This document shows positions 1 to 64,000 of a stretch of 64,000 bases of DNA, in pieces. The notes beneath the pieces are model-generated. The model saw only the letters and a program-made list of their open reading frames with translations. It ran no database searches and was not told the origin of the DNA. Location: contig JACKFZ010000002.1 in the NCBI GenBank assembly GCA_020632215.1, positions 8,701 through 72,700 on the forward strand, written 5' to 3'. Made by a program: the position numbers and the translations under genes. The DNA comes from Candidatus Nomurabacteria bacterium (GTDB lineage: Bacteria; Patescibacteriota; Minisyncoccia; Phycocordibacterales; JAACPR01). Positions within the stretch are counted from its first letter, which is position 1. Every line of letters starts with the position of its first letter.

Positions 1-934
1 TTCCTCGAAGTCCATATTGATCGATAATACCCTGCTTCATTTCAAAACTCTGATCATTATCGCACCAGATAGTGTGATGTACTCCATCTCTTTCAAAATT
101 AATTACTTCGGCACCCAACTCATTATCAAATTTTCGACTTCTGCTAGATTTTTTTGCTTTTTTGTATGCTTTTTCAGTCAAATTGTAAGTGGTACTATTC
201 GTTCTAACTCCATCTTGCCATTGCCAACAATACGCCGGAATACCCAGAGATAGTTTTTCAGCAGGAGCTTGATCCAGCATATAATTCAAAATTCTTTTTA
301 CATATGGGAGAGAAGCAACTGGGCCAATAGAATTTGGGTCATCATAAGTCATCAGAGAAAGAAAATCAGAATATTTTGCTAACTTTTTATAATCATAAGC
401 ACTACTCCAATCCTGAGTCTTACTATTTGGATCATAATCATCGGAGCGGACAATGACCGCTACACTAAATTCCAGACCTTCTGCTTGCATTCTCTCATAA
501 GTCTTTTTTACAAAATCCACATACATATCTCTATCTAGGTGATTTATATTTTCAAAATCAAATTGCCATCCAGCGTAATCATTTTTCTTAGCTTCTTTAA
601 CCATAAAATCAATGATTTTATCTTGAGCGCTAGGAGTAATCAAAATTGTAGACATCAATACTTTACTAAAATCATCCTGAACTATGAGTGGCACAGTTTT
701 GACTTTTCTCTTTTTTGACTCTTTGATGAGCTTTCTTTCTTTTGGTTTTGAAATATTCAAATCATACCCAACTTCATAAATCTGAGGTGCAACAACATCT
801 ATCTGCTTATAATTCTTTTTAAAATCAGAAAGTCCATAAACATTATTAAAAAAGTAGAAAAGGTTCTCTCCGGCAAAAGCAGAGTGTGGCACAGCAATTG
901 ATATTAGTAAAAATAAAGTAATTAATTTTTTCAT
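1..934 (-). CDS. Secreted GH18-like (chitinase-like/YaaH-like) protein, partial (runs off the window start)
   Basis: Reverse-complementing from the ATG at 934 gives MKKLITLFLLISIAVPHSAFA (signal peptide). The reading frame stays open to position 1. The internal motif DYAGWQFDFENI resembles a degenerate GH18 DGxDxDWE catalytic motif. The gene is absent from the ORF track because it is not closed within the window. Confidence 0.4.
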   Translation of the reverse strand, partial: MKKLITLFLLISIAVPHSAFAGENLFYFFNNVYGLSDFKKNYKQIDVVAPQIYEVGYDLNISKPKERKLIKESKKRKVKTVPLIVQDDFSKVLMSTILITPSAQDKIIDFMVKEAKKNDYAGWQFDFENINHLDRDMYVDFVKKTYERMQAEGLEFSVAVIVRSDDYDPNSKTQDWSSAYDYKKLAKYSDFLSLMTYDDPNSIGPVASLPYVKRILNYMLDQAPAEKLSLGIPAYCWQWQDGVRTNSTTYNLTEKAYKKAKKSSRSRKFDNELGAEVINFERDGVHHTIWCDNDQSFEMKQGIIDQYGLRG

Positions 935-975
935 TCTAGTATTGACCCTATTTTAGCAGATTTCTTAGCAAAAGG

Positions 976-1890
976 TTACAAACTGTGATACAAGACTAAT
1001 AGTCCAAGAAACATCATGGCCACAAAAATCAGCTTTGGCAGAATGACTTTTTTTGATATGTCTTCTTTGATAAGTTTTGGAAAGAATATAGTTAGAATAA
1101 CGCCTATTAAGATAGTAAAGAATGGCTGAACACCATTGAAAATCTGGACCAGTGCTACTGGTGTCAGTATAAAAGCAAAGCTAAAGATCATCAGTGCACT
1201 TATGTTTAATGTTTCATTTAAAATATTGAGAGTAATCATTTGACCAGTGGCAGACTGAAAAACCTTCTTGAGTTCAGTTCTAATCTTTTTACTAAAAATA
1301 ATAATCAGAATTCCTAAAATGCCAGCGCCTATAGATTCCCAAAAGAAATTTACCCAAAAATTTCCTTCTACTAATCCAACAAATCTAAAAATATTAGACT
1401 GAATAGCTAGCGTCAGAGAAGACAAAAGTGTTAATAAAAGGACTTTCTTATTAAAAGTAGCTTTACTACGAAAGTCTAGAGATAATCCAACAGCAGCAAA
1501 CATTACTATGAAAATGGCAATAACCTGGGTATGAGTCAGTATATCTCCTAAGAAAATATAGCCAATAATATATGAAAAGATTGTAATGGTTTGAAAAAAC
1601 GGTGCCACTAAAGAAGCATCATTTTCTTCTAATGCTCTATAGTATGGAATGAAGCCAAGCATCGACAATGCACCAGAGATAAAAAGAATGAGAATGTAAA
1701 TTAAATCGATATTAAAATCTAAATGAAAGAAAAAGAAAAATGGCAGAATAACTAAACTAGCCAGAGATGAAATTACCACCAAGAGCATTACTCCCTTTTC
1801 CTTAAAAAATCGAGATAACAAATATTTATCAAGGTAAACACTAATGGACCATAGCAGTGGAGGTAATAAAAGAAGTAGAAACCAAGACAT
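976..1890 (-). CDS. Polytopic membrane protein, DMT/EamA-like transporter
   Basis: 304 aa and about 10 predicted hydrophobic helices. The size and hydropathy pattern fit a drug/metabolite transporter. No diagnostic motif was recognised. Confidence 0.35.
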   Translation of the reverse strand: MSWFLLLLLPPLLWSISVYLDKYLLSRFFKEKGVMLLVVISSLASLVILPFFFFFHLDFNIDLIYILILFISGALSMLGFIPYYRALEENDASLVAPFFQTITIFSYIIGYIFLGDILTHTQVIAIFIVMFAAVGLSLDFRSKATFNKKVLLLTLLSSLTLAIQSNIFRFVGLVEGNFWVNFFWESIGAGILGILIIIFSKKIRTELKKVFQSATGQMITLNILNETLNISALMIFSFAFILTPVALVQIFNGVQPFFTILIGVILTIFFPKLIKEDISKKVILPKLIFVAMMFLGLLVLYHSL

Positions 1891-1909
1891 AGATAAATTT
1901 TATCAGAAA

Positions 1910-3019
1910 TTAATGATGGTGGTGATTATGACCTTCTACCTCCTTTAGTTTGTCTGAGAACCAGACTGCCAAAAAAGTAGTAACAGGCACAGTAAGTATT
2001 AACCCTATGCTACCAACGATAGTTCTAGCAATCTCTGTTGAAAAAATCTCATTATTAATAATAGTTCCAAAAGATGCCTCGCTTTGCGAGAACCAAAGAA
2101 GCAATGGTAAAGATACTCCAGCATATGCCAAAACTATAGTATTTACTAAAGCACTTACGTGCTCCCTTCCTACACGTATAGCTTTTTCATATAAAACTTT
2201 CTTAGAAATTTTTTCAGAAGCAGACTTAATTTCATGAACTACGGCTACTTGTGTAATAGCGATATCATCCAAAACTCCAAGTACACCGATGATTATTCCG
2301 CCCAAGAGTAACCCTTGAAAATCCAACATCCCGCCAGTACTAAAATTCAAATATGTTGTCTCGTCAGAAAAAAATCCAGACAGACTCAATATTTTTATCG
2401 ATAGATTGGCCAATATTCCAGTAATCAAAATTGTTAGCACCGTACCACCATATGCAATAACAGAACTCATTTTAAATCCATGAGTAAAGAAAATTGCAAC
2501 AAACAAAATCAAAGAACCAATCAAAATACTAGTCACTATCGGGTTATAGCCCTTGATCAGAAGTGGTAATAAAACGTATACAATAACCAAAAAACTTCCC
2601 ACCAAACTAATCAAAGATCTGAATCCTTGCCACTTACCAAAAATCAAAACCACTGAAGCAAACAGTATGGCCAGAAAAGCAATAGCTACTCTCCTGTCTA
2701 CATCTCTTACTGAATATAATTCTTGTCCGGAAATAGTTTTTAAATAATTTAGAAAAAACTTTTGACCTTCTTTCAAGATAATGTAATCATTTTCAAATTC
2801 GACTACCTCATCTTTCTTTTCACCTTCAAGAATCTGAACTTTTATATACTGCACTTCAGTTTTAGTATTGGTGCCAGGAATAATTTTCTCTTCTTGATTT
2901 GAAACTTCAATAACTTTAGCTTTCCACAAACCCTGTAACTCTTGCTGGATCTCCTGTCCTTCAGAGACAAAAGGAAGGAATATAAAAATAAAAATTATTA
3001 TAGCCAATATTTTTTTCAT
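1910..3019 (-). CDS. YibE/F-like membrane protein with natural poly-His C-terminus
   Basis: Signal peptide, then a soluble domain of about 100 aa, then multiple TM helices. C-terminal HNHHHH. The architecture is typical of the YibE/F family. It sits next to the ZIP and CorA transporter genes. Confidence 0.45.
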   Translation of the reverse strand: MKKILAIIIFIFIFLPFVSEGQEIQQELQGLWKAKVIEVSNQEEKIIPGTNTKTEVQYIKVQILEGEKKDEVVEFENDYIILKEGQKFFLNYLKTISGQELYSVRDVDRRVAIAFLAILFASVVLIFGKWQGFRSLISLVGSFLVIVYVLLPLLIKGYNPIVTSILIGSLILFVAIFFTHGFKMSSVIAYGGTVLTILITGILANLSIKILSLSGFFSDETTYLNFSTGGMLDFQGLLLGGIIIGVLGVLDDIAITQVAVVHEIKSASEKISKKVLYEKAIRVGREHVSALVNTIVLAYAGVSLPLLLWFSQSEASFGTIINNEIFSTEIARTIVGSIGLILTVPVTTFLAVWFSDKLKEVEGHNHHHH

Positions 3020-3031
3020 GTGGCTATTATA

Positions 3032-3937
3032 CTAGATTAACTCTGGCATTTCCCCATCCTCTATATATTCATCGTGATATTCAGGAATATTCAATTCTTC
3101 GTCTCTATGTTCATCTGCATGACCATGAGGATCAAGTCCTTCTTTTTCCAAAAAATATCCAGTAACAGACTCTGTGACCAATATCAATAATGCTCCGACA
3201 AAAACCCAGATAAAATATTGCAAATACTTTTTGTTCTGATGTGAATGTCTAAAAGATTCTGGAATCAAGTCTGTTGTCAAAATGTATATAAAAACTCCAG
3301 CAGAAAAACCGATAAGTGGTCCAACCAATTCTTCAAATGATGAAATGTAGTACCCTCCTATTGCACCTATCAAAATAGTTGAGGCACTAATAAAATTTCT
3401 AGTTAACGCTTCTTTTGTAGAATATCCCGCTGATTTTAAAATAAAATATTCTGCAATCTCTTGTACAAACTCATGAGCGATCACACCTATTGTCGCCAAA
3501 AAACCAAGACGTATATCTACTACAAAAACAGTAGCCAGCAAAACCCCGTCTCCCGCATTATGAAAAGAATCTCCCAACATTACCCTATTGGCACTTTTCT
3601 TTGTATTCTCAACGAGACAATGTGTATCGTCATGATGACAGTGAGTTTCGGGAAACAGTTTTTCAATAAAATAGAAAATAAGAAATCCGAATATAATTGC
3701 AAAAGTTGTAGCCTTTGTGTCATGTGCAAATTCCAAAGCTTCATTCACAAGATTGTATGCAATCACCAAAAACACACCTGATGCAAAAGCAATCAAATAC
3801 TTCATATTTCTCTCTGTCCAATCTTTCAAAAATCTAGAAGAAAAAAACACTCCAGACAGAGAGACCAACATAACTACAAAAGATGTCGCCAAAATTGATA
3901 TTAAAGTGATGCTCATTAGTTTCTCAATATAAACCAA
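3032..3937 (-). CDS. ZIP-family divalent metal (Zn/Fe) transporter
   Basis: His-rich loops (HCHHDDTHC, DPHGHADEHRDEE). The TM motif GVIAHEFVQEIAEY matches the ZIP HExPEG signature helix. About 8 TM segments. Confidence 0.6.
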   Translation of the reverse strand: MVYIEKLMSITLISILATSFVVMLVSLSGVFFSSRFLKDWTERNMKYLIAFASGVFLVIAYNLVNEALEFAHDTKATTFAIIFGFLIFYFIEKLFPETHCHHDDTHCLVENTKKSANRVMLGDSFHNAGDGVLLATVFVVDIRLGFLATIGVIAHEFVQEIAEYFILKSAGYSTKEALTRNFISASTILIGAIGGYYISSFEELVGPLIGFSAGVFIYILTTDLIPESFRHSHQNKKYLQYFIWVFVGALLILVTESVTGYFLEKEGLDPHGHADEHRDEELNIPEYHDEYIEDGEMPELI

Positions 3938-3959
3938 CTACAGTTTTAGTCAATCTATA

Positions 3960-4886
3960 TCAAAACCACTTATTTCTCTTAAAAACTGCAAACATAGCCC
4001 CCGACACTACAACTGTAATAAACAACACTATCCAAAATCCATATTGATTATGCATAAAAGGAATAGGCACATTCATACCAAACAAACTAGAAATGATAGT
4101 TGGCACAGTCAAGATAATAGTTAGAGCAGTTAACAAACGAATCACTCTGTTCAAGTTGTTGGTCAAAATAGTTGAATAGGCATCACGAATATTTGTAATA
4201 TTTTTTAAGTTACTCTTACAAGTCTCGATCAACTGACTATTGAAAAGCTCATTGTCCTCAATTAAATCTTTGTCTGATTCATAAAGAGATATATATTTTC
4301 CACTAAGCAAAGAGTCCAAAGAAACATTGGTTGGCACTAAAGCTGATAAAAAATCATTCAGAGTAGACTCGAACTGAACAAAGCTGACTATTTCTCTGTT
4401 AGAAATAGTGCGAAAATCAACTGTCGCTTTTCTCACTCCCCTATTTATATTCTGCACAAATCTATTGTACGTATTATGAATCTCAGACATTATTAAGAAA
4501 AAAAGTTTTGTTTTCTGGGTAGTAGCATAGTTGACCTGACCTGACATAAACTTTTCAATAATAGTTGGAGACTCCTTTTGAAATAGAGTAAAAATGAATT
4601 TATCTCCAATGGCCATCAAAATGGGTCTGGTTGTCACTTGCCCGCTATCATCTGAATAAGGCATTCTAGTAAATATATAAGTAATTTTATTTTCTTTCTC
4701 AATTCTAGGAACCTCATTGGGGTCCATGGCATCACGCAAAAGATCTGCTTCAAGCTTCAATTCTTCAGATATTTTCTCTAGTTCATTAACAGAAGGATTT
4801 TCAGCAATAATCCAAGAACCGGTTTTAAGTTCTTCTAGTTCTGTTGGAACTTTTTCTTTGATTGTTTTGTGGAGAATTTTTAACAT
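3960..4886 (-). CDS. corA: CorA-family Mg2+/Co2+ transporter
   Basis: 308 aa. The C-terminus carries two TM helices and the GMN motif (FGMNVPIPF) followed by a basic tail, as is typical for CorA. Confidence 0.75.
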   Translation of the reverse strand: MLKILHKTIKEKVPTELEELKTGSWIIAENPSVNELEKISEELKLEADLLRDAMDPNEVPRIEKENKITYIFTRMPYSDDSGQVTTRPILMAIGDKFIFTLFQKESPTIIEKFMSGQVNYATTQKTKLFFLIMSEIHNTYNRFVQNINRGVRKATVDFRTISNREIVSFVQFESTLNDFLSALVPTNVSLDSLLSGKYISLYESDKDLIEDNELFNSQLIETCKSNLKNITNIRDAYSTILTNNLNRVIRLLTALTIILTVPTIISSLFGMNVPIPFMHNQYGFWIVLFITVVVSGAMFAVFKRNKWF

Positions 4887-4926
4887 TAAAAAAATTATAA
4901 ATCAAAAAATATGAATTACAAAATTT

Positions 4927-5376
4927 TTATTTCTCTTCAAAAATATGTTCTGAGTAATTTTTGTTTTCCAAAGAATTTAAAATGCCATTTTTGACATACT
5001 CAATCGTATTTTCGGGCATATCATCTATTGAAAACCAGCCAAGATCACTACACTTATCTGGTTCCATAATTTTCGGCTCCCCTTCCCATTTTTCGATTAC
5101 AAAAAATAAATTGACATAATCATTACCATCTTTAACCATATGATAATTAAAACTACTAAACTTTATATTTTCTTTCGTAAAATCAACATCTATCTCCTCT
5201 TTTATTTCTCTCACCAAGGATTCTGTTGGCATTTCATTTTCTTCAACATGTCCAGAAGGAATACCGTACATTCCATCACAAAAACCACTATTTTCTCTCC
5301 TCTGTAATAAAACCTTTCCCTCTTTTATAAAAACAGCATAAACAGCTATACAAACTTTGTGTCTAATTTTTGTCAT
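4927..5376 (-). CDS. NUDIX hydrolase
   Basis: Nudix box GHVEENEMPTESLVREIKEEIDV (Gx5Ex7REUxEExGU). The start at MTKIRHK (5376) is chosen because the longer ORF starting at 5550 would overlap the upstream gene by 167 nt. Confidence 0.65.
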   Translation of the reverse strand: MTKIRHKVCIAVYAVFIKEGKVLLQRRENSGFCDGMYGIPSGHVEENEMPTESLVREIKEEIDVDFTKENIKFSSFNYHMVKDGNDYVNLFFVIEKWEGEPKIMEPDKCSDLGWFSIDDMPENTIEYVKNGILNSLENKNYSEHIFEEK

Positions 5377-5383
5377 AGATTGA

Positions 5384-5896
5384 TTATAAATTTCTAGAAT
5401 CGTATGCCCAATGCAAAATTGCTTGTCTTTGTCTTGGTCTACAATGAAAATCTTTTGCTCTACAATTTCTCGTAACCTGTGATATATGTCTTTTGATAGC
5501 TTTCCATCTCTTGATTTGTCTTTGATCTTCTTTTGGCAACCTACGCCCATAATAATATCTAAAATACCATTGCACCCAGCCTCTCGGATCTTCTTTGTAT
5601 ATCCAACCTTTTTGTTGCCAAACTTTCAAGGGTTGCGAAGCTTTTATTTTAAAATGATTCAAATCATTTTCGTGTTTACCACTTTTAGAAATCTTAGCTT
5701 TTTTGAACCATTCTTTTGGAAATTCTTTTTCTCCTCCGTCTAAAAAATATACTCCTCCAAAAATCCCGAGTTCTAACATTTGTTTTGGAGTTAATTCAGG
5801 TTTAAATTCTTTATCAAATTTCTTACCAGTCGGCTCTACTAATTCATATTTATAGCTTCTCTGAAACTTATCTGAAACTTTAATAACTTTTCCCAT
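5384..5896 (-). CDS. Conserved hypothetical protein (W/Y-rich motif GWVQWYFRYYYGRR)
   Basis: 170-aa ORF. No family was recognised. It lies 8 nt upstream of the NUDIX gene and was probably co-transcribed with it. Confidence 0.4.
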   Translation of the reverse strand: MGKVIKVSDKFQRSYKYELVEPTGKKFDKEFKPELTPKQMLELGIFGGVYFLDGGEKEFPKEWFKKAKISKSGKHENDLNHFKIKASQPLKVWQQKGWIYKEDPRGWVQWYFRYYYGRRLPKEDQRQIKRWKAIKRHISQVTRNCRAKDFHCRPRQRQAILHWAYDSRNL

Positions 5897-5898
5897 AA

Positions 5899-6879
5899 TT
5901 ATTTACAGACTATTCTAAGTTCTGCTAAATCATCGACACTTGGTTCTAGATTCAGGACATCTTGTTTATCCAACAAGTAATACATTATTGACTCTTCATT
6001 ACTGACATGATCCAAACCAAGGGCATGTGCCAACTCGTGAGCTAAAGTCAAACGCAAATCAGGAATACTATAATACTGATAAACATTGACGGCATAAGTA
6101 TCAAAATCACCACTATTTATCACTTCAGATTCACCAAAGTTGCTATTGTGAATATCAGTTTGACGACTTAGCTCTTTTTGTAATATCTCTATTTTATCTG
6201 CCAATGCGTTTATACTATCAGCATTATTATTTATTTTATCCTGCTCTTTTTCCAATCCTTGAAAAACTACTTTTATAAAATGTTCATCATCTTTCAACTC
6301 TTGATATTCTTTTTGGCTACCTCCATTCTTATTCCAATCGTCTACTGACTTATTAAATTTGTCTAACAACGATTCGTATTCTGCAACATCTGATTCGTAA
6401 GTGGCCAAAGAATGATTATGCTCTGATGATAATACTTCATATTGATCAACCAGTTTTTCAAACTGAGCCCACTTATTATCTAAACTATTCTCTGACTGTT
6501 TGGCTGCAAGAATATCCGCCTGTCTTTCGTCAAAAATAAAATTAACTCTGACTGCATCAGGATCACTTGGACTATATTGAAAAAGATCTTGGCCACTGGT
6601 ATTTTCCCAAATACTTTCGGCTTCTTTCAACAAATTAACGATTTGTGACTCACTCAATCCAAATCGCCCATCTATCTCTCCCAAAGTATAAGCCAAAGGT
6701 TCATCACAAGATCTATTTGGGTAAACATCTGATAACTTATTTTTTATGCCAGAAATTTCGCCCGTTAACTTATCTGTGATTGTCTGAATTTGATCTTTTA
6801 CTTTTTGATCATTAGAAATAATAAAAAAAGTCCCAAATACTAATATAAAGAGAGCAATCCAGCGAACTAATGGTGACAT
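5899..6879 (-). CDS. Membrane-anchored metzincin-type zinc metalloprotease with coiled-coil region
   Basis: N-terminal TM/signal anchor. A long charged coiled-coil-like middle region. The C-terminal HELAHALGLDH matches the HExxHxxGxxH metzincin motif. Confidence 0.6.
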   Translation of the reverse strand: MSPLVRWIALFILVFGTFFIISNDQKVKDQIQTITDKLTGEISGIKNKLSDVYPNRSCDEPLAYTLGEIDGRFGLSESQIVNLLKEAESIWENTSGQDLFQYSPSDPDAVRVNFIFDERQADILAAKQSENSLDNKWAQFEKLVDQYEVLSSEHNHSLATYESDVAEYESLLDKFNKSVDDWNKNGGSQKEYQELKDDEHFIKVVFQGLEKEQDKINNNADSINALADKIEILQKELSRQTDIHNSNFGESEVINSGDFDTYAVNVYQYYSIPDLRLTLAHELAHALGLDHVSNEESIMYYLLDKQDVLNLEPSVDDLAELRIVCK

Positions 6880-7004
6880 GGCAATAGTTTACAATTTAAA
6901 ATTTAAAATTAAAAGTTAAAAATTGAATCGTATGATAACCTGTGGAAATCCTTGTTAAAAACTGTGGATAAAATTGATATACCTGTGGATTTGTTGTAGA
7001 ATCA

Positions 7005-7300
7005 AAAGTGGAGGCACACAATTTTCATAAAAAAACCCAAACACTAGAAAGAAGGAAGAGGTGGAAACTAACCAAAAACCGCCAAAAGTTTTGAGTCCTC
7101 AGACCGCCGAAAGCGTTCGATGGCTCAGACGACGTCACGACCCAGCTTGGCTTGCCATGCTTCGTGGAATCACCAATCGCACCACTGTCTGCAGCGGTAA
7201 TTGATTGGCCAGAAGGAAAAAGACCTGCGTGACGATATATGCAATCAACCAACCTCAGCATATCGTCCAACACAGGTCTTTCCTCTATCAAAATTTTTTT
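7005..7300. ncRNA. GC-rich structured non-coding island; candidate ncRNA of unresolved identity
   Basis: This roughly 300-nt segment has clearly higher GC than the flanking AT-rich DNA and has no credible ORF (the 88-aa minus ORF translates as junk). It contains a long imperfect hairpin (about 7190..7290) and several shorter stems. I could not match RNase P, tmRNA or SRP consensus sequences by eye. Confidence 0.2.
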
Positions 7301-7329
7301 ATTACGCCATAGCCTTGGCGAAGGGAAAT

Positions 7330-7905
7330 TTATTCCACCTTATCAAAAGTAAAAGTCTTCACACTATCTAGTGCAATACCATAACCTCTGACAATATCTC
7401 CCGCACTATTATAGTTAACATCTTTCCAATCAAGACCAACTTTCTCTGCTGCTTTTTTCAAGTCTTCCTCATCATCCCCTTCTATTTCTACATAAGTGGG
7501 TACTTGAGGCCAAGTATCTATATCAAAAGTAACATTATCTAAAACAAAAGTATGTCTATACTTCTCTTGTTGTCGTCGCAGAACTAACCCAATATTTTCT
7601 AAGATTAACTTAGCTTTATCAAAATCATCTATATGAATAGTAATATCCAAACCACCAAACATCTTTTTAAGATCAGAACCTAAAGGTTGCATCTTTTTGT
7701 AAGTCATCTCTGTCTTATCACCATTCTTGCGGAGACGTATAAACTCAGTCAGTTTTGTGTTATCTACATCAGATCTTTCAACCAGAAACTCTTGTAACTT
7801 GTTCTCTCCCCTATCTTCTGCTCCCAACTCTTGAAGTTTTTTGATCAAAGCTTCTTTATCTATTTCTAAGAATCTGACTTCAATTTCCTTGTGTTCATCT
7901 TTCAT
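7330..7905 (-). CDS. CYTH-domain protein (class IV adenylyl cyclase / triphosphate tunnel metalloenzyme family)
   Basis: N-terminal EIEVRFLEID resembles the CYTH EIExKF signature. The size of about 190 aa and the overall acidic composition fit the family. Confidence 0.45.
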   Translation of the reverse strand: MKDEHKEIEVRFLEIDKEALIKKLQELGAEDRGENKLQEFLVERSDVDNTKLTEFIRLRKNGDKTEMTYKKMQPLGSDLKKMFGGLDITIHIDDFDKAKLILENIGLVLRRQQEKYRHTFVLDNVTFDIDTWPQVPTYVEIEGDDEEDLKKAAEKVGLDWKDVNYNSAGDIVRGYGIALDSVKTFTFDKVE

Positions 7906-7958
7906 AAGAAAGATTCTAGCATATATATAATTAATAGTTGATAATTGATAATTAATAG

Positions 7959-8333
7959 TTATCGACCTAAATCTTTCGAAATAGTAGAAATAGATGCGCC
8001 AAGAATTTTTGCAATTTCAATTAACTCCTCTTCTAAATACTTGATCTGTTTTCCGTCTACTGTGCTAACCAAACCTACTATCTGCAACCAATAAATAGTC
8101 TCATTTGCAGATTTTAGAGCGTATCGCAAAAAATTAACAAAATCTCTCTTACTAGATCCTCCCTGACCTTCTGTTATGTTAGCACCTACTGACAGAACAC
8201 TTCTTATAATCTGGTTAGATATTACATAGTTCACATTGTCCTTGGGCAATCTTCTTATGTAAGTAATGACCTCGACAGCAACTTTTTTAGAACGAATAAT
8301 GAGTTTCTCACTAAAATCATTGGACACTGCCAA
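7959..8333 (-). CDS. Four-helix-bundle protein (TIGR02436 family; 23S-rRNA-IVS / Avd-like)
   Basis: GANITEGQGGSSKRDFVNFLRYALKSANETIYWL closely matches the family consensus (GANIAEG...S.k.F..FL.iA.GS..E...WL). Confidence 0.7.
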   Translation of the reverse strand: MAVSNDFSEKLIIRSKKVAVEVITYIRRLPKDNVNYVISNQIIRSVLSVGANITEGQGGSSKRDFVNFLRYALKSANETIYWLQIVGLVSTVDGKQIKYLEEELIEIAKILGASISTISKDLGR

Positions 8334-8409
8334 ATTATATATTTTCTAACATTAAGAAATAATAAAATTTTATTAAAGTAATCATTAACTATGAATTACT
8401 AATTATTAA

Positions 8410-9630
8410 CTAAATCACAAACTGCCCATTCTTGTATATCACCTTTTCTCTTCCATTTTTCAAAGTAGCAGTCACTACTCTATCTGATGTCGAAATAATA
8501 TCTGTATGAACAGCATCACATTTGTTAAAGCCAAGTTTCTTCCAACCACTTTCAGAAACTTTTTTAATGTCTCCATCATAACTATCTCTATATGAGTTGC
8601 CCAAAGCTATGTGAGTGTTGCCATATTTCCCTCCGAAGTTTTCATCGTACAAAGTGTTAGCCATAAACTTATTTATTCTAGAAAATCTTTTATCAGTTAG
8701 AGAAAATTCACCTACTTTGTCTGCATTTTCTACAGCGATCATTTCTCTCAATGTTTTCTGATTTTTCGAAGCCGTAGCTTTGACCACTTTTCCATTTTCA
8801 AAAAAGAGTTCAATATCTTTTATTAATTGACCACTATAATACAATGGCTCATTAAATTTAATTCTTCCATTAGTTCCTCTCCAATCTGGAGAACAAAATA
8901 TTTCAAAACTTGGAATATTGTATCCTCTGCCTCCAAGAAATCTCCTTCTCTCTCCAAGTTTAATATTTAAATCAACATCTTTTCCTAATATATGAAAAGT
9001 CTCTATATCAAGCTTGTTTAATTTTTTAATATAAGTTTGAATATCTTTCTCTAACTGTTGCCATTTTTTTACAGGATTCTCTGTATCCAGATAACAAGCT
9101 TTTTCTATTTGCTTCCAAAAATTCTGGTAGCTCATACCCGCTTCTTTTGCCATACCTTTTGTCCCATATAGACATAATGTCCAAGTTAATTTGCCAGCTT
9201 CTTCTTTTTTCCGTCTCATCTCCATATATGGAGCCATCGATTTGCGAACGATACCAATTTTTTTAGATTCGACACCTTCAAGAATGTGCAGATCTTCATC
9301 ACTAATAATATACAAGGTATGATCTACTGTTGCCAAAAGACCTTTGTAATATTCTTTTGGAAAAAAGTTTAGTTGGTCAATATTCCCATGTTTTAATAAA
9401 AATAAATTAGCGGGACCTGAATCTTCATTTGGAATGTATCTGGAAATGACATGCCCTCCTGCTTTCCAAATCTTTTCTCTAACAGCAAAAAATAAAGGCT
9501 TGGCTGTCTCATGCGCCGTTAATAAAACAGTATCTCCTTTTCTAATTCCTTTTCCTCCATTCAATGCGTAGTGAACCATGACGTCTGCATATCGATCTAT
9601 GGTTTTCTGGCTTGGTTTATATTCGCTCAT
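8410..9630 (-). CDS. Aminopeptidase, M29 (AmpS/PepS)-like
   Basis: 406 aa. The N-terminal region resembles thermophilic aminopeptidase family members. The assignment rests on overall similarity only. Confidence 0.45.
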   Translation of the reverse strand: MSEYKPSQKTIDRYADVMVHYALNGGKGIRKGDTVLLTAHETAKPLFFAVREKIWKAGGHVISRYIPNEDSGPANLFLLKHGNIDQLNFFPKEYYKGLLATVDHTLYIISDEDLHILEGVESKKIGIVRKSMAPYMEMRRKKEEAGKLTWTLCLYGTKGMAKEAGMSYQNFWKQIEKACYLDTENPVKKWQQLEKDIQTYIKKLNKLDIETFHILGKDVDLNIKLGERRRFLGGRGYNIPSFEIFCSPDWRGTNGRIKFNEPLYYSGQLIKDIELFFENGKVVKATASKNQKTLREMIAVENADKVGEFSLTDKRFSRINKFMANTLYDENFGGKYGNTHIALGNSYRDSYDGDIKKVSESGWKKLGFNKCDAVHTDIISTSDRVVTATLKNGREKVIYKNGQFVI

Positions 9631-9760
9631 GATTAGTCAATAGTAAATAGTTAATAGTTAATAGTCAAACTAAGTTAGCGGATAATAGTCAGCCATCAGT
9701 TTAATATTAAAAAGTAATTTATGACCTCTCGATACCGACCGCTGATAGTTGATCACTTTT

Positions 9761-11077
9761 TTATCGGCTTCTTCTTTTTTTCTTTTTAGCCACTTTCTCT
9801 GTTTCAATCTTGACCATCTGCTCCAATCTCCTAATGTCTGCAAGTAATTTTGGTCGATCTTTGTTAACCATAATTACATTGAAGACACTTTTGCCTCCAT
9901 TTTTAGCATATGTAGCTTTATCACCAATTTTCTTATTTTGCATCAAAGTATGCATGGATTTTAACTCCTGTGCCTTCTTCAAACCTTTAATATTTTTGAT
10001 AATGCCTTCTTCTTTGGCAAAGAATTTTAGAAAAGCAGAATGAGCTTTGATTTTTCGCGGAATTTTTGGAGTCTTTGGAATAGTAATATCTACAGAGTTG
10101 GCTAAATGCTTGATGCCGTAAGACAATTCGTATAGTTCCGCTCGATAACCTCCAACTCTCGCCCCAATCTCAACAATGAACCATTCTTTATCTCTCTTTA
10201 GTAGCTCCGCATGAAAAGGTATGCTTCTCAGACCTAGTGCACGGACACCTTTTTCTGCAACTTCTTCTGCATCTCTAATGGTTTCTTTGCTTAAATTAGT
10301 TGGTGTGATTTGTTGATATCCAAAAAAGTCATCAAACCCTATCTGCTTGCCAGTTTTTATTGCCATCATTGGGCAAAAATAGATCATACCTCTAGAGTTT
10401 ATATATCCATCAATCGAATACATTTCTCCTTCTATAAACTGTTCGACTAATACTTCTGGATCATTCCTTTGTCCACCTGCATCTTTATAAATAGCTTTTA
10501 TCTTTCGGAAAACTTGAGAAAGATTTTTTTCCAACTCCTCTCTATGAAAAACAACACTAACCAATAAACTTTGTGCTAGGCCAGAAGGCTTTATCACCAA
10601 AGGAAATTGAATCTTCTTTTCTATGGCAGATAAAGTCGTTTTCTTTTTATCCTTAACAAGCATAAATTTTGGAGTAATTTTTTTGTCATATGCAGAAAAC
10701 TTTCTTCTCATTTGATACTTATTAGTAGACCAAAGCAATGAATCCGTAGTAGGTGTTCGAAGATATGGAATATGTGGCACCACTTTTCTAAAATTCAAGA
10801 TCTGAGATTCAATTCTGCAAAAAGCAGCGGCTAGTTGATCTTGAAAAGGTTTGATTGCATTAAAAATAGAGTCGGAAGAATCATAGTTGCAAGAGACAAC
10901 ATGGTCAAATTTCTTCAAAACTGCTCGGTCTTCGCGACCAGCATTCTTTTGATCATACATCAACATAAACTTATAGGTACGTTGGTGACGCTCTTTAATT
11001 TGCTTCAAAACTTTTAATATCCCCTCTTGAGGAACATCGATAAGCAGTATGATATTTTTTTTCTTTTTTCTTGGCAT
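9761..11077 (-). CDS. ATP-grasp domain protein (carboxylate-amine ligase-like)
   Basis: Central PLVIKPSGLAQS...EQFIEGEMYSIDGY...FIVEIGARVGGY resembles the ATP-grasp ATP-binding and catalytic segments. Basic tails at both termini. Confidence 0.5.
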   Translation of the reverse strand: MPRKKKKNIILLIDVPQEGILKVLKQIKERHQRTYKFMLMYDQKNAGREDRAVLKKFDHVVSCNYDSSDSIFNAIKPFQDQLAAAFCRIESQILNFRKVVPHIPYLRTPTTDSLLWSTNKYQMRRKFSAYDKKITPKFMLVKDKKKTTLSAIEKKIQFPLVIKPSGLAQSLLVSVVFHREELEKNLSQVFRKIKAIYKDAGGQRNDPEVLVEQFIEGEMYSIDGYINSRGMIYFCPMMAIKTGKQIGFDDFFGYQQITPTNLSKETIRDAEEVAEKGVRALGLRSIPFHAELLKRDKEWFIVEIGARVGGYRAELYELSYGIKHLANSVDITIPKTPKIPRKIKAHSAFLKFFAKEEGIIKNIKGLKKAQELKSMHTLMQNKKIGDKATYAKNGGKSVFNVIMVNKDRPKLLADIRRLEQMVKIETEKVAKKKKRRSR

Positions 11078-11358
11078 TATTATTGAAATAATTAAAGGCT
11101 AGACCAACCCGAACCGCGTAGCAATTTTAGATTGGCATAAAAAAAGCTGCTCTCTAGAGCAGTTGCCAATATGATGCCTCCGCAAGATTCTTTTGTCAAT
11201 AGTATCTGTGGATGAATCCTTCATTTCTTTTTCATTAAAAAATCATATCTATGATATAATTCGGCCATGTCCGATGTATTTTAATCGGGCTTTAATTTTC
11301 TAAGTTATTTTTTAGAAAATTAGGCGTAAGCCTTTTATCATTAACCTCACAATATTTA

Positions 11359-11513
11359 TGTCAGACGACATGCAAAATGATGGTTCTTCAGTACCAATGG
11401 CGGACCAAAGTGGAGACATGCCACAACCAGACAGTGGTGAGGGGTCAGCAACTCCTGATACTGCTGCACCTTCAGAAGAAGGTAGCGATGCTTCTCCAGA
11501 AGCAGCAATGTAG
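11359..11513 (+). CDS. Small acidic low-complexity ORF (51 aa) upstream of infC; possible leader peptide
   Basis: The ATG..TAG ORF encodes MSDDMQNDGSSVPMADQSGDMPQPDSGEGSATPDTAAPSEEGSDASPEAAM. A hairpin with a T-run follows directly. No clear Shine-Dalgarno sequence. It is below the 60-aa cutoff of the ORF track. Confidence 0.2.
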
Positions 11514-11534
11514 TATCAAAGCATGCTTATAAGT

Positions 11535-11580
11535 CCCACGTGATCCGGCTAAACCGGACTTTACGTGGGGTTTTTATATT
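11535..11580 (+). terminator. Rho-independent terminator/attenuator hairpin preceding infC
   Basis: cccacgtgatccggctaaaccggactttacgtgggg followed by tttttatatt. Stem CCCACGT/ACGTGGG. Confidence 0.5.
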
Positions 11581-11662
11581 AAAAAAGTATTGAAAAATGA
11601 AGATTCTGTGATATATTCACTGGGCACAAATAATTCATTAGTTTTAACTAAACAAAGATAAA

Positions 11663-12196
11663 TTGAGAAATAATTTTAAGAAACAAGAACCAAAAACTCG
11701 CATCAACGAAATGATCAGAGCGGAGGTTCTTCGTGTTATTGGAGCAAATGGAGAAAATCTTGGTGAAATATCAAAAAAAGAGGCTCTAGAACAAGCTCGT
11801 GAAGCTGAACTAGACCTAATAGAAATCTCCCCGAATGCAACCCCGCCAGTTGCAAAAATAATGGATTATGGTAAGTTTCAGTACGACCAAAAGAAGAAGC
11901 AAAAGGTTCAAAAAGCCAAAGCCCACAACGTAGAAGTCAAAAGTGTCCAGGTCAAAGTTGGCACGGACGAAAATGATCTTTCTATAAAAGCTAAAAGAGT
12001 TTCTGTGTGGCTAAACGAAGGACATCGAGTCAAAATAGAGTTATTCTTACCAGGTAGAACTAAGTATCTGGAAAAAGATTTTCTAAATGATAGACTAAAT
12101 CGAATACTTAAACTTCTGACTGTGGAATTCAATGTTACAGAAGAAGCTAAGAAAAATCCAAAAGGCCTGTATACAATAATAGAAAGAAAAAGGTAA
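11663..12196 (+). CDS. infC: Translation initiation factor IF-3
   Basis: RINEMIRAEVLRVIGANGENLGEISKKEALEQAREAELDLIEISPNATPPVAKIMDYGKFQY is a typical IF-3 N-domain/linker. It is followed by rpmI and rplT, the conserved infC-rpmI-rplT order. Confidence 0.9.
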   Translation: MRNNFKKQEPKTRINEMIRAEVLRVIGANGENLGEISKKEALEQAREAELDLIEISPNATPPVAKIMDYGKFQYDQKKKQKVQKAKAHNVEVKSVQVKVGTDENDLSIKAKRVSVWLNEGHRVKIELFLPGRTKYLEKDFLNDRLNRILKLLTVEFNVTEEAKKNPKGLYTIIERKR

Positions 12197-12201
12197 TTAT
12201 T

Positions 12202-12387
12202 ATGAAAACAAATAAATCATTTAAAAAAAGACTAAAAGTCACAAAAAATGGAAAAGTGTTAGCCAGAAAATCTGGTCAGAACCATTTCAATGCCAAAGAA
12301 AGTGGCCAAACTGGTCTAAAGAAAAAGAGAACTCAAAAAGTTCACATGTCTAATAAGGCAAAAAGTCGATTCCTAGCTGGAGTCTAA
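12202..12387 (+). CDS. rpmI: 50S ribosomal protein L35
   Basis: 61-aa basic protein whose position between infC and rplT and pattern KKRLKVTKNGKV...KKKRTQ are as expected for L35. Confidence 0.85.
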   Translation: MKTNKSFKKRLKVTKNGKVLARKSGQNHFNAKESGQTGLKKKRTQKVHMSNKAKSRFLAGV

Positions 12388-12424
12388 CTTTTAATTATCA
12401 ATTTTAAATTATTAATTACTTTAT

Positions 12425-12772
12425 ATGACAAGAGTAAAAAAAGGAAAAAATGCTATCAAGAATAGAAGAACTGTCCTTTCAATGGCTAAAGGTTTTCGAC
12501 ATGGAAGAAAAAGTAAAGAAAGACTAGCGATAGAAGCCATCAAGCATGCTGGTAAACACTCTTTCAACGACAGACGAAAGAAAAAGTCAGACTTTAGAGG
12601 ACTCTGGATCACCAGACTAAATGCCGCTCTGAGACTAGAAGGAGAAAGCTATAGTAAATTCTTTGGAAAAGTAAGTAAGAAAGGGATAAAGCTAAATAGA
12701 AAGACCTTGTCAGAAATAGCGTTAGATCACCCAGATAGTTTCAAACGAGTAGTAGCAGAAGTTAATAAATAA
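12425..12772 (+). CDS. rplT: 50S ribosomal protein L20
   Basis: MTRVKKGKNAIKNRRTVLSMAKGFRHGRKS...DRRKKKSDFRGLWITRLNAALR matches the L20 consensus. Confidence 0.9.
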   Translation: MTRVKKGKNAIKNRRTVLSMAKGFRHGRKSKERLAIEAIKHAGKHSFNDRRKKKSDFRGLWITRLNAALRLEGESYSKFFGKVSKKGIKLNRKTLSEIALDHPDSFKRVVAEVNK

Positions 12773-12775
12773 AAA

Positions 12776-12812
12776 ATAAACCCCTCGAGAAGAGGGGGTT
12801 TATTTCAGACTA
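12776..12812. terminator. Bidirectional intrinsic terminator between rplT (+) and the NUDIX gene (-)
   Basis: aaaaataaacccctcgagaagagggggtttatttc has stem CCCCTC/GAGGGG with A/T runs on both sides. Confidence 0.7.
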
Positions 12813-13387
12813 TCAAACACCTCCGTCAGATTAGTCAGATATGAGGTAAAAGTCTTTTCTAAATGAGGAAACATCTTTTCATATTCATCCTTATAAATGA
12901 CCAAATCCTCTTTTCCCTCTTTCAACCATTTATCGAGAGTATCAATGTGGACCCACTTCACCTTTTCTACCTCCTTTCCTATATTTTTTAAATCAGCATT
13001 GTCTATATCTTTTCTAACAAGAAAAACATCGCTGAACTCATTATTGATATAAGTATTATTATTCCTGGTTGTCTGTCTTTTTTCCTGAAATAAAAACCAA
13101 ACTTCATTTGGATCTAAAGTAATACCGATTTCTTCCTTAGCCTCTCTGATAACACAATCATTAACATTTTCTCCAGATTCAACATGTCCAGAAACCGATA
13201 AATCCCATTTGCCCTTATTACTTCTCAGCCAATCTGCCCTTTTTTGTAGCAACACCTCATTACTACTATTCACAATCCAAACATGAATAGATTTGTGCCA
13301 CAGACCCAAACCATGAACATCATCACGATTCCTAACTCCTCCTGTTAGATTACCCGTATTGTCTAAAATATCAATTAATTCACTCAT
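12800..13387 (-). CDS. NUDIX hydrolase
   Basis: Nudix box GHVESGENVNDCVIREAKEEIGI. Confidence 0.7.
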   Translation of the reverse strand: MSELIDILDNTGNLTGGVRNRDDVHGLGLWHKSIHVWIVNSSNEVLLQKRADWLRSNKGKWDLSVSGHVESGENVNDCVIREAKEEIGITLDPNEVWFLFQEKRQTTRNNNTYINNEFSDVFLVRKDIDNADLKNIGKEVEKVKWVHIDTLDKWLKEGKEDLVIYKDEYEKMFPHLEKTFTSYLTNLTEVFDSLK

Positions 13388-14748
13388 AGCTCGTAAGTCT
13401 GATTGATCTCTGGTACCACAGCATTAACATCTAGATTATCTCTAATCTTTTGTGCTAAAAACATAGAAGATTTTGGTTCTCCCATAACTACAAAAACTTT
13501 CTTGTATTGCTCAGCACCATGAGAAACAAACTCCAAAAGTCCATCAGAATCACAATGGGAAGAATATCCATCTATAGAAATTATTTCAGCATTTATATTT
13601 ACTTCTTCATTATTAATAAAAACTTTTTTCTGACCTTCTTTGATTTTTCTACCAAGAGTGCCCGCAACTTGGTAACCAATAACCAGCAAAGCATTTCTTC
13701 TGTTTGGTAATAATTTTTTCTCATGTTCTGTAATGCGTCCTCCCTCACTCATCCCAGAACCAGCGATCAAAACAAAAGGTGGTTTAGTATTATAAATATC
13801 TCTCGACTGGTCTGCCTTCAAAGTCATTGATAACTTTGGAAAATCAAATATATCATCACCACTTTTGATCTCTTTTTGAACATTGTCATTATAGTGACTC
13901 AGATATTTTGCATAGACACTAGTAATTTTTATACCCAATGGAGAATCTAAAAAAACTGGCACACTTTTGACTTGTCCACCCTCTATCAAATTATCAAGCT
14001 CGTGCAGCAACACCTGTGTTTTTTCTATTGAAAAAACAGGAATAACCATTACACCACCTCTATCGATAACCCTATTCAAGGCTACTTTTAGTTTCTCAGT
14101 CCTCATTTCTTTCTCTTCGTGGTTACGATCGCCATATACACTTTCAATCACCAGATAATCAGCATCAGTCACTTTTTCTGTATCTCTTAACAAAGGTGTT
14201 GGAGAATTTCCCAAATCACCCGTAAAAGCAATCTTTTTGCCAGAACTTTTATCAGTTATTTCAAAAATAGCAGATCCGAGAATATGCCCAGCATCTTTGG
14301 CAAAAATAGCAAAGCTACCAATGTCAAACACTTGATGATAATCAAGTGTTTGCCACAGAGACAAAGTCTTTTCTATATCTTTTTCGTCATAAAGAGGTTC
14401 TTTATTATTTCTCTTAGACTCAACACTAGAAATCTTCAGGGCATCTTCGAACATATATTTAGCAATATCTAAAGTTGGAGCAGTAGAAAATATTTTTCCT
14501 TTGAAACCGTCTTTCACTAACTTTCCTATTCTGCCTATATGATCAAGATGAGCGTGAGTAACTAATAGATAATCAATCTCAGCAGGATTATATTTAAAAT
14601 CTTCCCTGTTTGGATCCTTATCTCTAAAGTATCCTTGCACCAAACCACAATCAATCAAGATCTTGGTCATTGCATTTTCCAGAAGAAAATTAGCACCTGT
14701 TACCGTACCAACTCCACCAAAAAAAGTTAGTTTTAGTTTATTCGACAT
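13384..14748 (-). CDS. MBL-fold beta-CASP family RNA-metabolising metallo-hydrolase (CPSF/RNase J-like)
   Basis: HxHxDH motif VTHAHLDHIGRIG. The size of about 450 aa and the downstream D/H motifs match the beta-CASP architecture. Confidence 0.65.
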   Translation of the reverse strand: MSNKLKLTFFGGVGTVTGANFLLENAMTKILIDCGLVQGYFRDKDPNREDFKYNPAEIDYLLVTHAHLDHIGRIGKLVKDGFKGKIFSTAPTLDIAKYMFEDALKISSVESKRNNKEPLYDEKDIEKTLSLWQTLDYHQVFDIGSFAIFAKDAGHILGSAIFEITDKSSGKKIAFTGDLGNSPTPLLRDTEKVTDADYLVIESVYGDRNHEEKEMRTEKLKVALNRVIDRGGVMVIPVFSIEKTQVLLHELDNLIEGGQVKSVPVFLDSPLGIKITSVYAKYLSHYNDNVQKEIKSGDDIFDFPKLSMTLKADQSRDIYNTKPPFVLIAGSGMSEGGRITEHEKKLLPNRRNALLVIGYQVAGTLGRKIKEGQKKVFINNEEVNINAEIISIDGYSSHCDSDGLLEFVSHGAEQYKKVFVVMGEPKSSMFLAQKIRDNLDVNAVVPEINQTYEL

Positions 14749-15151
14749 TGTTATTAGATTTTAATATTTTTAATTTAAAATACAAAAAACTTAAAGTAGC
14801 TCCTACCATATCCATCACAATATCACTGATTGTATCTAGTTGATCTTTCAATACATCTGTCAAACCAACAAATACCTCCCAAAGTTCCCAAATCAATCCA
14901 ACAATCAGCACTGATCCAATGGTAATAAAAAATACATAAAAAAAATGAGACTGATCTAAATTAGAAAAACCTGAAGTATAAAATATGAAAAGAAATAGAA
15001 AACCTAGAGATAATCCCCCTAATCCATGCATTAAGATATCAAACCAATCCACGGTCCAATAAAGGAATAATACAAGAGCTATTTTGTGCAAAATAGCTAC
15101 CAAAATAAGAGTTAAAAATACTTCTTTGAAAAGTGGTTTCTGAAAAATCAT
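14738..15151 (-). CDS. Small polytopic membrane protein, hypothetical
   Basis: 137 aa with 4 hydrophobic helices. Its stop overlaps the start of the downstream MBL gene by 11 nt, which suggests co-transcription. Confidence 0.4.
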   Translation of the reverse strand: MIFQKPLFKEVFLTLILVAILHKIALVLFLYWTVDWFDILMHGLGGLSLGFLFLFIFYTSGFSNLDQSHFFYVFFITIGSVLIVGLIWELWEVFVGLTDVLKDQLDTISDIVMDMVGATLSFLYFKLKILKSNNNVE

Positions 15152-15327
15152 ACTGATATTCTACCAACTGTATTAAATACTGCTACCAGCAATAGCTCAG
15201 CTCCTATTTATTTTAAATAATAGTAAAAATATGGCTAAAATTAATAGTTTTTTGCTTTATCGTGCCCCACATCTTCGGACTTGACTTTGTATTCAAAAAA
15301 TGCTACAATATTGTTATTAAAAGGTAA

Positions 15328-17118
15328 ATGAATTATATGAAAAAATTATCATTAGTATTATCAATAGTTGCACTAACAATTGCTTTTACGCCAGTAAACA
15401 AAGCTGAAGCTGCTCCAGAATGTACACTTACAGCTGATTCTAGCGCCGGAGAATATATTGTTAACTTTAGCGGTAAAACAATCTTTAGTAATGCAAGTCC
15501 TGGTTCTATTAAAACAGAAAATCTTAGTATTCCGGCCGGTACTTACAACCTAACTGCTGTAACATGGGATAACCATTCATCACACGGTGGTCAAGGACAA
15601 ACAGCAGAAAAAGTTAAGTTCATTGCCTCAAACAATGGGACAAAGCTTTTCACAACTTCAGCAACCAAAGACATCGCTGAGTCAAAAAACTTCCAAACAA
15701 CAACCTTTGGTTCGAGTTATACTGCAAACAATACAATCACTACTCTTGTAGCAACTCACGCTGCACGTGGTACAGGAAATTACCAAAGTGTTGTACCACT
15801 TTGTGTGAAATTTACACCAGTATCTACTCCCCCACCAAGTCCAGATGTACAAGTTTCTTGTGACGCTTCACCTTCATCAGTACAAACAGGTCAAACTGTA
15901 ACTTGGGATGCGGATGCTTCAGGTGGTAATGGTTCATATACTTACTCTTGGACTGGCGCTGTAACTAGCTCGAACGAATCCCCTACTTCATCATATAGTT
16001 CGACTGGAACAAAAACAGCTACTGTCACTGTAACATCTGGAGGGAAAACAGCTTCTGCTACATGTTCTGTAAATGTAAGCTCAACACCTTCTAATGATTT
16101 GCAAGTTTCTTGTGACGCTTCACCTTCATCAGTACAAACAGGTCAAACTGTAACTTGGGATGCGGATGCTTCAGGTGGTAATGGTTCATATACTTACTCT
16201 TGGTCATCTGGATCAAGTAATGAGCACTTTACAAACTCATACAGCTCAACTGGAACAAGAACTCAGACAGTTACAGTCACATCTGGCTCTCAAACAAAAT
16301 CAGCTACATGTTCTGTAAATGTAACAAACAACTCATCAAGTAGCTTTGATGTAACATGTAGAGCGAGTGATACTAGAATCGAAGAAGGTGACTCTGTAAC
16401 TTTTACAGCTGATGTTGATGGTGGTGACTCTCCTTTCGATTACGATTGGAACGGTGATATTTCTGGAGACAGCAGAAGTGAAACTGTTAGATTTACACGA
16501 AGTGGTAGATATGATGTAGAAGTGACAGTTACTGACGACAACGGACAAAGACGAACTGATAGCTGTCCTGTAATAGTAGTAGAAGATCCAGAAAACGATG
16601 ATCTGGATGTCGTCTGTAGAGTTTCAGATACTTCGATTAATTCAGGAGACAGAGTAACTTTTACAGCTGACGTTGATGGTGGTAATTCTCCTTACGACTA
16701 TGATTGGCGAGGTGATATATCTGGAAATGACAGAACAGAGAGCGTACGATTCAGCAGAGACGGTAGATACGAAGTAAGAGTTACTGTAGAAGATGATGAT
16801 GGTAATAGAGCTTCTGACACTTGTCCTGTAGTTCGAGTGACCAATGAAGTAACTACTGGTCAATATCTTTTAAACACTACTACTTTCTACGATAACCCTC
16901 CTTCTGCTCCTCTTTCATCATTAAGCTCAGTATATCTATCACAGATCCCTTATACAGGGGCAAAAGAAGTCCTAACAATTATTGGATACATTGCCCTAGT
17001 ATTTGTATGGAGCGCAGGAATACTATATTTCCTAGCAAGACGAAAAAGTAAGAAAGCAAAGACTAATAGTATCGAAGCATTCAAGAATGCAAACAAACAA
17101 GCAGTAGTTATCGAATAA
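15328..17118 (+). CDS. Secreted PKD/Ig-like repeat surface protein with C-terminal LPxTG-like (IPYTG) sorting signal
   Basis: Signal peptide MKKLSLVLSIVALTIAFTPVNKAEA. Two near-identical internal domains (DVQVSCDASPSSVQTGQTVTWDADASGGNGSYTYSW..., twice) and two further related domains (TFTADVDGG.SP.DYDW.GDISG). C-terminal IPYTG, then a hydrophobic helix, then RRKSKKAK. A strong terminator follows. Confidence 0.6.
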   Translation: MNYMKKLSLVLSIVALTIAFTPVNKAEAAPECTLTADSSAGEYIVNFSGKTIFSNASPGSIKTENLSIPAGTYNLTAVTWDNHSSHGGQGQTAEKVKFIASNNGTKLFTTSATKDIAESKNFQTTTFGSSYTANNTITTLVATHAARGTGNYQSVVPLCVKFTPVSTPPPSPDVQVSCDASPSSVQTGQTVTWDADASGGNGSYTYSWTGAVTSSNESPTSSYSSTGTKTATVTVTSGGKTASATCSVNVSSTPSNDLQVSCDASPSSVQTGQTVTWDADASGGNGSYTYSWSSGSSNEHFTNSYSSTGTRTQTVTVTSGSQTKSATCSVNVTNNSSSSFDVTCRASDTRIEEGDSVTFTADVDGGDSPFDYDWNGDISGDSRSETVRFTRSGRYDVEVTVTDDNGQRRTDSCPVIVVEDPENDDLDVVCRVSDTSINSGDRVTFTADVDGGNSPYDYDWRGDISGNDRTESVRFSRDGRYEVRVTVEDDDGNRASDTCPVVRVTNEVTTGQYLLNTTTFYDNPPSAPLSSLSSVYLSQIPYTGAKEVLTIIGYIALVFVWSAGILYFLARRKSKKAKTNSIEAFKNANKQAVVIE

Positions 17119-17130
17119 TAAATAAACCTC

Positions 17131-17166
17131 TTCTCTCCCCGCCGCGTCAAACGCGGCGGGGTTTTT
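17131..17166 (+). terminator. Rho-independent terminator
   Basis: ccccgccgcgtcaaacgcggcgggg followed by tttttatat. Confidence 0.75.
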
Positions 17167-17223
17167 ATATAAAAAAAGCCACGCCTCAGCGTAGCCACAA
17201 CCTCCTTTCTTTAGTTTGATTTG

Positions 17224-17667
17224 TTACCAAGAATAGCCGAATATTTCTGGCATCTTAACTCTCATAACAGTTGTCCTATCTGGCATCACGACATAGAAGC
17301 AAGATAGATGTTCGCATTCCGCAGACAATTCTGACTGAACAACCGTAGCCGACAGTGTTTTCAGCATTGCTATAATTAGCTTCTTTTCCTCGGTGTTCTG
17401 CAGAAAATCTGCCTGTAATTTCGTAACATTAACTTCTGTGGCATTGGATATTTCTTCTGTTATGTACCATTCAGGATACTGACTGTTATCCTCAATCATA
17501 GTCCACAAGGTTTGAAGTCTAGCCAAGATTTTGCAAGAACGTGGACTAACACGACCAACAGGTTCTCCATTTACAGTACGCCAAGTGACAAGTTTATCGT
17601 CAGGTAATTCAGAAATTTCACGCACTCCGCTGAGCACGTCCAACAAGATGAAAAAAAGAGCACGCAT
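17224..17667 (-). CDS. Hypothetical protein in a compositionally atypical, higher-GC island
   Basis: 147-aa ORF. Its codon composition differs from the neighbouring genes. No domain was recognised. Confidence 0.35.
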   Translation of the reverse strand: MRALFFILLDVLSGVREISELPDDKLVTWRTVNGEPVGRVSPRSCKILARLQTLWTMIEDNSQYPEWYITEEISNATEVNVTKLQADFLQNTEEKKLIIAMLKTLSATVVQSELSAECEHLSCFYVVMPDRTTVMRVKMPEIFGYSW

Positions 17668-18017
17668 TTGCTTGATATTACTTATTGTATGTTTTTAGTC
17701 AAGCAAAAACAAAAACCCCTGTTTTCACAGAGGCTCTTGTGTCGTCCGGCGATAAACCTAGTCAAACTAGGTGGGCAACTTGAACTTTAAACCAAGATTT
17801 AAAGTTAGACAGTCAGCCCTAAAAATTTAATAATTAGATTATTCGCCGGACTGTACTTCAATTATACTCCTTAAAAGTTTTTGCAATACTTGTAAAAACT
17901 TTTTTTCGTTTCGTAATTTTAATATCTGATATATCTGTCATATTTTGTTTGTTTTGACAAATATATCTAAATTGGTTAATCTCAGAACAGAAACAAATAG
18001 TCCAATCCATTTCTTCC

Positions 18018-18485
18018 ATGAAAATAGATTTTTTACCGGATTATTACATATTAGTAATTAAGTCAACCAATCATTGGCCCTCTTCAGCGGCTCTAAAGGA
18101 ATTTTTCCAAAGTATACAGATCACGGCAACGAACGTACCAAAAAAAGGCTCTATGATAAGCCTATCTGGAATCAAATACAATCAAAAATTCTTGCTAATT
18201 GAAGGGCTTTTCTTTGCTAAAATGAATCCAGAAATGGTTACCTCGACGAAAATCAATTTCGAATTTGACCAAAATGGTGTATCCATCACCATAACAGTCG
18301 GCAATGTGGTTAAGACCAGTAGAGTCTCTAGAGACATACTGAGTTTAGCCTACAACGCGAGCGAACCAACTCCATATCAAGCACCAGTTCAAATTCCTGA
18401 GTGGAAATTTCGAATGTGGAGGATGCAACTGAAAATCCGCCGTTTCTGGCGGATAATCAAAAACATTTTCGGGTTTCGATGCTAG
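18018..18485 (+). CDS. Hypothetical protein (same island)
   Basis: 155-aa ORF with no recognisable domain. It ends 20 nt before the ndk stop, on the opposite strand. Confidence 0.3.
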   Translation: MKIDFLPDYYILVIKSTNHWPSSAALKEFFQSIQITATNVPKKGSMISLSGIKYNQKFLLIEGLFFAKMNPEMVTSTKINFEFDQNGVSITITVGNVVKTSRVSRDILSLAYNASEPTPYQAPVQIPEWKFRMWRMQLKIRRFWRIIKNIFGFRC

Positions 18486-18505
18486 AATCGGACCCACCCT
18501 TTTAT

Positions 18506-19108
18506 CTACTCTAGTAACCCATCGAGGTTTACATCGTAAAGAATTTCTTCTTGTATCAATCTATACTTCAAAAGTTCCTCTTCGCTGAACCAATGTGGTA
18601 ATTCTTGATTTGCCTCTTCTACTGAACCTGAAGCATGTATAAGGTTTCTAACAGCTCTTTGATCTGTATCTGCCATTTGATATGAATCTAAGACAAAATC
18701 ACCTCTAATAGTTCCAACATCTGATGAAAGTGGCTCTGTTCCTCCCACAATCTTTCTAACAATACCCACAGAGTGTGCACCTTGCCATGCCATGACTACA
18801 ACTGGACCAGAAGCTATGTAGTTCACCAGAACATCAATAACCTTATCCCCTACTTCTTCAGGATTTTCTGATGGTGGTTGTTGTCCTTTTTTCTTATAAC
18901 TTTCAATAGCTTTTTCTCCCACTTTTTTCTTCCATTCTGGGTCTATAGAGTAATGAGCTCTAACATGATCTTCTGCTGGAACAATCATTTTCATTCCTAT
19001 AAGCTTTAAACCAACTCTCTCTAGCCTACCTATAATCTCCCCTATTAATGATCTTTGAACACCATCTGGCTTTATGATCACAAGTGTTTTTTCATCTTTA
19101 AAATCCAT
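18506..19108 (-). CDS. ndk: Nucleoside diphosphate kinase
   Basis: LVIIKPDGVQRSLIGEIIGRLERVGLKLIGMKM and the active-site region NLIHASGSVEEANQEL (NxxHGSD-type). It carries an internal insertion of about 50 aa relative to canonical 140-aa NDKs. Confidence 0.85.
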   Translation of the reverse strand: MDFKDEKTLVIIKPDGVQRSLIGEIIGRLERVGLKLIGMKMIVPAEDHVRAHYSIDPEWKKKVGEKAIESYKKKGQQPPSENPEEVGDKVIDVLVNYIASGPVVVMAWQGAHSVGIVRKIVGGTEPLSSDVGTIRGDFVLDSYQMADTDQRAVRNLIHASGSVEEANQELPHWFSEEELLKYRLIQEEILYDVNLDGLLE

Positions 19109-19282
19109 AACAATTTTTTATTAAATAAATTAAGTGCAAAAACTATATCAGATAATAGTAAATAGTAAATAGTAAATAGTAAGTAGTGCTCAGTTTCCAG
19201 GTGTCAAAAAACCGAAGTAGTTGTCATTCCCGCGGAGGCGGGAATCCCGTACAAACTTAGGTATTATTATTGCCACTTTTTT

Positions 19283-19567
19283 CTAATCAAATTGTATGAC
19301 AAAAAATCCTTTGTCTGCTAACTCTGGTTGCTGTTCTTTCCATTGCTTCCAATCAATCTTAGCAACATACCTTACTTGCTTTTCAATAAACCTTCCAGAT
19401 GGTTTTCTATCTTTTCCTTCTCCAACCCATTCTTCTAAACGTAAAATGTCCCCATCTTCAATCACGAAATCAGCCAACCGAAGCTCGAACTTCTTTTTGC
19501 CAGACAATATCATATCGAACCATTCTGTATCGATTTTTTTAGTAATAGTTTTCATAATGTGTATCAA
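19283..19567 (-). CDS. DUF3850/ASCH-like (PUA-fold) small protein
   Basis: TEWFDMILSGKKKFELRLADFVIEDGDILRLEEW matches the DUF3850 pattern (ExF..v..G.KtFElR.nDRdf.vGD.L.L.E). Confidence 0.5.
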   Translation of the reverse strand: MIHIMKTITKKIDTEWFDMILSGKKKFELRLADFVIEDGDILRLEEWVGEGKDRKPSGRFIEKQVRYVAKIDWKQWKEQQPELADKGFFVIQFD

Positions 19568-19814
19568 AGTATATCAAAAGTGCCTAAAGTTTCTCGGGAT
19601 TCCAGAACAATTCTGGAATGACAATAATCTTTCAAAGTCTAGAATTTGGTGCTTAGAATTTGTTTCGAATTTCGGATTTCGTACTTCGAATTTACACCTT
19701 TGTATTTTGTTATTTGTAATTTGCTTGGGATTTGCCTGCCCGCCGTAGCTTTGCTGTGCCATATGTAGCTTTAGCGAAGTATAGGCGTAGGAGGGGGATT
19801 TGTTTTTTTGAAAT

Positions 19815-20585
19815 CTATACTTTTGTGAGTATCTCTGGTCCATTCTCAGTCACCGCCACAGTGTGCTCAAACTGCGCCGCTATTGATCCGTCTTTAGTAA
19901 CAAAAGTAAAACCATCTCTAGCCAGCTTTATGTCGCCTCCTCCAAGTGAAAACATTGGTTCGATAGCAATGACTAAACCTTCTTCCATGACAACTCCTTC
20001 CCCTTTTCGTCCCTCATTAGGAACATATGGATCTTCATGAACAGCATAACCAACACCATGACCAGAAAGACCTTGTATGATACCAAAACCGTTGTCATGA
20101 GCCTGTTTTGCCACAGCAGAACCTATATCACCAATTTTATTACCAATACGAGCTTGCTTAACACCACTCGACAAAGCCTCTTTTGTTACTTGTAATAACC
20201 TCTTTGCTTCTAGAGAAATTTCTCCCACACCAATAGTAATAGCATGGTCCAAAAACATACCCTTATGAATCAAGCCACAATCTAGACCAACAATGTCGCC
20301 TTCTCGAATTTCTTTAGAATTAATAGCTGGCACACCATGAACAATTTCTTCATTTATCGAAACACAAAGAGTAGAAGGAAAACCTTTTTTTGTATTACTT
20401 GGTTTGTAGTCTAAAAAAGATGGCCTGTCTCCACCTTCAACTATTAGCTTGAAGGCAAGTTTGTCCAAATCTCCTGTCATTACGCCTGGCTTGCAAGCTT
20501 CAGCTATTTTCTGAAGTATCACGGCCAGTCTGCGACCACCTTCTCGCATTATCTCAATTTCTTCTTTTGTCTTTAGTTTTATCAT
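19815..20585 (-). CDS. map: Methionine aminopeptidase type I
   Basis: MIKLKTKEEIEIMREGGRRLA..., the HGIP-type metal-ligand regions, and a position downstream of secY. Confidence 0.9.
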   Translation of the reverse strand: MIKLKTKEEIEIMREGGRRLAVILQKIAEACKPGVMTGDLDKLAFKLIVEGGDRPSFLDYKPSNTKKGFPSTLCVSINEEIVHGVPAINSKEIREGDIVGLDCGLIHKGMFLDHAITIGVGEISLEAKRLLQVTKEALSSGVKQARIGNKIGDIGSAVAKQAHDNGFGIIQGLSGHGVGYAVHEDPYVPNEGRKGEGVVMEEGLVIAIEPMFSLGGGDIKLARDGFTFVTKDGSIAAQFEHTVAVTENGPEILTKV

Positions 20586-20587
20586 TT

Positions 20588-20670
20588 GATTAGTTAGTAG
20601 TAAATAGTAAATAGTTAGTAGAAAATTTCAAGTTTGGACCTATTTACTATTTACTATTTTCTAATACTCA
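20588..20670. repeat. Inverted-repeat element of TAGTAAA/TAGTTAG heptamer arrays (family A) between map and secY
   Basis: tagtagtaaatagtaaatagttagtag then an 18-nt spacer then cctatttactatttactatttt. This forms a long AT-rich hairpin. Confidence 0.8.
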
Positions 20671-21935
20671 CGCATTGAAACTTGCGCGTCTATTTTCTTT
20701 ATAAGATCAATCACAACAGATACAGCAATAAGCAGAGCTGTTCCTCCGATAGTTAGAGATGTGATACCAGAGAATCCTTGAACAATAATAGGCAGAACGG
20801 CGATGAAACCAAGAAATAAAGCCCCTACTAAAGTAATTCTAGTGATAACATTACCAATGTGTTTTGCTGTAGATTCACCAGGTCTAACACCAGGAATAAA
20901 GGCCCCGCTTCTTTGTAGATTCTTGGAAATAGTATCAGGATCAAATGTTACAGCTGTATAAAAGTATGTAAATAAGAATACTAAGACGAAGTATGCAATT
21001 CCATAATACAAAGTATTTTGAGTAACAGTGTTAATCCATCTCACTATTGTCTGCACAGTGTTGTTCTGAACAAAGACTAAGAAATTCGCAGCCATCTGTG
21101 GCAATAACAAAATAGACAGGGCAAAGATGATTGGAATAACTCCTGCTTGATTTACTCGTAAAGGCAAATATGTAGAAGTTCCTCCATATACTTTATCCCC
21201 TCTCATTTGTTTTGCGTAAGTAATAGGGATAGGTCTTTCAGCTTCTGTAATGATCACCACCCCAAAAATAATGATGAGGGCAACAATCAAAAATGCAATA
21301 TAGGTGGGAATCTGAGCAACATTGTAGTTCAACAGAACTTGTGATAGACCTTGTGGTAGCCCAGCCACGATACCTGAAAAGATGATCAGAGAAACTCCAT
21401 TACCAATACCAAATTCACTAATTAACTCTCCAATCCACATCAATAATAGTGATCCCGTTACAACAGCTACAATACTTGTAATCATTTGAAAATCAGAAAG
21501 ACCAGGAATAACACCTTGCTTTTGTAATAAAACGATAAAACTTACACCTTGAACAACAGCTAGAGGAACTGTTAAGTATCGAGAAAACATCATAAACTTT
21601 TTTCGTCCTGCTTCTCCTTCTTCATGATAGAGAGCCTTCAACTTATCTGACATCATAGTCAAAAGTTGCATGATAATAGACGATGTAATGTACGGAGCAA
21701 CTCCTAGCATCATTATAGAGATGTTAGACAATCCACCTCCAGAAAAAATATTCAAGAGACCGAAAAATTGATTACCTGAAAAGAATCTCTCTAATTGAAC
21801 ATGATCAACACCAGGGATAGGAATAGCAGCCAATAATCTAAAAACAAACAAAGCACCTAGAACAAAGAGGATTCTATTTCTCAACTTTTTATCTTTTAAA
21901 ATAAGTCTTAATTTTGAGATGAATGCATCAAACAT
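20661..21935 (-). CDS. secY: Preprotein translocase subunit SecY
   Basis: 424 aa with 10 TM helices. Typical SecY N-terminus (RNRILFVLGALFVFRL) and position after rplO. Confidence 0.9.
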   Translation of the reverse strand: MFDAFISKLRLILKDKKLRNRILFVLGALFVFRLLAAIPIPGVDHVQLERFFSGNQFFGLLNIFSGGGLSNISIMMLGVAPYITSSIIMQLLTMMSDKLKALYHEEGEAGRKKFMMFSRYLTVPLAVVQGVSFIVLLQKQGVIPGLSDFQMITSIVAVVTGSLLLMWIGELISEFGIGNGVSLIIFSGIVAGLPQGLSQVLLNYNVAQIPTYIAFLIVALIIIFGVVIITEAERPIPITYAKQMRGDKVYGGTSTYLPLRVNQAGVIPIIFALSILLLPQMAANFLVFVQNNTVQTIVRWINTVTQNTLYYGIAYFVLVFLFTYFYTAVTFDPDTISKNLQRSGAFIPGVRPGESTAKHIGNVITRITLVGALFLGFIAVLPIIVQGFSGITSLTIGGTALLIAVSVVIDLIKKIDAQVSMREY

Positions 21936-21966
21936 ATTTATATTCTACCCTTTTTTTAGGGAAACT

Positions 21967-22419
21967 TTACTTACTATCCACTACAATAGCTCCACCAGCC
22001 GCCTCAATCTTTGCCCTTGCAGGAGCAGAGACAATGCAATTTTCGATAGATAATTTCTTACTTAATTCACCATTACCAAGAATCTTAACTGCGGGAATCT
22101 TACCTCCCTGTCGCTTAACAAGCTTTTTTTCAAACAAAGTATTTGGAGAAACAACGTCTCCTACATTAAATAATGTATCTAAAGTAGAAACATTTACCAC
22201 TTCTGGTTTTGTTTGAATACTTGTGTTTCCATGCTTTCCTCTACCTCGAAGTTTTGGAAGTTTCTTAATCAGATCTCTAATATCAGGCCGAATGCCATGA
22301 CCTCCGTGTTGATGTTGTCCTTTGTGACCTCGTCCAGAAGTCTTTCCTCTTTTTCCTCCTCTACCAACTTGAATAGACTTCTTTCTTGGTGTATTTCTTT
22401 TTATTTGATTCATTTGCAT
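21967..22419 (-). CDS. rplO: 50S ribosomal protein L15
   Basis: The Gly/Arg-rich GRGGKRGKTSGRGHKGQ region is typical of L15. The start is placed at MQMNQ so that it does not overlap rpsE. No L30 gene lies between rpsE and rplO. Confidence 0.85.
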   Translation of the reverse strand: MQMNQIKRNTPRKKSIQVGRGGKRGKTSGRGHKGQHQHGGHGIRPDIRDLIKKLPKLRGRGKHGNTSIQTKPEVVNVSTLDTLFNVGDVVSPNTLFEKKLVKRQGGKIPAVKILGNGELSKKLSIENCIVSAPARAKIEAAGGAIVVDSK

Positions 22420-22420
22420 G

Positions 22421-23026
22421 TTATTTCTTTTCACTCTTAACATTGACCCTACTCCTATTTGGCTTTAATTGTGACAGAGCTTTGATAGTAGCTTTAGCAA
22501 TATTTAATTTATTCTTGCTACCAGATAGAATTTTTCCATTGATATTCTTTAGACCCACAAGTTCTACTACATCTCTCAATGCACTACCAGCAACGATTCC
22601 TCGTCCTGGTGCTGACTTTAGAACTACACAAGCACTAGAGTATTTTGCTTCAGTATCATGATTGATAGATCCATTAGTGTTTAATTCAAGCTTTAGCATG
22701 TCTTTTTTAGCATTCTTGACAGCCTTTTCAATAGCTAGAGAAGTATCACCAGCTTTTCCGACTCCAACACCGACCTTTCCTTTCTTATCACCAATAACGA
22801 TAGCAACACTAAAACTAAATCTCCGTCCTCCAGAAGATACTCGGGTTACTCTTCTAATATCTAAAATCTTTTGATCAAACTCTGATCTAGGAGCACCTTC
22901 TCTTCCCTTTCTTGGGTTTCTTTTATTCTTCTTGAATTCTCTCTGTCCTCCTCTAACAAAAGGCTTCTGTTCTTCAGAATTATTATTGCTTGTGTTGTTA
23001 TTATTTTTAATTTGATCTTCTGACAT
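22421..23026 (-). CDS. rpsE: 30S ribosomal protein S5 (with N-terminal N/S-rich extension)
   Basis: RVTRVSSGGRRFSFSVAIVIGDKKGKVGVGVGKAGDTSLAIEKA is the S5 core. Confidence 0.9.
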   Translation of the reverse strand: MSEDQIKNNNNTSNNNSEEQKPFVRGGQREFKKNKRNPRKGREGAPRSEFDQKILDIRRVTRVSSGGRRFSFSVAIVIGDKKGKVGVGVGKAGDTSLAIEKAVKNAKKDMLKLELNTNGSINHDTEAKYSSACVVLKSAPGRGIVAGSALRDVVELVGLKNINGKILSGSKNKLNIAKATIKALSQLKPNRSRVNVKSEKK

Positions 23027-23031
23027 ATTTC

Positions 23032-23376
23032 TTAAAATTTCAATCCAGCTTCTCTGGCTGCATCTGCTAAAGCCTTCACACTCCCTGCGTAAAGAAAGCC
23101 TCCTCTATCAAAGACAACCGAATCGATCTTTTTGGCTTTCAAAGCTTCTGCCACACTTTTACCTGTCTCAGAAGCTTTTTCTTTTGAAGTCTTAGCCTTT
23201 GATGTTTGAGAGTTAGCTGATGCTATAGTGACACCTTCATCATCATTTATAGCTTGAACATAAAGATACTTATTTGATCGAAAAACAGCCAGTCGTGGTC
23301 TAGAAGCAGTTCCATGAACTCTAGCTCTGATTCTGTTGTGTCTTTTTATTCTTTTTTCTGATTTTGAAATACTCAT
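23032..23376 (-). CDS. rplR: 50S ribosomal protein L18
   Basis: [18 protein letters not shown]... is the L18 signature. Confidence 0.9.
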
Positions 23377-23388
23377 ATTAACTTGTCA

Positions 23389-23922
23389 CTACACGGCTTT
23401 CTTTCCCTCTTTTCTTCTAATGACTTCGCCTGCATATCTGATTCCTTTCCCTTTGTATGGCTCAGGTTTCTTACGTGCTCGAACATTAGCAGCAAATTGT
23501 CCAACAGCTTCCTTATCACTTCCTGAAATAGTGATTGTATCTTTTTCAACAAGACACTTGATTTTTGGATCGACAGGTAACTCTACAGGATGAGAGAACC
23601 CGATACTCAATACTAACTTGTCTCCTTTCATCTCTGCTCTGTAACCAACACCTTCGATAATCAGCTTCTTTTCATAACCCTTAGTTACTCCTTCTACCAT
23701 ATTACCTAAATAAGAAGCATAAGTACCCCAAAGTGCCAATGTTTCTAATTTACTATCTCTGGGTGAAAGAATAACATTGTTATCCTCAATCTTAATATCC
23801 ACAACTGGTTTGTAAGCTAGGTTTAGTTCTCCTAATGGACCTTTAACATTAACAAGCCCTTCTGCAATATTAACTTCAGTTTTATCAGGAATAGCTATTG
23901 GTTTTTTTCCGACTCGTGACAT
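23389..23922 (-). CDS. rplF: 50S ribosomal protein L6
   Basis: MSRVGKKPIAIPDKTEV... The start at MSRVG avoids an overlap with rpsH. Confidence 0.9.
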   Translation of the reverse strand: MSRVGKKPIAIPDKTEVNIAEGLVNVKGPLGELNLAYKPVVDIKIEDNNVILSPRDSKLETLALWGTYASYLGNMVEGVTKGYEKKLIIEGVGYRAEMKGDKLVLSIGFSHPVELPVDPKIKCLVEKDTITISGSDKEAVGQFAANVRARKKPEPYKGKGIRYAGEVIRRKEGKKAV

Positions 23923-23930
23923 AATCTTTA

Positions 23931-24323
23931 TTACCAAATTTCAAATAAAATTTCTCCACCCACTTTTGCTTTCTTCGCTTCTCGATCTGACATTACTCCT
24001 TGTGGTGTTGAGATAACAGATATCCCGTAATTATTCTTGACTGGGAAAATATCTTTTATTCCTTTGTAGATTCTTCTAGAGAATTTTGAAACTCTTCTAA
24101 CGCCGTGAATTGCAGGAACTCCAGCTTCATATTTTAGACTAACGTCTAAATGCTTTTTCACATCCTTACCCTTCACTTCAAAGTCAGAGATGAATCCTTC
24201 TTTTTTCAAAACAGAAAGAATATTTTCTTTTAGTTTTGAATAAGGCGCAGAAAAAATATCTTTCTTTCCTATAGAAGCATTCTTAAGGCCATTTATCAGA
24301 TTTGCAATTGGATCACCTACCAT
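23931..24323 (-). CDS. rpsH: 30S ribosomal protein S8
   Basis: [21 protein letters not shown]... is the S8 N-terminus. Confidence 0.9.
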
Positions 24324-24502
24324 GAAGATTTCTTTATTCCAGGGATTTTCCCGTCGTTAGCTAATTCTCTAAAACAAATTCGGCACATATCAAAATCTCG
24401 CATATATGCCTTTTTTCGACCACATTTAAAACATCTTCGAACCACTCGGCTCTTAAATTTTGGTGTGCGTGTAGCACGAACTTTTACTGATGTTTTTGCC
24501 AT
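24317..24502 (-). CDS. rpsZ: 30S ribosomal protein S14 type Z (zinc-binding)
   Basis: 61 aa with a CxxC...CxxC pattern ([20 protein letters not shown]). Confidence 0.9.
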
Positions 24503-24642
24503 GATTTATATGCTTCAAGCTATCTATTTTGCAACAAAAAAAGACTAAAAATTAGCCTGAATTTAAAAGCTAATAGCTTGTTTTAGCGTTGGCATATACT
24601 ATCAAGAGAGCCGCAGGAAGTCAATAGGATTTTGGGTTTAAC

Positions 24643-24876
24643 TTAAAGGGTTTTTTGGAAGAAAATCGGAAGTAGTAGATAGCATACTAAAACAACCCAC
24701 AACCATATCTCTTGAGGTTTACTTAGCAATGAAAAAACTATAAAAAATGCCTGCAGACCAACATAAACAAAATGATACCAGCCAATTAGGTTCAATTTTC
24801 TACTATTAGAAAACATCCAGTTATTTGAAGACTTAAAGCGATTGATATAAACAAAATAAATAGCCCAAATTACCAA
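24643..24876 (-). CDS. Small hydrophobic membrane ORF, hypothetical
   Basis: 77-aa hydrophobic ORF. The reading frame stays open further upstream without an ATG. It is part of the insertion between rplE and rpsZ. Confidence 0.25.
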   Translation of the reverse strand: MVIWAIYFVYINRFKSSNNWMFSNSRKLNLIGWYHFVYVGLQAFFIVFSLLSKPQEIWLWVVLVCYLLLPIFFQKTL

Positions 24877-25089
24877 GGCCAGAATTATACTTAGCCAGAT
24901 ATTATTCAGATTATTGAAAATACCATAATGAACAGCTAATCAAAAATAGGAAGAAATATAGTATCGCCAATAGCGCCAGTTAAGTTAGATGGAAAAGTAC
25001 CTTGTTTTTTATAAAAGTGAGTATAAGTCCAATATACAAATGGACTAACAAGCCAAGTCACTATTTACAGCTAATAATATATTCATAGA

Positions 25090-25320
25090 CTAAATATTCT
25101 TTCTCAACCTGTTATATTCGTCAACCGAAATATTGCAGTCATTCAAAATCTTTCTCAAAAGACCACGACTTATATCTGTTTTTTTCATTGGAATAACAGT
25201 GGTTCTTCCATCTTTGTGAGCAAGAAAAATATGAGATCCTTCTGCATCTCTTTCTTCAAAACCTAACTTTATCAATATTTTCTTGAGCTTTAATGGCTTT
25301 ATTAAAGCAAGTTTAGGCAT
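25090..25320 (-). CDS. hicA: HicA-family toxin (mRNA interferase, YcfA-like)
   Basis: KKILIKLGFEERDAEGSHIFLAHKDGRTTVIPMKKTDISRGLLRKILND matches the HicA G-SH...G..vtvP.H motif. It overlaps hicB by 8 nt. Confidence 0.75.
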   Translation of the reverse strand: MPKLALIKPLKLKKILIKLGFEERDAEGSHIFLAHKDGRTTVIPMKKTDISRGLLRKILNDCNISVDEYNRLRKNI

Positions 25321-25558
25321 TTTTTAGAGTAATATTTTGGATACCGACGAAGGTGTTTATTTTCGTTTTCTTTTGATTTCTCAAACAAAGCTTAGCAACT
25401 TGTTCTAGATTTTTTAACATCTCAACTTGAGTCTTACCCTCCGCATAGCAAGACTGAAGTGTGGGAATAGAACCGACAAAGACTCCGTCTTCGTCTTTTT
25501 CAATATAGACTACCAAGTTATTTAGCCTCTGTTTTTTCATTATTTCCGATATTAACAT
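25313..25558 (-). CDS. hicB: HicB-family antitoxin (UPF0150-like)
   Basis: YIEKDEDGVFVGSIPTLQSCYAEGKTQVEMLKNLEQVAKLCL fits the HicB N-domain pattern (EkdedGgy.v..Pdlpgc.tqGdT.eEA..na.eal). Confidence 0.65.
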   Translation of the reverse strand: MLISEIMKKQRLNNLVVYIEKDEDGVFVGSIPTLQSCYAEGKTQVEMLKNLEQVAKLCLRNQKKTKINTFVGIQNITLKNA

Positions 25559-25610
25559 AAATTATGAAGGAATTCTATTTTTAAAATAATCTGCAAACTA
25601 TAGCAAAATG

Positions 25611-25640
25611 AAAAAACCCAGCACCACACAGGGTGCTGGG
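25611..25640 (-). terminator. Rho-independent terminator after rplE
   Basis: The minus-strand transcript reads cccagcaccctgtgtggtgctggg followed by ttttttcatttt. It lies 15 nt after the rplE stop and separates rplE from the hicBA/rpsZ segment. Confidence 0.55.
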
Positions 25641-25654
25641 AAGAAATTAAAATC

Positions 25655-26191
25655 TTACTTCTTAAAAGGAAATCCCAACAACTTTAGAAAAGCTTCTGTT
25701 TCTACCTTAGTCTTTGAAGTAGTAACCACAGTTACTGCCATTCCAAAAACATCTTTTAGATCTTCGTCGGCTGTTTCAGGGAAAATAGTATTTTCTCTAA
25801 TGCCTAGAGTATAGTTACCCATCTCATCAACTCCTGACAAATTAATACCTCTAAAGTCTCTAGTTCGTGGCAAAGCAATATTTACTAGTCTATCTAGAAA
25901 ATCATACATTCTCTCCCCTCTTAGAGTCACTTGATATCCAGAAATCTGTCCTTCTCTCACCTTGAAGGTTGCAATTGATTTTTTAGCTGGTCGCAGTGAA
26001 GGTTTTTGTCCGGTGATAACTGCTAGTTTTTCTGGAATCAGTTCTACTTTTCTTTTATCAGTCTTGATTTTTCCAACACCTGTAGAAACAACAACCTTAG
26101 TTAGCCTAGGTGCTTGCATAACATTCTTATAGCTAAATTGATCTTTTAGTTTTTCAAATGCTTTCTTTTGTTTATCTTTTATTCTTTCCAT
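25655..26191 (-). CDS. rplE: 50S ribosomal protein L5
   Basis: MERIKDKQKKAFEKLKDQFSYKNVMQAPRLTKVVVSTGVG... is typical L5. Confidence 0.9.
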   Translation of the reverse strand: MERIKDKQKKAFEKLKDQFSYKNVMQAPRLTKVVVSTGVGKIKTDKRKVELIPEKLAVITGQKPSLRPAKKSIATFKVREGQISGYQVTLRGERMYDFLDRLVNIALPRTRDFRGINLSGVDEMGNYTLGIRENTIFPETADEDLKDVFGMAVTVVTTSKTKVETEAFLKLLGFPFKK

Positions 26192-26197
26192 AATATT

Positions 26198-26500
26198 TTA
26201 AATTTCTTCTCCACTTTTAACAGAGACTCGAACCTTTTTACCGTTAACCACCTTTGAGCTCAACCTTGTAGCTTTTCCGCTCTTATCCATCAAAGCAACG
26301 TTTGAAACATGAATAGGAAGTGTTCGATCTATGATTTCTCCCGCCTTTCCTTGTTGTCTGCTCTTTTGATGTTTCTTAACAACGTTTACACCTTCAACAA
26401 TCACCTTATCTAAGCTCGGTAAAGAACGTAACACTTTCCCAGTCTTTCCTTTATCTTTTCCTGCTAGCACTATTACATTGTCGCCTTTCTTGATTTTCAT
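26198..26500 (-). CDS. rplX: 50S ribosomal protein L24
   Basis: MKIKKGDNVIVLAGKDKGKTGKV... has the KOW motif. Confidence 0.9.
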   Translation of the reverse strand: MKIKKGDNVIVLAGKDKGKTGKVLRSLPSLDKVIVEGVNVVKKHQKSRQQGKAGEIIDRTLPIHVSNVALMDKSGKATRLSSKVVNGKKVRVSVKSGEEI

Positions 26501-26517
26501 GATATTGCAAATAATTT

Positions 26518-26889
26518 TTATATAACTTCAGGTGCTAATGAAATTATCTTCTGATAACCTTTTTCTTGTAACTCTCTTGGTACTGGGCCAAAAACACGGT
26601 TAGCAATTGGTTCACCTTTTGTTTTGTCTATAATGATAACAGAGTTATCGTCAAAGCGAATATATGAACCATCTTTTCTTCTAAAAGGTTTCTTTTGCCT
26701 AACCACCACAGCTCGTAAAACATCTTTCTTTTTTACTTGCTTTCGAGGTTCTGCTTTTTGTACAGACAAAACTACAATATCGCCGATTTCGGCGTATCGT
26801 TTTTTTGAAGAGCCAAGAACTTTGAAAATTCTTCCTATTTTTGCTCCTGAGTTATCTGTGATTGTAACAATTGTTTGTGGTTGAATCAT
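26518..26889 (-). CDS. rplN: 50S ribosomal protein L14
   Basis: MIQPQTIVTITDNSGAKIGRIFKVLG... Confidence 0.9.
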   Translation of the reverse strand: MIQPQTIVTITDNSGAKIGRIFKVLGSSKKRYAEIGDIVVLSVQKAEPRKQVKKKDVLRAVVVRQKKPFRRKDGSYIRFDDNSVIIIDKTKGEPIANRVFGPVPRELQEKGYQKIISLAPEVI

Positions 26890-26893
26890 AAGC

Positions 26894-27157
26894 CTATTTT
26901 GACACTATAAAATGTTTTGTTTTTGAAAGTGGTTTACACTCTTTGATCTCGACCTTGTCTCCCACTTTGCAAGTATTACCTTCATCGTGAGCTTTATACT
27001 TCTTCACTCTTGTGATGAATTTACCATACTTTGCATGCTTGAAATATCTAGATACTGCAACAACAATAGTGTCCTTCATTTTGTCAGACACAACAACACC
27101 ATTAAGAACTTTTCCTTTTGCTGTGTTTGTATTCTTTTCTGTTGTTTCTTTTTTCAT
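26894..27157 (-). CDS. rpsQ: 30S ribosomal protein S17
   Basis: GKVLNGVVVSDKMKDTIVVAVSRYFKHAKYGKFITRVKKYKAHDE. Confidence 0.9.
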   Translation of the reverse strand: MKKETTEKNTNTAKGKVLNGVVVSDKMKDTIVVAVSRYFKHAKYGKFITRVKKYKAHDEGNTCKVGDKVEIKECKPLSKTKHFIVSK

Positions 27158-27161
27158 AAAA

Positions 27162-27353
27162 TTATTTTTCTTTTCTTGAATTTAGCTCTGTCTCTATTCT
27201 AGCGATATCTCTTCTGATGTTTTTCCCGTCTTTGATATCTCTAGTCTTACTTCCTGAAAGTCCAAATCTGAAATGTCTCAAATCTTCTCTTTTTTCCTTC
27301 AGTTCCTTGAGCAGGTCAACTTCATTCTTTTTTTCTAAATTTTTTACAGTCAT
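27162..27353 (-). CDS. rpmC: 50S ribosomal protein L29
   Basis: 63 aa, LLKELKEKREDLRHFRF. Confidence 0.85.
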   Translation of the reverse strand: MTVKNLEKKNEVDLLKELKEKREDLRHFRFGLSGSKTRDIKDGKNIRRDIARIETELNSRKEK

Positions 27354-27370
27354 GATACTTTACTTAAAAT

Positions 27371-27793
27371 TTAATCTCTTGCAACTACCTTAGTCTTTAT
27401 GGGCAATTTTGTACCAGCCTTTCTCAAAGCCTCTCTAGCAACTGTATCTGCCACTCCATCTATTTCAAAAATAATTCGACCTGGTCTAACTTCAAAAACA
27501 TACCCTTGTGGATCACCTTTACCTTTACCCATTTTTACTTCGGCAGGCTTCTTTGTAAAAGGTCGGTCAGGGAAAATTCTAATCCAAGAACGTCCTGTCT
27601 TGCCCATATATCGTGACATAGCTCGTCTAGCAGCTTCGATCTGATTTGAAGTAACTCTCTTTGCTGTAGTAGCTTTCAAACCATGAGAACCAAAAGACAA
27701 AGTTACTCCTCTAGTTTCTGGTCGTGTAAATTTAGCTGGGTTCTTTCGCCCTGTTTGCCATTTTCTATGTTGTACTTTTTTTGGGAATAACAT
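27371..27793 (-). CDS. rplP: 50S ribosomal protein L16
   Basis: MLFPKKVQHRKWQTGRKNP... Confidence 0.9.
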   Translation of the reverse strand: MLFPKKVQHRKWQTGRKNPAKFTRPETRGVTLSFGSHGLKATTAKRVTSNQIEAARRAMSRYMGKTGRSWIRIFPDRPFTKKPAEVKMGKGKGDPQGYVFEVRPGRIIFEIDGVADTVAREALRKAGTKLPIKTKVVARD

Positions 27794-27811
27794 AAGCCTT
27801 TCTTATTAAAA

Positions 27812-28480
27812 TTATTTGGTATCGTTTTCAAAAACTTCTCCTCTATAAATCCAAACCTTAATACCAAGAGTTCCTTGGGGTATCTTTGCCCTTTCTCTTG
27901 CAAAATCGATATCAGCTCGGAAAGTTTGCAGAGGAATCCGACCTTTCTTCAATTCCTCGGTTCGGGCCATATCAGCCCCATTCAAACGACCTCCGATTCT
28001 GATTCTGACTCCTTCTACATCCCTGTTCGCCATAACCTTATCGACCATTTGCTTTAACACGCGTCTAAAAGGCATTCTTTTTTGTAAAGCATCCTTAACC
28101 ATAAGAGCCACCAACTGAGCATTACTCTCTGGTGATTTGACTTCCTCAATATCAATTTTTAGTTCTACATTTTCTAAAACTAAACCTTTCTTATTCAAAA
28201 GTCTTTGTATGTCAGTTCGAAGTTTGACTGCCCCTTCTCCACTTCTTCCGATGATTAGACCTGGTCTTGAAGTCTTGATAACAATTCTAAGCATTGAATC
28301 GTTTCTTTCGATTTCAATATCAGCAACATGCATGTCAGCTAGCTTCTTGGCTAGATATTCTCGTAGAAGAATATCTCCTTTTAGATAATCTCTATATTTT
28401 TTATTATCACCAAACCAACGAGATTTCCACTCTCTTAAAATTCCTAATCTATGTGAATATGGGTGAACTGTGTGTGACAT
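27812..28480 (-). CDS. rpsC: 30S ribosomal protein S3
   Basis: MSHTVHPYSHRLGILREWKSRWF... plus KH-domain region. Confidence 0.9.
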   Translation of the reverse strand: MSHTVHPYSHRLGILREWKSRWFGDNKKYRDYLKGDILLREYLAKKLADMHVADIEIERNDSMLRIVIKTSRPGLIIGRSGEGAVKLRTDIQRLLNKKGLVLENVELKIDIEEVKSPESNAQLVALMVKDALQKRMPFRRVLKQMVDKVMANRDVEGVRIRIGGRLNGADMARTEELKKGRIPLQTFRADIDFARERAKIPQGTLGIKVWIYRGEVFENDTK

Positions 28481-28482
28481 AA

Positions 28483-28968
28483 TTATTTCTTATTATTTTT
28501 AGTCTTAGTCTTAGAAGACATCGTCTTTTTTGCTTTTGAGACAGGTTTTTTAGTAGTTGTTTTTACTTTAGTTTCTTCCTTTTTTGGTAAATCAGCCTTT
28601 GATGACTCTTTCTTATTCTTAGCAGATTTTTTTACTCCTTTTTTTGAATCCAAAATAACAGTAACAATACTAGTCCTTTTGTTTATTGGAAAAGCCGCAC
28701 CTCGCGCACGAGGTCTCCATCTTTTAATAGTGTATCCTTCATCGACTGTAATAGTCTTGATAAAAAGATCTGTAGAATCCATTCCGAAGTTGTTGGTTGC
28801 ATTTGCTTTTGCAGATTCAATCAACTTTTGCAGAGGAAGAGCCGATCTCTTAGCAATGAATTGAAGGTTGGTAATAGCAGTATCAACTTTCTTACCACGC
28901 AAAGCATTCGCAACAAGTCTAACTTTACGTGCTGATTGTCTATAATTTTTTAATACTGCTTTAACCAT
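28483..28968 (-). CDS. rplV: 50S ribosomal protein L22 with Lys-rich C-terminal extension
   Basis: RQSARKVRLVANALRGKKVDTAITNLQF..., followed by a K-rich tail. Confidence 0.9.
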   Translation of the reverse strand: MVKAVLKNYRQSARKVRLVANALRGKKVDTAITNLQFIAKRSALPLQKLIESAKANATNNFGMDSTDLFIKTITVDEGYTIKRWRPRARGAAFPINKRTSIVTVILDSKKGVKKSAKNKKESSKADLPKKEETKVKTTTKKPVSKAKKTMSSKTKTKNNKK

Positions 28969-28973
28969 AATAT

Positions 28974-29300
28974 TTAAGCGTTTGCTTTGGCAGCTTTAGC
29001 TGCTGCGATTTCAGCTTGTTTCTTAGCTTGGTCTAATTCCTTCTGCATCTTACCTCCGTGTCGGTAGAATTTCTTTGTAGGAGAAAATTCACCGAGGCGG
29101 TGTCCTACCATTTCCTCGGTTACAAAGACATCTATGAAATCCTTCCCATTGTGGACCTTGAAAGTAAATCCGACCATCTCTGGAGAGATTTGACTATTTC
29201 TTGCCCATGTCTTAAGAGGCCCTGCTTCTGCTGGCTTTTTACCCTCGATTTTCTTCAAGAGTTTTTCATCTACATATGGACCTTTTTTAAGCGACCTAGT
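28974..29300 (-). CDS. rpsS: 30S ribosomal protein S19 (A/K-rich C-terminal tail)
   Basis: [20 protein letters not shown]...[34 protein letters not shown]. The start is at [10 protein letters not shown]. Confidence 0.9.
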
Positions 29301-29376
29301 CATAAAAAATATACAAAGCTCCAATGGAGCTTGGTGGCTGTATATACTAACAGATATCGTTTTAAAGTCAACAAAT

Positions 29377-29495
29377 TAGTTAGTAGTAAATAGTAAATAG
29401 TTAGTAGACTTATTAGATTGATTCTTAGCCGTATATTTTACTCTTTCTTTCTCAATGAACCACTCCTATTTACTACTTACTATTAACTATTACCT
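29377..29495. repeat. Family A heptamer inverted-repeat element between rpsS and the M16 peptidase gene
   Basis: ttagttagtagtaaatagtaaatagttagtag ... ctatttactacttactattaactat. Confidence 0.8.
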
Positions 29496-29518
29496 AATAA
29501 TATGTATAATTTGGCCAT

Positions 29519-30784
29519 ATGAATTACAAAAAAACTGTCTTAGACAATGGTCTACGGATTATCACTGTTCCAATGAAAGATTCTCAGACCAGTATAGCCA
29601 TGGTTCTGGTAGAAGCTGGCTCTCACTATGAAGATGAAAAAATTAATGGTCTTTCTCATTTCCTAGAGCATATGTGTTTTAAAGGTACTAAAAACCGCAC
29701 AGGTCATGAGATAAACAGTTATTTAGACTCTATAGGAGCAGAAGCCAATGCTTTTACTGGCTTTGAATATACTGGTTACTATGCCAAAGCTCATTTTAAA
29801 AAGATAAATAAAATATTAGATGTAGTTTCAGATATTTATCTAAACTCTACTTTTCCAGAAAAAGGTATTGAGCCAGAACGAGGAGTCATTATCGAGGAGA
29901 TAAATATGTATGAAGATTTGCCTCAAAGTCAGGTGTGGTATGAGTGGGTTAAACTTCTCTACCCTAACCAACCAGCAGGTAGAAGTATCTTAGGACCAAA
30001 AGAAAATATTAGAAGTTTTAAGCAAAAAGATTTCATAGACTATTACAAAAAACATTACATCGCAGAAAAAACTGTGGTCATTGTTGCTGGTAACATTGAT
30101 CAAAAAGAAGTCTTAAGAGATGTTAAAGAAAAATTTAAAAATATTCCTACTGGCAAAATAGTCAAAAAAGATAAAGTTAAAGAATACCAAAAAGCTCCTC
30201 AGATAAATGTTAGATACAAGAAAACTGATCAGACACACTTAGTTCTTGGTTTTCGAGCTTTTGATTTGAAGAATAAAAAGAATATGGCTCTGAAAGTTGC
30301 TTCTGTTGTTCTAGGAAAGGGCTTCAGCTCTCGCCTATTCAAGAGAATGAGGGATGAACTAGGAATGTGCTACTATACTCGCGCTTCTGCCGAAGCCTTA
30401 ACAGATCATGGATATTTCACTGTCTCTGCTGGTGTAACAAATAGCAGAGTAGAGGAAGCTATAGAAGTGATTGTAGATGAATTTAAGAGATTAAGAGATG
30501 AACTAATATCTGATGAAGAGATAAAGAAAGCTAAAGACTTTGCCATTGGTCACACTGCTATTGGTCTTGAAACTTCTGATGCTATAGCTGACTTCTATGG
30601 TTTCCAAGAACTTCAACACGAAGAGATCAAGAATCCTAAGGATAAGATAAGAAAGTTAAAAGAAGTGACATCCAAAGATGTTCAGAAAGTTATACAAGAG
30701 ATTGTAAAGAATGATAGATTGAATCTAGCACTGATTGGTCCATTTAAAGAAAATAAGAAGTTTAAAAAGATTTTGAAGGTATAA
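29519..30784 (+). CDS. M16-family (pitrilysin/insulinase-like) zinc peptidase
   Basis: The inverted zincin motif HFLEHM (HxxEH) near the N-terminus. About 420 aa with M16 N- and C-domains. Plus strand inside a minus-strand operon. Confidence 0.7.
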   Translation: MNYKKTVLDNGLRIITVPMKDSQTSIAMVLVEAGSHYEDEKINGLSHFLEHMCFKGTKNRTGHEINSYLDSIGAEANAFTGFEYTGYYAKAHFKKINKILDVVSDIYLNSTFPEKGIEPERGVIIEEINMYEDLPQSQVWYEWVKLLYPNQPAGRSILGPKENIRSFKQKDFIDYYKKHYIAEKTVVIVAGNIDQKEVLRDVKEKFKNIPTGKIVKKDKVKEYQKAPQINVRYKKTDQTHLVLGFRAFDLKNKKNMALKVASVVLGKGFSSRLFKRMRDELGMCYYTRASAEALTDHGYFTVSAGVTNSRVEEAIEVIVDEFKRLRDELISDEEIKKAKDFAIGHTAIGLETSDAIADFYGFQELQHEEIKNPKDKIRKLKEVTSKDVQKVIQEIVKNDRLNLALIGPFKENKKFKKILKV

Positions 30785-30792
30785 GTTAAAAA

Positions 30793-31263
30793 CTATTTTA
30801 GAGAAATTTGTTGTATGTCAACTTCTATCGCTTCTGGATCAATAATAAAACGATCTACACCTTCTTTGTCTGGTACAAGATGTAAATGAAGATGGACAGG
30901 TTTGTAATAAGTTGACCCATTTTCCACAGAATCAAATCTAGTTCGAATCATCAAAACAAATTGATCTACATTACTACCACTATCTTGTTTTATTCCCAAA
31001 GATAAGAAGTGCTTTATTATCCTTTTATAAAATATTTGCAAATCTTCAAGCTCCTCAATTTTTAAATCTGTAAAGTCAGATATATGTCTCTTGGGAATCA
31101 ACATGGTATGAAACTTCCAATATGGAGATAGATTTGCAATCCATACCCAATAATCTGATTCGCCTAATACTATTTGTTTACCTAAATCACAAAGAGGACA
31201 ATACCCGTCTGAAAAACTTTTTACAAGTTCTTCATATTCTTTTCTTGAAAGTAATTTATTCAT
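30793..31263 (-). CDS. HIT-family (histidine triad) protein
   Basis: VHLHLHLVP is the HxHxHxx histidine-triad motif. A CxxC pair lies near the N-terminus. Confidence 0.65.
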   Translation of the reverse strand: MNKLLSRKEYEELVKSFSDGYCPLCDLGKQIVLGESDYWVWIANLSPYWKFHTMLIPKRHISDFTDLKIEELEDLQIFYKRIIKHFLSLGIKQDSGSNVDQFVLMIRTRFDSVENGSTYYKPVHLHLHLVPDKEGVDRFIIDPEAIEVDIQQISLK

Positions 31264-31420
31264 AATTATTTAGTATACCTAAAGTTGCTCGGGATCCCCA
31301 GAACCAGAACAAAGTTCGGTTCTGGGCTTCGCCAGATTCACACTCCTCTAGGAAGACGTGGTAATAAAGTTTTAATATTTAAAATTTGTTTCGGATTTCG
31401 TGCTTCGAATTTCGGATTTC

Positions 31421-31450
31421 AAAAAAGCCGAGCATTGCTCGGCTTTTTTT
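31421..31450. terminator. Bidirectional intrinsic terminator downstream of rplB
   Basis: aaaaaagccgagcattgctcggcttttttt is a perfect GC-rich stem with A/T runs on both sides. Confidence 0.75.
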
Positions 31451-32297
31451 AGTTTCTTTTCTTTTTCTTTCGTCTTTCGACAATCATTGTATTTGAATAT
31501 TTCTTTGGTTTTCGAGTCTTGACTCCATAAGCAAGCTTGCCTTGTCTTGTCTTTGGACCTCGTCTTAGACCAATACCTTGTCGTCCTTCTCCACCTCCAT
31601 GAGGGTGATCAACTGGGTTCATAGCACTACCACGAACTGTTGGTCTTCGTCCCATATGTCTAGATCGTCCAGCTTTTCCAATATTTCGAAGTTTATGTTC
31701 ACTGTTTGAAACTTCTCCGATAGATGCCCAAGCAGTATTTAAAACTTTTCTAATTTCTGATGAAGGCATTTTTAATTGAGTAATCTTTGCATCTGGGTCT
31801 TGTGCAACCACTTCCGCGTAGTTACCAGCTGATCTTACAAGTACAGCTCCAGCTCCTGGTTTTAGTTCAACATTGTATACAAATGTTCCAACTGGAATAT
31901 TTAGCAATACTGTTCTGTTACCAGACTTTATCTTAGCCTTCTCACTAACAACAAAATCATCTCCCACCTTTAGATTTGATGGAGCAACCACATATCGTCT
32001 TTCACCATCTGCATAAAGAGCAAGAGCAATGAAAGCAGATCTGTTTGGATCATATTCGATACTCTCAACCTTTGCAGGAATATCCTTCTTGTTATATTTA
32101 AAATCAACTTCTCGATAGAGTCTCTTGTGCCCTCCTCCTTTGTGTCTTGTAGTAATTCTACCTTTATTGTTTCGTCCTACTGCTCTCTTTCTTCCCTTTG
32201 TAAGAGATTTGTTTGGTTTGCTAGCAGTTAACGAGTCTTTATATGACACAACTGTCATACCTCGAACTCCTGCTGATGTTGGTTTATATTTTTTCAT
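31449..32297 (-). CDS. rplB: 50S ribosomal protein L2 (basic C-terminal extension)
   Basis: ...GGGHKRLYREVDFK... and the RGSAMNPVDHPHGGGEG core. Confidence 0.9.
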   Translation of the reverse strand: MKKYKPTSAGVRGMTVVSYKDSLTASKPNKSLTKGRKRAVGRNNKGRITTRHKGGGHKRLYREVDFKYNKKDIPAKVESIEYDPNRSAFIALALYADGERRYVVAPSNLKVGDDFVVSEKAKIKSGNRTVLLNIPVGTFVYNVELKPGAGAVLVRSAGNYAEVVAQDPDAKITQLKMPSSEIRKVLNTAWASIGEVSNSEHKLRNIGKAGRSRHMGRRPTVRGSAMNPVDHPHGGGEGRQGIGLRRGPKTRQGKLAYGVKTRKPKKYSNTMIVERRKKKKRN

Positions 32298-32396
32298 ATT
32301 TTTGAGTTAGCACCACGTCAGACGCAGTATACAACCTCGGTTAATATTTATAATGTGGGAAAGATACTACCTTAAATGCAGGGAAATGGCAAACTT

Positions 32397-32780
32397 CTAT
32401 ACAAACTCTATCTTATCCCCTTTCTTCAAGTAAATATATGCTTTCTTTCCTCCTGACTTAAATCCTCGGCTAGTACCAGTTCGCTTTCGTCTAACAACTT
32501 TCTTTGAGGGAATCTTTGTAATATTAACCTTTCTAGGAGTAACTTTATAGATTGATTGAATCGCCTTCTTTACATCCTCCATTTGTGCACGTGGATCTAT
32601 TTGAAAAACATAAGCATTAAGAGTTTCAGGAATAATTGTAGCTTTTTCAGTAATTCTAGGCTTCTTCAAAACCCAAGAAAAATCTCCTGTCACTTCCTTT
32701 ACATCAGCAGAAGTTTTTTTAACTTCTTTTTTCGCTTTAGTAACTTTTGATTCTTTTGTATCTTTTTTGAATAATGCCAT
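32397..32780 (-). CDS. rplW: 50S ribosomal protein L23
   Basis: ...VLKKPRITEKATIIPETLNAYVFQIDPRA... The start is at MALFKK to avoid an overlap with rplD. Confidence 0.85.
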   Translation of the reverse strand: MALFKKDTKESKVTKAKKEVKKTSADVKEVTGDFSWVLKKPRITEKATIIPETLNAYVFQIDPRAQMEDVKKAIQSIYKVTPRKVNITKIPSKKVVRRKRTGTSRGFKSGGKKAYIYLKKGDKIEFV

Positions 32781-32781
32781 G

Positions 32782-33444
32782 TTATTTAATTCTACTCTTA
32801 AGAATTTCAAAACTCTTTTCAGGGTTTTCGATGATAATAAATTTGTAGTTTAGAATATCTACGGGGTTTAGATTTCTAACCTCATCAAGTTTGATATTTG
32901 AGAAGTTAGCAAAACTTTTTTTGGTTTTTAGATCATTTTCATCAACTGCCACAAAAGCTGCATTCTTTCTTTTAGTAGCTAATGTCTCCAGACCTTTATT
33001 TTTTGAAATAGCTTTGATAATTTCTTTAGCTTCGGCAGTCTTTGGAACTTCAAACTCTAGGGAATCAATCAAGATTAGTTCACCATCTTTAGCTTTTTGA
33101 GAAAGGATAGTATTAACAGCTTTGACTTTCATCTTTCTATTAACCTTTCGGTCGAAATTCCTTTCATTGGTAGGTCCATGAGCCACTCCACCACCAACCC
33201 AAATAGGAGATCTCTTTGATCCATGTCGTGCACGACCAGTTCCTTTTTGTCTCCAAGGTTTTTTGCCTGTACCAGATACTTCACTTCTATCTTTTACTTT
33301 TGCAATAGCATTTCTCTTATTGCTTTCCATAGAAGTAACAACTTGGTGAATAAAATCATCATCCCAAGCAATACCAAAGATTTCTGATGGTAACTCGATT
33401 TGTTTTACTTCTTTTCCTGTTTTGTCATAAACTGCTGTTTTCAT
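32782..33444 (-). CDS. rplD: 50S ribosomal protein L4
   Basis: KPWRQKGTGRARHGSKRSPIWVGGGVAHGP. Confidence 0.9.
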   Translation of the reverse strand: MKTAVYDKTGKEVKQIELPSEIFGIAWDDDFIHQVVTSMESNKRNAIAKVKDRSEVSGTGKKPWRQKGTGRARHGSKRSPIWVGGGVAHGPTNERNFDRKVNRKMKVKAVNTILSQKAKDGELILIDSLEFEVPKTAEAKEIIKAISKNKGLETLATKRKNAAFVAVDENDLKTKKSFANFSNIKLDEVRNLNPVDILNYKFIIIENPEKSFEILKSRIK

Positions 33445-33469
33445 AACTTGTACTAAATTTATTTCAGTA

Positions 33470-34081
33470 TTATCCTCTTATTTCTACCAATGTTCCTTTT
33501 CTCCCTGGAATAGCACCTCTTAGATAGATGATATTCTCACTAGAATCAATTTTGATAATCTTAACTTTCTTATGAGTAACCTTGTCACCTCCTGTTCGTC
33601 CGGCCATTCTGATACCTTTTCTAACCCTCTGAACTCCACCAGCTCCAATAGAACCAGGCGATCTTTCAGTATGTTTTTGACCATGACTTCTAGGGCCTCC
33701 GTGGAAACCATGCCTTTTGACTACACCTTGAAATCCTTTTGATTTTGAAATAGAAGAAGTGCTAACTAGTTCTCCTTCTGCAAAAGCATCGAGTTTTATC
33801 ACATCTCCCACTTTTAACTCCAAAGAATCTTCAGAAACAGAGTTTTCTACCAGATGAGCAAAGTTTCCCAATCCTTTAGTATGACCCCTTTGAGGTCTAG
33901 AGATATTCTTCTCTTTCTTCTCTCCAAATCCAACTTGAACAGCATCATATCCATCATTTTCCAATGTTTTGATCTGAGTAACTGTCACTGGACCTACCTT
34001 AACAACGGTAACAGGTTGAACACAATCATTTTCATCAAATATCTGTGTCATGTATTCTTTTGTGCCAAGAATGAATTTCAT
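33470..34081 (-). CDS. rplC: 50S ribosomal protein L3
   Basis: MKFILGTKEYMTQIFDENDCVQPVTVVKVGPVTVTQIKT... Confidence 0.9.
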   Translation of the reverse strand: MKFILGTKEYMTQIFDENDCVQPVTVVKVGPVTVTQIKTLENDGYDAVQVGFGEKKEKNISRPQRGHTKGLGNFAHLVENSVSEDSLELKVGDVIKLDAFAEGELVSTSSISKSKGFQGVVKRHGFHGGPRSHGQKHTERSPGSIGAGGVQRVRKGIRMAGRTGGDKVTHKKVKIIKIDSSENIIYLRGAIPGRKGTLVEIRG

Positions 34082-34162
34082 TTTTGTTTAGTATGTAGAA
34101 TGTAGTATTTAGAGTTTGTTTTCCTCTTCTATCTGTCTGCCGGCAGGCATACAACATTCTGG

Positions 34163-34582
34163 TTAAACCATCTTCACATCTATGTTGACACCGGACGGAA
34201 GACTTAGGTTTGTTAGTGCCTCGATGACTTTAGCATCAGGATTAATAATGTCAATTAACCTTTTATGTATTCGCATTTCAAACTGCTCTCGTGCATCTTC
34301 ATAGATGAAAGTTGAACGGTTAACTGTATACTTCTTTATTTCTGTAGGAAGCGGGATAGGACCACTAATCTTTGCATCAAATCTCAAAGCTGTGTCAATA
34401 ATTTGTTTCACTGATGAATCCAGGATCTTGTGCTCATAAGCTCTGATCCTTATTCTCAACTTAGAAACAATTTCTGAGTCAGTTTTTGGTTTTGATTTTG
34501 CGGCAGTTTTCGAAACAGCTTTAGTAGTCTTTGTTGCCAACTCCTTTTTTGTATTACTTTTTGTTGCTTTTGTTTCAGCCAT
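34163..34582 (-). CDS. rpsJ: 30S ribosomal protein S10 with about 40-aa K/T-rich N-terminal extension
   Basis: ...KLRIRIRAYEHKILDSSVKQIIDTALRFDAKISGPIPLPTEIKKYTVNRS... Confidence 0.9.
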   Translation of the reverse strand: MAETKATKSNTKKELATKTTKAVSKTAAKSKPKTDSEIVSKLRIRIRAYEHKILDSSVKQIIDTALRFDAKISGPIPLPTEIKKYTVNRSTFIYEDAREQFEMRIHKRLIDIINPDAKVIEALTNLSLPSGVNIDVKMV

Positions 34583-34587
34583 ATTTT

Positions 34588-34668
34588 TTAGTATATAGAA
34601 TGTAGTATTTAGTATGTAGTATGATTTTACTCTTCTACATTCTAAATTCTACATACTACATTCTTTCC
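34588..34668. repeat. Inverted-repeat element of TAGTATG/TAGAATG/TAGTATT heptamers (family B) between rpsJ and tuf
   Basis: tagtatatagaatgtagtatttagtatgtagtatg ... ctacattctaaattctacatactacattc. Confidence 0.8.
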
Positions 34669-34671
34669 TGG

Positions 34672-35871
34672 TTAAGCTACGATTTTTGTAACAACTCCAG
34701 CACCAACAGTTTTACCTCCTTCTCGAATAGCAAATCTTTGCTTTTCTTCTAGAGCAACAGGAGCTGTAAGCTTTACTTTGAAAGTAACAGTATCCCCAGG
34801 CATAACCATTTCTGTTCCTTCTGTTAAAGTAACTTCTCCAGTAACATCAGTTGTTCTGATATAGAACTGAGGCTTGTAACCTGAGAAGAATGGTGTATGT
34901 CTTCCTCCTTCTTCTTTCTTTAGAATATATACTTCTGATTCAAATTCTGTATGTGGTGTAACAGAACCTGGAGCAGACAGAACTTGTCCTCGGTGAATGT
35001 CTTCTTTCTTAACACCCCGAAGAAGGATACCAGCGTTATCTCCTGCCATACCTTCATCAAGTTGCTTATTGAACATTTCAATACCTGTAACTGTGTACTT
35101 TGTTGTATCTTTGATACCAACAATTTCAACATCTGTACCAACTTTGATTGTTCCTCTTTCAATTCTTCCTGTTACAACAGTTCCTCTACCTTCAATTGAG
35201 AAGATATCTTCAACTGGCATAAGGAAAGGTTTGTCAGTTTCTCTTTCTGGCAATGGGAAGTAGCTATCCATATTGTCGATAAGTTCTAGAACTTTCTTAA
35301 CCCATTCATCATCAGCAGATGAAGCTTCCAGAGCTTTTAGAGCTGAACCTTTGATAATCGGAGCGTTAGCACCATCAAATCCATTAGCAGTTAAAAGTTC
35401 TCTGATTTCTTCTTCAACTAGATCAACCATTTCTGCATCATCTACCATATCAACTTTGTTGATGAAAACCATAATCTTTGGAACACCGACTTGTCGTGCC
35501 AACAGAACGTGCTCTCTTGTTTGAGGCATCATACCATCTGTAGCAGCAACTACGAGAACAGCACCATCCATCTGAGCAGCACCAGTAATCATGTTCTTGA
35601 TGTAGTCAGCGTGACCAGGAGCATCAATGTGAGCGTAGTGTCTATTAGGTGTAAAGTATTCATTGTGAGAAAGAGCAATAGTAATACCTCTTGCCTTTTC
35701 TTCTGGAGCGTTGTCGATTTGGTCGACAGCCTTCTCATTTGCACCATATTCTCCACCTTTTAGGTTTAGAGAGTGCAAAATAGCCGCAGTAAGAGTAGTC
35801 TTACCGTGGTCAACGTGTCCAATTGTACCAACGTTTACGTGTGGTTTTGAACGATCAAATGCTTCTGCCAT
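34672..35871 (-). CDS. tuf: Elongation factor Tu
   Basis: [14 protein letters not shown]..., the [26 protein letters not shown] region, and a length of 399 aa. Confidence 0.95.
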
Positions 35872-35911
35872 AATTTTTTAATTAAAAGTTAATAATTAAT
35901 AATTTAAAGTT

Positions 35912-36040
35912 AAAATCCGAAATTCGAATCTCGAAATACGAAACAAATTTTAATTTCTAAATCCTAAATTAAAAACATTTATTTAGAATTTAAGGTTTAG
36001 ATATTGTTTCGGATTTCGGATTTCGTGCTTCGAATTTCAA
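35912..36040. promoter_or_regulatory. Inverted pair of the recurrent motif TTTCGGATTTCGTGCTTCGAATTTC (family D) upstream of tuf
   Basis: aaaatccgaaattcgaatctcgaaatacgaaacaaa at 35912..35950, and gtttcggatttcggatttcgtgcttcgaatttc at 36005..36040. The same motif occurs at 19661..19700, 31385..31420, 60158..60185 (reverse) and 60216..60250. Confidence 0.6.
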
Positions 36041-36158
36041 GTCTGCATACAGACTTGCTAATTGTCTGAGAACACCGCACGAGAATTTGGCATTCTCAAA
36101 CAACTCGCTATTACCCTTTTTAATACAAAAAAAGACGCCTAAATCAGCATTCTGATTT
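36038..36158. promoter_or_regulatory. Three distinct short palindromes in the tuf upstream region
   Basis: CAAGTCTG-CATA-CAGACTTG at 36038..36057, GAGAAT-TTGGC-ATTCTC at 36081..36097, and AAATCAG-CAT-TCTGATTT at 36141..36158. On the minus strand the last one is followed by a T-run, so it may terminate the upstream rplL-side transcript. Confidence 0.45.
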
Positions 36159-36284
36159 TTGCCTCAAAAGTTTCGTAAATAGCGTGAGAGTTATGTTATC
36201 AGATAAAAAAGAGATGTCAATAAGCCCCTTATAACAACTGCTAATAAAGTTACATAAAAGAAAAAATAAAAAAATATGAAATTC

Positions 36285-36641
36285 TTACTTCCCTAAAAAA
36301 CTAGCAATAAAGTCAGCTACCATTTTTTGAATTTCCAATATCTTTTTCTCTAATTCATCAATAGAAACTTGTTGAGACGAGCTAGTAGCATTCACCAATG
36401 TGCCTGTTCTTTGCTCATCCTTTAATTGTTTTTTGGTCTTTAAAAACACATTCTTACTACTTCTACCTGAATTTTTTAAAGCTTTATTTACTTGTTTTTG
36501 TAATTGATTAACCAAATCTTGTAATTGATCTTCTGTGTATTCACTTGTATCTAGATCAAACGAAGATGCCTTGGCTTCTCCTATAAATAAACTAGTTGAT
36601 ATAAAAATGATTAGTAGTATTACTAAAATTCTTTTTGTCAT
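36285..36641 (-). CDS. Small secreted hypothetical protein
   Basis: 118 aa with a signal peptide, followed by a charged coiled-coil-like region. Confidence 0.4.
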   Translation of the reverse strand: MTKRILVILLIIFISTSLFIGEAKASSFDLDTSEYTEDQLQDLVNQLQKQVNKALKNSGRSSKNVFLKTKKQLKDEQRTGTLVNATSSSQQVSIDELEKKILEIQKMVADFIASFLGK

Positions 36642-36719
36642 GAGCCATATTATATTGAAAAAAAAACAAAACGAACAGAGGTTATCCGTTCGTTTTGTTA
36701 ATAATTTTAGAAAACTAGC

Positions 36720-37205
36720 TTATTTCAACTCTACAGTAGCACCAGCTTCTTCTAACTTCTTCTTCATTTCTTCTGCTTCTTCTTTCTTCACTCCTGCCTT
36801 TACATCTCCAGGAGCACCATCAACGATATCTTTAGCTTCCTTTAGTCCAAGACCAAGCACTTCCTTGATAACCTTGATGACAGCAATCTTTTGAGCCCCA
36901 GCATCCTTTAGATGAACTGTAAACTCACTTTGTTCATCACCAGCACCCGCATCACCACCTGCTGCAGGAGCGGCGGCAACAGCTACAGCTGAAACACCAA
37001 ATTTCTTTTCTAACAATTTCACAAGTTCGTTTAATTCAAGAACACTCATTGATTCTATTTGTTCAACAAGAGTCTTGAACTTTGCTGGAACTTCTACGTT
37101 TTCCCCGTTATCGTCAGATTTTACAGGATCAGCACCTTCGTCAGCTTTAACTTCTTCAGCAGGAGCTTCTGTATTTTCAGCAATTTTATTTTCTTCGTCT
37201 GTCAT
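36720..37205 (-). CDS. rplL: 50S ribosomal protein L7/L12 with about 40-aa acidic N-terminal extension
   Basis: ...[31 protein letters not shown]... then the C-terminal domain [27 protein letters not shown]...[10 protein letters not shown]. Confidence 0.9.
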
Positions 37206-37209
37206 AATA

Positions 37210-37298
37210 TTAGTTAGTAGTTAGTAGTAAATAGTAAGTAGTTTTAGTAAATAAAAAATTAGATTCTATTTACTATTTAGTATTTACTATTTACTGAT
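37210..37298. repeat. Family A heptamer inverted-repeat element between rplL and rplJ
   Basis: ttagttagtagttagtagtaaatagtaagtag ... ctatttactatttagtatttactatttact. Confidence 0.8.
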
Positions 37299-37300
37299 TA

Positions 37301-37789
37301 TTAAGCTTCTTTTGTATCTGCATAGGCTTTTACAACCATAGCAAAACCTTGAATTGGTGAGTTGATAACATTCACAAACATACCGAGCAATGTTTCTCTA
37401 GAAGGAATCTGAGCAATTTCTTCAATCCCATTCTTATCTAGAAACTTTCCTTCAAAAACTCCTCCCAACATCTGGATGTTGTCTGAAAATTGTTTCTGGA
37501 ATTTGAAAATCTCTCTCGCTGGAGCTATTAAGTCATCAGCATAAACCAAGGCCAACTCTCCATCCAAACTCGGAAGCTCTCCTTCAATAGAAGAGTCTTC
37601 AAAAGCTTTTCGGATTAGAGTTTTTCTTGCAACAAAATATGATACATCTGCTTTTCGAAGTTCATTCCTCATCGCAGCTGTCTCAGATACAGGCAAACCA
37701 TGAAAATTCACAAAGACTATGGAATCTTTTTTGGTTACATCCCTTAACTTGTCCAAGATTTCTTTTTTCTTATCTTTTGTAACTGCCAT
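37301..37789 (-). CDS. rplJ: 50S ribosomal protein L10
   Basis: MAVTKDKKKEILDKLRDVTKKDSIVFVNFHGLPVSETAAMRNELRK... Confidence 0.9.
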   Translation of the reverse strand: MAVTKDKKKEILDKLRDVTKKDSIVFVNFHGLPVSETAAMRNELRKADVSYFVARKTLIRKAFEDSSIEGELPSLDGELALVYADDLIAPAREIFKFQKQFSDNIQMLGGVFEGKFLDKNGIEEIAQIPSRETLLGMFVNVINSPIQGFAMVVKAYADTKEA

Positions 37790-37794
37790 TTGAT

Positions 37795-37885
37795 TTGATT
37801 AGTAAATAGTAAGTAGTAAATAGTAAGTAGCTTTAGTAAATAAAATTAGATTCTATTTACTATGTTAGTATTTACTATTTACTAG
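37795..37885. repeat. Family A heptamer inverted-repeat element upstream of rplJ
   Basis: tgattagtaaatagtaagtagtaaatagtaagtag ... ctatttactatgttagtatttactatttactag. Confidence 0.8.
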
Positions 37886-37963
37886 TTTTCCGACCAGATA
37901 AGGCCGGAAATGAGAAAGCGTACCTATATTACGCAAAACCTCGAGAGGTCTTAAATAGTATGT

Positions 37964-38030
37964 AGAATGTAGTATTTAGTATGTAGAGTTGGTTATCCTT
38001 TCTCTGCATTCTAAATCTACCTACCACATC
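37964..38030. repeat. Family B heptamer inverted-repeat element upstream of rplJ
   Basis: tagtatgtagaatgtagtatttagtatgtagag ... gcattctaaatctacctaccacatc. Confidence 0.7.
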
Positions 38031-38096
38031 CTCATCGCCTCTTGTCTTTGGCCTTATGGATGTATAGATTACCGTTTTTTACAAAAAAGTCAACAT

Positions 38097-39281
38097 CTAC
38101 TCTTCTATTGAAAAATCAACTATTTCTTTGAAGCCACCAGGAAAAGTTACCTCCATTTCATAAGTCCCTTCTGACACATCATCAACAAGAGTAAAGTAAG
38201 CATTGTATGACTTAGCCTGACCAGCATATATCACATCATCTAAATTAAAATAATCATTACAAATTCCCACATCTTCCAAACCATCAACGTCCAGTTTAAT
38301 GGCTTCACAAGAATCTAGATTATCAACAATACTACTAGAAGTGTTGTTTGCAATTGTTCCAGAAACAATTATTGTTTCTCCTGGCTTAAAAATTTCTTTG
38401 TTCAAAGTAACCTTAGTTGTCACACTTTCTTCTAAAACAGTATCTGCATCATTACTGATTTTAAAGTCAATATAAGCTTTGTTATTTCCTGGGAAAATAA
38501 CTGTTAGTTTATACTTTCCTTCTGCTATTCGTTCTGGTTGTTCTGGAACAAGTTCTACCTTATAAGTGGCTGATTCTCCATTTCTTAGAGTAATAACAGT
38601 TTCGTAAGTATAGCAAGGAAAAGGACCTTGAATGTAACCATAGTACGGTTTGTTAATATCGACAGTCATCCCCGTACAATTGGATACTGGACCTTCTATA
38701 TCTACCCCGGAATTATTTGTAATTTTACCTGTTATTAATATTCTTTCATTAGCTTCGTACTCATCTTTATTAGTATCTAAATACAAACTAATGCCTCCAT
38801 TGTTACTAGTTGATGAATTATAAAATGAACTGCTTGAGTTAGAGCCACAAGAAGTATTTATGAATGATAAAGTTCTGGGACCGACTACTCCAAAACCAGT
38901 TGTATTAGCGTCACCAGAAGAGACAATACCTCGTGATGCTTGGAATCTTTTAACGGAGTCGACAGTTACGCTTCCATAATATCCAGTAATTTCAGGGTAG
39001 GTAAAAAAACCTCTATCTCTGAGATATCTTTGCAAAGCGGAGACTTGGCCAGCAGTAGAAAAATCATTGTCACCAATATACATAGTTCTGTTGAAGATTG
39101 CACAAGACTGCCCCGAACCACTTGAGTTTGAAGTGGTGCTACCAGTTTCTAATTGACCCAATTGTTGCCTGATTCTCAATAAAGCTTGTTCAATAGTTTC
39201 CAAACTTTGAGCTTGGGCTACAGAAAAACCAGTAATGAGTAAGAAGGTTAATAATATTGATGCTAGTACTTTTTTTCTCAT
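38097..39281 (-). CDS. Secreted protein with peptidoglycan-binding (PG_binding_1-like) domain and two Ig-like repeats
   Basis: Signal peptide. GQVSALQRYLRDRGFFTYPEITGYYGSVTVDSVKRFQASRGI resembles the PG-binding three-helix domain. Two related C-terminal beta domains. Confidence 0.55.
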   Translation of the reverse strand: MRKKVLASILLTFLLITGFSVAQAQSLETIEQALLRIRQQLGQLETGSTTSNSSGSGQSCAIFNRTMYIGDNDFSTAGQVSALQRYLRDRGFFTYPEITGYYGSVTVDSVKRFQASRGIVSSGDANTTGFGVVGPRTLSFINTSCGSNSSSSFYNSSTSNNGGISLYLDTNKDEYEANERILITGKITNNSGVDIEGPVSNCTGMTVDINKPYYGYIQGPFPCYTYETVITLRNGESATYKVELVPEQPERIAEGKYKLTVIFPGNNKAYIDFKISNDADTVLEESVTTKVTLNKEIFKPGETIIVSGTIANNTSSSIVDNLDSCEAIKLDVDGLEDVGICNDYFNLDDVIYAGQAKSYNAYFTLVDDVSEGTYEMEVTFPGGFKEIVDFSIEE

Positions 39282-40090
39282 TGATTATTTTCTATATAAG
39301 ATTGATCTGATATTGTGCTAAGTTTTCTAACAAACATTATTATACCTAAACTAAAGAGAAAACCTGCAATTGAAAACAAAACATCCGAAATATCACCTTG
39401 CCAGTAAACTTCCGCTGTCTCTCGAAAAGCAAAAACTAGGTCAGCAGCAACCATAACGATCAGACCTAGATTATAGATAAAAAGACCAGAAAAAATCTTT
39501 CCCCCAGCCACAGTCAAGATAATAATAGACATGACTATCAGTATAAGGTCTGAGACAGAGTAGAAGAAATTAAAAAATGTCTCATTCAAACCTACTCCAT
39601 CTTCTCCACCCCACATTGGCACACCAACTAATTGGATAACAATATAGCCAACAATTAATAAAAACACAATAGCAGTAATAATTTTTCTGGCGTTAATACT
39701 ACTTTTGAAAATTTTGAAAAAATAGAAAAAAGCAATGATGTTAAAAATAGTATAAAGCAACCATAAATAGTCAGCGAAAGAAGGAAAAGGTAAATCATTA
39801 TCTAAGAAGATTGCATAGTATGCCCAAACTAAAAAACCAAATCCTAAAAATAAAGTAGAGATACTGGCAAACAACAAGCCTTTCGATTGAGCATTACTGA
39901 TACTCATCCTCTTGATTCCACGAAAGCCAAAAAATGATCCGTAGAGCATCACTAGAGCCATGACAGGCACGACCCATCTGTTAAAAGCCGTCTCATACCC
40001 ACTGTAAGTGATATTTAAAAATAGATGATATCCAAGTAGTAAGACAAAAATGATAACTAGATGAGTAGTAGCCTTTTTATAATTCATCAT
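39278..40090 (-). CDS. Polytopic membrane protein, hypothetical
   Basis: 270 aa with about 8 TM helices. It overlaps the downstream secreted-protein gene by 4 nt. Confidence 0.45.
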   Translation of the reverse strand: MMNYKKATTHLVIIFVLLLGYHLFLNITYSGYETAFNRWVVPVMALVMLYGSFFGFRGIKRMSISNAQSKGLLFASISTLFLGFGFLVWAYYAIFLDNDLPFPSFADYLWLLYTIFNIIAFFYFFKIFKSSINARKIITAIVFLLIVGYIVIQLVGVPMWGGEDGVGLNETFFNFFYSVSDLILIVMSIIILTVAGGKIFSGLFIYNLGLIVMVAADLVFAFRETAEVYWQGDISDVLFSIAGFLFSLGIIMFVRKLSTISDQSYIENNQ

Positions 40091-40183
40091 TATAGTAATT
40101 CTAAAAAGTATTTAGATTGAAAACAACCTAGTTATGCAATGAAAAAACCCTACACAACATGGTGTAGGGTTGAAAAAGAGACT

Positions 40184-42331
40184 TTATCCTCTTTGAGCTT
40201 TAATAGTCTGAGCTACATTTGGTGGTACCACTTCGTAGTGATCAAATTCCATGGTTGCAGATCCACGACCTTCTGTCATAGATCGAAGTCTAGTCGTATA
40301 TCCAAACATTTCTGACAGTGGCACAAGAGCATGTACTGCTTGAACACCTGGCCCTCTATCTTCCATACCTTGGACTTGTCCTCTCTTTGAAGATAAGTCT
40401 CCGGTAATATCTCCAGTAAATTTATCTGGAACAACCACTTCAACCTTCATCACTGGTTCTAGTAGTACAGGCTGTGCTTTTTCTGCTGCTTCTTTGAAAG
40501 CAAATGTAGCAGCTAGTTTGAAAGCAATTTCACTTGAGTCCACTTCATGATATGAACCATCGAATAGTTCTGTTGAAACATCAACCATTCTATAACCAGC
40601 AACAATTCCTCTTTCCATTGCTTCCTTAACCCCTTTCTCAACAGCAGGAATAAATTCATTTGGAACAACACCTCCTTTAATATTGTTAATAAATTCCATT
40701 CCTTCACTCCTTTTAACATTCTTAGCAATTTTCTCGTCAGGATCTGTGCTCTTTTCTAGTGGTTTAATTCGAATCTTAACGTGACCATATTGTCCCTTAC
40801 CTCCTGATTGTTTGATATATTTATGTTCAGCTTCAGCTGGAATTTGAATTGTTTCTCGATAAGCGACTTGTGGTTGTCCAACATTAGCTTCAACATTAAA
40901 TTCTCTTTTCATACGATCAACAAGGACTTCTAGGTGTAATTCTCCCATACCCGAAATAATAGTTTCTAGTGTTTCATCATCAGTTGTAACCTTAAAAGTA
41001 GGATCTTCATCAGCAAGTTTTCTAAGAGCCATTCCCATTTTTTCTTGATCTGCTTTTGTCTTTGGTTCAATTCGTAGCGAAACAACTGGCTCTGCAAATT
41101 CAATCTTGTGAAGTTCAATAGCATGAGCTTCATCACAAAGAGTGTCAGAAGTATGAGTATCTTTCAGACCAACAGCTGCAGCAATTTCTCCAGCATAAAC
41201 TGTTTTTACTTCTTCTCTTTCATTGGCATGCATTCGTAGTATTCGTCCCAATCTCTCTTTGTTACCTGTTGATGCATTATAAACATATGAACCTGCTTCA
41301 ATTTTTCCAGAATAAACTCTGAAGTATGTAAGCTGTCCAACATAAGGATCAGTCTGAAGTTTAAAAGCAAGAGCAGAAAAAGGTTCTTCGTCTGAAGCTT
41401 TTCTGTCTATTTCTTCACTAGTTTTTGGATCAACACCAGTTATTGGTGGGATATCTATAGGAGATGGTAGATAGTCGACAACGGCGTCTAGTACTAATTG
41501 AACACCCACATTTTTCAAAGCAGAACCTGTAAATACAGGCACAACATCACCAGAAATAACAGCTTTTCTCAAAGTCTTTTTCAAATCTTCTAAAGCAATT
41601 TCCTTTCCTTCCAGAAAATCATTCATTTGAGCTTCATCATTTTCAACAATTTTTTCAATAAGCTCGCTTCTATATTTTTCTGCATCAGCCTTTAGTTCTT
41701 CTGGAATATCAATTTCAATAACGTCATTGCCCATATTCCCCTCAAACTTGTACCCTTTCATCCTTAGCAAATCTACTACTCCTTCATGATTACCTTCTTC
41801 CCCAATAGGTATCTGAGCCCTAACCGCATTCTTTGTTAGCCGATCCAAAATAGATTTGTATGATCTTTCAAAACTTGCTCCTGTTCGATCTAGTTTGTTA
41901 ATAAAACAAATTCTTGGAACTTTATATTTATCAGCTTGTCTCCAAACTGTTTCTGATTGTGGTTCAACACCAGCAACACCGTCAAAAACAACCACTCCTC
42001 CGTCTAGAACCTTGAGAGATCTTTCTACTTCTGCAGTAAAGTCAACGTGACCAGGTGTATCGATAATATTAAAACGATGTTTAAAATCTTGGTTGCCTTT
42101 CTCGTAAGTAGGAATCCAAAAAGCAGTTGTAGCAGCTGAAGTGATAGTAATACCTCTTTCTCTTTCTTGTTCCATCCAGTCCATAGTTGCCTCTCCCTCA
42201 TGAACCTCTCCAATTTTATGAGAAACACCAGTGTAGAACAAAACACGCTCTGTTGTTGTTGTTTTACCAGCATCAATATGTGCAATAATTCCAATATTGC
42301 GAACTTTTTCTAATGGATAATCTCTCGACAT
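40184..42331 (-). CDS. fusA: Elongation factor G
   Basis: [20 protein letters not shown]..., 715 aa. Confidence 0.95.
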
Positions 42332-42342
42332 AACTTCTGTAA

Positions 42343-42432
42343 ATTAATAGTTAATAATTAATAGTTAATAATTAATAGTTAATAATTAATAGTTAATAGT
42401 TAATACTTATCAATTATTAATTAAATAATAAA
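42343..42432. repeat. Tandem AT-rich 14-mer (agttaataattaat) array, a family A variant, upstream of fusA
   Basis: aattaatagttaataattaatagttaataattaatagttaataattaatagttaatagttaatac. Confidence 0.75.
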
Positions 42433-42485
42433 GCCCCAGGAGCACTGAAGTCCGTCCATCATAACAGAAAAGTGGGATTAGTAAA

Positions 42486-42575
42486 GTTAGACATCAGACA
42501 TCAGATGTTGGAAGATTCATTGATAACTTATGTCTGGTGTCTGAAATCTGACGTCTAGTCTTCAGTTTTTAGTGG
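42486..42575. repeat. Inverted-repeat element of GACATCA/GTCTGAA heptamers (family C) between fusA and the NTF2-like gene
   Basis: gttagacatcagacatcagatg ... tgtctggtgtctgaaatctgacgtctagtcttcag. Confidence 0.7.
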
Positions 42576-42616
42576 CTAGTGATCAGTGATTAATTTAAAC
42601 AATACTTATAATAGGA

Positions 42617-42979
42617 TTAGTAATTAGTAGTTCTCTCTATTATCTGATTATTCTCGTCAAACGTAAACTCATCTGTAAATTCAAAATTGACTTCTTCTCC
42701 ATCATCAGTACCAATAAAAGAACCTTTGACTAAAACAGAATTATTATCTGGATTATATATCAAACTACTTACTGTATGATTGCCAGAAAGTTTTCTATCG
42801 TTCATATAGAAACCCACAAGTTGTTCTCTACCCTCTAAGACCAAATTATTCCGTCTATATCTGATACTTTCAGAAAAAAGATTCCCCATACCATCCCAGT
42901 CACTACGATCTACTAACCGATAATAATCATTTGCAAGTCCAATAAGTACGCTTTCATTTTCAGGAGATTCAAAACTCAT
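42617..42979 (-). CDS. NTF2/SnoaL-like small protein, hypothetical
   Basis: 120 aa. The N-terminal half resembles the NTF2-like fold in a general way (DYYRLVDRSDWDGMGNLFSESIRY). The assignment is weak. Confidence 0.3.
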   Translation of the reverse strand: MSFESPENESVLIGLANDYYRLVDRSDWDGMGNLFSESIRYRRNNLVLEGREQLVGFYMNDRKLSGNHTVSSLIYNPDNNSVLVKGSFIGTDDGEEVNFEFTDEFTFDENNQIIERTTNY

Positions 42980-43069
42980 AAAATGTATACTATAAAAAAT
43001 ATGCTCAAATTACAATAATAAGAATGTTAAATCGCCTTTCACTAGTCACTAAAAACTGAAAACTAGAAA

Positions 43070-43519
43070 TTAATCTTCAAACTTCTTCCTTTCACTAATC
43101 AAAGCATAAAATATATATAGTGTAATGATTATTGGAATTAAACCAACTATTGCTACTCGGCTTGCAGATATATCACCATTTTGTATTTGAGGCAGACTAT
43201 TTATCATGTTTAGAAACTCAGGGGCAGCAAAAGCACTTTTTGCCAATGAAGCCAGTGAGTCCAGAAGAGCTAGGTAGTAGCCCCATTTAGTCATAGTTAC
43301 CAAACCGAATACTATAAATACATAGACTAAGATAAGTAGTGAGTCATGCATTACTATCTCTCCTATTCCTTGCCCTTCTCCTAAAACAGAGAATAGATTA
43401 AGTGATAAACCAATAATAGATAAAATAAATAGAGCGACTACGATTTTTATTCTCAAAGGAATTTTATTATTCTTATTTTTCATACCTAAAATTTTACAGA
43501 TTAAAAAGAATTCAGACAA
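43070..43519 (-). CDS. Small membrane protein, hypothetical
   Basis: 149 aa with 4 hydrophobic helices. Confidence 0.35.
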   Translation of the reverse strand: MSEFFLICKILGMKNKNNKIPLRIKIVVALFILSIIGLSLNLFSVLGEGQGIGEIVMHDSLLILVYVFIVFGLVTMTKWGYYLALLDSLASLAKSAFAAPEFLNMINSLPQIQNGDISASRVAIVGLIPIIITLYIFYALISERKKFED

Positions 43520-43524
43520 TAGGA

Positions 43525-43650
43525 GTTGTCAGATGTCAGAAAAAATTATAAAAAAATAGTAACTGTTGTCTAATGTCTGAAGTCTAGTGTCTGAAGTCTG
43601 AAGTCTGAAGTCTAGTGTCTGAAGTCTGAAGTCTAGTGTCTGATAACTGA
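43525..43650. repeat. Family C: tandem GTCTGAA/GTCTAGT heptamer array (about 11 units) with an upstream inverted copy
   Basis: ttgtcagatgtcag ... gtctgaagtctagtgtctgaagtctgaagtctgaagtctagtgtctgaagtctgaagtctagtgtctgat. Confidence 0.85.
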
Positions 43651-43654
43651 CTAA

Positions 43655-43840
43655 TTAAAGTCCTAAAATTCTCCTCTTTGCTTCCCTAACAACATTTTCA
43701 TCAAATGGTATCGCCATCAAAGCCATCTTTTCAATATGATCTTGTGTGGCCATTTCTTTACAAATCATTATGAGGCCTTCCACTTCTCTCTCATCAACAA
43801 TTCTTTGCTCTTCTACAATCAGAGAATCGTTTCTAAACAT
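43655..43840 (-). CDS. Small hypothetical ORF
   Basis: 61 aa. No features. Confidence 0.2.
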   Translation of the reverse strand: MFRNDSLIVEEQRIVDEREVEGLIMICKEMATQDHIEKMALMAIPFDENVVREAKRRILGL

Positions 43841-43906
43841 TTTTATATAATAACAAAAACCAGCACCCTATAGGTGCCAGTTTTTCACAAATAATAAAAT
43901 TGGAGA

Positions 43907-44377
43907 CTACCAAGCGAAGTGTGCAAATGCTTTATTTGCTTCTGCCATCTTGTGGGTATTTTCTCTCTTCTTAACTGCTTCACCTTCATTTTGACTAGCA
44001 GCAATAATTTCATCAGCTAGTTTGTAAACCATAGACTTTCCCTTTTTCGTATTTGCAGCAGCCTTGATCCAAGTCATAGCCAAGAAAAGTCTCCTCTCTG
44101 GTCTAACTTCCCGTGGGACTTGATAGTTAGCACCCCCAACTCGTCTTGATCTCACTTCCATTTGAGGAGCTGCATTTCTGAGAGCTTGATCAAAAACTTC
44201 TAAAGGATTTTCTACCTTTGCTTTTTTCTTTATTTCTTCAAAAGCGCCGTAGACAACTTTTCTAGCTGTCTCTTTCTTCCCCCCTTCCATAACGTGGTTA
44301 ATAAACTTCTCAACTTTTACTGAGTTGTACCTTATATCTGGCTTTACAATATTTCTATTTTTAACTGGTCTTCGCAT
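43907..44377 (-). CDS. rpsG: 30S ribosomal protein S7
   Basis: MRRPVKNRNIVKPDIRYNSVKVEKFINHVMEGGKK... Confidence 0.9.
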   Translation of the reverse strand: MRRPVKNRNIVKPDIRYNSVKVEKFINHVMEGGKKETARKVVYGAFEEIKKKAKVENPLEVFDQALRNAAPQMEVRSRRVGGANYQVPREVRPERRLFLAMTWIKAAANTKKGKSMVYKLADEIIAASQNEGEAVKKRENTHKMAEANKAFAHFAW

Positions 44378-44415
44378 GATTTTAGTTAATAGTTAGTAGG
44401 TGGTAGTTAATAGTG

Positions 44416-44829
44416 TTAATTTGATTTTGGTTTCTTAGCTCCATATCGACTTCTTCCCTTAGCTCGTTTTTGAACTCCTTCAGCATCCAAAACACCTCGA
44501 ACAACTGTATATCGAATGTTAACATCCTTTACTCTACCTCCTCGAAGCAATACTACTGAGTGTTCTTGTAGATTATGACCCATACCAGGAATATATGCTG
44601 TTACTTCCATACCATTTGTTAATCTAACCCTAGCAATTTTTCTAATAGCTGAGTTTGGTTTTCTAGGTGTCTTTGTTGTCACTTTTGTACATACACCTCT
44701 TTTAAAAGGAGAGTTATAGTAAGTAGGTCTATTTTTCAAAGTATTGAAACCACGTTGAAGAGCAACAGCCTTTGATTTCTTGGCTGTCCTTGTTCTGTTT
44801 TTTCTTACTAATTGATTGATTGTTGGCAT
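44416..44829 (-). CDS. rpsL: 30S ribosomal protein S12
   Basis: [25 protein letters not shown]...[17 protein letters not shown]. Confidence 0.95.
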
Positions 44830-44831
44830 GT

Positions 44832-44920
44832 GTATTTAGTATGTAGAATTTAGAATGCAGTATGTAATGTAATATGTAGAGTTATTTTATATACTACATT
44901 CTAAATTCTACCTTCTAACT
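44832..44920. repeat. Family B heptamer inverted-repeat element between the giant gene and rpsL
   Basis: tgtatttagtatgtagaatttagaatgcagtatgtaatgtaatatgtagag ... tatactacattctaaattctaccttct. Confidence 0.75.
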
Positions 44921-44984
44921 AAAAAGACCTCTTTCGAGTAGCTGATACTCTAATATATATGTATATTTTTTGCAAGTGCCTCAA

Positions 44985-47900
44985 TTACTGAGCGGTGCTT
45001 AGATTGTCACTATTTTGACTTGTTTGCTCAGTATTAGAATCTACTGGCTCTGTTACCGTAGGTTCAATAACCTCCTCAACAGGTGTTGTTTCATCTACAA
45101 CTGGCTCTGGTTCAGATGCTGGAGCTGGGTCTGTTACTTGCTCTTCTATAACAGGATTTTCCTCAACAGGTGTTGTTTCATCTACAACTGGCTCTGGTTC
45201 AGATACTGGAGCCGGGTCACTGGAAGAATCACCACTATCATCGATCAAAGTGTTTTGCAAAGTAGAACTAGTAACATCTTCAGGTGCAGTTCCACACTCT
45301 CCATTCCTTGTCACAGTCATTCCGTTCTTAATACTTAGACAATATGGTTCACCTGTTTCTTCATCATACAAAGTGATACCTGTAGGTTTTTCTGGAGAAC
45401 CAACAGTTAGTTTTTGGAAGACACTAACAACTGATGAGTAGCTATTGTTAGCAATATCTTGTACTTGTTCTGATAATGCTTGAATCTTAGTATTTAATTC
45501 TTTAATTGCAGAAATAATATATGGAATAAATCCACCATAAGATACTGATTTCAAATGCTCTCCATCAGGTGATGTTTTTACTAATTCTGGGAAAATACTT
45601 TCTACTTCTTGTGCAATTAGACCAATTCTCTTTTCGTTGTTTTCATCTGTCTTCCATTCAAATTCTACCGGTTTCAAATCTACAAATTTTGCCAAGATAT
45701 CTTGAGAGGAAAGTTCTGTGATTTCCTCTTTCAATCTTTGGTCTGATGTACAAATCCATGAAGCATCGCTTGGGTCTATTTCACAGTACGCATTTGCATC
45801 TTGGAATCTAACAGGTGAACCACTTGTTGCATGGAATACATGCAATGGTCGTACAGGTGAAGTGGTACCAACTCCAATATAGCCAGAATCACTTATAAAT
45901 ATGGATGTGTTTGACCCAGAATTTATTCCAAAACTTCCACTTGAAGTAATACCGTCTAAATCAAATGTGATTGTGTTTGTGGCATTTCCAAGAATGATAT
46001 TCCCATCTACCGCCAAATCATCGCCGACCGCTAGATTTCCAGCAAAGCTTGAGGTGTTTGTGGCATTTATTACTAATGCACCTCCAAATACTGATGTTGT
46101 TGAACCAACTCGTAAAGAGTCGACCACTGCACGGCCAGTTACATCTAGAGAATTTGCAAATGAAACATTTCCATTCTCATCCAACACAATTGAAGGAGTA
46201 GATGTTGGGGCGCTCAACAAATTGATTCTTTGACCAATTTCTTGAATAGCGTTTACTGTAACAGCTGCAATGTTTCCGTAAGAAATTCCCTTCTTTCCGT
46301 CTTCTCCATGAACAAGTTCTGGCAAGACACCTTCCAATTCTTGCGCCACGAATCCGATTGTCTCTATATATATGTCTTCTCCGAGTTCGTTTTGACCAGC
46401 TTTTATCTTATATCGTCGAGGTATTAAGTCCATAATCTCTGTTAGACCATAGTTCAAATTGACAATATCGCTTTTAATAGAAACATCAGAAGCGTTGGTC
46501 CATTCTCCTGCAGCATTCAAGGTTGCTGTGTTTCCTGCTCCACCTTCAAAGTTTAGAACTTGAGAAGTATTCATATAAATTGCGCGGTAATCTCCATCTG
46601 AGGCCTCTAGGTAAATTCCGCCAGACGCATCATTTGAAGACTGAGTAATGGCCAAAGCACTACTTGGTGATGATGTACCAATTCCAACACCCCCTGACAA
46701 ATAGTAAATATCGCTTCCTGATTGAGCCCAGAAGCTTCCGCTAGAGTCTCCCCCAATAGCAAAGTAAAATTCATCACCTTTTCCAGATGAGTTTGAACTT
46801 GCACTACTTGAGTTGATTCTTAAATTAAACCCATATGCTGTTTGGGATTCATCATCAAGTGGCGCAAAGACACGATCGCTGGCAACTGACCAACTTGTTT
46901 GGACTGATCCTAAAATAGCGTAGTTTGCAGAATCCATTGGGTCTTCAAAGTTAATCCAGTATCGACCTGTGGCAATTTCGGCGACACTATTTACATTTGA
47001 GCTACCAAATATAGCAGTTCTTTCCAAAGTCACATTTCCAGAAGTTGTTCCTGAAGTACCATGAGTAACTGTGAAGGTATTTGCATCTGCAACACTTGTA
47101 ACTGTGAATAATCCATCGGCAGCTGCACCAGTAGTGAAGTTCAAGTAAACTTTATGGCCCACAATATGTCCGTGTGCAGTTGCAGTGACAGTCACAGTAG
47201 TACCTGATCTTGAATATGTACCAGAAAGATCATCATCGGTCGGTCCATTAACATAAGCCCAAGTACTTGTCGCAGAATTTAAGGCGGAAATATCGGCTTC
47301 AAGCGCAACAATTTTGTCATAGATTGCATTTTTGGAAGCGGCACCAGTGTCGCTATCCCAACCCACACCAAAGGCGGTATCGGAAGGAACAATTGGAATC
47401 CAAGACCCTCCGCTGTCTTTGGCTTCAACGACTCCAGAGTTGTCTCGGACTCCATATCCGGTTGATCCAAAAGTGCTTCCAAAGTTTAGATAAGAAGGTC
47501 CAAGTTGTGCATAAGATGCACCATCAGTAAAAGATAAGTTTGTTGAAAGCAAGTCAAACTGATTACTTCCGCTATTAAGCGCGATGCTGTTGTAATTTAA
47601 ATCCAGACCATTACCACTATTCACCGTCTGAACAACAGAAATATCATCATAAACCGTCAAAGTTTTTCCTGTCTGCAGAGTGCTTGCGTTCAAACCAATT
47701 CCAACTTGATTTGCACTGGCATCAACAAACAGACCATGACTAGCGCCAGTTGCCTCCCATCTGAAATCTTCCGTAGTTCCACCAGATTCGTTTCCAACAA
47801 GACCAACTGATGTAGAGAAAGTTAACCCAGCATCGTCTGTTAATGTGTCGGCATCACTTGCAAAAGGAACTCTTCCTGCAGTCAAAGTTCCATCGATACC

Positions 47901-50900
47901 ACCAGAGCTTGCCGCCCACTGAACACCCGTTCCGGTTGACTGAAGAACATAACCACTTGTTCCAAGAGAGGCATTGTTATCGTAAAGTCCTCCAGTCAAA
48001 GCGAAGTCTCCATCAACAGAAAGTGTGGCATACGGAGTCGATGTTCCAACTCCGACTTTTGCTGTTTCAGAACCATTATCTCCTTTAACAACAAAAACTT
48101 CATTATTTAAGACTGATGCTGTAGAGTTATAAATGACAAAATTTACACCGTTAGTATTTATATCAGAGCCTACAGTTAATACATCGGTGATTTGACCTGC
48201 ACCATCATTATTACCAACAACAAAAGCTCTAGTTTGATTGTCTGATTCAACGGCTAAATCACCTGAAGGTGTAGTTGTACCAATTCCAGTAAATCCTGAA
48301 TACCCGCTAATAGTAAACACTGGATAATTTGTTGGTCCCTCCGCTCTTATTGCAGCCTGAAAGATAGGGTTTGTTTGATTGTCAGTACCGACAACAGAGA
48401 ATCTAGCATAAGGACTTGTTGTTCCGACACCTACATGCCCTGCATTATCAGCAAGAAAGATCGTGTCATACTCTGGATCAGCAGAAAATGGTATAGATAA
48501 TAAGAACAGATCATTGGCCTCTGTACCTTCAACTGCCAACGTAGTAGAAACAGTACTTGTTCCAATTCCAAAATAATTATTTGTTGCATCCCAATAAAAA
48601 TCGCCCTTATCTTGAGCCAGATTTCCTGACCCATCAATAAACAAAACCGCACCAGGATCTCCTGAACCAATAGAATCTCCAATTGAGATTGACCCGGATG
48701 ACGCACCCCAAGTTGGAAGTCCACCAGATACAGATAGAACTTGTCCACTTGTTCCAATAGGAAGTTTAGCCAATGAATTTGAACCATCAGCATAAAGAAT
48801 ATCTCCGGCTGTATAAGTTGTAATTCCTGTACCACCATAAACCTCTCCTATAGCACTTCCATTCCATGTACCACTAGTAATAGTTCCTACGGTTGCAAGT
48901 GAAGAAGCACTTGTGAGATTAGCTAAGGTATCAATAGCAGATTCAATAGTAGATTCTGTTGTGGCGTCTAAACTATCAATATTCAGAATTGACGTATTCC
49001 CACCACTATCATAAATAATAGCTGAACTATTGACACTTAGGTAACCATTTGCATCAAGGTTAATTGAATAAACACCATCAATAGAATCTAGATCAGATAT
49101 TGTGATTCCAGAATTTTTAATAATTTTCCCAGTTGTCCCATTAAATCTCACTATTGCATTATTGGTTGCACTAGCTGGGCCACTAACATCTCCACTACCA
49201 CTAGCAACATCTTGCCAAGTTGGTGCTGTCCCTGTTCCATTTGAGGTTAATGTTTGACCACTTGTTCCAAAGAGACCATTCAGTGTTAGATAATTTGTTG
49301 TATTGAAGTTTGTTGTTGTTGCATTAGTAAAGACTCCTGTTGAAGCTGATGAAATACCTATTGGTGTATTATTAATTGTTCCACCTGATATAGTTAGATC
49401 ATTTGCAACATATGTATCAGCAACTGCTGTACCTTGCCATACACCAGTTCCAATAGTTCCAACCGTTGAAAGATTAGCCAAAGTTGTAATGTTTGGAAGT
49501 GTTGTTGTAGCACTTAGTCTGTTATCGAATCTTGTGTTGGTGAAGTAGAGATTGGTTGAACCTTCACTTAAAGCATCAGTGTCTGTTGCATTGAAGAAGT
49601 TGTAGAAAGGAATACCGAAGCTTGTGAGATTTGTGGCATCTAAGTAGTAACTTCCCTCTTGTCCATCGAATGTTCCTGTCCAGTTGCCTGTGGCGTCTAG
49701 AGTAATAGCTTCACCTACACAGTTAATACCTGTTCCTTCAACATCAGAACAATCAAATGATAATGTGTCATCTGTTAAATCAACACCTGTGCTGACTGCT
49801 AGGTTAGTGTTAGCACTAATGTCGATAGTGTCATTGTTAGTAAAGACATTAGTAACACCTGTTAGGAATGATTCAAGTGAGCTTTCGGTATTGTTGTTCC
49901 AGATTGTAGTTGAAGCATTGATGTAATCTGCAACGTCTGTGTCTGTGTAATGAGTTAGATCTGAGATTTGGCTTTCTGTGATTGAAAGATTAGCCAAAGT
50001 TGTAATGTTTGGAAGTGTTGTTGTAGCACTTAGTCTGTTATCGAATCTTGTGTTGGTGAAGTAGAGATTAGTTGAACCTTCACTTAAAGCATCAGTGTCT
50101 GTTGCATTGAAGAAGTTGTAGAAAGGAATACCGAAGCTTGTGAGATTTGTGGCATCTAAGTAGTAACTTCCCTCTTGTCCATCGAATGTTCCTGTCCAGT
50201 TGCCTGTGGCGTCTAGAGTAATAGCTTCACCTACACAGTTAATACCTGTTCCTTCAACATCAGAACAATCAAATGATAATGTGTCATCTGTTAAATCAAC
50301 ACCTGTGCTGACTGCTAGGTTAGTGTTAGCACTAATGTCGATAGTGTCATTGTTAGTAAAGACATTAGTAACACCTGTTAGGAATGATTCAAGTGAGCTT
50401 TCGGTATTGTTGTTCCAGATTGTAGTTGAAGCATTGATGTAATCTGCAACGTCTGTGTCTGTGTAATGAGTTAGATCTGAGATTTGGCTTTCTGTGATTG
50501 AAAGATTAGCCAAAGTTGTAATGTTTGGAAGTGTTGTTGTAGCACTTAGTCTGTTATCGAATCTTGTGTTGGTGAAGTAGAGATTAGTTGAACCTTCACT
50601 TAAAGCATCAGTGTCTGTTGCATTGAAGAAGTTGTAGAAAGGAATACCGAAGCTTGTGAGATTTGTGGCATCTAAGTAGTAACTTCCCTCTTGTCCATCG
50701 AATGTTCCTGTCCAGTTGCCTGTGGCGTCTAGAGTAATAGCTTCACCTACACAGTTAATACCTGTTCCTTCAACATCAGAACAATCAAATGATAATGTGT
50801 CATCTGTTAAATCAACACCTGTGCTGACTGCTAGGTTAGTGTTAGCACTAATGTCGATAGTGTCATTGTTAGTAAAGACATTAGTAACACCTGTTAGGAA

Positions 50901-53900
50901 TGATTCAAGTGAGCTTTCGGTATTGTTGTTCCAGATTGTAGTTGAAGCATTGATGTAATCTGCAACGTCTGTGTCTGTGTAATGAGTTAGATCTGAGATT
51001 TGGCTTTCTGTGATTGAAAGATTAGCCAAAGTTGTAATGTTTGGAAGTGTTGTTGTAGCACTTAGTCTGTTATCGAATCTTGTGTTGGTGAAGTAGAGAT
51101 TAGTTGAACCTTCACTTAAAGCATCAGTGTCTGTTGCATTGAAGAAGTTGTAGAAAGGAATACCGAAGCTTGTGAGATTTGTGGCATCTAAGTAGTAACT
51201 TCCCTCTTGTCCATCGAATGTTCCTGTCCAGTTGCCTGTGGCGTCTAGAGTAATAGCTTCACCTACACAGTTAATACCTGTTCCTTCAACATCAGAACAA
51301 TCAAATGATAATGTGTCATCTGTTAAATCAACACCTGTGCTGACTGCTAGGTTAGTGTTAGCACTAATGTCGATAGTGTCATTGTTAGTAAAGACATTAG
51401 TAACACCTGTTAGGAATGATTCAAGTGAGCTTTCGGTATTGTTGTTCCAGATTGTAGTTGAAGCATTGATGTAATCTGCAACGTCTGTGTCTGTGTAATG
51501 AGTTAGATCTGAGATTTGGCTTTCTGTGATTGAAAGATTAGCCAAAGTTGTAATGTTTGGAAGTGTTGTTGTAGCACTTAGTCTGTTATCGAATCTTGTG
51601 TTGGTGAAGTAGAGATTAGTTGAACCTTCACTTAAAGCATCAGTGTCTGTTGCATTGAAGAAGTTGTAGAAAGGAATACCGAAGCTTGTGAGATTTGTGG
51701 CATCTAAGTAGTAACTTCCCTCTTGTCCATCGAATGTTCCTGTCCAGTTGCCTGTGGCGTCTAGAGTAATAGCTTCACCTACACAGTTAATACCTGTTCC
51801 TTCAACATCAGAACAATCAAATGATAATGTGTCATCTGTTAAATCAACACCTGTGCTGACTGCTAGGTTAGTGTTAGCACTAATGTCGATAGTGTCATTG
51901 TTAGTAAAGACATTAGTAACACCTGTTAGGAATGATTCAAGTGAGCTTTCGGTATTGTTGTTCCAGATTGTAGTTGAAGCATTGATGTAATCTGCAACGT
52001 CTGTGTCTGTGTAATGAGTTAGATCTGAGATTTGGCTTTCTGTGATTGAAAGATTAGCCAAAGTTGTAATGTTTGGAAGTGTTGTTGTAGCACTTAGTCT
52101 GTTATCGAATCTTGTGTTGGTGAAGTAGAGATTAGTTGAACCTTCACTTAAAGCATCAGTGTCTGTTGCATTGAAGAAGTTGTAGAAAGGAATACCGAAG
52201 CTTGTGAGATTTGTGGCATCTAAGTAGTAACTTCCCTCTTGTCCATCGAATGTTCCTGTCCAGTTGCCTGTGGCGTCTAGAGTAATAGCTTCACCTACAC
52301 AGTTAATACCTGTTCCTTCAACATCAGAACAATCAAATGATAATGTGTCATCTGTTAAATCAACACCTGTGCTGACTGCTAGGTTAGTGTTAGCACTAAT
52401 GTCGATAGTGTCATTGTTAGTAAAGACATTAGTAACACCTGTTAGGAATGATTCAAGTGAGCTTTCGGTATTGTTGTTCCAGATTGTAGTTGAAGCATTG
52501 ATGTAATCTGCAACGTCTGTGTCTGTGTAATGAGTTAGATCTGAGATTTGGCTTTCTGTGATTGAAAGATTAGCCAAAGTTGTAATGTTTGGAAGTGTTG
52601 TTGTAGCACTTAGTCTGTTATCGAATCTTGTGTTGGTGAAGTAGAGATTAGTTGAACCTTCACTTAAAGCATCAGTGTCTGTTGCATTGAAGAAGTTGTA
52701 GAAAGGAATACCGAAGCTTGTGAGATTTGTGGCATCTAAGTAGTAACTTCCCTCTTGTCCATCGAATGTTCCTGTCCAGTTGCCTGTGGCGTCTAGAGTA
52801 ATAGCTTCACCTACACAGTTAATACCTGTTCCTTCAACATCAGAACAATCAAATGATAATGTGTCATCTGTTAAATCAACACCTGTGCTGACTGCTAGGT
52901 TAGTGTTAGCACTAATGTCGATAGTGTCATTGTTAGTAAAGACATTAGTAACACCTGTTAGGAATGATTCAAGTGAGCTTTCGGTATTGTTGTTCCAGAT
53001 TGTAGTTGAAGCATTGATGTAATCTGCAACGTCTGTGTCTGTGTAATGAGTTAGATCTGAGATTTGGCTTTCTGTGATTGAAAGATTAGCCAAAGTTGTA
53101 ATGTTTGGAAGTGTTGTTGTAGCACTTAGTCTGTTATCGAATCTTGTGTTGGTGAAGTAGAGATTAGTTGAACCTTCACTTAAAGCATCAGTGTCTGTTG
53201 CATTGAAGAAGTTGTAGAAAGGAATACCGAAGCTTGTGAGATTTGTGGCATCTAAGTAGTAACTTCCCTCTTGTCCATCGAATGTTCCTGTCCAGTTGCC
53301 TGTGGCGTCTAGAGTAATAGCTTCACCTACACAGTTAATACCTGTTCCTTCAACATCAGAACAATCAAATGATAATGTGTCATCTGTTAAATCAACACCT
53401 GTGCTGACTGCTAGGTTAGTGTTAGCACTAATGTCGATAGTGTCATTGTTAGTAAAGACATTAGTAACACCTGTTAGGAATGATTCAAGTGAGCTTTCGG
53501 TATTGTTGTTCCAGATTGTAGTTGAAGCATTGATGTAATCTGCAACGTCTGTGTCTGTGTAATGAGTTAGATCTGAGATTTGGCTTTCTGTGATTGAAAG
53601 ATTAGCCAAAGTTGTAATGTTTGGAAGTGTTGTTGTAGCACTTAGTCTGTTATCGAATCTTGTGTTGGTGAAGTAGAGATTAGTTGAACCTTCACTTAAA
53701 GCATCAGTGTCTGTTGCATTGAAGAAGTTGTAGAAAGGAATACCGAAGCTTGTGAGATTTGTGGCATCTAAGTAGTAACTTCCCTCTTGTCCATCGAATG
53801 TTCCTGTCCAGTTGCCTGTGGCGTCTAGAGTAATAGCTTCACCTACACAGTTAATACCTGTTCCTTCAACATCAGAACAATCAAATGATAATGTGTCATC

Positions 53901-56900
53901 TGTTAAATCAACACCTGTGCTGACTGCTAGGTTAGTGTTAGCACTAATGTCGATAGTGTCATTGTTAGTAAAGACATTAGTAACACCTGTTAGGAATGAT
54001 TCAAGTGAGCTTTCGGTATTGTTGTTCCAGATTGTAGTTGAAGCATTGATGTAATCTGCAACGTCTGTGTCTGTGTAATGAGTTAGATCTGAGATTTGGC
54101 TTTCTGTGATTGAAAGATTAGCCAAAGTTGTAATGTTTGGAAGTGTTGTTGTAGCACTTAGTCTGTTATCGAATCTTGTGTTGGTGAAGTAGAGATTAGT
54201 TGAACCTTCACTTAAAGCATCAGTGTCTGTTGCATTGAAGAAGTTGTAGAAAGGAATACCGAAGCTTGTGAGATTTGTGGCATCTAAGTAGTAACTTCCC
54301 TCTTGTCCATCGAATGTTCCTGTCCAGTTGCCTGTGGCGTCTAGAGTAATAGCTTCACCTACACAGTTAATACCTGTTCCTTCAACATCAGAACAATCAA
54401 ATGATAATGTGTCATCTGTTAAATCAACACCTGTGCTGACTGCTAGGTTAGTGTTAGCACTAATGTCGATAGTGTCATTGTTAGTAAAGACATTAGTAAC
54501 ACCTGTTAGGAATGATTCAAGTGAGCTTTCGGTATTGTTGTTCCAGATTGTAGTTGAAGCATTGATGTAATCTGCAACGTCTGTGTCTGTGTAATGAGTT
54601 AGATCTGAGATTTGGCTTTCTGTGATTGAAAGATTAGCCAAAGTTGTAATGTTTGGAAGTGTTGTTGTAGCACTTAGTCTGTTATCGAATCTTGTGTTGG
54701 TGAAGTAGAGATTAGTTGAACCTTCACTTAAAGCATCAGTGTCTGTTGCATTGAAGAAGTTGTAGAAAGGAATACCGAAGCTTGTGAGATTTGTGGCATC
54801 TAAGTAGTAACTTCCCTCTTGTCCATCGAATGTTCCTGTCCAGTTGCCTGTGGCGTCTAGAGTAATAGCTTCACCTACACAGTTAATACCTGTTCCTTCA
54901 ACATCAGAACAATCAAATGATAATGTGTCATCTGTTAAATCAACACCTGTGCTGACTGCTAGGTTAGTGTTAGCACTAATGTCGATAGTGTCATTGTTAG
55001 TAAAGACATTAGTAACACCTGTTAGGAATGATTCAAGTGAGCTTTCGGTATTGTTGTTCCAGATTGTAGTTGAAGCATTGATGTAATCTGCAACGTCTGT
55101 GTCTGTGTAATGAGTTAGATCTGAGATTTGGCTTTCTGTGATTGAAAGATTAGCCAAAGTTGTAATGTTTGGAAGTGTTGTTGTAGCACTTAGTCTGTTA
55201 TCGAATCTTGTGTTGGTGAAGTAGAGATTAGTTGAACCTTCACTTAAAGCATCAGTGTCTGTTGCATTGAAGAAGTTGTAGAAAGGAATACCGAAGCTTG
55301 TGAGATTTGTGGCATCTAAGTAGTAACTTCCCTCTTGTCCATCGAATGTTCCTGTCCAGTTGCCTGTGGCGTCTAGAGTTAGTGCACCGCTTGAGATTGT
55401 TAGACCTGAACCTGTGAGGTCTGTTACGTATTCCGAGTTAATTCCAAATGTGTCTGTGTAGAAGGTGGTTGAGGTTGCACCAGTAACTGTAATGTCATCA
55501 AAAAGAGAATCCCCAATAACCTCTAAGATATACCCTGATGATGTTGTCGCACTACCACCTACAATAACAACATCAGATGTGTCATCTGGGTATATGGCTA
55601 GATTATCTGTGGTCGTTGCCCAAACTCCAGATCCTCCACCTCCTCCTGTTGAATCAGCTCCCCAAGTCGGCACACCTCCAGAAACTTTCAAAACTTGACC
55701 GCTAGACCCTATAGGCAACTTAGCTAATGAATTGGCACCATCAGCATAAAGAATATCACCCGTCGTGTATGTTGTAATTCCAGTGCCACCATAGACTTCT
55801 CCTATAACACTTCCATTCCACACACCACTTGTAATAGTTCCTATAGTAGCAAGTGAAGAAGCAGATGTTAGATTAGATAAGGTATCAATAGCAGATTCAA
55901 TAGTAGATTCTGTTGTGGTATCTAGTGCATCAATGTTTGAGAGAGTAGCTGTTCCTGCTGAGTCAGTAATAATAGATGTTCCAGCTATTGTTAAACTTCC
56001 ACTTGTATTTAGATCTACAGATGCTACACCATCTATGTTATTTGAATCATCTATGGTGATTCCTGAATTTTGAATGGTTGTTCCTGTTATTCCGTTAAAT
56101 CTTACTATTGCGTTATCTGTAGCTCCAATTGGACCTGAGACATTGCCAGCTCCTGAGGGAGTTGCCCAAGTTCCATCTCCTCGCCAAAATGTTGCACTTG
56201 ATGCTCCGGTTCCTGAGCCTAAGTTTGTGACAGGAAGATTTCCACTAACATCACTTGCCAAATCAACCTGATCCAGAGTAATTTGTTGTCCTGATAATGT
56301 GAGGTAATCATAAGAGCCTGCAAGTGTGACTGGATCATGTGAAGAAATACCTAGAGATGATGTGGCTACCGTGTCCCATCTACTACCTGTCCAGTACAGC
56401 ACATCTCCATATGCACTACCTGCTTCGTGTGCAATTGTAGTTGAAGCATTGATATATGAAGCAACTCTTGCATCTGTAAAATACAAATTGGTACCTCCTT
56501 CACTTAGAGCATCTGTAGTAGTACCTGCAAGATGACCTGCAAAGTCTGTAATTGTGTAGTGATCTAGATTACTGATTTGAGATTCAGTGATTGAAAGATT
56601 AGGTAGTGCTGTGATTGAAGCAACAGATGATGTGGCAGCCAAGCTTGAAGTGAATCTGTTTTCTGTGTAGTAGAAGTTGTTTGATCCTTCACTTAGAGCG
56701 TCTGTGGTTGTGGCATACCAGTTTGCAAGTGATAGATAGTTTGAAGCTGTTATGTTGTCGTCTATGTATGCATCGCCGATTGAAGTCCCATTCCACACAC
56801 CTGAAGTAATAGTACCTACTGTGGAAAGATTAGGAAGAGCAGTTAGCGTACCAACTGATGATGTTGCATTGATTCGTGCATCTGCTCTGGCATTGGTGAA

Positions 56901-59342
56901 GTAGAGATTAGTTGAACCTTCACTTAAAGCATCAGTGTCTGTTGCATTGAAGAAGTTGTAGAAAGGAATACCGAAGCTTGTGAGATTTGTGGCATCTAAG
57001 TAGTAACTTCCCTCTTGTCCATCGAATGTTCCTGTCCAGTTGCCTGTGGCGTCTAGAGTAATAGCTTCACCTACACAGTTAATACCTGTTCCTTCAACAT
57101 CAGAACAATCAAATGATAATGTGTCATCTGTTAAATCAACACCTGTGCTGACTGCTAGGTTAGTGTTAGCACTAATGTCGATAGTGTCATTGTTAGTAAA
57201 GACATTAGTAACACCTGTTAGGAATGATTCAAGTGAGCTTTCGGTATTGTTGTTCCAGATTGTAGTTGAAGCATTGATGTAATCTGCAACGTCTGTGTCT
57301 GTGTAATGAGTTAGATCTGAGATTTGGCTTTCTGTGATTGAAAGATTAGCCAAAGTTGTAATGTTTGGAAGTGTTGTTGTAGCACTTAGTCTGTTATCGA
57401 ATCTTGTGTTGGTGAAGTAGAGATTGGTTGAACCTTCACTTAAAGCATCAGTGTCTGTTGCATTGAAGAAGTTGTAGAAAGGAATACCGAAGCTTGTGAG
57501 ATTTGTGGCATCTAAGTAGTAACTTCCCTCTTGTCCATCGAATGTTCCTGTCCAGTTGCCTGTGGCGTCTAGAGTTAGTGCACCGCTTGAGATTGTTAGA
57601 CCTGAACCTGTGAGGTCTGTTACGTATTCCGAGTTAATTCCAAATGTGTCTGTGTAGAAGGTGGTTGAGGTTGCATTTGTGGTTGTCGAATTTTCAAATA
57701 ATGCATTTCCATTCACGTCCAAAGTTGTTCCGACATCAAAAGTTAATGTTCCAGAAGTAAACGAATCGCTAGCATCACTTCTAAGGAATTGTGTTGAATC
57801 GAAACTATCCAAAGTTGTTGCATCTCCACCTCCGCCACCTCCAGAAATCCCAAGCGAGCTCGTTGCTACCCACTCCACTCCTGATCCTGTTGTTTGCAAA
57901 ACATAACCATTTGTTCCAGCAGAACCATTAGTATCATAGAACTTTCCTGAAAGACTAGCGTCTGTTATATCAACTGATGGCAATGTAGAAGTCGCTGATG
58001 AAGTAGCTATGAAATATGAAGCTCGAACATCTCCATCAAATACTCCGTCCCCAGCAACAGACAAGGTTTTATACGGACTCGAAGTTCCAATACCCAATTT
58101 CTTGTTTGTTTGATCCCAATAGAAATTACTGTTGTCTTGTGACAGAAGACCTGATGAATCTATATACAAAACAGATCCACTAGTACCACTAGTGATGCTA
58201 CTTCCAATTGAAACACTAGCACTGACTGCTCCCCAAATAGGATCTGTACCTGTTCCTTGAGAAATAAGAGCTTGTCCTGATGTGCCCCATAAACCGTTTA
58301 AAGTAAATCCGCCTTCAAAATCTATATCGCCAGAAATTGTTGACGATGAATTTGTAACGGTAATTGTAGAAAATGTTGTATCACCCGCTGTTAGAGAATC
58401 ATTCCCAATATCAATTGATCCAAAACCAGAAGTAATAGATCCAGAATCTAAAACACCAACCGAAGTTGCATCAGCAACTGTACTGTAGTTTGTACTACTT
58501 CCTCCGTAAATATTTTTTATTGTTACACCTTGTCCTGAAAAGGATTCAATTTTGTTATTCAAATCATTCAAAACTTTTTCAATTGATGAAAGATTGATAC
58601 CACTAACAATAACAGGGGAGGTGTAGACTGTTTGAGAAACAACTCGATCTGGAATATTATTTGCGACATTCGAATTATCACTTTGATTGTCAGCAACCAA
58701 AACTTTTTTATCCTGACAAGAATTAAAACCTATCCAACTGGTGAAACCACAGTAAACATTTTTGATAAAACTTTTTACAAAAGTTCCTTCACTAGCAACT
58801 GCCAATTGATTTGAAGGATCACTAATTTTTGATGTATTTATTTTTTCAAAAACAGAATCTAAACTGTCACTAACATTGGCTACTAATCTATGAGCGAAAT
58901 CTGAAGTCTCCACAAGAGAACCTTCTACAAAATTTTTGCTAGCAAGTTGTTGAGAGAAATTTGCAGGAATCATCCCACTAGCCACCAAAGCAAAAATAAA
59001 AAAGAAAGAAGTTGTTAGATAAAATCCACGCAAAAAGTTTTTAGCTTTTTTGTCCTCTTGATGTTTATAAAATGAACTTCCAATTCTAGCTTGGGAAGCT
59101 TGCTTGTATGCTGTAGATTTTTCTTGAGACAATTCTTCTGATCGCCTAGTTTTTTCTATAGCCATCCTCTCGATATATTCCCTGACAGATTTCTCTTCTA
59201 CTAGCCATGCTCTTCCCACCATCTTTCCATCCAACATTCCTTGTCGACAAAGTCGCCCGACATAGTCGCTACTATAACCCAAAAGGTTGGCGGCCTCTTT
59301 GGCTGAAATATATTTTTTATTATCAATATCAAAACGATTCAT
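44985..59342 (-). CDS. Giant (4,785 aa) tail-fibre-like surface protein: N-terminal excisionase-type HTH, one TM helix, large T/S/N/G-rich repeat ectodomain, two C-terminal Peptidase_S74 intramolecular-chaperone domains
   Basis: The single ORF is open over 14,358 nt. Residues about 10-60 (ISAKEAANLLGYSSDYVGRLCRQGMLDGKMVGRAWLVEEKSVREYI) match the excisionase/MerR-type HTH pattern. The TM helix FYLTTSFFFIFALVASGMIPANF is at about residues 105-127. The recurring tail-fibre motif GIGT.SPy..L.V.GD occurs several times. About 11.5 nucleotide-identical 172-aa repeats. Near the C-terminus are two S74-like domains (SDVSIKSDIVNL...IGFVAQELEGVLPELV...YGNIAAVTVNAIQEIGQRINLL and SDQRLKEEITEL...IGLIAQEVESIFPELV...GFIPYIISAIKELNTKIQAL). 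The C-terminal tail carries the duplicated motif DPAPxSEPEPVVDETTPVEE. Confidence 0.8.
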   Translation of the reverse strand: MNRFDIDNKKYISAKEAANLLGYSSDYVGRLCRQGMLDGKMVGRAWLVEEKSVREYIERMAIEKTRRSEELSQEKSTAYKQASQARIGSSFYKHQEDKKAKNFLRGFYLTTSFFFIFALVASGMIPANFSQQLASKNFVEGSLVETSDFAHRLVANVSDSLDSVFEKINTSKISDPSNQLAVASEGTFVKSFIKNVYCGFTSWIGFNSCQDKKVLVADNQSDNSNVANNIPDRVVSQTVYTSPVIVSGINLSSIEKVLNDLNNKIESFSGQGVTIKNIYGGSSTNYSTVADATSVGVLDSGSITSGFGSIDIGNDSLTAGDTTFSTITVTNSSSTISGDIDFEGGFTLNGLWGTSGQALISQGTGTDPIWGAVSASVSIGSSITSGTSGSVLYIDSSGLLSQDNSNFYWDQTNKKLGIGTSSPYKTLSVAGDGVFDGDVRASYFIATSSATSTLPSVDITDASLSGKFYDTNGSAGTNGYVLQTTGSGVEWVATSSLGISGGGGGGDATTLDSFDSTQFLRSDASDSFTSGTLTFDVGTTLDVNGNALFENSTTTNATSTTFYTDTFGINSEYVTDLTGSGLTISSGALTLDATGNWTGTFDGQEGSYYLDATNLTSFGIPFYNFFNATDTDALSEGSTNLYFTNTRFDNRLSATTTLPNITTLANLSITESQISDLTHYTDTDVADYINASTTIWNNNTESSLESFLTGVTNVFTNNDTIDISANTNLAVSTGVDLTDDTLSFDCSDVEGTGINCVGEAITLDATGNWTGTFDGQEGSYYLDATNLTSFGIPFYNFFNATDTDALSEGSTNLYFTNARADARINATSSVGTLTALPNLSTVGTITSGVWNGTSIGDAYIDDNITASNYLSLANWYATTTDALSEGSNNFYYTENRFTSSLAATSSVASITALPNLSITESQISNLDHYTITDFAGHLAGTTTDALSEGGTNLYFTDARVASYINASTTIAHEAGSAYGDVLYWTGSRWDTVATSSLGISSHDPVTLAGSYDYLTLSGQQITLDQVDLASDVSGNLPVTNLGSGTGASSATFWRGDGTWATPSGAGNVSGPIGATDNAIVRFNGITGTTIQNSGITIDDSNNIDGVASVDLNTSGSLTIAGTSIITDSAGTATLSNIDALDTTTESTIESAIDTLSNLTSASSLATIGTITSGVWNGSVIGEVYGGTGITTYTTGDILYADGANSLAKLPIGSSGQVLKVSGGVPTWGADSTGGGGGSGVWATTTDNLAIYPDDTSDVVIVGGSATTSSGYILEVIGDSLFDDITVTGATSTTFYTDTFGINSEYVTDLTGSGLTISSGALTLDATGNWTGTFDGQEGSYYLDATNLTSFGIPFYNFFNATDTDALSEGSTNLYFTNTRFDNRLSATTTLPNITTLANLSITESQISDLTHYTDTDVADYINASTTIWNNNTESSLESFLTGVTNVFTNNDTIDISANTNLAVSTGVDLTDDTLSFDCSDVEGTGINCVGEAITLDATGNWTGTFDGQEGSYYLDATNLTSFGIPFYNFFNATDTDALSEGSTNLYFTNTRFDNRLSATTTLPNITTLANLSITESQISDLTHYTDTDVADYINASTTIWNNNTESSLESFLTGVTNVFTNNDTIDISANTNLAVSTGVDLTDDTLSFDCSDVEGTGINCVGEAITLDATGNWTGTFDGQEGSYYLDATNLTSFGIPFYNFFNATDTDALSEGSTNLYFTNTRFDNRLSATTTLPNITTLANLSITESQISDLTHYTDTDVADYINASTTIWNNNTESSLESFLTGVTNVFTNNDTIDISANTNLAVSTGVDLTDDTLSFDCSDVEGTGINCVGEAITLDATGNWTGTFDGQEGSYYLDATNLTSFGIPFYNFFNATDTDALSEGSTNLYFTNTRFDNRLSATTTLPNITTLANLSITESQISDLTHYTDTDVADYINASTTIWNNNTESSLESFLTGVTNVFTNNDTIDISANTNLAVSTGVDLTDDTLSFDCSDVEGTGINCVGEAITLDATGNWTGTFDGQEGSYYLDATNLTSFGIPFYNFFNATDTDALSEGSTNLYFTNTRFDNRLSATTTLPNITTLANLSITESQISDLTHYTDTDVADYINASTTIWNNNTESSLESFLTGVTNVFTNNDTIDISANTNLAVSTGVDLTDDTLSFDCSDVEGTGINCVGEAITLDATGNWTGTFDGQEGSYYLDATNLTSFGIPFYNFFNATDTDALSEGSTNLYFTNTRFDNRLSATTTLPNITTLANLSITESQISDLTHYTDTDVADYINASTTIWNNNTESSLESFLTGVTNVFTNNDTIDISANTNLAVSTGVDLTDDTLSFDCSDVEGTGINCVGEAITLDATGNWTGTFDGQEGSYYLDATNLTSFGIPFYNFFNATDTDALSEGSTNLYFTNTRFDNRLSATTTLPNITTLANLSITESQISDLTHYTDTDVADYINASTTIWNNNTESSLESFLTGVTNVFTNNDTIDISANTNLAVSTGVDLTDDTLSFDCSDVEGTGINCVGEAITLDATGNWTGTFDGQEGSYYLDATNLTSFGIPFYNFFNATDTDALSEGSTNLYFTNTRFDNRLSATTTLPNITTLANLSITESQISDLTHYTDTDVADYINASTTIWNNNTESSLESFLTGVTNVFTNNDTIDISANTNLAVSTGVDLTDDTLSFDCSDVEGTGINCVGEAITLDATGNWTGTFDGQEGSYYLDATNLTSFGIPFYNFFNATDTDALSEGSTNLYFTNTRFDNRLSATTTLPNITTLANLSITESQISDLTHYTDTDVADYINASTTIWNNNTESSLESFLTGVTNVFTNNDTIDISANTNLAVSTGVDLTDDTLSFDCSDVEGTGINCVGEAITLDATGNWTGTFDGQEGSYYLDATNLTSFGIPFYNFFNATDTDALSEGSTNLYFTNTRFDNRLSATTTLPNITTLANLSITESQISDLTHYTDTDVADYINASTTIWNNNTESSLESFLTGVTNVFTNNDTIDISANTNLAVSTGVDLTDDTLSFDCSDVEGTGINCVGEAITLDATGNWTGTFDGQEGSYYLDATNLTSFGIPFYNFFNATDTDALSEGSTNLYFTNTRFDNRLSATTTLPNITTLANLSITESQISDLTHYTDTDVADYINASTTIWNNNTESSLESFLTGVTNVFTNNDTIDISANTNLAVSTGVDLTDDTLSFDCSDVEGTGINCVGEAITLDATGNWTGTFDGQEGSYYLDATNLTSFGIPFYNFFNATDTDALSEGSTNLYFTNTRFDNRLSATTTLPNITTLANLSTVGTIGTGVWQGTAVADTYVANDLTISGGTINNTPIGISSASTGVFTNATTTNFNTTNYLTLNGLFGTSGQTLTSNGTGTAPTWQDVASGSGDVSGPASATNNAIVRFNGTTGKIIKNSGITISDLDSIDGVYSINLDANGYLSVNSSAIIYDSGGNTSILNIDSLDATTESTIESAIDTLANLTSASSLATVGTITSGTWNGSAIGEVYGGTGITTYTAGDILYADGSNSLAKLPIGTSGQVLSVSGGLPTWGASSGSISIGDSIGSGDPGAVLFIDGSGNLAQDKGDFYWDATNNYFGIGTSTVSTTLAVEGTEANDLFLLSIPFSADPEYDTIFLADNAGHVGVGTTSPYARFSVVGTDNQTNPIFQAAIRAEGPTNYPVFTISGYSGFTGIGTTTPSGDLAVESDNQTRAFVVGNNDGAGQITDVLTVGSDINTNGVNFVIYNSTASVLNNEVFVVKGDNGSETAKVGVGTSTPYATLSVDGDFALTGGLYDNNASLGTSGYVLQSTGTGVQWAASSGGIDGTLTAGRVPFASDADTLTDDAGLTFSTSVGLVGNESGGTTEDFRWEATGASHGLFVDASANQVGIGLNASTLQTGKTLTVYDDISVVQTVNSGNGLDLNYNSIALNSGSNQFDLLSTNLSFTDGASYAQLGPSYLNFGSTFGSTGYGVRDNSGVVEAKDSGGSWIPIVPSDTAFGVGWDSDTGAASKNAIYDKIVALEADISALNSATSTWAYVNGPTDDDLSGTYSRSGTTVTVTATAHGHIVGHKVYLNFTTGAAADGLFTVTSVADANTFTVTHGTSGTTSGNVTLERTAIFGSSNVNSVAEIATGRYWINFEDPMDSANYAILGSVQTSWSVASDRVFAPLDDESQTAYGFNLRINSSSASSNSSGKGDEFYFAIGGDSSGSFWAQSGSDIYYLSGGVGIGTSSPSSALAITQSSNDASGGIYLEASDGDYRAIYMNTSQVLNFEGGAGNTATLNAAGEWTNASDVSIKSDIVNLNYGLTEIMDLIPRRYKIKAGQNELGEDIYIETIGFVAQELEGVLPELVHGEDGKKGISYGNIAAVTVNAIQEIGQRINLLSAPTSTPSIVLDENGNVSFANSLDVTGRAVVDSLRVGSTTSVFGGALVINATNTSSFAGNLAVGDDLAVDGNIILGNATNTITFDLDGITSSGSFGINSGSNTSIFISDSGYIGVGTTSPVRPLHVFHATSGSPVRFQDANAYCEIDPSDASWICTSDQRLKEEITELSSQDILAKFVDLKPVEFEWKTDENNEKRIGLIAQEVESIFPELVKTSPDGEHLKSVSYGGFIPYIISAIKELNTKIQALSEQVQDIANNSYSSVVSVFQKLTVGSPEKPTGITLYDEETGEPYCLSIKNGMTVTRNGECGTAPEDVTSSTLQNTLIDDSGDSSSDPAPVSEPEPVVDETTPVEENPVIEEQVTDPAPASEPEPVVDETTPVEEVIEPTVTEPVDSNTEQTSQNSDNLSTAQ
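49466..55378. repeat. Perfect 516-bp (172-aa) tandem repeat array, about 11.5 copies, inside the giant gene
   Basis: The nucleotide sequence recurs with an exact 516-nt period. Antisense ORFs with identical translations begin at 49684, 50200, ... 54844. The first copy differs at 49551 (g versus a). An extra copy and its flank (about 56880..57680) duplicate 54800..55480. Confidence 0.9.
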
Positions 59343-59533
59343 TGAGTACTATTTGCGTTGCGGATAAGTGGTTGCAGTCACCTATTCCATAGCTCAGATT
59401 TGGGTGAATTCCCTTGACGCATTTCGAGAAAATTCACTACCTATATTTTATCGTCCATGTACATATTTATATATAAAAAATAACTTGCCCGTGTGGACAA
59501 GTTCGTTCATCCGAAAAAACTATATTTTACAAG

Positions 59534-60142
59534 CTATATCGGATATCCAGTAAAAATTTTAACCAGCCAAAATATTAACGGAGTAAAAAATTTCCAGATG
59601 AAGAAGATAAATATAATGATCAGAAAAAAGCCTTGTTTCTCAATGGTTTCACGCAATCCTAAATATTTTTGAGGTAAAAGCGAAAATAATACTTTTGATC
59701 CATCTAGCGGAGGAATAGGGATTAAATTAAAAATAGCCAAGACAACATTAATAATTACAATCAGCATTGATATTTCATAAAAAGATGGTGTAACTAGATT
59801 TCCGCCAAATTTTATAAAAATTCCAAAAATAAATGCAATAAAAAGATTTGAAAATGGGCCAGCAATTGCTACCAAAAATTCGCCCCATCTTCTATTTTTT
59901 AAATTATACGGATTATATGGAACAGGCTTTGCCCAGCCAAAAATAAATCCCCCGGGGAGAATTGCTAGCAACAATGGAAAAATAATTGAACCAAACACAT
60001 CTAAATGTTTCACCGGATTCAAAGTTAATCTTCCTTGATATTGTGCTGTCCTATCCCCCAAGGCCAAGGCCATATATCCATGAGAAACTTCATGGACAAC
60101 AGCTGACATAATTAAGACAATAATTGAAAAAATAATTTCCAT
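59534..60142 (-). CDS. Site-2 protease (M50 family) intramembrane zinc metalloprotease, small form
   Basis: The HExxH motif sits in a TM helix (VVHEVSHGYMAL). The second motif NLIPIPPLDGSKV matches the S2P NxxPxxxLDGG signature. Several TM helices. The start is placed at MEIIF because the upstream extension overlaps a repeated intergenic motif. Confidence 0.7.
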   Translation of the reverse strand: MEIIFSIIVLIMSAVVHEVSHGYMALALGDRTAQYQGRLTLNPVKHLDVFGSIIFPLLLAILPGGFIFGWAKPVPYNPYNLKNRRWGEFLVAIAGPFSNLFIAFIFGIFIKFGGNLVTPSFYEISMLIVIINVVLAIFNLIPIPPLDGSKVLFSLLPQKYLGLRETIEKQGFFLIIIFIFFIWKFFTPLIFWLVKIFTGYPI

Positions 60143-60338
60143 AAATTTAAAAAATGAAATCCGAAATACAAAATTCGAAACATTAGTTGGAAACACAAAT
60201 TTAGTTTATAAAGACTTTCGGATTTCGTGCTTCGTGCTTCGAATTTCTCTTGGTTGCATTATAAAGAAAGTGTGTTAGGATAGCAAAACCTAATTCTCCA
60301 ACCTAATTAGAAAACAGGAGAGATTTAAGAAAAAAGAT

Positions 60339-60581
60339 ATGGCAAATAAATGCGACATCACAGGAAAAAAAACTAGAGTAGGAGGAGGTTACTCAAACCG
60401 AACTCGTGCTACTCAATTCAATCCTTCAGGAAAAAGACGAAGGAAAGTTAACCTGCAAAAGAAAAAAGTTTTTGTTCCAGAAATTGGAAAATCGGTGACA
60501 CTAAATATTTCTGCAAAAGCTATCAAAACCATCAACAAAAAAGGTGCGTACAAAACTTTGAAAGACGCAAATTTAATTTAA
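60339..60581 (+). CDS. rpmB: 50S ribosomal protein L28
   Basis: MANKCDITGKKTRVGGGYSNRTRATQFNPSGKRRRKVNLQKK... An AGGAGA RBS lies upstream. Confidence 0.85.
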   Translation: MANKCDITGKKTRVGGGYSNRTRATQFNPSGKRRRKVNLQKKKVFVPEIGKSVTLNISAKAIKTINKKGAYKTLKDANLI

Positions 60582-61444
60582 TTTTCGAACCACACTTCCC
60601 TACCATTGGATCTCGCAACAATCGTCGCGAGATTTTTTGTTTCAAAAATTTCTACATTAAATTTTTTTAGTGAATCCAAAACTTCTTGATGAGGATGTCC
60701 GAACGAATTATTTTTTCCTGCAGAAATAATTCCATACTTTGCTTTTACAAAACCAAGAAATAAATCTGATGTTGAAGTGTTGGATCCGTGATGCCCAACT
60801 TTTAAAACATCACTCTCTAAATAATTACCAAAAATTGAAATTAAATATTGTTCAACATTTTTTGGTGAATCACCTGTTAAGAGAAAAGAAGTTTTCCCAT
60901 AAATTAATTTTGCAACAATTGATGTTTCGTTTTTTTCATTCGTAACAAAATCATCATCAGGGAATAAGATATCTAGATAGATGTCGCGATCTATATCAAG
61001 AAAAATCTTATCTCCTCTTTTGACATTTATAAGTTTGGCATTCTGTTGACTACTTCTTTTTTCAATTTCAAAAACAATATCAGTATCTTCATGTTTCTCT
61101 GATTCAAATAAATAGTCAGTGGAATAAGATGATAAAACAGCAGGAAAACCTCCAATATGATCTGCATCAGGATGAGTCATCAAAATAGCATCAATATTTT
61201 TATCAAACCAACTTAACTTTTTTCCTACCTCTTCAACAACTTTCCCATCTAAACCCGCATCAACAAGAACCTGATTACCATTAGGAGACTCGATCAAGAT
61301 AGCGTCACCTTGCCCAACATCGAGAAAATAAACTGACAACAATTCCTTTTCTTTTACAAAATGAATGTTTTTAAAAAGAAAGACTGCAGAAAATAGTAAT
61401 AATACTGTTAAAAATACGATATATAAAAATCTTTTTGTCAGCAT
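60578..61444 (-). CDS. MBL-fold metallo-hydrolase of the ComEC C-terminal-domain type (standalone, N-terminal TM anchor)
   Basis: YFLDVGQGDAILIESPNGNQVLVDAG...ILMTHPDADHIGG...LKVGHHGS...GHPHQEVL reproduces the ComEC/Rec2 beta-lactamase-domain motifs. Confidence 0.65.
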   Translation of the reverse strand: MLTKRFLYIVFLTVLLLFSAVFLFKNIHFVKEKELLSVYFLDVGQGDAILIESPNGNQVLVDAGLDGKVVEEVGKKLSWFDKNIDAILMTHPDADHIGGFPAVLSSYSTDYLFESEKHEDTDIVFEIEKRSSQQNAKLINVKRGDKIFLDIDRDIYLDILFPDDDFVTNEKNETSIVAKLIYGKTSFLLTGDSPKNVEQYLISIFGNYLESDVLKVGHHGSNTSTSDLFLGFVKAKYGIISAGKNNSFGHPHQEVLDSLKKFNVEIFETKNLATIVARSNGREVWFEN

Positions 61445-61500
61445 ATTATGACCATAACATTATTGATATAATAAAATTATTAAAAATTAATCAACTATTT

Positions 61501-62091
61501 ATGAAGAAATACACAGCAAAAACATTCGATATTCCAGAATTAAAAGGGATTTCTGCTAAAAATATAGAAGAACATCTCAAACTTTATGAAGGGTATGTGA
61601 AACACACCAATTTAATTCTGGAAAAAATAGCTGAGCTAGGTGGAAGTGAAGAAAACGCCTATGCTGTAGCTGAAATGCAACGTAGATTTGGCTTTGAATT
61701 TGATGGTATGAGAAATCACGAATACTATTTTTCTTCATTAGAAGGTGGATCTAAGCCAATAGATGAATCTAATAATTTACACAAGGCTATTACTGAAGAA
61801 TGGGGATCTTTTGATTCTTGGTTAAATAGATTCAAAACATTAGCAAAAACTAGAGGCATTGGGTGGGCAATATTATATTTTGATAAAAAAGAAGGAAAAC
61901 TACTAAACTCTTGGGTAGACGAGCAACATTTAGGCCACTTAACAGGTCTATCTCCTATTTTAGCTCTAGATATGTGGGAGCATTCTTTTGTTTCCGACTA
62001 TCAACCAAGTGGTAGAGGACAATATATAGAAGATTTTTTTGAAAATCTAAACTGGAACGTTATAAAGGACAATTTTGAAAAGGCACAATAA
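61501..62091 (+). CDS. Fe/Mn superoxide dismutase-like protein
   Basis: IEEHLKLYEGYVKHTN (like MEIHHTKHHQTYVNN), NHEYYF (like NHSLFW) and LDMWEHSFV (like LDVWEHAYY). Three of the four Mn/Fe ligand positions (H, H, D...H) appear to be conserved. The start is at MKKYTAK. Confidence 0.55.
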   Translation: MKKYTAKTFDIPELKGISAKNIEEHLKLYEGYVKHTNLILEKIAELGGSEENAYAVAEMQRRFGFEFDGMRNHEYYFSSLEGGSKPIDESNNLHKAITEEWGSFDSWLNRFKTLAKTRGIGWAILYFDKKEGKLLNSWVDEQHLGHLTGLSPILALDMWEHSFVSDYQPSGRGQYIEDFFENLNWNVIKDNFEKAQ

Positions 62092-62181
62092 TTATAAAGG
62101 ACATTTTGAAAAAAACTGCATACCTTCATTTTGGAATTTAGGTATGATAGTGTAATTCCAGAATGCGTTCCACGTGTTCCA

Positions 62182-62386
62182 GGTAGGATGGTTTCACGGA
62201 AAGCGAGCCGGGTTAAACATACCCGGAACCTCACGTGCCGAAAGAAAAATGCATAAGTCGCCGGAACCATCCTACCCGTTTTTATTTTTATTTATCTATG
62301 CTAGAGTACTTCCCAGAGTGGCTCCAAAGTCGGAAAGTGCAATCTCATACGCGCAGGGAACGAGCGCAAATGCACTGGAGCCACTC
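62182..62386 (+). ncRNA. Two adjacent GC-rich long-stem structured elements, each followed by a T-run; candidate small ncRNA(s) or compound terminators
   Basis: Element 1 spans 62182..62292: ggtaggatggtt then about 70 nt then aaccatcctaccc then gtttttatttttattt. Element 2 spans 62316..62386: gagtggctcca then an internal gcgc stem then tggagccactc then gcccttttatc. Both are GC-rich in an AT-rich genome. The overlapping ORFs translate as junk. Confidence 0.25.
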
Positions 62387-62396
62387 GCCCTTTTAT

Positions 62397-63752
62397 CTAA
62401 AACCTCCAAACCACGAAAGAAAGTTCGGAGAACCACTTTACTATCTCTATCTGATAAATAAGTAGTAAATTTACGAAAAATCCTGGTAATAAAGCTATTT
62501 GCACAGAAAATATACCAATTACTCCAGCAATAAAACCAATAAGCATTGTGAGTGGAATAGTTGGCAAAACTATAATATTGACTACTAAAGCTACTGTCGA
62601 TAGCTCTCCCGTCATATTTATAAGCAATGGTAAAACTGAAATCTGAGTTGCTAAAGTTGAAGAGACAATCTCTCTAACACCAAATTTCTCTGGTAAGAAT
62701 GGAAATATTTTTAAGATATATGGAGTAATGTGAACTAGCCCAAGAGTTGCTACAAAACTCAACTGAAACCCTGGATCGCCAAGCAAGATTCTAGGATTGA
62801 GAAAAACCATAATAAAAGCTGCTAACAACAATGAACGATTGATAGCATATGATCTATACAAATATTCTGAAAGCATCACAAGAAAAACCATAATGCTAGA
62901 TCTAATTATCGTCGCATTAGCTCCAGTCAAAATAGCAAATAGAAAAATAGATATGGTACCAGCAATAAAACTCCCAGTCCTTGGTAAAAACTGAAATGTT
63001 CTTTTGATCATCTGAGCTACAATAGCGATGTTGTATCCAGAAAGAACGACGATGTGAATCAATCCAACTTTTCTAAATCTATCTAAGAGATCTTTTCCTA
63101 AAGCTTGTTTAGCTCCGACAATCAAACCTGCTGCTAAAGGAGACTGTGGAGGAACCAGAACCCTATTCAATCCATCAATGAATTTTTGTTTGATAAAAAA
63201 TAAAAATCTTTTTATGGACCATTCTCCATCGTCAAGAACCTCAACTTGTGGACGATAGATTGTATAAAAAATATTTTCTCTTGCTAAAAAAGAAACGTAG
63301 TCAAACTCAATACCATTATCATTTTCAAAGTTCTCTGGTGCTTCTAACTTCCCAGTAATAGAAACTTTATTACCATACTCAAATCTTGGAAAAGGAGAAG
63401 TAAATATCTGAACTACTTCATAACTATTCTCTAACTTTATTTTATAGATAACCGCATTTTGACGAATATCTGGTTCATCATCTACAAAGCCGATTAGAGT
63501 TGCATTCTCATCTACATTGTTAAGACTAGATTGATGATGAGAGATAAAGTAGTTAGTTCTCAATATGCCAAGTAGCATTGCGCAGACAATAACAATAAAA
63601 AAGGCTTGCTGTTTATTTTTAAAAATAAACATTACAATAAATATTAAGAAGCTAAATAAAACAATCTCTGTGTATGAAATTTTAAATAGACTAGCTATTC
63701 CGACAGCAAATAGAAAAGATATGATAAAACCATAGTAATATTGCTTTGCCAC
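62397..63752 (-). CDS. comEC: ComEC/Rec2 competence membrane channel (DUF4131 + Competence domains), lacking the MBL domain
   Basis: 451-aa polytopic membrane protein. VGLIHIVVLSGYNIAIV matches the conserved ComEC H..SG.N motif. The N-terminal DUF4131-like OB region is present. Confidence 0.65.
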   Translation of the reverse strand: MAKQYYYGFIISFLFAVGIASLFKISYTEIVLFSFLIFIVMFIFKNKQQAFFIVIVCAMLLGILRTNYFISHHQSSLNNVDENATLIGFVDDEPDIRQNAVIYKIKLENSYEVVQIFTSPFPRFEYGNKVSITGKLEAPENFENDNGIEFDYVSFLARENIFYTIYRPQVEVLDDGEWSIKRFLFFIKQKFIDGLNRVLVPPQSPLAAGLIVGAKQALGKDLLDRFRKVGLIHIVVLSGYNIAIVAQMIKRTFQFLPRTGSFIAGTISIFLFAILTGANATIIRSSIMVFLVMLSEYLYRSYAINRSLLLAAFIMVFLNPRILLGDPGFQLSFVATLGLVHITPYILKIFPFLPEKFGVREIVSSTLATQISVLPLLINMTGELSTVALVVNIIVLPTIPLTMLIGFIAGVIGIFSVQIALLPGFFVNLLLIYQIEIVKWFSELSFVVWRF

Positions 63753-64000
63753 TTATGTAAGTATAGAAGCAATAGATAAAATATTGATGAATTTATAATT
63801 AATTTTTCGACTTGAAAAAATATATAGAAAGAGTATAGTCGGAATTGTGAAAACTAAGATTGTTCTTCTTGTCGGGCTTGCCATCTGTTTGGTGGCAAGC
63901 ATGTTTTACCGGCCACATAACTGGGAAATGTGGCTCTGGTACTCCATCACGTTTTGAGAAATGACCCCGAGCACTTAGCAGACGATGACTAAGTCGTGTA

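Follow-up and report, generated by a model that had tools for sequence, protein, structure and literature searches.

Heptamer arrays ahead of translation-machinery genes as a variant of a lineage-specific repeat population in Candidatus Nomurabacteria

The heptamer arrays here called family A, located in a 64,000-nt stretch of the genome of a small uncultured bacterium, Candidatus Nomurabacteria (the window), are a real, intergenic and non-random repeat family. The genome has a lineage-specific population of heptanucleotide simple-sequence repeats (SSR) in leaders and intercistronic spacers, of which family A is shown to be one sequence variant, and heptamer arrays occupy the untranslated stretch directly 5' of many translation-machinery genes. 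Family A is a local form of heptamer repeats known from cyanobacteria and giant sulfur bacteria, and therefore not a new kind of element. As for function, we tentatively prefer the reading that the arrays are slippage-expanded leader motifs, which may act on the mRNA in translation initiation or coupling.

Extent, structure and orientation of the arrays

Arrays of TAGTAAA-, TAGTTAG-, TAGTAAG- and TAGTTAA-type heptamers are present in the window at all eight intergenic sites listed in an earlier sequence-only reading (Table 1). In the window, TAGTAAATAGTAAA with at most two mismatches matched 31 times compared with 1.79 matches expected, and none of 100 shuffles reached 31. Moreover, TAGT repeated at a period of 7 in at least three units gave 8 arrays compared with 0.035 in shuffles. 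A period-7 autocorrelation together with many unrelated heptamers was detected in all noncoding DNA of the window.

Table 1. Coordinates of family A arrays and of the neighbouring rplJ leader in the window
Feature	Position	Strand	Context
Forward array, 5 units	9634..9668	-	3 nt before ATG of M29 aminopeptidase gene (8410-9630)
Forward array, single, 5 units	19156..19190	-	47 nt upstream of ndk ATG (18506-19108)
secY-map hairpin, forward arm, start-proximal	20591..20622	-	ends CTAACTAATCAA before ATG of map (19815-20585); z -4.47
secY-map hairpin, reverse arm	20640..20663	-	UAGAAAAUAGUAAAUAGUAAAUAG in mRNA; secY (20661-21935) ends with its first TAG
Array forward to rpsS (28974-29324)	29377..29404	-	directly upstream of promoter-like TTGACT, 16 nt, TG-TAGTAT
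Array forward to divergent M16 peptidase gene (29519-30784)	29466..29492	+	
rplJ-rplL intercistronic hairpin, forward arm	37211..37245	-	ends CTAACTACTAACTAATATT before ATG of rplL (36720-37205); z -3.65
rplJ-rplL hairpin, reverse arm	37266..37300	-	directly after rplJ stop codon (TAA, 37301-37303)
rplJ 5'-UTR hairpin, forward arm	37800..37830	-	ends TTTACTAATCAAATCAA before ATG of rplJ (37301-37789); z -3.97
rplJ 5'-UTR hairpin, reverse arm	37853..37887	-	directly downstream of conserved rplJ leader
Conserved rplJ leader	37893..38062	-	context only, outside family A
fusA direct array, 14-nt double unit ATTAACTATTAATT (gene sense), 6.2 copies	42342..42429	-	ends ~20 nt before ATG of fusA (40184-42331)
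Direct forward array filling 38-nt rpsL-rpsG spacer	44383..44417	-	ends TTAACTAAAATC before ATG of rpsG (43907-44377)

While every site had been described as a head-to-head pair forming a long hairpin, inverted pairs with significant RNA hairpins were recovered at four of the eight (20588-20670, 29377-29495, 37210-37298 and 37795-37885; z -3.1 to -4.5 in RNA folding, with independent repeat detection in agreement). The other four are single direct arrays. At 9632-9695, the array reads TTGACTA, TTAACTA, TTAACTA, TTTACTA and TTGACTA in gene sense and has no inverted partner, and the RNA fold gives only a separate small upstream hairpin that takes in the distal unit; the array at 19151-19182 follows a GC-rich hairpin with a U run; the 14-mer variant at 42343-42432 folds no better than shuffles (z 0.11); and no structure is predicted for the array at 44381-44420 (fold energy 0 kcal/mol). 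The claim that the repeats never lie within ORFs holds for arrays of at least three units with one exception, the reverse arm at 20640-20663, which supplies the TAG stop codon of secY. Siting at operon junctions holds only in part, since 37210-37298 is located between rplJ and rplL and 44381-44420 between rpsL and rpsG.

On the strand of the adjacent gene, 9/9 start-proximal arrays in the window read NNNACTA toward the start codon, and so do both family A arrays of sister species that adjoin a known start codon. The sequence-only reading had missed this strict orientation. In all tail-to-head hairpins, the reverse arm comes first and the forward arm second; at 29377-29495, the inverted arrangement arises because two forward arrays serve divergent genes (rpsS and the M16 peptidase gene). 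At five window sites, (T/C)TAACTAA closes the array 2-9 nt before the ATG (register ACTAA-N2-9-ATG, with array ends 3-10 nt from the ATG). ACTAA is the most enriched 5-mer in the -25..-1 region of window genes (6.6-fold), and Shine-Dalgarno (SD)-like GGAG, GAGG or AGGA at -20..-4 was found in only 2/63 genes; loss of the anti-SD has been reported for about half of Parcubacteria (PMC9297842).

Transcription and a possible role in translation

Two elements lie inside operons and one lies between the rplJ leader and the ATG; thus, judging from gene order and the conserved leader, the elements at rplJ, rplJ-rplL and rpsL-rpsG are probably transcribed. The rplJ-rplL and rpsL-rpsG pairs are adjacent in relatives, with spacers of 24 and 12 nt. 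The rplJ leader is conserved in four genomes, in which its blocks ATAAGGCCAAAGACAAGAGGC and TAAGnCCTCTCGAGGT are invariant, and an Rfam search with this leader gave no match; because it lies 5' of the hairpin, the hairpin is likely within a transcribed 5' UTR. If family A arrays bind a protein, as was suggested earlier, the target would be RNA more likely than DNA, given how strictly the arrays are oriented toward start codons and that they are placed in transcribed leaders.

According to our preferred reading, the arrays would be transcribed and act on the mRNA in a genome that makes almost no use of SD sequences. The forward array, which is G-free and unstructured and ends in TAACTAA-N(2-9)-AUG, would be a ribosome-loading region for SD-independent initiation, and loading could be direct or be mediated by S1, a cold-shock protein or another protein that binds single-stranded RNA. 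About half of the sites have an upstream reverse-complement array, which begins at the preceding cistron's stop codon or, for rplJ, where the leader ends; it would pair with the distal forward units, and this AU-rich hairpin would loop out the spacer and bring stop and start close together, while the last 2-3 forward units and the AUG would remain single-stranded. Stabilisation or insulation of the downstream cistron is a further possible effect of the hairpin. Slippage would change both the number and the sequence of units, and copying between sites would also occur. Start-proximal units are unpaired in every fold, including the last ~20 nt of the rplJ-rplL forward arm; the predicted accessibility of the initiation region was not significantly higher than that of other genes (0.61 vs 0.50, p = 0.06, n = 5).

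Some observations limit this reading. The arrays at 19156, 29377 and 29466 lie 26-52 nt from the start codon and at or just upstream of promoter-like hexamers, and may not be in the mRNA at all. Most window genes initiate without an array, and the arrays are thus not required.

Conservation and alternative explanations

At the same junctions, hairpins are retained in sister species (80-84% protein identity), where both arms have changed or another heptamer is used, while relatives at 70-73% identity have no arrays and keep a single ACTAA box at those junctions. Among 65 genes of mostly array-free relatives, 11, including rpsG, rplL and rpsJ, have ACTAA in the -25..-1 region compared with 1.7 expected. 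The arrays thus resemble products of slippage at an ancestral (T)AACTAA a few nt before the start codon, of which array-free relatives have one copy at the same genes. The four available strains are 99.9-100% identical, and short-read assemblies break within a family A element.

Comparison of the window with the sister species L127 gives 86% identity for the rplJ-rplL element, a value partly inflated by low-complexity periodic sequence, while the adjacent rplJ gene is 51% identical at third codon positions and 43% at four-fold sites. In the rplJ 5' UTR, L127 has TAGTTAG/CTAACTA where the window has TAGTAAA/TTTACTA, i.e. both arms have changed in a complementary way. L130 uses another heptamer (TAGAATA/ATTCTAT) for its secY-map hairpin, in the same stop-to-start position (z -6.1), and between species the lengths of hairpin arms vary by whole units. 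The copies on either side of rplJ are near-identical over ~70 nt including the loop, and are closer to each other than the copy between leader and rplJ is to its L127 orthologue. This homogenisation indirectly supports the earlier suggestion of a recombination substrate. Moreover, an identical 33-nt arm is present at 20588 and 29375.

The strongest alternative, which we nevertheless regard as rather unlikely, is that the arrays are neutral SSR without a function of their own, generated by template switching and by polymerase slippage, for which a preference for 7-nt units has been reported, and persisting only where they are harmless, i.e. in the G-poor leaders of an SD-less, AT-rich genome. 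The many unrelated period-7 heptamers throughout the noncoding DNA of the window agree with this, as does the variation of arms by whole units; the absence of arrays in relatives at 70-73% identity and the swap of heptamer family at one junction also fit rapid neutral turnover. In addition, TAGTAAA arrays occur sporadically in many phyla, where they lie near starts in either orientation (31 vs 27), and Mrazek 2007, as relayed in PMC4679880, gives heptamers as the commonest long SSR and proposes polymerase slippage. Neutrality sits poorly with the strict orientation and fixed ACTAA-N-ATG register, with the ~6-fold enrichment of a single ACTAA box before starts in mostly array-free relatives, and with the retention of elements at the same sister-species junctions even though synonymous sites are saturated. 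Pairing is also preserved despite changes on both arms; instead of selection on RNA structure, these complementary changes could reflect template switching that perfects palindromes, or gene conversion.

A role at the DNA level, either as sites for a DNA-binding protein or as A/T-rich UP-element or -35-like promoter modules, is distinctly unlikely. Three units span 21 bp, i.e. two helical turns, TTGACT, TTTACT and TTAACT resemble a -35 hexamer, and by inspection (TTTACTA)n sets TTTACT and TACTAT 17 bp apart. Promoter-like hexamers coincide with the ndk, rpsS and M16 peptidase arrays or follow just downstream: the ndk array overlaps what by inspection is a possible -35 hexamer (TTTACT, 16 nt, TATAGT), and at 29466..29492 the last unit gives the -35-like TTAACT, followed after 16 nt by a TATAAT that ends 8 nt before the ATG (score 10/12). 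Moreover, the sense RNA has C.A where the antisense strand would have G.U; the sense hairpin is thus shorter, and the antisense strand would form the more stable one. In Nostoc, deletion of heptamer repeats altered the action of LexA and NtcA on a promoter (10.1101/2022.06.06.494920). Against this, the region shows no excess of promoter-like matches (55 vs 52.6), the conserved leader that precedes the rplJ copy has a -35/-10 of its own further upstream, the copies at rplL and rpsG are within operons, and the start-abutting arrays of map, rplL and rpsG have no acceptable -10 hexamer at leaderless distance from the ATG.

We consider it improbable that the hairpins represent small MITE- or REPIN-like elements, mobile but non-autonomous, which a transposase acting in trans would insert at stop-start junctions. 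The near-identical copies around rplJ, the shared 33-nt arm, the wholesale replacement of the secY-map element in L130, the assembly breaks inside an element and a Y1 transposase gene in the same gene cluster of the relative L007 would all be accommodated; by contrast, a scan of 40 window proteins gave no transposase, terminal repeats or target duplications cannot be told apart from the arrays themselves, different sites have unrelated loops, the array is unpartnered at half of the sites, and arrays grade into the single ancestral ACTAA motif in relatives.

Finally, the earlier proposal of AT-rich bidirectional terminators or attenuators is highly improbable because the genome has ordinary GC-rich terminators elsewhere (17 with a U run in the window vs 7.6 expected, e.g. 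36699-36665 after rplL): although long hairpins directly follow stop codons, the hairpin in the rplJ leader takes the place of a short GC-rich hairpin with a U run in L005 and L007, and a terminator role has been put forward for an STRR hairpin of cyanobacteria (PMC2670836), the stems consist almost entirely of A-U pairs and lack a U tract, hairpins are absent from four sites, the starts on either side of one hairpin are divergent, and the two elements inside operons need read-through, since essential genes would be lost from the transcript if it stopped before rpsG or between rplJ and rplL.

Relation to known repeat systems

REP/BIME elements and REPINs of proteobacteria are short intergenic palindromes in many copies, often intercistronic, and are thought to stabilise upstream mRNA; REP elements are GC-rich, associated with RAYT transposases and not built from tandem heptamers. 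Family A resembles them in being short, intergenic, palindromic and often intercistronic, while neither GC-richness nor a RAYT association was seen.

Cyanobacterial STRR and family A share 7-bp units, many families per genome, an intergenic location, possible intercistronic hairpins and some arrays that overlap a start codon. They differ in phylum and in units, and the Nomurabacteria arrays, unlike STRR, are short (3-6 units) and concentrated at translation-machinery genes. To our knowledge, neither the strict orientation rule nor the ACTAA-N-ATG register has been reported for STRR. Transcript stability or translational coupling has been proposed for STRR (PMC2670836), and in Nostoc PCC 7120 heptamer repeats lie near start codons or promoters (10.1101/2022.06.06.494920).

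The statement that no such repeat class had been described is contradicted by three systems. Besides the 7-bp STRR arrays of filamentous cyanobacteria, which form hairpins between cistrons (PMC2670836), Haemophilus influenzae has a heptamer SSR whose 5'-UTR hairpin has been studied by experiment: at hmw1A/hmw2A, (ATCTTTC)n forms one arm of a long hairpin and controls expression post-transcriptionally (PMC12721329). Family A shares the heptamer SSR in a 5' UTR, here inferred to be transcribed, that forms a hairpin arm; the hmw repeat instead pairs with a G-rich segment that is not a repeat, and it is phase-variable between cells and processed by RNase III (PMC12721329). The third system is the TAACTGA direct repeats abutting start codons in marine Beggiatoaceae, which are also present in some cyanobacteria and Bacteroidetes (MacGregor 2015, PMC4679880), and for which binding of S1, Csp or CsrA has been proposed (PMC4679880). 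Family A differs in its unit sequence, in mixing several variants per array, in its CPR host and in having an inverted partner array at half of the sites, compared with one inverted repeat among 170 TAACTGA sets (PMC4679880); moreover, several heptamer families share one architecture in the Nomurabacteria genome, while related heptamers are rare as repeats in the Beggiatoaceae genome. Both consist of tandem heptamers (2-6 copies for TAACTGA) that are nearly all intergenic, lie in forward orientation to the start codon and end within a few nt of it, lack a canonical ribosome-binding site, are present in ribosomal protein operons and in some cases overlap the end of the upstream ORF, and the start-proximal family A unit TAACTAA matches TAACTGA at 6/7 positions.

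Array structure, folding and position

Tandem heptamers of the types TAGTAAA, TAGTTAG, TAGTAAG and TAGTTAA (+ strand) are present at all eight family A sites, i.e. the heptamer arrays between positions 9632 and 44420, and TRF reports a period of 7 at each of the eight. In the window, the two-unit pattern TAGTAAATAGTAAA gave 31 matches with at most two mismatches against 1.79 expected, a count reached in no shuffle, and arrays of at least three units with TAGT in register numbered 8 against 0.035 in shuffles. The family described in the sequence-only reading is therefore present and non-random; its head-to-tail 7-nt arrays occur beyond chance, as in the heptanucleotide LSSR 5-11/STRR class.

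The same reading had the family as uniformly palindromic, with inverted arrays forming hairpins at no fewer than eight sites. This is wrong: RNA folding is significant at four sites (z = -3.1 to -4.5 versus shuffles), and these count as some of the window's longest inverted repeats, while the arrays at the other four are direct or unfolded (table below). Three of the four hairpins are tail-to-head, as in the intercistronic STRR type (secY-map, rplJ-rplL and, within the rplJ 5' UTR, rplJ leader-rplJ; z = -3.65 to -4.47); the remaining inverted pair separates two divergent genes.

Upstream of rplJ, the invariant blocks ATAAGGCCAAAGACAAGAGGC ... TAAGnCCTCTCGAGGT ... GGCCTTA occur in the window and in three relatives; the insert separating the first two blocks varies, and a -35/-10-like pair lies immediately upstream of the blocks. 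This conserved leader is probably an L10 autoregulatory leader. Searches of the window and relatives, at the gathering threshold and with E as high as 10, gave no Rfam match for it, L10_leader included, and the four genomes show no covariation because the paired blocks are invariant. In Rfam, family A elements match no family, and the only weak matches are chance microRNA hairpins. Since a family A hairpin lies between the leader and the ATG, conservation and position together would place it within the rplJ 5' UTR. Moreover, relatives with 70-73% identical L10 have spacers of 24-27 nt at rplJ-rplL and 12 nt at rpsL-rpsG; the corresponding spacers in the window are 95 and 38 nt and consist nearly entirely of family A units. 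The rplJ-rplL and rpsL-rpsG copies sit within operons.

Noncoding DNA of the whole window shows autocorrelation peaks at lags 7, 14, 21 and 28, and coding DNA shows period 3. At least eight further heptamer units form arrays in the window; the repeats are mainly intergenic and comprise several unrelated families in one genome, as in the LSSR/STRR class. Reverse-loop-forward hairpins built from other heptamers lie upstream of rpsL, rpsJ and tuf and within the rplJ leader, and the forward arms of the TAGAATG/TAGTATG family also end in ACTAA a few nt before ATG. HutP-like UAG-N4 binding to the reverse arm was dropped as an explanation, as other heptamer families have the same architecture without UAG spacing.

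The table also includes several separate features of the window. A further small intergenic repeat, a GC-rich hairpin with CCCGAGnAACTTTAGG after it, precedes several genes. Two ORFs overlap between 19283 and 19748, and the minus-strand one looks like the real gene. A giant ORF has an internal repeat, visible on the other strand as a regular series of shadow ORFs. A '23S rRNA intervening sequence protein' gene is free-standing, no rRNA gene being detected in the window.

Coordinates of family A sites, other heptamer arrays and neighbouring features (window positions unless a relative's locus is named)
Feature	Position (strand)	Context	Observation
Family A	9632-9695		single direct array
Family A	19151-19182		single direct array
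Family A	20588-20670		significant fold
Family A	29377-29495		significant fold
Family A	37210-37298		significant fold
Family A	37795-37885	between rplJ leader and ATG	significant fold
Family A, 14-mer array	42343-42432		z = 0.11, on par with shuffles
Family A	44381-44420		no structure predicted by RNA folding
TAGAATG/TAGTATG with CATTCTA/CATACTA hairpins	34582-34664; 44833-44921	upstream of rpsJ and rpsL	same architecture as family A
TAGAATG/TAGTATG-family hairpin	37956-38030	variable part of rplJ leader
GAAATCC/TTTCGGA hairpin and TTAATTA direct array (both upstream of tuf); GTCTGAA direct array; TTTAAAA, ATAATTA and TTCGTGC arrays	35875-36038; 43568-43650; 6888-6921; 7927-7961; 12391-12418; 60224-60241		positions shared by all arrays of this row
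Conserved rplJ leader	37893-38062 (-); L005 9874-9968; L007 9806-9942; L128 3322-3436	upstream of rplJ
GC-rich terminator (example)	36699-36665	after rplL
GC-rich hairpin then CCCGAGnAACTTTAGG	19216-19262 (+); 19586-19632 (-); ~31270-31340 (-); L007 9640-9740
150-aa ORF	19296-19748 (+)		no Pfam match; contains heptamer arrays
ORF MKTITKKIDTEWFD...	19283-19555 (-)
4785-aa ORF	44985-59342 (-)		internal repeat of ~516 nt
Peptidoglycan-binding-domain protein	38097-39281	in place of rplK-rplA
Protein without Pfam domain	39278-40090	in place of rplK-rplA
'23S rRNA intervening sequence protein' gene	7959-8333		PF05635
Y1 (IS200/IS605-type) transposase gene	L007 12900-13439	between rplL region and tuf	absent from window
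GIY-YIG gene	L007 3463-3750	between rpsG and fusA	absent from window

Orientation toward start codons and the ACTAA box

The host, Candidatus Nomurabacteria, belongs to the Parcubacteria/Paceibacteria of the CPR, and NCBI entries under this name match its L10 and Map proteins at 100% identity; the window has a G+C content of 36% and carries nearly all genes on the minus strand. By Pfam, the genes immediately downstream of family A arrays are those for an M29 aminopeptidase, ndk, map (after secY), rpsS, an M16 peptidase (divergent from rpsS), rplL, rplJ, fusA and rpsG. In gene sense, all arrays read NNNACTA toward the adjacent start codon, with the units TTTACTA, CTAACTA, TTAACTA, CTTACTA and TTGACTA, and the orientation is forward in 9/9 start-proximal arrays of the window. 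This accounts for the strand bias of 35 TAGTAAA versus 16 TTTACTA. At the only divergent pair, rpsS and the M16 peptidase gene, both arms are in forward orientation toward the gene that they precede, so that the inverted arrangement follows from the orientation rule. Five arrays stop 3-10 nt before ATG, ending ...(T/C)TAACTAA-N2-9-ATG.

In all tail-to-head hairpins, the 5' arm begins at or beside the upstream stop codon; the TAG of secY, and that of map in the sister species locus L130, is the first triplet of the respective array. In no fold of these hairpins does pairing reach the AUG or the final 2-3 forward units. The sense RNA is less stable than the antisense RNA, e.g. -20.8 versus -30.4 kcal/mol; in the units nearest the start, C replaces a pairing U, so that the sense strand has C.A and the antisense strand G.U. 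The weaker sense fold agrees with an initiation region that stays open. Computed accessibility was 0.61 for array-led initiation regions versus 0.50 for other genes, a difference that is not significant (p = 0.06, n = 5).

Shine-Dalgarno (SD) motifs (GGAG, GAGG or AGGA at -20..-4) precede only 2 of 63 window genes, neither of them array-led, and no start-proximal array has a canonical ribosome-binding site between repeat and start codon. The most enriched 5-mer at -25..-1 in the window is ACTAA (6.6-fold, 13 genes). At the loci of five relatives (L005, L007, L128, L130 and L131), most without arrays, ACTAA lies in -25..-1 of 11/65 gene starts versus 1.7 expected: a single box precedes rpsG in L005 (TAACTAAtacttaattcccATG) and L007 (ACTAAttaaagtATG) and rplL in L007 (ACTAAttATG) and L128 (ACTAAaaatATG), and rpsJ is also among these genes. 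Because ACTAA stands before the same genes in relatives that mostly lack arrays, the arrays seem to have arisen by tandem expansion of a motif that stood near the start in an ancestor, and ACTAA may direct initiation without SD in this Paceibacteria clade.

Loss of the anti-SD motif is reported in about half of Parcubacteria and overlaps the group lacking uL1 (PMC9297842). We did not find rplK-rplA (uL11-uL1) upstream of rplJ in the window (37780-40090) or in L005, L007 and L128, which, for this locus, fits the uL1-lacking, anti-SD-poor group. In the window, two other protein genes occupy this place.

Turnover among relatives and wider distribution

In the sister species locus L127 (L10 84% identical), family A hairpins are present at both orthologous positions. 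The rplJ-rplL element is 86% identical between the window and L127, and the adjacent rplJ gene is 51% identical at third codon positions and 43% at four-fold sites. The arms of this element differ by one unit each; copy number thus shifts by whole units, as slippage in the LSSR/STRR class entails. In the rplJ 5' UTR, TAGTTAG/CTAACTA in L127 replaces TAGTAAA/TTTACTA in the window, with complementary changes in both arms, and the L127 structure still folds (z = -4.8). In L130 (Map 80% identical), the hairpin from secY stop to map start is built from another heptamer, TAGAATA/ATTCTAT (z = -6.1), and the map stop codon opens a family A hairpin (z = -6.5); at secY-map, the spacer of L131 (73%) is plain and 37 nt long. 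Orthologous hairpins are kept with units swapped, which indicates that architecture and position persist while unit sequence and number turn over.

The near-identical strains L001-L004 (99.9-100% identical to the window) are four independent short-read assemblies that all stop at one shared base, window position 37269, inside the rplJ-rplL element; thus, the arrays break assemblies. A scan of JGI metagenomes with the conserved rplJ-rplL arm, for covariation orthologues, gave no match, and the species seems absent from that set.

A scan of 185,579 species genomes with (TAGTAAA)2.4 found at least 118 loci in many phyla. Among the matches listed, arrays have 2-46 units (counted by a 5-of-7 match rule), a few have inverted partners, and orientation to nearby starts is 31 versus 27, with no shared rule or context. 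TAGTAAA arrays at large therefore form a sporadic, generic simple-sequence repeat (SSR) class; distinctive in the window are the array density and the strict local orientation rule. We consider it somewhat unlikely that family A is itself a neutral SSR.

Possible roles and relation to published repeats

A DNA-level role, as promoter or protein-binding site, would draw on the fact that (TTTACTA)n yields TTTACT, 17 bp, TACTAT. We set the promoter model aside, since promoter-like sites are not enriched in the window (55 versus 52.6) and the copies before rplJ, rplL, rpsG and map stand in transcribed DNA, without a usable -10 at leaderless distance; such a role is improbable. A mobile element (MITE or REPIN-RAYT) would be marked by a cognate transposase, defined ends and target-site duplication. 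Paralogous family A copies exist, those on either side of rplJ being near-identical over ~70 nt. The leader-rplJ copy resembles its neighbour across the gene more than it does its own orthologue, which indicates copying or gene conversion. The array ends are indistinguishable from the arrays themselves, and none of the 40 window proteins scanned has a transposase domain; mobility is a slim prospect, and on the proteins scanned the model was set aside. The relative L007 carries two genes, for a Y1 transposase and a GIY-YIG protein, that are absent from the window. The suggestion that family A elements are AT-rich terminators is rejected as very improbable, as their stems are nearly pure A-U (2-5 G-C of 20-30 pairs) without a U tract, and the window's own terminators are GC-rich stems with U runs (17 versus 7.6 expected), none of which coincides with a family A hairpin.

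In total, family A repeats are real. The best reading is of leader repeats that slippage has expanded and that are constrained in orientation, in a CPR genome without SD, half of the sites having a hairpin-forming partner arm. We tentatively favour an action at the mRNA level, on translation initiation or on cistron-to-cistron coupling. A bolder version, to which we give little credence, is that ACUAA ~4 nt before AUG is a genuine replacement ribosome-binding signal in an anti-SD-poor branch of Parcubacteria. The reader of ACUAA would then be either a 16S rRNA whose 3' tail is altered (5'-UUAGU-3') or a single-strand RNA-binding protein dedicated to it, and the heptamer arrays would be the multimerised signal. 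The reverse arm would create a hairpin with the upstream stop codon at its base, and terminating ribosomes might be passed across the stem to the ACUAA array in a shunt-like stop-start coupling.

What makes family A interesting is chiefly the ACUAA box, a possible way into SD-independent initiation in Parcubacteria. For start-codon choice in CPR/Patescibacteria without SD/anti-SD pairing, family A and the box are a concrete candidate: a conserved motif before the starts of core translation genes, amplified into heptamer arrays and hairpins in one lineage. If the arrays matter for initiation or coupling, their role would bear on that of the heptamer repeats of cyanobacteria, known since 1990, and of Beggiatoaceae, known since 2015. 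If they are neutral, they are still worth knowing because they break short-read assemblies and can mislead gene callers.

Heptamers are the commonest long SSR according to Mrazek 2007 as cited in PMC4679880. Heptamer repeats close to Nostoc start codons and promoters influence expression (10.1101/2022.06.06.494920), and Haemophilus (ATCTTTC)n is transcribed and forms a 5'-UTR hairpin cleaved by RNase III (PMC12721329). In this phase-variable hmw type, expression is tuned by a repeat number that differs within populations. Between hupS and hupL, the 7-bp STRR arrays of cyanobacteria fold into hairpins, for which transcript stabilisation or translation coupling was proposed (PMC2670836); family A resembles them in its inverted arrays able to form stem-loops between co-oriented genes at three sites. 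TAACTGA direct repeats are mostly forward, end ~1 nt before start codons without an RBS, and occur in ribosomal protein operons, with S1, Csp or CsrA as candidate binders (MacGregor 2015, PMC4679880). Family A is likewise forward toward the start, with five arrays close before ATG and no RBS; its units differ, the nearest register, TAACTAA, matching at 6/7. Thus, family A works like TAACTGA repeats and is not a member by sequence. The sequence-only reading knew of no described repeat class of this kind, whereas family A bears the defining features of the published heptamer-repeat class (PMC4679880, PMC2670836) and departs from it only in TAACTGA sequence identity.

Follow-up and report, generated by a model that had tools for sequence, protein, structure and literature searches.

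Characterised HicAB modules, a type II toxin-antitoxin (TA) family, include those of E. coli (PDB 6HPB), Yersinia pestis (HicA3B3, 4P78) and Burkholderia pseudomallei (6G26). They share with the locus described here an overlapping bicistronic gene pair, a PF07927 toxin with a G-S-H motif and a HicB antitoxin with an N-terminal beta-beta-beta-alpha fold. In the B. pseudomallei HicA, H24 is reportedly the conserved catalytic His of a G-x-H motif. The closest solved relatives by sequence are Thermus thermophilus proteins, the HicA-like TTHA1913 (1WHZ) and two short members of UPF0150, TTHA1756 (2YZT) and TTHA0281 (2DSY), structural-genomics entries that are known from their structures alone. The genes that flank the present pair belong to the canonical spc operon (rplN-rplX-rplE-rpsN/Z-rpsH-rplF...) of E. 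coli and Bacillus; the gene order is the same in Paceibacteria, where the junctions other than the interrupted ones are tight as well.

Gene content of the rplE-rpsZ gap

In the window, that is, the whole 64-kb stretch of DNA analysed, the minus-strand genes rplE and rpsZ are separated by 1,152 nt (24503..25654). The gap contains a strong terminator hairpin, an intact hicB-hicA pair and hydrophobic open reading frames (ORFs). The features are listed below in the direction of transcription; the candidate rplE terminator and rpsZ promoter were obtained from a consensus scan.

25655..26191, minus strand: rplE, ribosomal protein L5 (Pfam Ribosomal_L5, E = 2e-18; Ribosomal_L5_C, E = 5e-31)
25617..25640, minus strand: intrinsic-terminator-like hairpin with a 9-bp stem (7 GC pairs) and T6 at 25616..25611, 14 nt past the rplE stop
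25549..25557, minus strand: candidate extended -10 element carried by the cassette (TGTTAATAT), 8 nt before the hicB ATG at 25540
25313..25540, minus strand: hicB, antitoxin of 75 aa (NCBI 75-aa form, domains of homologs, profile against 2YZT, AF2/Foldseek)
25090..25320, minus strand: hicA, toxin of 76 aa (PF07927, HicA_toxin), with its ATG overlapping the hicB stop
24643..25086, minus strand: pseudogene of a ~155-aa multi-pass membrane protein of no Pfam family, with two frameshifts
24596..24624, minus strand: predicted native promoter of the rpsZ-rpsH-rplF... unit, TTGACT-N14-TGATAGTAT (consensus scan; conserved in relatives)
24317..24502, minus strand: rpsZ, 61-aa zinc-ribbon S14 (PF00253, E = 1e-21; CxxC...CxxC visible in the translation)

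The hicA product, annotated by NCBI as a HicA family toxin, matched the PF07927 profile, against which the first-pass annotation had proposed to check it, with E = 1.8e-13 and 50.8 bits (cut-off 27) over profile positions 4–58 of 58, and PDB 1WHZ with E = 1.3e-9 over residues 9–72. It retains all the invariant residues of its own clade, including G28-S29-H30, of which G28 and H30 are invariant in the 27 aligned sequences, 1WHZ included.

The two genes overlap by 8 nt (ATGCCTAA), the hicA ATG lying over the hicB stop codon. The open hicB frame reaches as far as the ATG at 25558, first taken as the start, from which a protein of 81 aa would result; the start is probably at 25540, as in the 75-aa form annotated by NCBI as 'HicB family antitoxin', while the proposed overlap and the HicB identity are upheld. 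The window HicB scored 24.5–24.7 against UPF0150 (PF21748; cut-off 27.3) and 17.4–17.7 against HicB_lk_antitox (PF15919; cut-off 27). It thus fell short of the PF15919 profile that had been suggested for its verification; a homolog 64% identical to it is above both cut-offs (29.2 and 28.1), and many other HicB homologs bear PF15919/PF21748 domains. A HicB profile matched PDB 2YZT with E = 7e-6. The AF2 model of HicB (E12-15, E21-24, E32-35, H38-58; core pLDDT 78–86, mean 68) found as its top Foldseek PDB matches 4P78, 6G1C, 6G26, 4P7D, 6U0I and 6HPB, all of them HicB structures, with probabilities of 0.99–1.00, rmsd mostly 1.0–1.7 A over ~48 residues and E-values of only 6e-3 to 0.3. The model thereby predicts the N-terminal beta-beta-beta-alpha (partial RNase H-like) toxin-binding fold. 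No C-terminal DNA-binding domain (RHH or HTH) was detected in the 75-aa protein, residues 59–75 being of low confidence and without a domain match; such a domain is typical of the studied HicBs and is not universal in the family. Homologs, profile search and fold evidence support the HicB identity and, with the PF07927 match, the original reading of the two ORFs as a HicB-HicA type II pair.

The small hydrophobic ORF noticed earlier (24876..24643) exists, but it is a fragment of the pseudogene 24643..25086 and not a gene. Frameshifts are located near 25065–25061 and 24945–24939. Using phmmer on the full library, 11 homologs were identified, mostly of 150–173 aa, aligned at homolog residues ~52–149 (best E = 4.6e-11). 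In tblastn, frame -3 (25061..24939) accounts for homolog residues 9–53 and frame -2 (24939..24637) for residues 51–158, whereas residues 1–8, read off the sequence, lie in the third frame (MNILLAV as compared to MDVILAV). The conceptually repaired membrane protein gave no match in a word-indexed search, and only the exhaustive HMMER search recovered homologs. Elsewhere, an intact homolog of the membrane protein adjoins a YqgF-like gene. Two other readings of the ORF, as a further (third) member of the module and as a toxin resembling type I, were rejected, since it represents the C-terminal two-thirds of a frameshifted gene for a membrane protein of ~155 aa.

As the source is a metagenome-assembled genome and a T-run adjoins one of the two frameshifts, an assembly chimera that joins unrelated DNA between rplE and rpsZ, or false frameshifts due to sequencing, may be suspected. 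However, the same gene arrangement is present in six independent metagenome assemblies, five of which, from different sequencing runs, were compared base by base and are 100% identical in the region. Both frameshifts occur in the identical assemblies where covered, and the pseudogene sequence is the same in three assemblies. An artefact is effectively refuted by these data and retains a negligible probability. The order first described, with a terminator, hicB-hicA and a hydrophobic ORF between rplE and rpsZ, is confirmed.

Exact-protein look-ups of L5 and S14, performed for empty-site alleles or closer relatives, returned only the same arrangement, and the best relatives in two large collections have 69–74% L5 identity. 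The closest available relative has only 74% identity in L5 and so sets loose limits on when the insertion took place. No hicBA paralogs were found elsewhere in the 64-kb window. The GC content of the insert (0.29–0.33) is only slightly lower than that of its flanks (0.33–0.38), so that a foreign origin cannot be read from composition.

The rplE-rpsZ junction across Paceibacteria

The junction was surveyed in 97 non-redundant loci of Paceibacteria (Parcubacteria), to which the present Candidatus Nomurabacteria genome belongs, with 58 other bacteria as the comparison set. The spacer between rplE and rpsZ has a median length of 546 nt in Paceibacteria (IQR 179–1204) and exceeds 300 nt in 37 of 60 loci, while 12 further loci lack rpsZ over a distance of at least 1 kb; the median in the 58 other bacteria is 18 nt. 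The neighbouring junctions in Paceibacteria have medians of 10 nt (rplX to rplE), 3 nt (rpsZ to rpsH) and -5 nt (rpsH to rplF), and the other junctions measured in the cluster have median spacers of at most 11 nt.

The hairpin immediately after rplE, proposed earlier as a terminator at 25611..25640, has a predicted dG of -17.9 kcal/mol (z = -4.5, with none of 200 shuffles as stable), and its 9-bp stem and T6 tract agree with that proposal; it is predicted to act as an intrinsic terminator. Terminator-like hairpins occur 3' of rplE in 41 of the 88 Paceibacteria relatives, as against a mean of 1.3 expected from shuffles. The corresponding counts are 4/84, 1/58, 1/56 and 1/49 at other junctions (at most 5%) and 0/58 for the rplE of other bacteria. 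The closest relative, L092 (L5 74% identical, spacer ~195 nt), carries such a hairpin and lacks hicBA. The hairpin is therefore not a part of the insert, as had been assumed, and its delivery by the TA cassette was rejected because hairpins after rplE are found lineage-wide and the similarity among cassettes begins only ~20 nt upstream of hicB.

The putative rpsZ promoter appears to be equally native. The 64-kb window contains just two instances of its pattern (0.05 expected), and a TTGACA-N14-TGnTAnnAT motif precedes rpsZ in insert-free relatives with spacers of only 47–195 nt. The motif is present upstream of rpsZ in 22 of 60 relatives and in none of the 55–90 upstream regions examined for rplX, rplE, rpsH or rplF; it is conserved with or without cargo. 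The suggestion that the insert might provide the rpsZ promoter was consequently rejected, the motif being conserved in relatives that have no insert; promoter activity at 24596..24624 is itself a prediction from sequence. Rfam covariance models gave no match at the gathering threshold in the window (only E >= 0.75 in the spacer), and the fold of the rpsZ leader was not significant (z = -0.97). On these two grounds, the idea that the spacer holds an RNA structure or a leader of ribosomal-protein genes was discarded.

Throughout Paceibacteria, operon boundaries lie at both rplE-rpsZ and rplB-rpsS; rplE is the final gene of the upstream rpsS-rplE transcription unit and rpsZ the first gene of the downstream unit. 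The description of the insert as lying inside a core ribosomal operon is, in view of the spacer and hairpin data, misleading for this lineage.

The insert is absent from the relatives: HicA and HicB were not found by tblastn in any of 160 related rplE loci, and close relatives free of hicBA include, besides L092, two loci with spacers of 80–82 nt (L006/L007). The spacer content is therefore not common to all relatives, a possibility which the first-pass annotation had considered; the cargo varies, is non-homologous among the lineages and is rich in selfish elements. It includes MazF (L040), YafQ/ParE (L028), ParD (L103), Phd (L050), an endonuclease-like DUF559 protein (L032), bAvd with a reverse transcriptase of a DGR (L038) and, in one relative, an IS200 transposase. 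Such cargo, together with a report that HicAB is frequent in ultra-small groundwater prokaryotes (PMC9938205), could be taken to mean that defence and selfish elements integrate preferentially into the gap and that HicBA persists there for abortive infection or phage defence. We regard this as unlikely. Neither HicA nor HicB matched a PADLOC-DB defence model (E <= 0.01), and a large part of the cargo has no bearing on defence, comprising MFS and EamA transporters, peptidoglycan-binding proteins and, in some loci, rplJ-rplL or fusA. The site is also devoid of an integrase, att-like repeats or a tRNA: no transposase or integrase ORF is present in 24503..25654, a search for insertion scars (flanking repeats, terminal inverted repeats, target-site duplication) revealed only short, imperfect repeats at chance level, and no tRNA lies within the 64-kb window. 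The variable spacer and the non-homologous cargo across lineages are best accommodated by a tolerated insertion hotspot, which had been offered earlier as the fallback. A search of the open-access literature turned up no account of a TA module within the spc operon, nor of a hotspot at the junction.

Mobility of the cassette and its relation to the ribosomal genes

Homologs of HicA with 77–86% identity are located in eight unrelated, non-ribosomal contexts. Each of them has an upstream partner of 74–98 aa, with the 8-nt overlap wherever a contig end spares the partner. Nucleotide similarity among these cassettes is confined to the two ORFs and at most ~20 nt upstream of the hicB ATG. Comparison of these loci establishes the mobility of the cassette. 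Seven of the eight other loci compared have a TGnTAnnAT-like element 7–11 nt ahead of the hicB ATG, and TGTTAATAT in the window predicts a leaderless or near-leaderless hicBA mRNA, provided that it serves as a promoter.

The S10-spc cluster of Paceibacteria is split at rplE-rpsZ, with a predicted terminator after rplE and a conserved promoter motif before rpsZ, and the interval between them varies freely in length and content from one lineage to another; in the present species, its cargo is an intact mobile hicB-hicA and the remnant of a membrane-protein gene with two frameshifts. By analogy with the family, the following scheme may be proposed for the cassette. The terminator of rplE would shield it on the upstream side, and its extended -10 element would drive hicBA as a bicistronic mRNA with no leader or almost none, the 8-nt overlap coupling the translation of hicA to that of hicB. 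HicA is presumably a ribosome-independent mRNA endoribonuclease with the catalytic His in G-S-H, which the 75-aa HicB would keep inactive until loss of the labile antitoxin sets it free. As HicB appears to consist of the toxin-binding domain only and has no DNA-binding domain, it probably does not exert autorepression like the characterised HicBs. The consensus scan found no terminator-like site between hicA and rpsZ, and transcription is hence likely to run on, in part, into the pseudogene and the rpsZ unit, although the latter retains its own native promoter.

The absence of a terminator-like site in this interval, the intactness and fixation of the cassette in all the sampled genomes and the recurrence of other TA modules at the same junction in relatives are what could be expected if the TA module had been recruited to tie the synthesis of ribosomal proteins to mRNA cleavage under stress, or to the transcription of the module itself, either by read-through that drives or modulates rpsZ-rpsH-rplF or by HicA targeting those mRNAs. 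This coupling, also raised at the outset, is nevertheless very improbable and finds no support, as close relatives of the cassette reside in eight unrelated contexts. Moreover, rpsZ has a strong native promoter, conserved also where relatives lack the insert, the short HicB has no DNA-binding domain with which to regulate a promoter, hicBA is found at rplE-rpsZ in no relative, and the site carries mixed cargo, a decaying gene among it.

We consider it quite likely, instead, that a mobile selfish type II TA cassette has landed in a lineage-wide intergenic hotspot and is passenger DNA rather than a functional part of the ribosomal operon. Certain observations count against the passenger reading. 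The hicBA pair is intact while the neighbouring gene has decayed, and is thus maintained. Read-through into the ribosomal genes is possible, there being no terminator between hicA and rpsZ, and no flanking repeats or transposase are left as a trace of arrival. The arrangement is fixed and base-identical in the assemblies compared, which is compatible with selection and is equally expected from TA addiction or the sampling of one clone. At least four other lineages also carry TA modules at the junction, which could reflect more than neutral tolerance. A related proposal holds that rplB-rpsS and rplE-rpsZ are conserved breakpoints, framed by a terminator and a promoter, that act as lineage-wide accretion sites for TA modules, homing-endonuclease-like genes, IS200 elements and DGRs, with TA modules such as HicBA being preferentially retained. 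Essential, highly expressed neighbours might protect them from deletion, or read-through might couple them to ribosome synthesis. We hold such preferential retention to be improbable.

Significance and comparison with known systems

The insert, interpreted here as a passenger cassette, is real and fairly ordinary: a standard, already annotated HicBA from a short-HicB clade that is common in Patescibacteria. The more useful by-product of the analysis is that the 'universal' S10-spc cluster exists, in a large class of ultra-small bacteria, as three blocks (rpsJ-rplB, rpsS-rplE and rpsZ onwards) parted by pairs of a terminator and a promoter with highly variable cargo. Two gaps are therefore to be expected when syntenic blocks of ribosomal proteins are used for binning or phylogeny, and these gaps are easily found places to seek lineage-specific accessory and selfish genes. 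The TTGACA-N14-TGnTAnnAT consensus should aid the prediction of operons and promoters in uncultivated lineages.

As compared to the canonical spc operon, the Paceibacteria cluster is cut at rplE-rpsZ and rplB-rpsS by a terminator-promoter pair with variable cargo between. The rplE-rpsZ junction resembles the defence islands and accessory-gene hotspots of cultivated bacteria in having conserved core flanks and variable, non-homologous cargo with TA and selfish elements; it differs from them in the lack of an integrase, tRNA or att repeats, in its flanks, which are ribosomal-protein genes, and in its small cargo of 0–4 kb.

The module itself departs from the characterised HicAB systems in several respects. 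The gene order is hicB then hicA, whereas hicA precedes hicB in E. coli. The HicB has 75 aa and no C-terminal RHH/HTH domain, in contrast to the 135–145 aa of the characterised HicBs with their DNA-binding domain, and autoregulation by DNA binding is for that reason not expected. The promoter, as predicted from sequence, appears to yield a leaderless mRNA, unlike those of characterised HicAB. The Thermus proteins, like the HicB described here, are single-domain proteins of ~67–87 aa, but their identity is only ~25–33%; unlike them, the present pair belongs to a Patescibacteria-dominated clade with invariant residues of its own, including C31 and C52 of the 75-aa HicB.

The rplE–rpsZ junction in the window and its relatives

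The first-pass annotation placed a HicB-HicA insert between the ribosomal-protein genes rplE and rpsZ, and the gap measured here, 1,152 nt, is the same as its interval (24503..25654). In this section of the window, every gene is on the minus strand.

Features of the rplE–rpsZ interval (all minus strand)
25655..26191, rplE (Pfam)
25640..25617, terminator-like hairpin after rplE (9-bp stem, 7 GC pairs, then T6)
25557..25549, predicted extended -10 element of hicBA, TGTTAATAT (comparison with eight other loci)
25313..25558, hicB, open frame overlapping hicA
25090..25320, hicA, 76 aa, overlapping the hicB frame
24624..24596, predicted rpsZ promoter, TTGACT-N14-TGATAGTAT (exact pattern match)
24317..24502, rpsZ, 61-aa zinc-ribbon S14 (Pfam)

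An assembly artefact at the hicBA region was ruled out: contigs of at least five independent assemblies encode the identical HicA protein and match the window with 100% nucleotide identity over the region each covers, and the gene arrangement recurs in a sixth sample. Neither tRNA genes (ARAGORN) nor any Rfam family at the gathering threshold were detected within the 64-kb window, which also holds a giant single-frame ORF of 4,785 aa (44985..59342, minus strand).

Loci with rplE relatives (160) were gathered from reference genomes and metagenomes; once redundancy was removed, 97 were Paceibacteria-like (L5 identity of 55% or more) and 58 came from other bacteria. The closest is L092 (L5 identity 74%), and the close genome loci belong to the Zambryski-, Campbell-, Adler-, Kaiser-, Nomura-, Giovannoni- and Vogelbacteria groups of the Paceibacterota/Parcubacteria. 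A synteny comparison, proposed earlier as a check on the insert, found neither HicA nor HicB, and hence no hicBA insert, at this junction (0/160).

Median spacers in Paceibacteria-like loci and in other bacteria
rplX→rplE: 10 nt; 28 nt
rplE→rpsZ: 546 nt (IQR 179–1204; 37/60 above 300 nt); 18 nt
rpsZ→rpsH: 3 nt; 25 nt
rpsH→rplF: -5 nt; 6 nt

The short rplE–rpsZ spacer taken as the bacterial norm is thus borne out for other bacteria but not for the Paceibacteria-like loci, 12 more of which lack rpsZ for at least 1 kb from rplE. The terminator reported directly after rplE is present as a terminator-like hairpin, starting 14 nt past the stop codon and folding at -17.9 kcal/mol (z = -4.5; 0/200 shuffles equally stable). 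With a hairpin and T-run within 90 nt 3' of the gene as the criterion, such structures follow rplE in 41/88 Paceibacteria loci vs 0/58 in other bacteria, and four other Paceibacteria genes in 4/84, 1/58, 1/56 and 1/49 loci; shuffled windows gave a mean of 1.3 matches and a maximum of 6. Upstream of rpsZ, TTGACA-N14-TGnTAnnAT, often followed by AACGCTTTT, is conserved in lineages with spacers as short as 47–195 nt. A relaxed form lies within 150 nt of rpsZ in 22/60 loci and upstream of rplX, rplE, rpsH and rplF in none of 55–90 loci, and the window carries two exact matches where 0.05 are expected. Since hairpin and promoter recur across the lineage in loci devoid of hicBA, both are native features framing the gap; the earlier assignment of the terminator to the insert, and the suggestion that the insert might provide the rpsZ promoter, are not upheld. 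A functional coupling of hicBA to ribosomal-protein regulation, also raised at first pass, is highly improbable, no supporting evidence having been found and the rpsZ unit having its own conserved promoter.

The other exact TTGACW-N14-TGNTANNAT match (15281..15309, plus strand) lies 19 nt upstream of a 596-aa ORF (15328..17118). In several lineages an AACGC(TTTT) element is conserved a few nt past the -10 of this promoter, at the predicted transcription start or within the early leader; it is seen in the window (24584..24590) and in the rpsZ leaders of L006, L007, L092, L103, L117 and L031. L022 (~4440–4540) and L129 (~4670–4770) have in common an apparently stem-forming leader before rpsZ, conserved as GAAATAG[TC]GATTGGAAGC...AGCTAACCAATCCC, which could be an unannotated ribosomal-protein leader.

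A second junction and the cargo of the gaps

The ribosomal cluster is also interrupted between rplB and rpsS.

Features between rplB and rpsS
31421..31449, bidirectional terminator hairpin after rplB
30793..31263, minus strand, HIT-domain gene
29519..30784, plus strand (opposite orientation), M16 peptidase gene
29371..29344, promoter-like TTGACT-16-(TG)TAGTAT before rpsS

Of the 49 Paceibacteria loci whose sequence reaches 400 nt or more upstream of rpsS, 37 lack rplB in that stretch, vs 1/35 in other bacteria; in the 12 that carry it, the gap exceeds 300 nt in eight. The junctions from rpsS to rplN are all tight. This break extends across the lineage.

ORFs from 37 bounded rplE–rpsZ gaps were scanned with Pfam, and the cargo was found to be non-homologous from lineage to lineage.

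Selfish or mobile cargo in rplE–rpsZ gaps of relatives (locus coordinates)
L040:4541-5008, MazF/PemK toxin
L028:4537-5199 and 6058-6318, YafQ/ParE toxin with partner, and a GIY-YIG-like ORF
L103, ParD
L050, Phd/YefM
L032:4709-5062, DUF559 endonuclease-like protein
L038:5846-7230, DGR-like pair, bAvd and (probably) reverse transcriptase
One relative, IS200-type transposase

The remaining cargo consists of MFS and EamA transporters, peptidoglycan-binding proteins and several proteins with no assigned function. In some Paceibacteria loci rplE is followed not by rpsZ but by rplJ-rplL (L009:4945-5941) or fusA (L055:4635-6860), which indicates rearrangement of the cluster exactly at the rplE breakpoint. 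A defence hotspot at this junction would be compatible with the recurrent toxin–antitoxin cargo; however, PADLOC gives no support and the cargo is heterogeneous, making this reading improbable. The tolerated-hotspot alternative of the first-pass annotation is the best supported: a selfish mobile hicBA cassette probably landed or persisted in permissive intergenic DNA, which in this lineage doubles as an operon boundary and a hotspot of variable cargo.

The hicBA pair and the adjoining hydrophobic frame

HicA scores 50.8 bits against HicA_toxin PF07927 (curated cut-off 27), confirming its first-pass identification, and matches the solved HicA-like protein 1WHZ (E = 1.3e-9). All clade-invariant residues are kept, including G28-S29-H30, whose histidine has an equivalent reportedly catalytic in B. 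pseudomallei HicA. At position 46 an otherwise conserved histidine is replaced in the nearest clade, the window protein included (P-x-H-N to P-M-K-K; family alignments A2/A3). The identification of hicB is borne out less directly. Window HicB by itself does not reach the Pfam thresholds of UPF0150 or HicB_lk_antitox, but PF15919 and PF21748 are present in many homologs, one of which (P0142, 64% identical) exceeds both cut-offs. A profile of 33 sequences matches the UPF0150 structure 2YZT (E = 7e-6), and the AF2 model has a confident beta-beta-beta-alpha core whose best Foldseek matches are the HicB structures 4P78, 6G1C, 6G26, 4P7D, 6U0I and 6HPB (probability ~1, rmsd mostly 1.0–1.7 Å, with modest E-values, the domain being so short). 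Two cysteines, C31 and C52, are invariant in the clade of short HicBs (A2/A3). More than 140 homologs were found for each protein, nearly all from Patescibacteria lineages where source names are given.

HicA homologs of 77–86% identity were traced to eight different neighbourhoods, none ribosomal, with neighbours including dnaE/rnhB, NUDIX, FtsH, RecG, a periplasmic binding protein and the DNA polymerase III gamma subunit. Upstream of each is a partner gene of 74–98 aa with the same 8-nt overlap wherever a contig end does not cut the partner. Nucleotide similarity to the window starts no more than ~20 nt before the ATG at 25540 and extends to the hicA stop codon, and an extended -10-like element (TGnTAnnAT) lies 7–11 nt 5' of the hicB ATG in 7/8 other loci. 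These limits and the conserved element support a cassette promoter, a leaderless or nearly leaderless mRNA and a hicB start at 25540, the second ATG and NCBI start (75 aa), in place of the first-pass start at 25558, which would fall within the -10 element. Inverted repeats, target duplications and a transposase were looked for in the flanks of the insert and none was found.

The small hydrophobic ORF reported in the insert is present, but as part of a pseudogene. Searched exhaustively with HMMER, the frame 24646..24939 retrieved 11 proteins, mostly of 150–173 aa (best E = 4.6e-11), aligned over their residues ~52–149. By tblastn, homolog residues 51–158 map to the frame at 24939..24637 and residues 9–53 to a different one (25061..24939, including the motif GAIGDTIFLPIF), while the first residues (MNILLAV vs MDVILAV) were read from a third, opening with an ATG at 25086, 3 nt past the hicA stop codon. 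This spread over three frames indicates that 25086..24643 is one small multi-pass membrane-protein gene, now a pseudogene with two frameshifts, both identical across three independent assemblies. It matched no Pfam family, and an intact homolog adjoins a YqgF-like gene in an unrelated context. The cargo gene beside hicBA is already decaying.

Comparison with characterised HicAB modules

HicAB is reported to be frequent in ultra-small groundwater prokaryotes (PMC9938205). The finding of hicBA here is real but ordinary, the genes being already annotated by NCBI ('Candidatus Nomurabacteria bacterium') as a HicA-family toxin and a HicB-family antitoxin. The lineage-wide two-breakpoint architecture and the promoter consensus are more interesting by-products; no description of ribosomal-cluster breakpoints was found in the literature searched, which was limited in coverage. 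By analogy, hicBA most likely acts like other conventional type II modules: HicB would sequester HicA, an mRNA endoribonuclease, and the 8-nt overlap would couple their translation. The predicted rplE terminator would insulate the cassette upstream; the terminator scan detected none downstream of hicBA, so that transcription may plausibly continue to some extent into the rpsZ unit. The sole atypical trait is that, compared with characterised HicBs (135–145 aa), the window HicB comprises the toxin-binding domain alone, with no DNA-binding RHH/HTH, and classic autorepression is therefore unlikely.

Follow-up and report, generated by a model that had tools for sequence, protein, structure and literature searches.

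Heptamer repeat cassettes near start codons in a Shine-Dalgarno-less Paceibacterium

Introduction

The closest known case to the repeats described here is that of the TAACTGA repeats of Beggiatoaceae. These heptamer direct repeats are found in marine Beggiatoaceae, cyanobacteria and some Bacteroidetes, and S1, Csp and CsrA have been proposed as candidate binders (MacGregor 2015, PMC4679880). They resemble the arrays of the window, the whole stretch of 64,000 nucleotides analysed here, in several respects: a 7-nt unit in two to six or more tandem copies, 'forward' orientation a few nucleotides upstream of start codons without a recognisable Shine-Dalgarno (SD) sequence, location inside r-protein operons (fusA, L3, S4, S1), and stop codons on the forward strand (PMC4679880). 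The string TAACT occurs both in TAACTGA and in units of families A and C (TTAACTA, CTAACTA). Unlike TAACTGA, the family B unit is YATWCTA, and several unit families occur in one genome. The host also differs from the TAACTGA carriers, being a member of the CPR (Paceibacteria), and hairpin-forming inverted pairs make up about half of its elements, compared to one inverted set in 170 in the orange Guaymas Beggiatoa genome (BOGUAY).

Cyanobacterial heptanucleotide repeats were reportedly described as STRR by Mazel in 1990. In sources on STRR and on the long simple-sequence repeats (LSSR) of prokaryotes (Mrazek 2007, via PMC4679880; for Nostoc, bioRxiv 10.1101/2022.06.06.494920), such tandem heptanucleotides are enriched between genes, form several families per genome, lie in some cases near or across start codons, and are suspected of a regulatory role, all as in the window. 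However, STRR units are unrelated in sequence to those found here, a strict start-proximal polarity is undescribed for them, and they are not palindromic cassettes of ~85 nt with conserved ends. REP/BIME palindromes and MITEs also recur between the genes of operons, as short, imperfect palindromes whose inverted ends are conserved and whose interior varies. The elements here differ in being built from tandem heptamers and in carrying one more unit on the side of the gene, which makes them asymmetric; they are anchored at start codons rather than, like REP/BIME, at the 3' ends of genes, and no target-site duplication was found at them.

CA- or AU-rich leaders are SD-independent translational enhancers. 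The T7 gene 10 epsilon UUAACUUUAA is, like the arrays, G-poor, unstructured and placed just upstream of the start codon, and it raises initiation without SD pairing; unlike them, it is a single copy working together with an SD (PMC9590205). The epsilon core is contained in arrays of relatives (TTAACTT repeated four to six times in L076, AACTTTA in L066) and in the family C unit TTAACTA, but is absent from family B units. We know of no tandem heptamer organisation of epsilon. Finally, the HutP site (UAG-N4)3 on Bacillus subtilis hut terminator RNA shares the pattern of UAG plus four free nucleotides, at least three times, on the 5' side of a hairpin (PMC2425495). Here, in contrast, the partner arm is an exact complement array and the start-proximal arm reads CUA-N4.

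Heptamer arrays in the window and in its relatives

The host of the window is a tiny, uncultivated Paceibacterium that lacks SDs: SD-like motifs precede only 4% of the window's ORFs, and all relatives likewise have few of them. The window contains 17 period-7 tandem arrays, 16 of them intergenic, and at most one array for each of the periods 4–6 and 8–13. The pattern (TAG-N4)3, irrespective of family, matches 39 times, where 0.45 matches are expected. When the window is taken together with 80 Paceibacteria loci, period 7 accounts for 85 of 130 non-coding tandem arrays.

The arrays of relatives are built from other units with periods of 7, 8 or 9 nt (AACCTAA, TTCCTAA, CGAAGCTAA, TTAACTT). They reach 0–6 nt from the ATG, and most do not resemble -10 boxes; in one locus (L023) a consensus promoter precedes the repeats, which places them in the 5' UTR. 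A different genus (L092, rpsL 66% identical) has B-type units too, 18 nt upstream of fusA. In relatives without the element the tuf–rpsJ spacer measures 22–32 nt. Among metagenome matches, arrays most often stop 5–6 nt short of the ATG (9 of 20).

Family B and its relation to family A

Arrays of the heptamer TAGWATK are confined in the window to four loci, referred to here as rplC, rpsJ, 37956 and rpsL. Allowing at most one mismatch, TAGWATKTAGWATKTAG has 15 matches, all within these loci, where shuffles predict 0.03. All four copies share a closing helix of 12 bp, AGAATGTAGTAT/ATACTACATTCT, and display only one compensatory change (UA to AU, in rpsL). Unit position 2 is A in 16 of 16 family B units and T in 31 of 32 family A units, while CTA occupies positions 5–7 in all 48 units and the 7-nt frame is common to both. 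The identity of in-register 28-nt blocks is 86% in family B and 82% in family A, and drops to 62% when B is compared with A. The earlier note had proposed B as a distinct family of inverted, foldable arrays, and this is supported, as is a structure conserved between copies, the closing helix being kept in all four; that B is a degenerate copy of A is refuted by the block identities and by the fully diagnostic position 2. A and B both belong, as subfamilies, to a single superfamily, and families C, D and E are also present in the window.

All four elements lie on the minus strand. The first fills the rpsJ–rplC spacer (34082..34162), with an array at 34089-34116 (TAGTATG TAGAATG TAGTATT TAGAGTT) and tgccggca at 34139-34146. 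In mRNA sense it starts with the stop codon TAA, CC and AGAATGTTGTATG as the left arm, continues through a 45-nt interior with a tgcctgccggcag mini-hairpin, and ends with AATACTACATTCT as the right arm, ACATACTAAA, CAAAA and the ATG of rplC. What had been taken for a half element is thus a full one with a different interior, closed by the same helix as the other copies. The second fills the tuf–rpsJ spacer (34583..34671; array 34589-34664). Its distal arm reads, in mRNA sense, AGAATG TAGTATG TAGAATT TAGAATG TAGAAGAG, followed by the loop TAAAAT, the proximal arm CATACTA CATACTA AATACTA CATTCT, the unpaired tail ATATACTAAAAAAT and the ATG of rpsJ; the inverted arms (34597-34623 and 34638-34664) are 27 nt long and 85% complementary. 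The sequence of this element is identical in five metagenome contigs from independent samples, which encode the same S10 protein.

The third element (37950..38035) is away from any start codon, ~60 nt downstream of the stop codon (38097) of a gene with a PG_binding domain. Its array spans 37956-38030; the four arrays were found where the earlier note had placed them, except that its start for this one, 37964, lies 8 nt too far right. The fourth (44830..44925) precedes rpsL (ATG at 44829), with inverted arms of 40 nt (44833-44872 and 44882-44921) that are 83% complementary and mirrored in unit order, and an unpaired tail, ATACTAAATACAC, before the ATG.

Other families

Family A hairpin elements on the minus strand lie directly upstream of rplJ (37790..37892, array 37800-37887, units TTTACTA/CTTACTA), in the rplJ–rplL spacer, which is filled (37206..37300; -20.8 kcal/mol, z -4.6), and directly upstream of map (20586..20660), the methionine aminopeptidase gene starting at 20585; the 424-aa ORF upstream of map is probably secY, judging from gene order and size. 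The copies upstream of rplJ and rplL are ~90% identical, loop included. On the same strand, a single non-inverted family A array makes up the whole 38-nt rpsL–rpsG spacer (44378..44415; family A located at 44383-44417). Canonical terminators in the region occur only after rpsG (43885-43855), fusA and rplL; since rpsL and rpsG have one only after rpsG, this array lies inside the rpsL–rpsG transcript. An inverted pair of family A (29374..29499) separates the divergent genes rpsS (minus) and an M16 peptidase (plus), each arm being sense-oriented towards its own gene and upstream of a predicted -10 box, TGtTAGTAT for rpsS and TATAAT with TG directly abutting for M16. A family C array of ~12 units (TTAACTA/TTAATTA; 42341..42429, minus strand) ends 10 nt before the fusA ATG.

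Families A and B had been described as side by side at both rplJ and rpsL. This holds at rplJ (A 37800-37887, B 37956-38030), where the B element lies 68 nt upstream of the A element, with two small GC hairpins between them (37918-37934 and ~37890-37912), but not at rpsL, where B is upstream of the gene (44833-44921) and A in the rpsL–rpsG spacer. The suggested modular combinatorial use therefore retains a single true side-by-side case.

Position and polarity

Arrays abutting a start codon are oriented such that their G-free CTA strand has the sense of the mRNA. TRF finds 11 start-proximal arrays in the window, and the sense strand of every one is poor in G (4 G vs 54 C); C exceeds G in 10 and G exceeds C in none (p=0.002). 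By inspection, CTA is on the sense strand in 9 of 9 single arrays, and across the window and the 80 Paceibacteria loci the polarity split is 41 to 15 (p=7e-4). In the same set, 47 of the 130 non-coding arrays stop no more than 10 nt from an ORF start, most often at 6–7 nt; compared with the TAACTGA repeats, the mode of the distance to the ATG is 5–7 nt here and 1 nt there. The B arrays at rpsJ, rplC and rpsL end 6–7 nt before the ATG. Arrays are also found within operons, in the rpsL–rpsG (38 nt), rplJ–rplL, tuf–rpsJ and rpsJ–rplC spacers, as well as directly upstream of map. Position and polarity are the main regularity absent from the earlier note.

Folding of the elements

As RNA, the B elements at rpsJ (-24.7 kcal/mol, z -5.4), rpsL (-32.9 kcal/mol, z -8.3, 21 uninterrupted bp) and 37956 (-25.1 kcal/mol, z -4.1) form AU-rich hairpins, and the rplC element folds at -15.7 kcal/mol (z -3.3). 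These are inverted repeats as earlier described, but not near-perfect hairpins of ~30 bp: the stems comprise ~20-29 bp, with a mismatch at about every seventh position in rpsJ. The last unit is left free, and in every hairpin 12–20 nt are unpaired before the AUG. Rfam searches of the elements returned only weak matches of the long-hairpin, miRNA-precursor-like kind. G·U counts in the hairpins revealed no sense-strand bias. The hairpin may be secondary, since half of all arrays lack an inverted partner (rpsG and ampS among them) and the antisense RNA of family A folds more stably (-30/-35 kcal/mol) than its sense RNA (-21/-22 kcal/mol).

Discussion

We tentatively read family B, at somewhat less than an even chance, as a leader cassette that acts in the mRNA and substitutes for the SD. 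Its functional core would be the G-free sense-strand array (YAUWCUA)n, with the last unit, AYAUACUAAA, and an A-rich spacer of 3–5 nt immediately 5' of the AUG standing in for the SD. The array could offer an unstructured loading or enhancer site devoid of upstream start codons, used either by the ribosome itself or by an OB-fold helper of the S1 or Csp type with a footprint of ~7 nt. The upstream inverted copy, (UAGWAUK)n, would pair with all but the last unit, and the hairpin would shorten the 80–90-nt spacer to a single-stranded path of ~25 nt. This equals the spacer length of relatives without the element, so that stop and start codons would stay close for re-initiation. The RNA-level action, the binding of a ribosome or helper and the role of the hairpin are what we infer from array polarity and distance, SD absence, operon-internal positions, the free tail, the arrays and spacer length of relatives, the vocabulary shared with L092, and the TAACTGA precedent (PMC4679880). 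Several observations count against an SD substitute. Predicted -10 boxes directly follow five arrays (rpsS, ndk, M16, gene 7905 and family E at 43519), which transcripts from those promoters would not include; the 37956 copy is beside no start codon; the hairpins are not tuned to the sense strand, family A folding better as antisense RNA; and the four B copies hold a single compensatory change.

Those five arrays abut the predicted -10 boxes on the -35 side, and three of the five boxes have an extended TGn, as expected if the arrays were promoter modules acting in DNA. In such a scheme, which we consider somewhat unlikely, the last B unit would serve as -10 box for the transcription of a leaderless mRNA, and the -35-like or UP-like sequence would come from A and C units (TTTACT, TTAACT, TTGACT). 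B units carry -10-like hexamers on both strands (TAGTAT/TAGAAT and YATACT), the lineage -10 consensus is TGyTAGTAT, and a leaderless signature, TAnnnT 6–9 nt before the ATG, is found in 25 of 60 ORFs, ~3x background (~2.3x in relatives). The last B unit is at leaderless distance, TATACT +7 nt in rpsJ and CATACT +8 nt in rplC and rpsL, and the metagenome distance peak of 5–6 nt also fits; B is present before rpsL, rplJ and rpsJ, the three classical r-protein promoter positions. Yet CATACT lacks T1, B has no -35 or TG element at proper spacing, and no TAnnnT lies at leaderless distance in the ATG-adjacent family A arrays (rpsG, rplL, map, rplJ, ampS). The 38-nt rpsL–rpsG spacer is too small for a promoter, most arrays of relatives (AACCTAA, CGAAGCTAA) reach the ATG while being unlike -10 boxes, and a regional promoter scan gave no excess of sites (44 vs 38 in shuffles).

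It is unlikely that the arrays are functionally neutral or selfish repeats, generated by slippage, spread from spacer to spacer by recombination and tolerated nowhere but in non-coding DNA, with palindromic versions tolerated inside operons because they fold away. Such repeats would account for the predominance of period 7 (85 of 130), for units that differ between lineages, for arrays at non-orthologous genes and missing from the same spacer in close relatives, for the recent copying indicated by the ~90% identity of the rplJ and rplL copies, loop included, and for the little covariation and untuned hairpins; heptamers were also found to be the most abundant LSSR class (Mrazek 2007, cited in PMC4679880). 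They would not account for the strong polarity towards the downstream gene (10:0 in the window, 41:15 over all loci), the gathering of arrays 5–8 nt from start codons and not beside stop codons, a CTA invariant in 48 of 48 units that are themselves imperfect and thus not slippage-fresh, the identical sequence in five independent samples, or the B vocabulary in another genus. A site for an oligomeric RNA-binding regulator of the HutP or TRAP type, whose binding would block the hairpin and switch r-protein genes coordinately, is very unlikely: single start-adjacent arrays show CUA rather than UAG on the mRNA, HutP sites flank a terminator that is absent here, and no HutP or TRAP homologue was found among the scanned part of the window ORFs. 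This is despite B and A hairpins whose distal arms read (UAG-N4)n in mRNA sense, with n of 3–4, as does the recognition motif of HutP, the 39 matches to (TAG-N4)3 against 0.45 expected, the clustering of elements at translation-apparatus genes, and the binding of HutP to UAGNNNNUAGNNNNUAG, which overlaps a hairpin that HutP destabilises (PMC2425495). The long stems (21 contiguous bp at rpsL, ~23-29 bp elsewhere), the intergenic location and the weak Rfam long-hairpin matches would suit transcription terminators or RNase III processing or stability hairpins between cistrons. This is highly improbable, since the elements have an A-rich run instead of a 3' U-tract, no GC-rich stem, no partner in half of the arrays, and their anchor at the start codon rather than the stop codon, while canonical terminators exist elsewhere in the region.

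For the SD-substitute cassette, an origin by slippage and a spread between spacers by gene conversion may be envisaged. In this reading family B is one subfamily of lineage-wide, start-codon-proximal heptamer cassettes. The kind is already known, from heptamer repeats before start codons in Beggiatoa and cyanobacteria; the variant in this CPR bacterium is new.

Sites and structure of the family B elements

Family B consists of intergenic arrays of the heptamer TAGWATK on the plus strand, which reads YATWCTA in the mRNA sense. Its four copies lie at rplC (34089-34116), at rpsJ (34589-34664), at 37956-38030 and at rpsL (44833-44921). When the window was scanned for TAGWATKTAGWATKTAG with at most one mismatch, all 15 matches fell at these four loci, against 0.03 in shuffles, which bears out the claim of the earlier note that B heptamers are found at four sites; the pattern (TAG-N4)3, which takes in any family, gave 39 matches against 0.45 expected. 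The third locus is real, but the start that had been assigned to it, 37964, is 8 nt late.

Each arm of an element is a direct array, and an inverted partner array is present in three to four of the four B copies and in about half of all elements. The inverted repeat has 27-nt arms of 85% complementarity at rpsJ and 40-nt arms of 83% complementarity at rpsL. A 12-bp closing helix, AGAAUGUAGUAU/AUACUACAUUCU, contains one compensatory change and is common to all four copies, among them the rplC copy, which had been described as a half element and is not one. Folding, put forward in the earlier note as a check, was carried out, and every copy folds well beyond its shuffled controls: -24.7 kcal/mol at rpsJ (z -5.4), -32.9 kcal/mol at rpsL (z -8.3), -25.1 kcal/mol at 37956 (z -4.1) and -15.7 kcal/mol at rplC (z -3.3). 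The observation of inverted heptamer arrays is confirmed, and the interpretation first placed on them is partly supported.

In the mRNA sense, an element runs from a UAGWAUK distal arm through a loop to a YAUWCUA proximal arm, followed by an extra unpaired AYAUACUAAA unit, an A-rich spacer of 3-5 nt and the AUG. This full layout holds at rplC, rpsJ and rpsL, where the array ends 6-7 nt upstream of the ATG and the predicted hairpins leave 12-20 nt unpaired before the AUG. The exception is the 37956 copy, which adjoins no ATG and is followed by two small GC hairpins, then a family A element, then rplJ. On comparison with MITE and REP elements, all 4 B copies keep the 12-nt inverted sequences at their ends, only these four copies being seen, within 11 kb; no target-site duplication was found around them, and their left flanks are unrelated.

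Family B among other heptamer repeats

In-register comparison of 28-nt blocks gives identities of 86% for B against B, 82% for A against A (A being the sister family found, for example, upstream of rplJ) and 62% for B against A. At unit position 2, all 16 B units (CATACTA, CATTCTA, AATACTA) have A and 31 of the 32 A units (TTTACTA, CTAACTA, TTAACTA) have T, while positions 5-7 read CTA in all 48. Block identities and position 2 therefore separate B from A as a discrete subfamily and argue against a decayed copy of A, in keeping with the first description of B as a family of its own. A and B belong to one superfamily with a common frame and core.

Three further families occur in the window: C (TTAACTA/TTAATTA), D (TTCG-type) and E (CAGACTT/TAGACTT). 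A family D inverted repeat upstream of tuf (35905-36045) has 63-nt arms of TTCG-type heptamers that are 71% complementary; its sense RNA folds at -41 kcal/mol. Next to it comes a TTAATTA-type array, which ends 7 nt before the tuf ATG. Family E (43568-43650 and 42489-42560) comprises about 11 units of CAGACTT, TAGACTT and CAGACAC in the mRNA sense, followed by the best promoter match of the region, TAGACA-N16-TATAAT; a second family E pair, the inverted CAGACAT/ATGTCTG, lies upstream of fusA.

Seventeen arrays in the window have a period of 7, while none of the other periods from 4 to 13 is represented by more than one; 16 of the 17 lie between genes, even though coding sequence takes up 84.5% of the window. 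Of the 35 spacers that are 28 nt or longer, 11 show a strong period-7 signal, and none shows one as strong at any other period. Related families precede rpsG, rplL, fusA, map and rplT. The sense strand of the 11 start-proximal arrays (TRF) carries 4 G versus 54 C, with C exceeding G in 10 arrays and G exceeding C in none.

When the window is taken together with 80 loci from related Paceibacteria, the non-coding tandem arrays number 130, and 85 of them have period 7. Of the 130, 47 end at most 10 nt from an ORF start, with a mode of 6-7 nt, and the polarity of the sense strand persists (C>G in 41, G>C in 15; p=7e-4). Arrays with other units, such as CCTATAA, AACCTAA, TTCCTAA and TTAACTT, occur in 22 of these 80 loci. 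One locus, L074 (UBA2135), has 9-nt CGAAGCTAA arrays of up to 9.7 copies within its r-protein operon (13924-19487), which run as far as the ATG, or stop 2-6 nt short of it, in five or more of the operon's genes; the same locus also has 7-nt TTCCTAA arrays. In L092, from a related genus whose rpsL is 66% identical, B-type units lie 18 nt before fusA.

A metagenome search with a 20-nt B pattern found, among the matches listed, many contigs of varied GC with CATACTA/CATTCTA arrays, often inverted, upstream of housekeeping genes, for instance nusB, ychF, fusA, yebC and a HIT-family gene. Among the same matches, the contigs whose arrays adjoin a start codon are many and unrelated, and include high-GC ones. 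The matches listed mix true arrays with chance matches of 2-3 units, and the 2:1 preference for the sense orientation among them is indicative only. Five contigs that encode an identical S10 carry identical spacers, and are therefore uninformative on copy-number dynamics. Metagenome assemblies of this organism (L001-L005) break at or near heptamer cassettes, contigs L002 and L003 beginning 150 nt upstream of rpsJ, so such repeats may fragment assemblies of these genomes.

Host genes and expression signals

Family searches place on the minus strand, in order, a 4785-aa ORF, rpsL, rpsG, three small ORFs, fusA and two ORFs, then rplJ, rplL, one ORF, tuf, rpsJ, rplC, rplD, rplW, rplB, HIT, an M16 peptidase and rpsS, the peptidase being on the opposite strand. 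The gene order across 28974-44829 is unusual, with rplJ-rplL between fusA and tuf, and the str/S10 cluster is interrupted by SnoaL-like, membrane, PG_binding and HIT proteins and by the opposite-strand M16 peptidase. The closest relatives of S10, 64-85% identical to it, all come from the Paceibacteria/Parcubacteria group of Patescibacteria. S10 itself (34163-34582) has an N-terminal extension of about 38 aa, rich in Lys, Thr and Ala and kept in some relatives, and L7/L12 (36720-37205) an acidic one of about 37 aa.

Directly upstream of rpsL, in the position where rpoC is expected, lies the giant ORF (44985-59342, minus strand). It is ruled out as RpoB or RpoC, being a repeat protein with HTH_17 at its N-terminus and Peptidase_S74, an endosialidase chaperone domain, at its C-terminus. 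A 516-bp unit (172 aa) is repeated in tandem about 11.5 times at 49466-55379, with 99.98% identity, and these repeats coincide with a local reversal of GC skew at 50-58 kb. Elsewhere, a gene at 7959-8333 on the minus strand encodes a 23S rRNA intervening-sequence protein (PF05635), in a window without rRNA genes. No tRNA or tmRNA genes were found in the window, and hence no link between these and the heptamer elements.

Shine-Dalgarno (SD)-like motifs precede 4% of the ORFs in the window and are rare in all relatives; GGAG, GAGG and AGGA were found upstream of none of the array-bearing genes of the window. Of 60 ORFs, 25 have TAnnnT at 6-9 nt upstream of their ATG, about three times background, an excess that is a signature of leaderless transcription. 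In related Paceibacteria (L006-L085) the trend is the same but weaker. Upstream of rpsS (29344-29372, minus strand) is a conserved promoter motif of the lineage, TTGACT-N16-(ATC)TGyTAGTAT, which recurs near rpsJ in the relatives L023, L042, L067, L076 and L082. The rpsS leader (29304-29340, minus strand) contains a hairpin, AAGCTCCATTGGAGCTT, and then a T-run directly before the real ATG at 29303, the mechanically called TTG start at 29324 being wrong; this arrangement looks like an attenuator. A non-coding block of about 110 nt beside rpsJ (…ccaaatctggcgaa…cggatttcatccagattgtgaaa…) is conserved in three relatives, at about 9860-9990 in L065, at about 9865-9990 in L067 and downstream of rpsJ in L076, and looks like a structured RNA.

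Canonical intrinsic terminators were called after rplL, rpsG and fusA. Their positions indicate that rpsL and rpsG are co-transcribed, as are rplJ and rplL.

Possible functions of the elements

The reading that we tentatively prefer, at somewhat less than even confidence, is a role at the level of RNA: the G-free proximal array, its last unit especially, would serve the mRNA as an SD-substitute loading or enhancer site. The hairpin would keep 12-20 nt free before the AUG and would shorten the single-stranded path from stop to start to about 25 nt, which is the length of the spacer in relatives without the element. Such a role is favoured because the arrays are polar and lie at a fixed short distance from the AUG, because they are internal to operons and include a 38-nt spacer made wholly of array, because some arrays of relatives cannot be -10 boxes, and because the repeats of the relative L023 sit downstream of a consensus promoter. 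That the hairpin is selected as a sense-RNA structure is doubtful, since the better fold of family A is that of the antisense RNA, the G·U asymmetry expected of sense-RNA tuning was not found, and covariation among the four B copies amounts to one compensatory pair, too few to prove an RNA structure.

A serious competitor for family B especially, albeit a rather unlikely one, is that the cassettes are promoter modules for leaderless mRNAs. TAGTAT and TAGAAT fit the -10 box of the lineage, the last unit places YATACT 7-8 nt from the ATG, five other arrays lie immediately upstream of predicted -10 boxes, and B elements occupy the classical promoter positions of str, L10 and S10. As a sigma-70-type TAnnnT box 6-9 nt before the ATG, TATACT at +7 nt fits at rpsJ, while CATACT at +8 nt at rplC and rpsL is without T1. 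The promoter explanation fails, however, for the family A arrays beside an ATG, in whose copies TAnnnT at leaderless distance is absent, and for most arrays in relatives. A -35 role for family B was rejected: on inspection of the upstream sequences, no TTGACA-like hexamer stands 16-18 nt before the last unit. Neutral slippage with gene conversion, which is unlikely, would account for the turnover of units between lineages and for the 90% identity of the rplJ and rplL copies, but leaves the polarity, the distance rule and the invariant CTA unexplained.

It is very improbable that the elements are sites for a HutP-like protein. The distal arms stand in exact (UAG-N4)n register (cf. PMC2425495) and match a HutP-type UAGNNNNUAGNNNNUAG on the transcript (34635-34665, 44894-44917 and 20640-20663), but there is no HutP match among the scanned ORFs of the window, no terminator-like tail follows the hairpins, and single arrays show CUA on the mRNA. 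Roles as terminators or RNase III sites are scarcely credible: a scan for a GC-rich stem with a U-run calls no B or A element, no U-tract follows the hairpins, and the canonical terminators after rplL, rpsG and fusA imply that the heptamer hairpins are not terminators. Rfam 15 gave 0 matches over the 64 kb at the gathering score and, at a relaxed threshold (E up to 5), only sub-threshold, spurious hairpins resembling miRNA precursors. A three-frame stop cassette, in which TAG or TAA every 7 nt would stop all frames, was dropped because TTTACTA arrays have no sense-strand stops and the 9-nt arrays of L074 stop one frame only.

A more far-reaching and distinctly doubtful reading is that Paceibacteria, and perhaps many SD-less bacteria, may use a dedicated and unrecognised translation-initiation signal of tandem units of about 7 nt with a CUA core. 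The units may end 5-7 nt before the AUG, and their reader may be the ribosome itself or an RNA-binding factor, oligomeric or of OB-fold type. In this genome an inverted (UAG-N4)n array, coupled to the signal, would form a switchable hairpin coordinating the major r-protein operons str, L10 and S10, and the CATACTA/CATTCTA arrays beside start codons in metagenomes would reflect a widely shared recognition system.

Relation to known repeats and significance

The arrays are head-to-tail heptamers longer than expected by chance, and 16 of the 17, whose unit length is not a multiple of 3, lie in non-coding DNA, as in the LSSR/STRR class of tandem repeats with units of 5-11 nt, in which heptanucleotide repeats, including Nostoc repeats near start codons, were already known (bioRxiv 10.1101/2022.06.06.494920). 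The closest described case is the TAACTGA repeat of marine Beggiatoaceae, cyanobacteria and Bacteroidetes, for which the proposed binders are S1, Csp and CsrA and whose function is untested (MacGregor 2015, PMC4679880). In both cases a 7-nt unit lies in forward orientation a short way before start codons, an SD is lacking, and arrays occur inside r-protein operons. They differ in the unit, which is YATWCTA (B) or TTTACTA/CTAACTA/TTAACTA (A) here, and in the coexistence of several families, the frequent inverted-pair hairpins with conserved ends and the CPR host. Among the papers searched, no report of such arrays in Patescibacteria/CPR was found.

The repeats bear on the question of how ribosomes find start codons in the many SD-less bacteria, among them the CPR/Patescibacteria, which make up a large part of bacterial diversity. 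Start-codon heptamer repeats have been recorded in Beggiatoaceae and Nostoc, and their function has never been established. The window adds a compact, sequence-defined test case, with four near-identical cassettes upstream of rpsL, rplJ, rpsJ and rplC; together with the related families and the arrays of relatives, they give a polarity and a distance rule checkable genome-wide. Cassettes so well defined open to experiment a long-standing question, how initiation proceeds independently of an SD and what heptamer repeats mean. Even as promoter modules of leaderless mRNAs, should that prove to be their role, the repeats would mark out the principal r-protein promoters in a lineage not yet cultivated.
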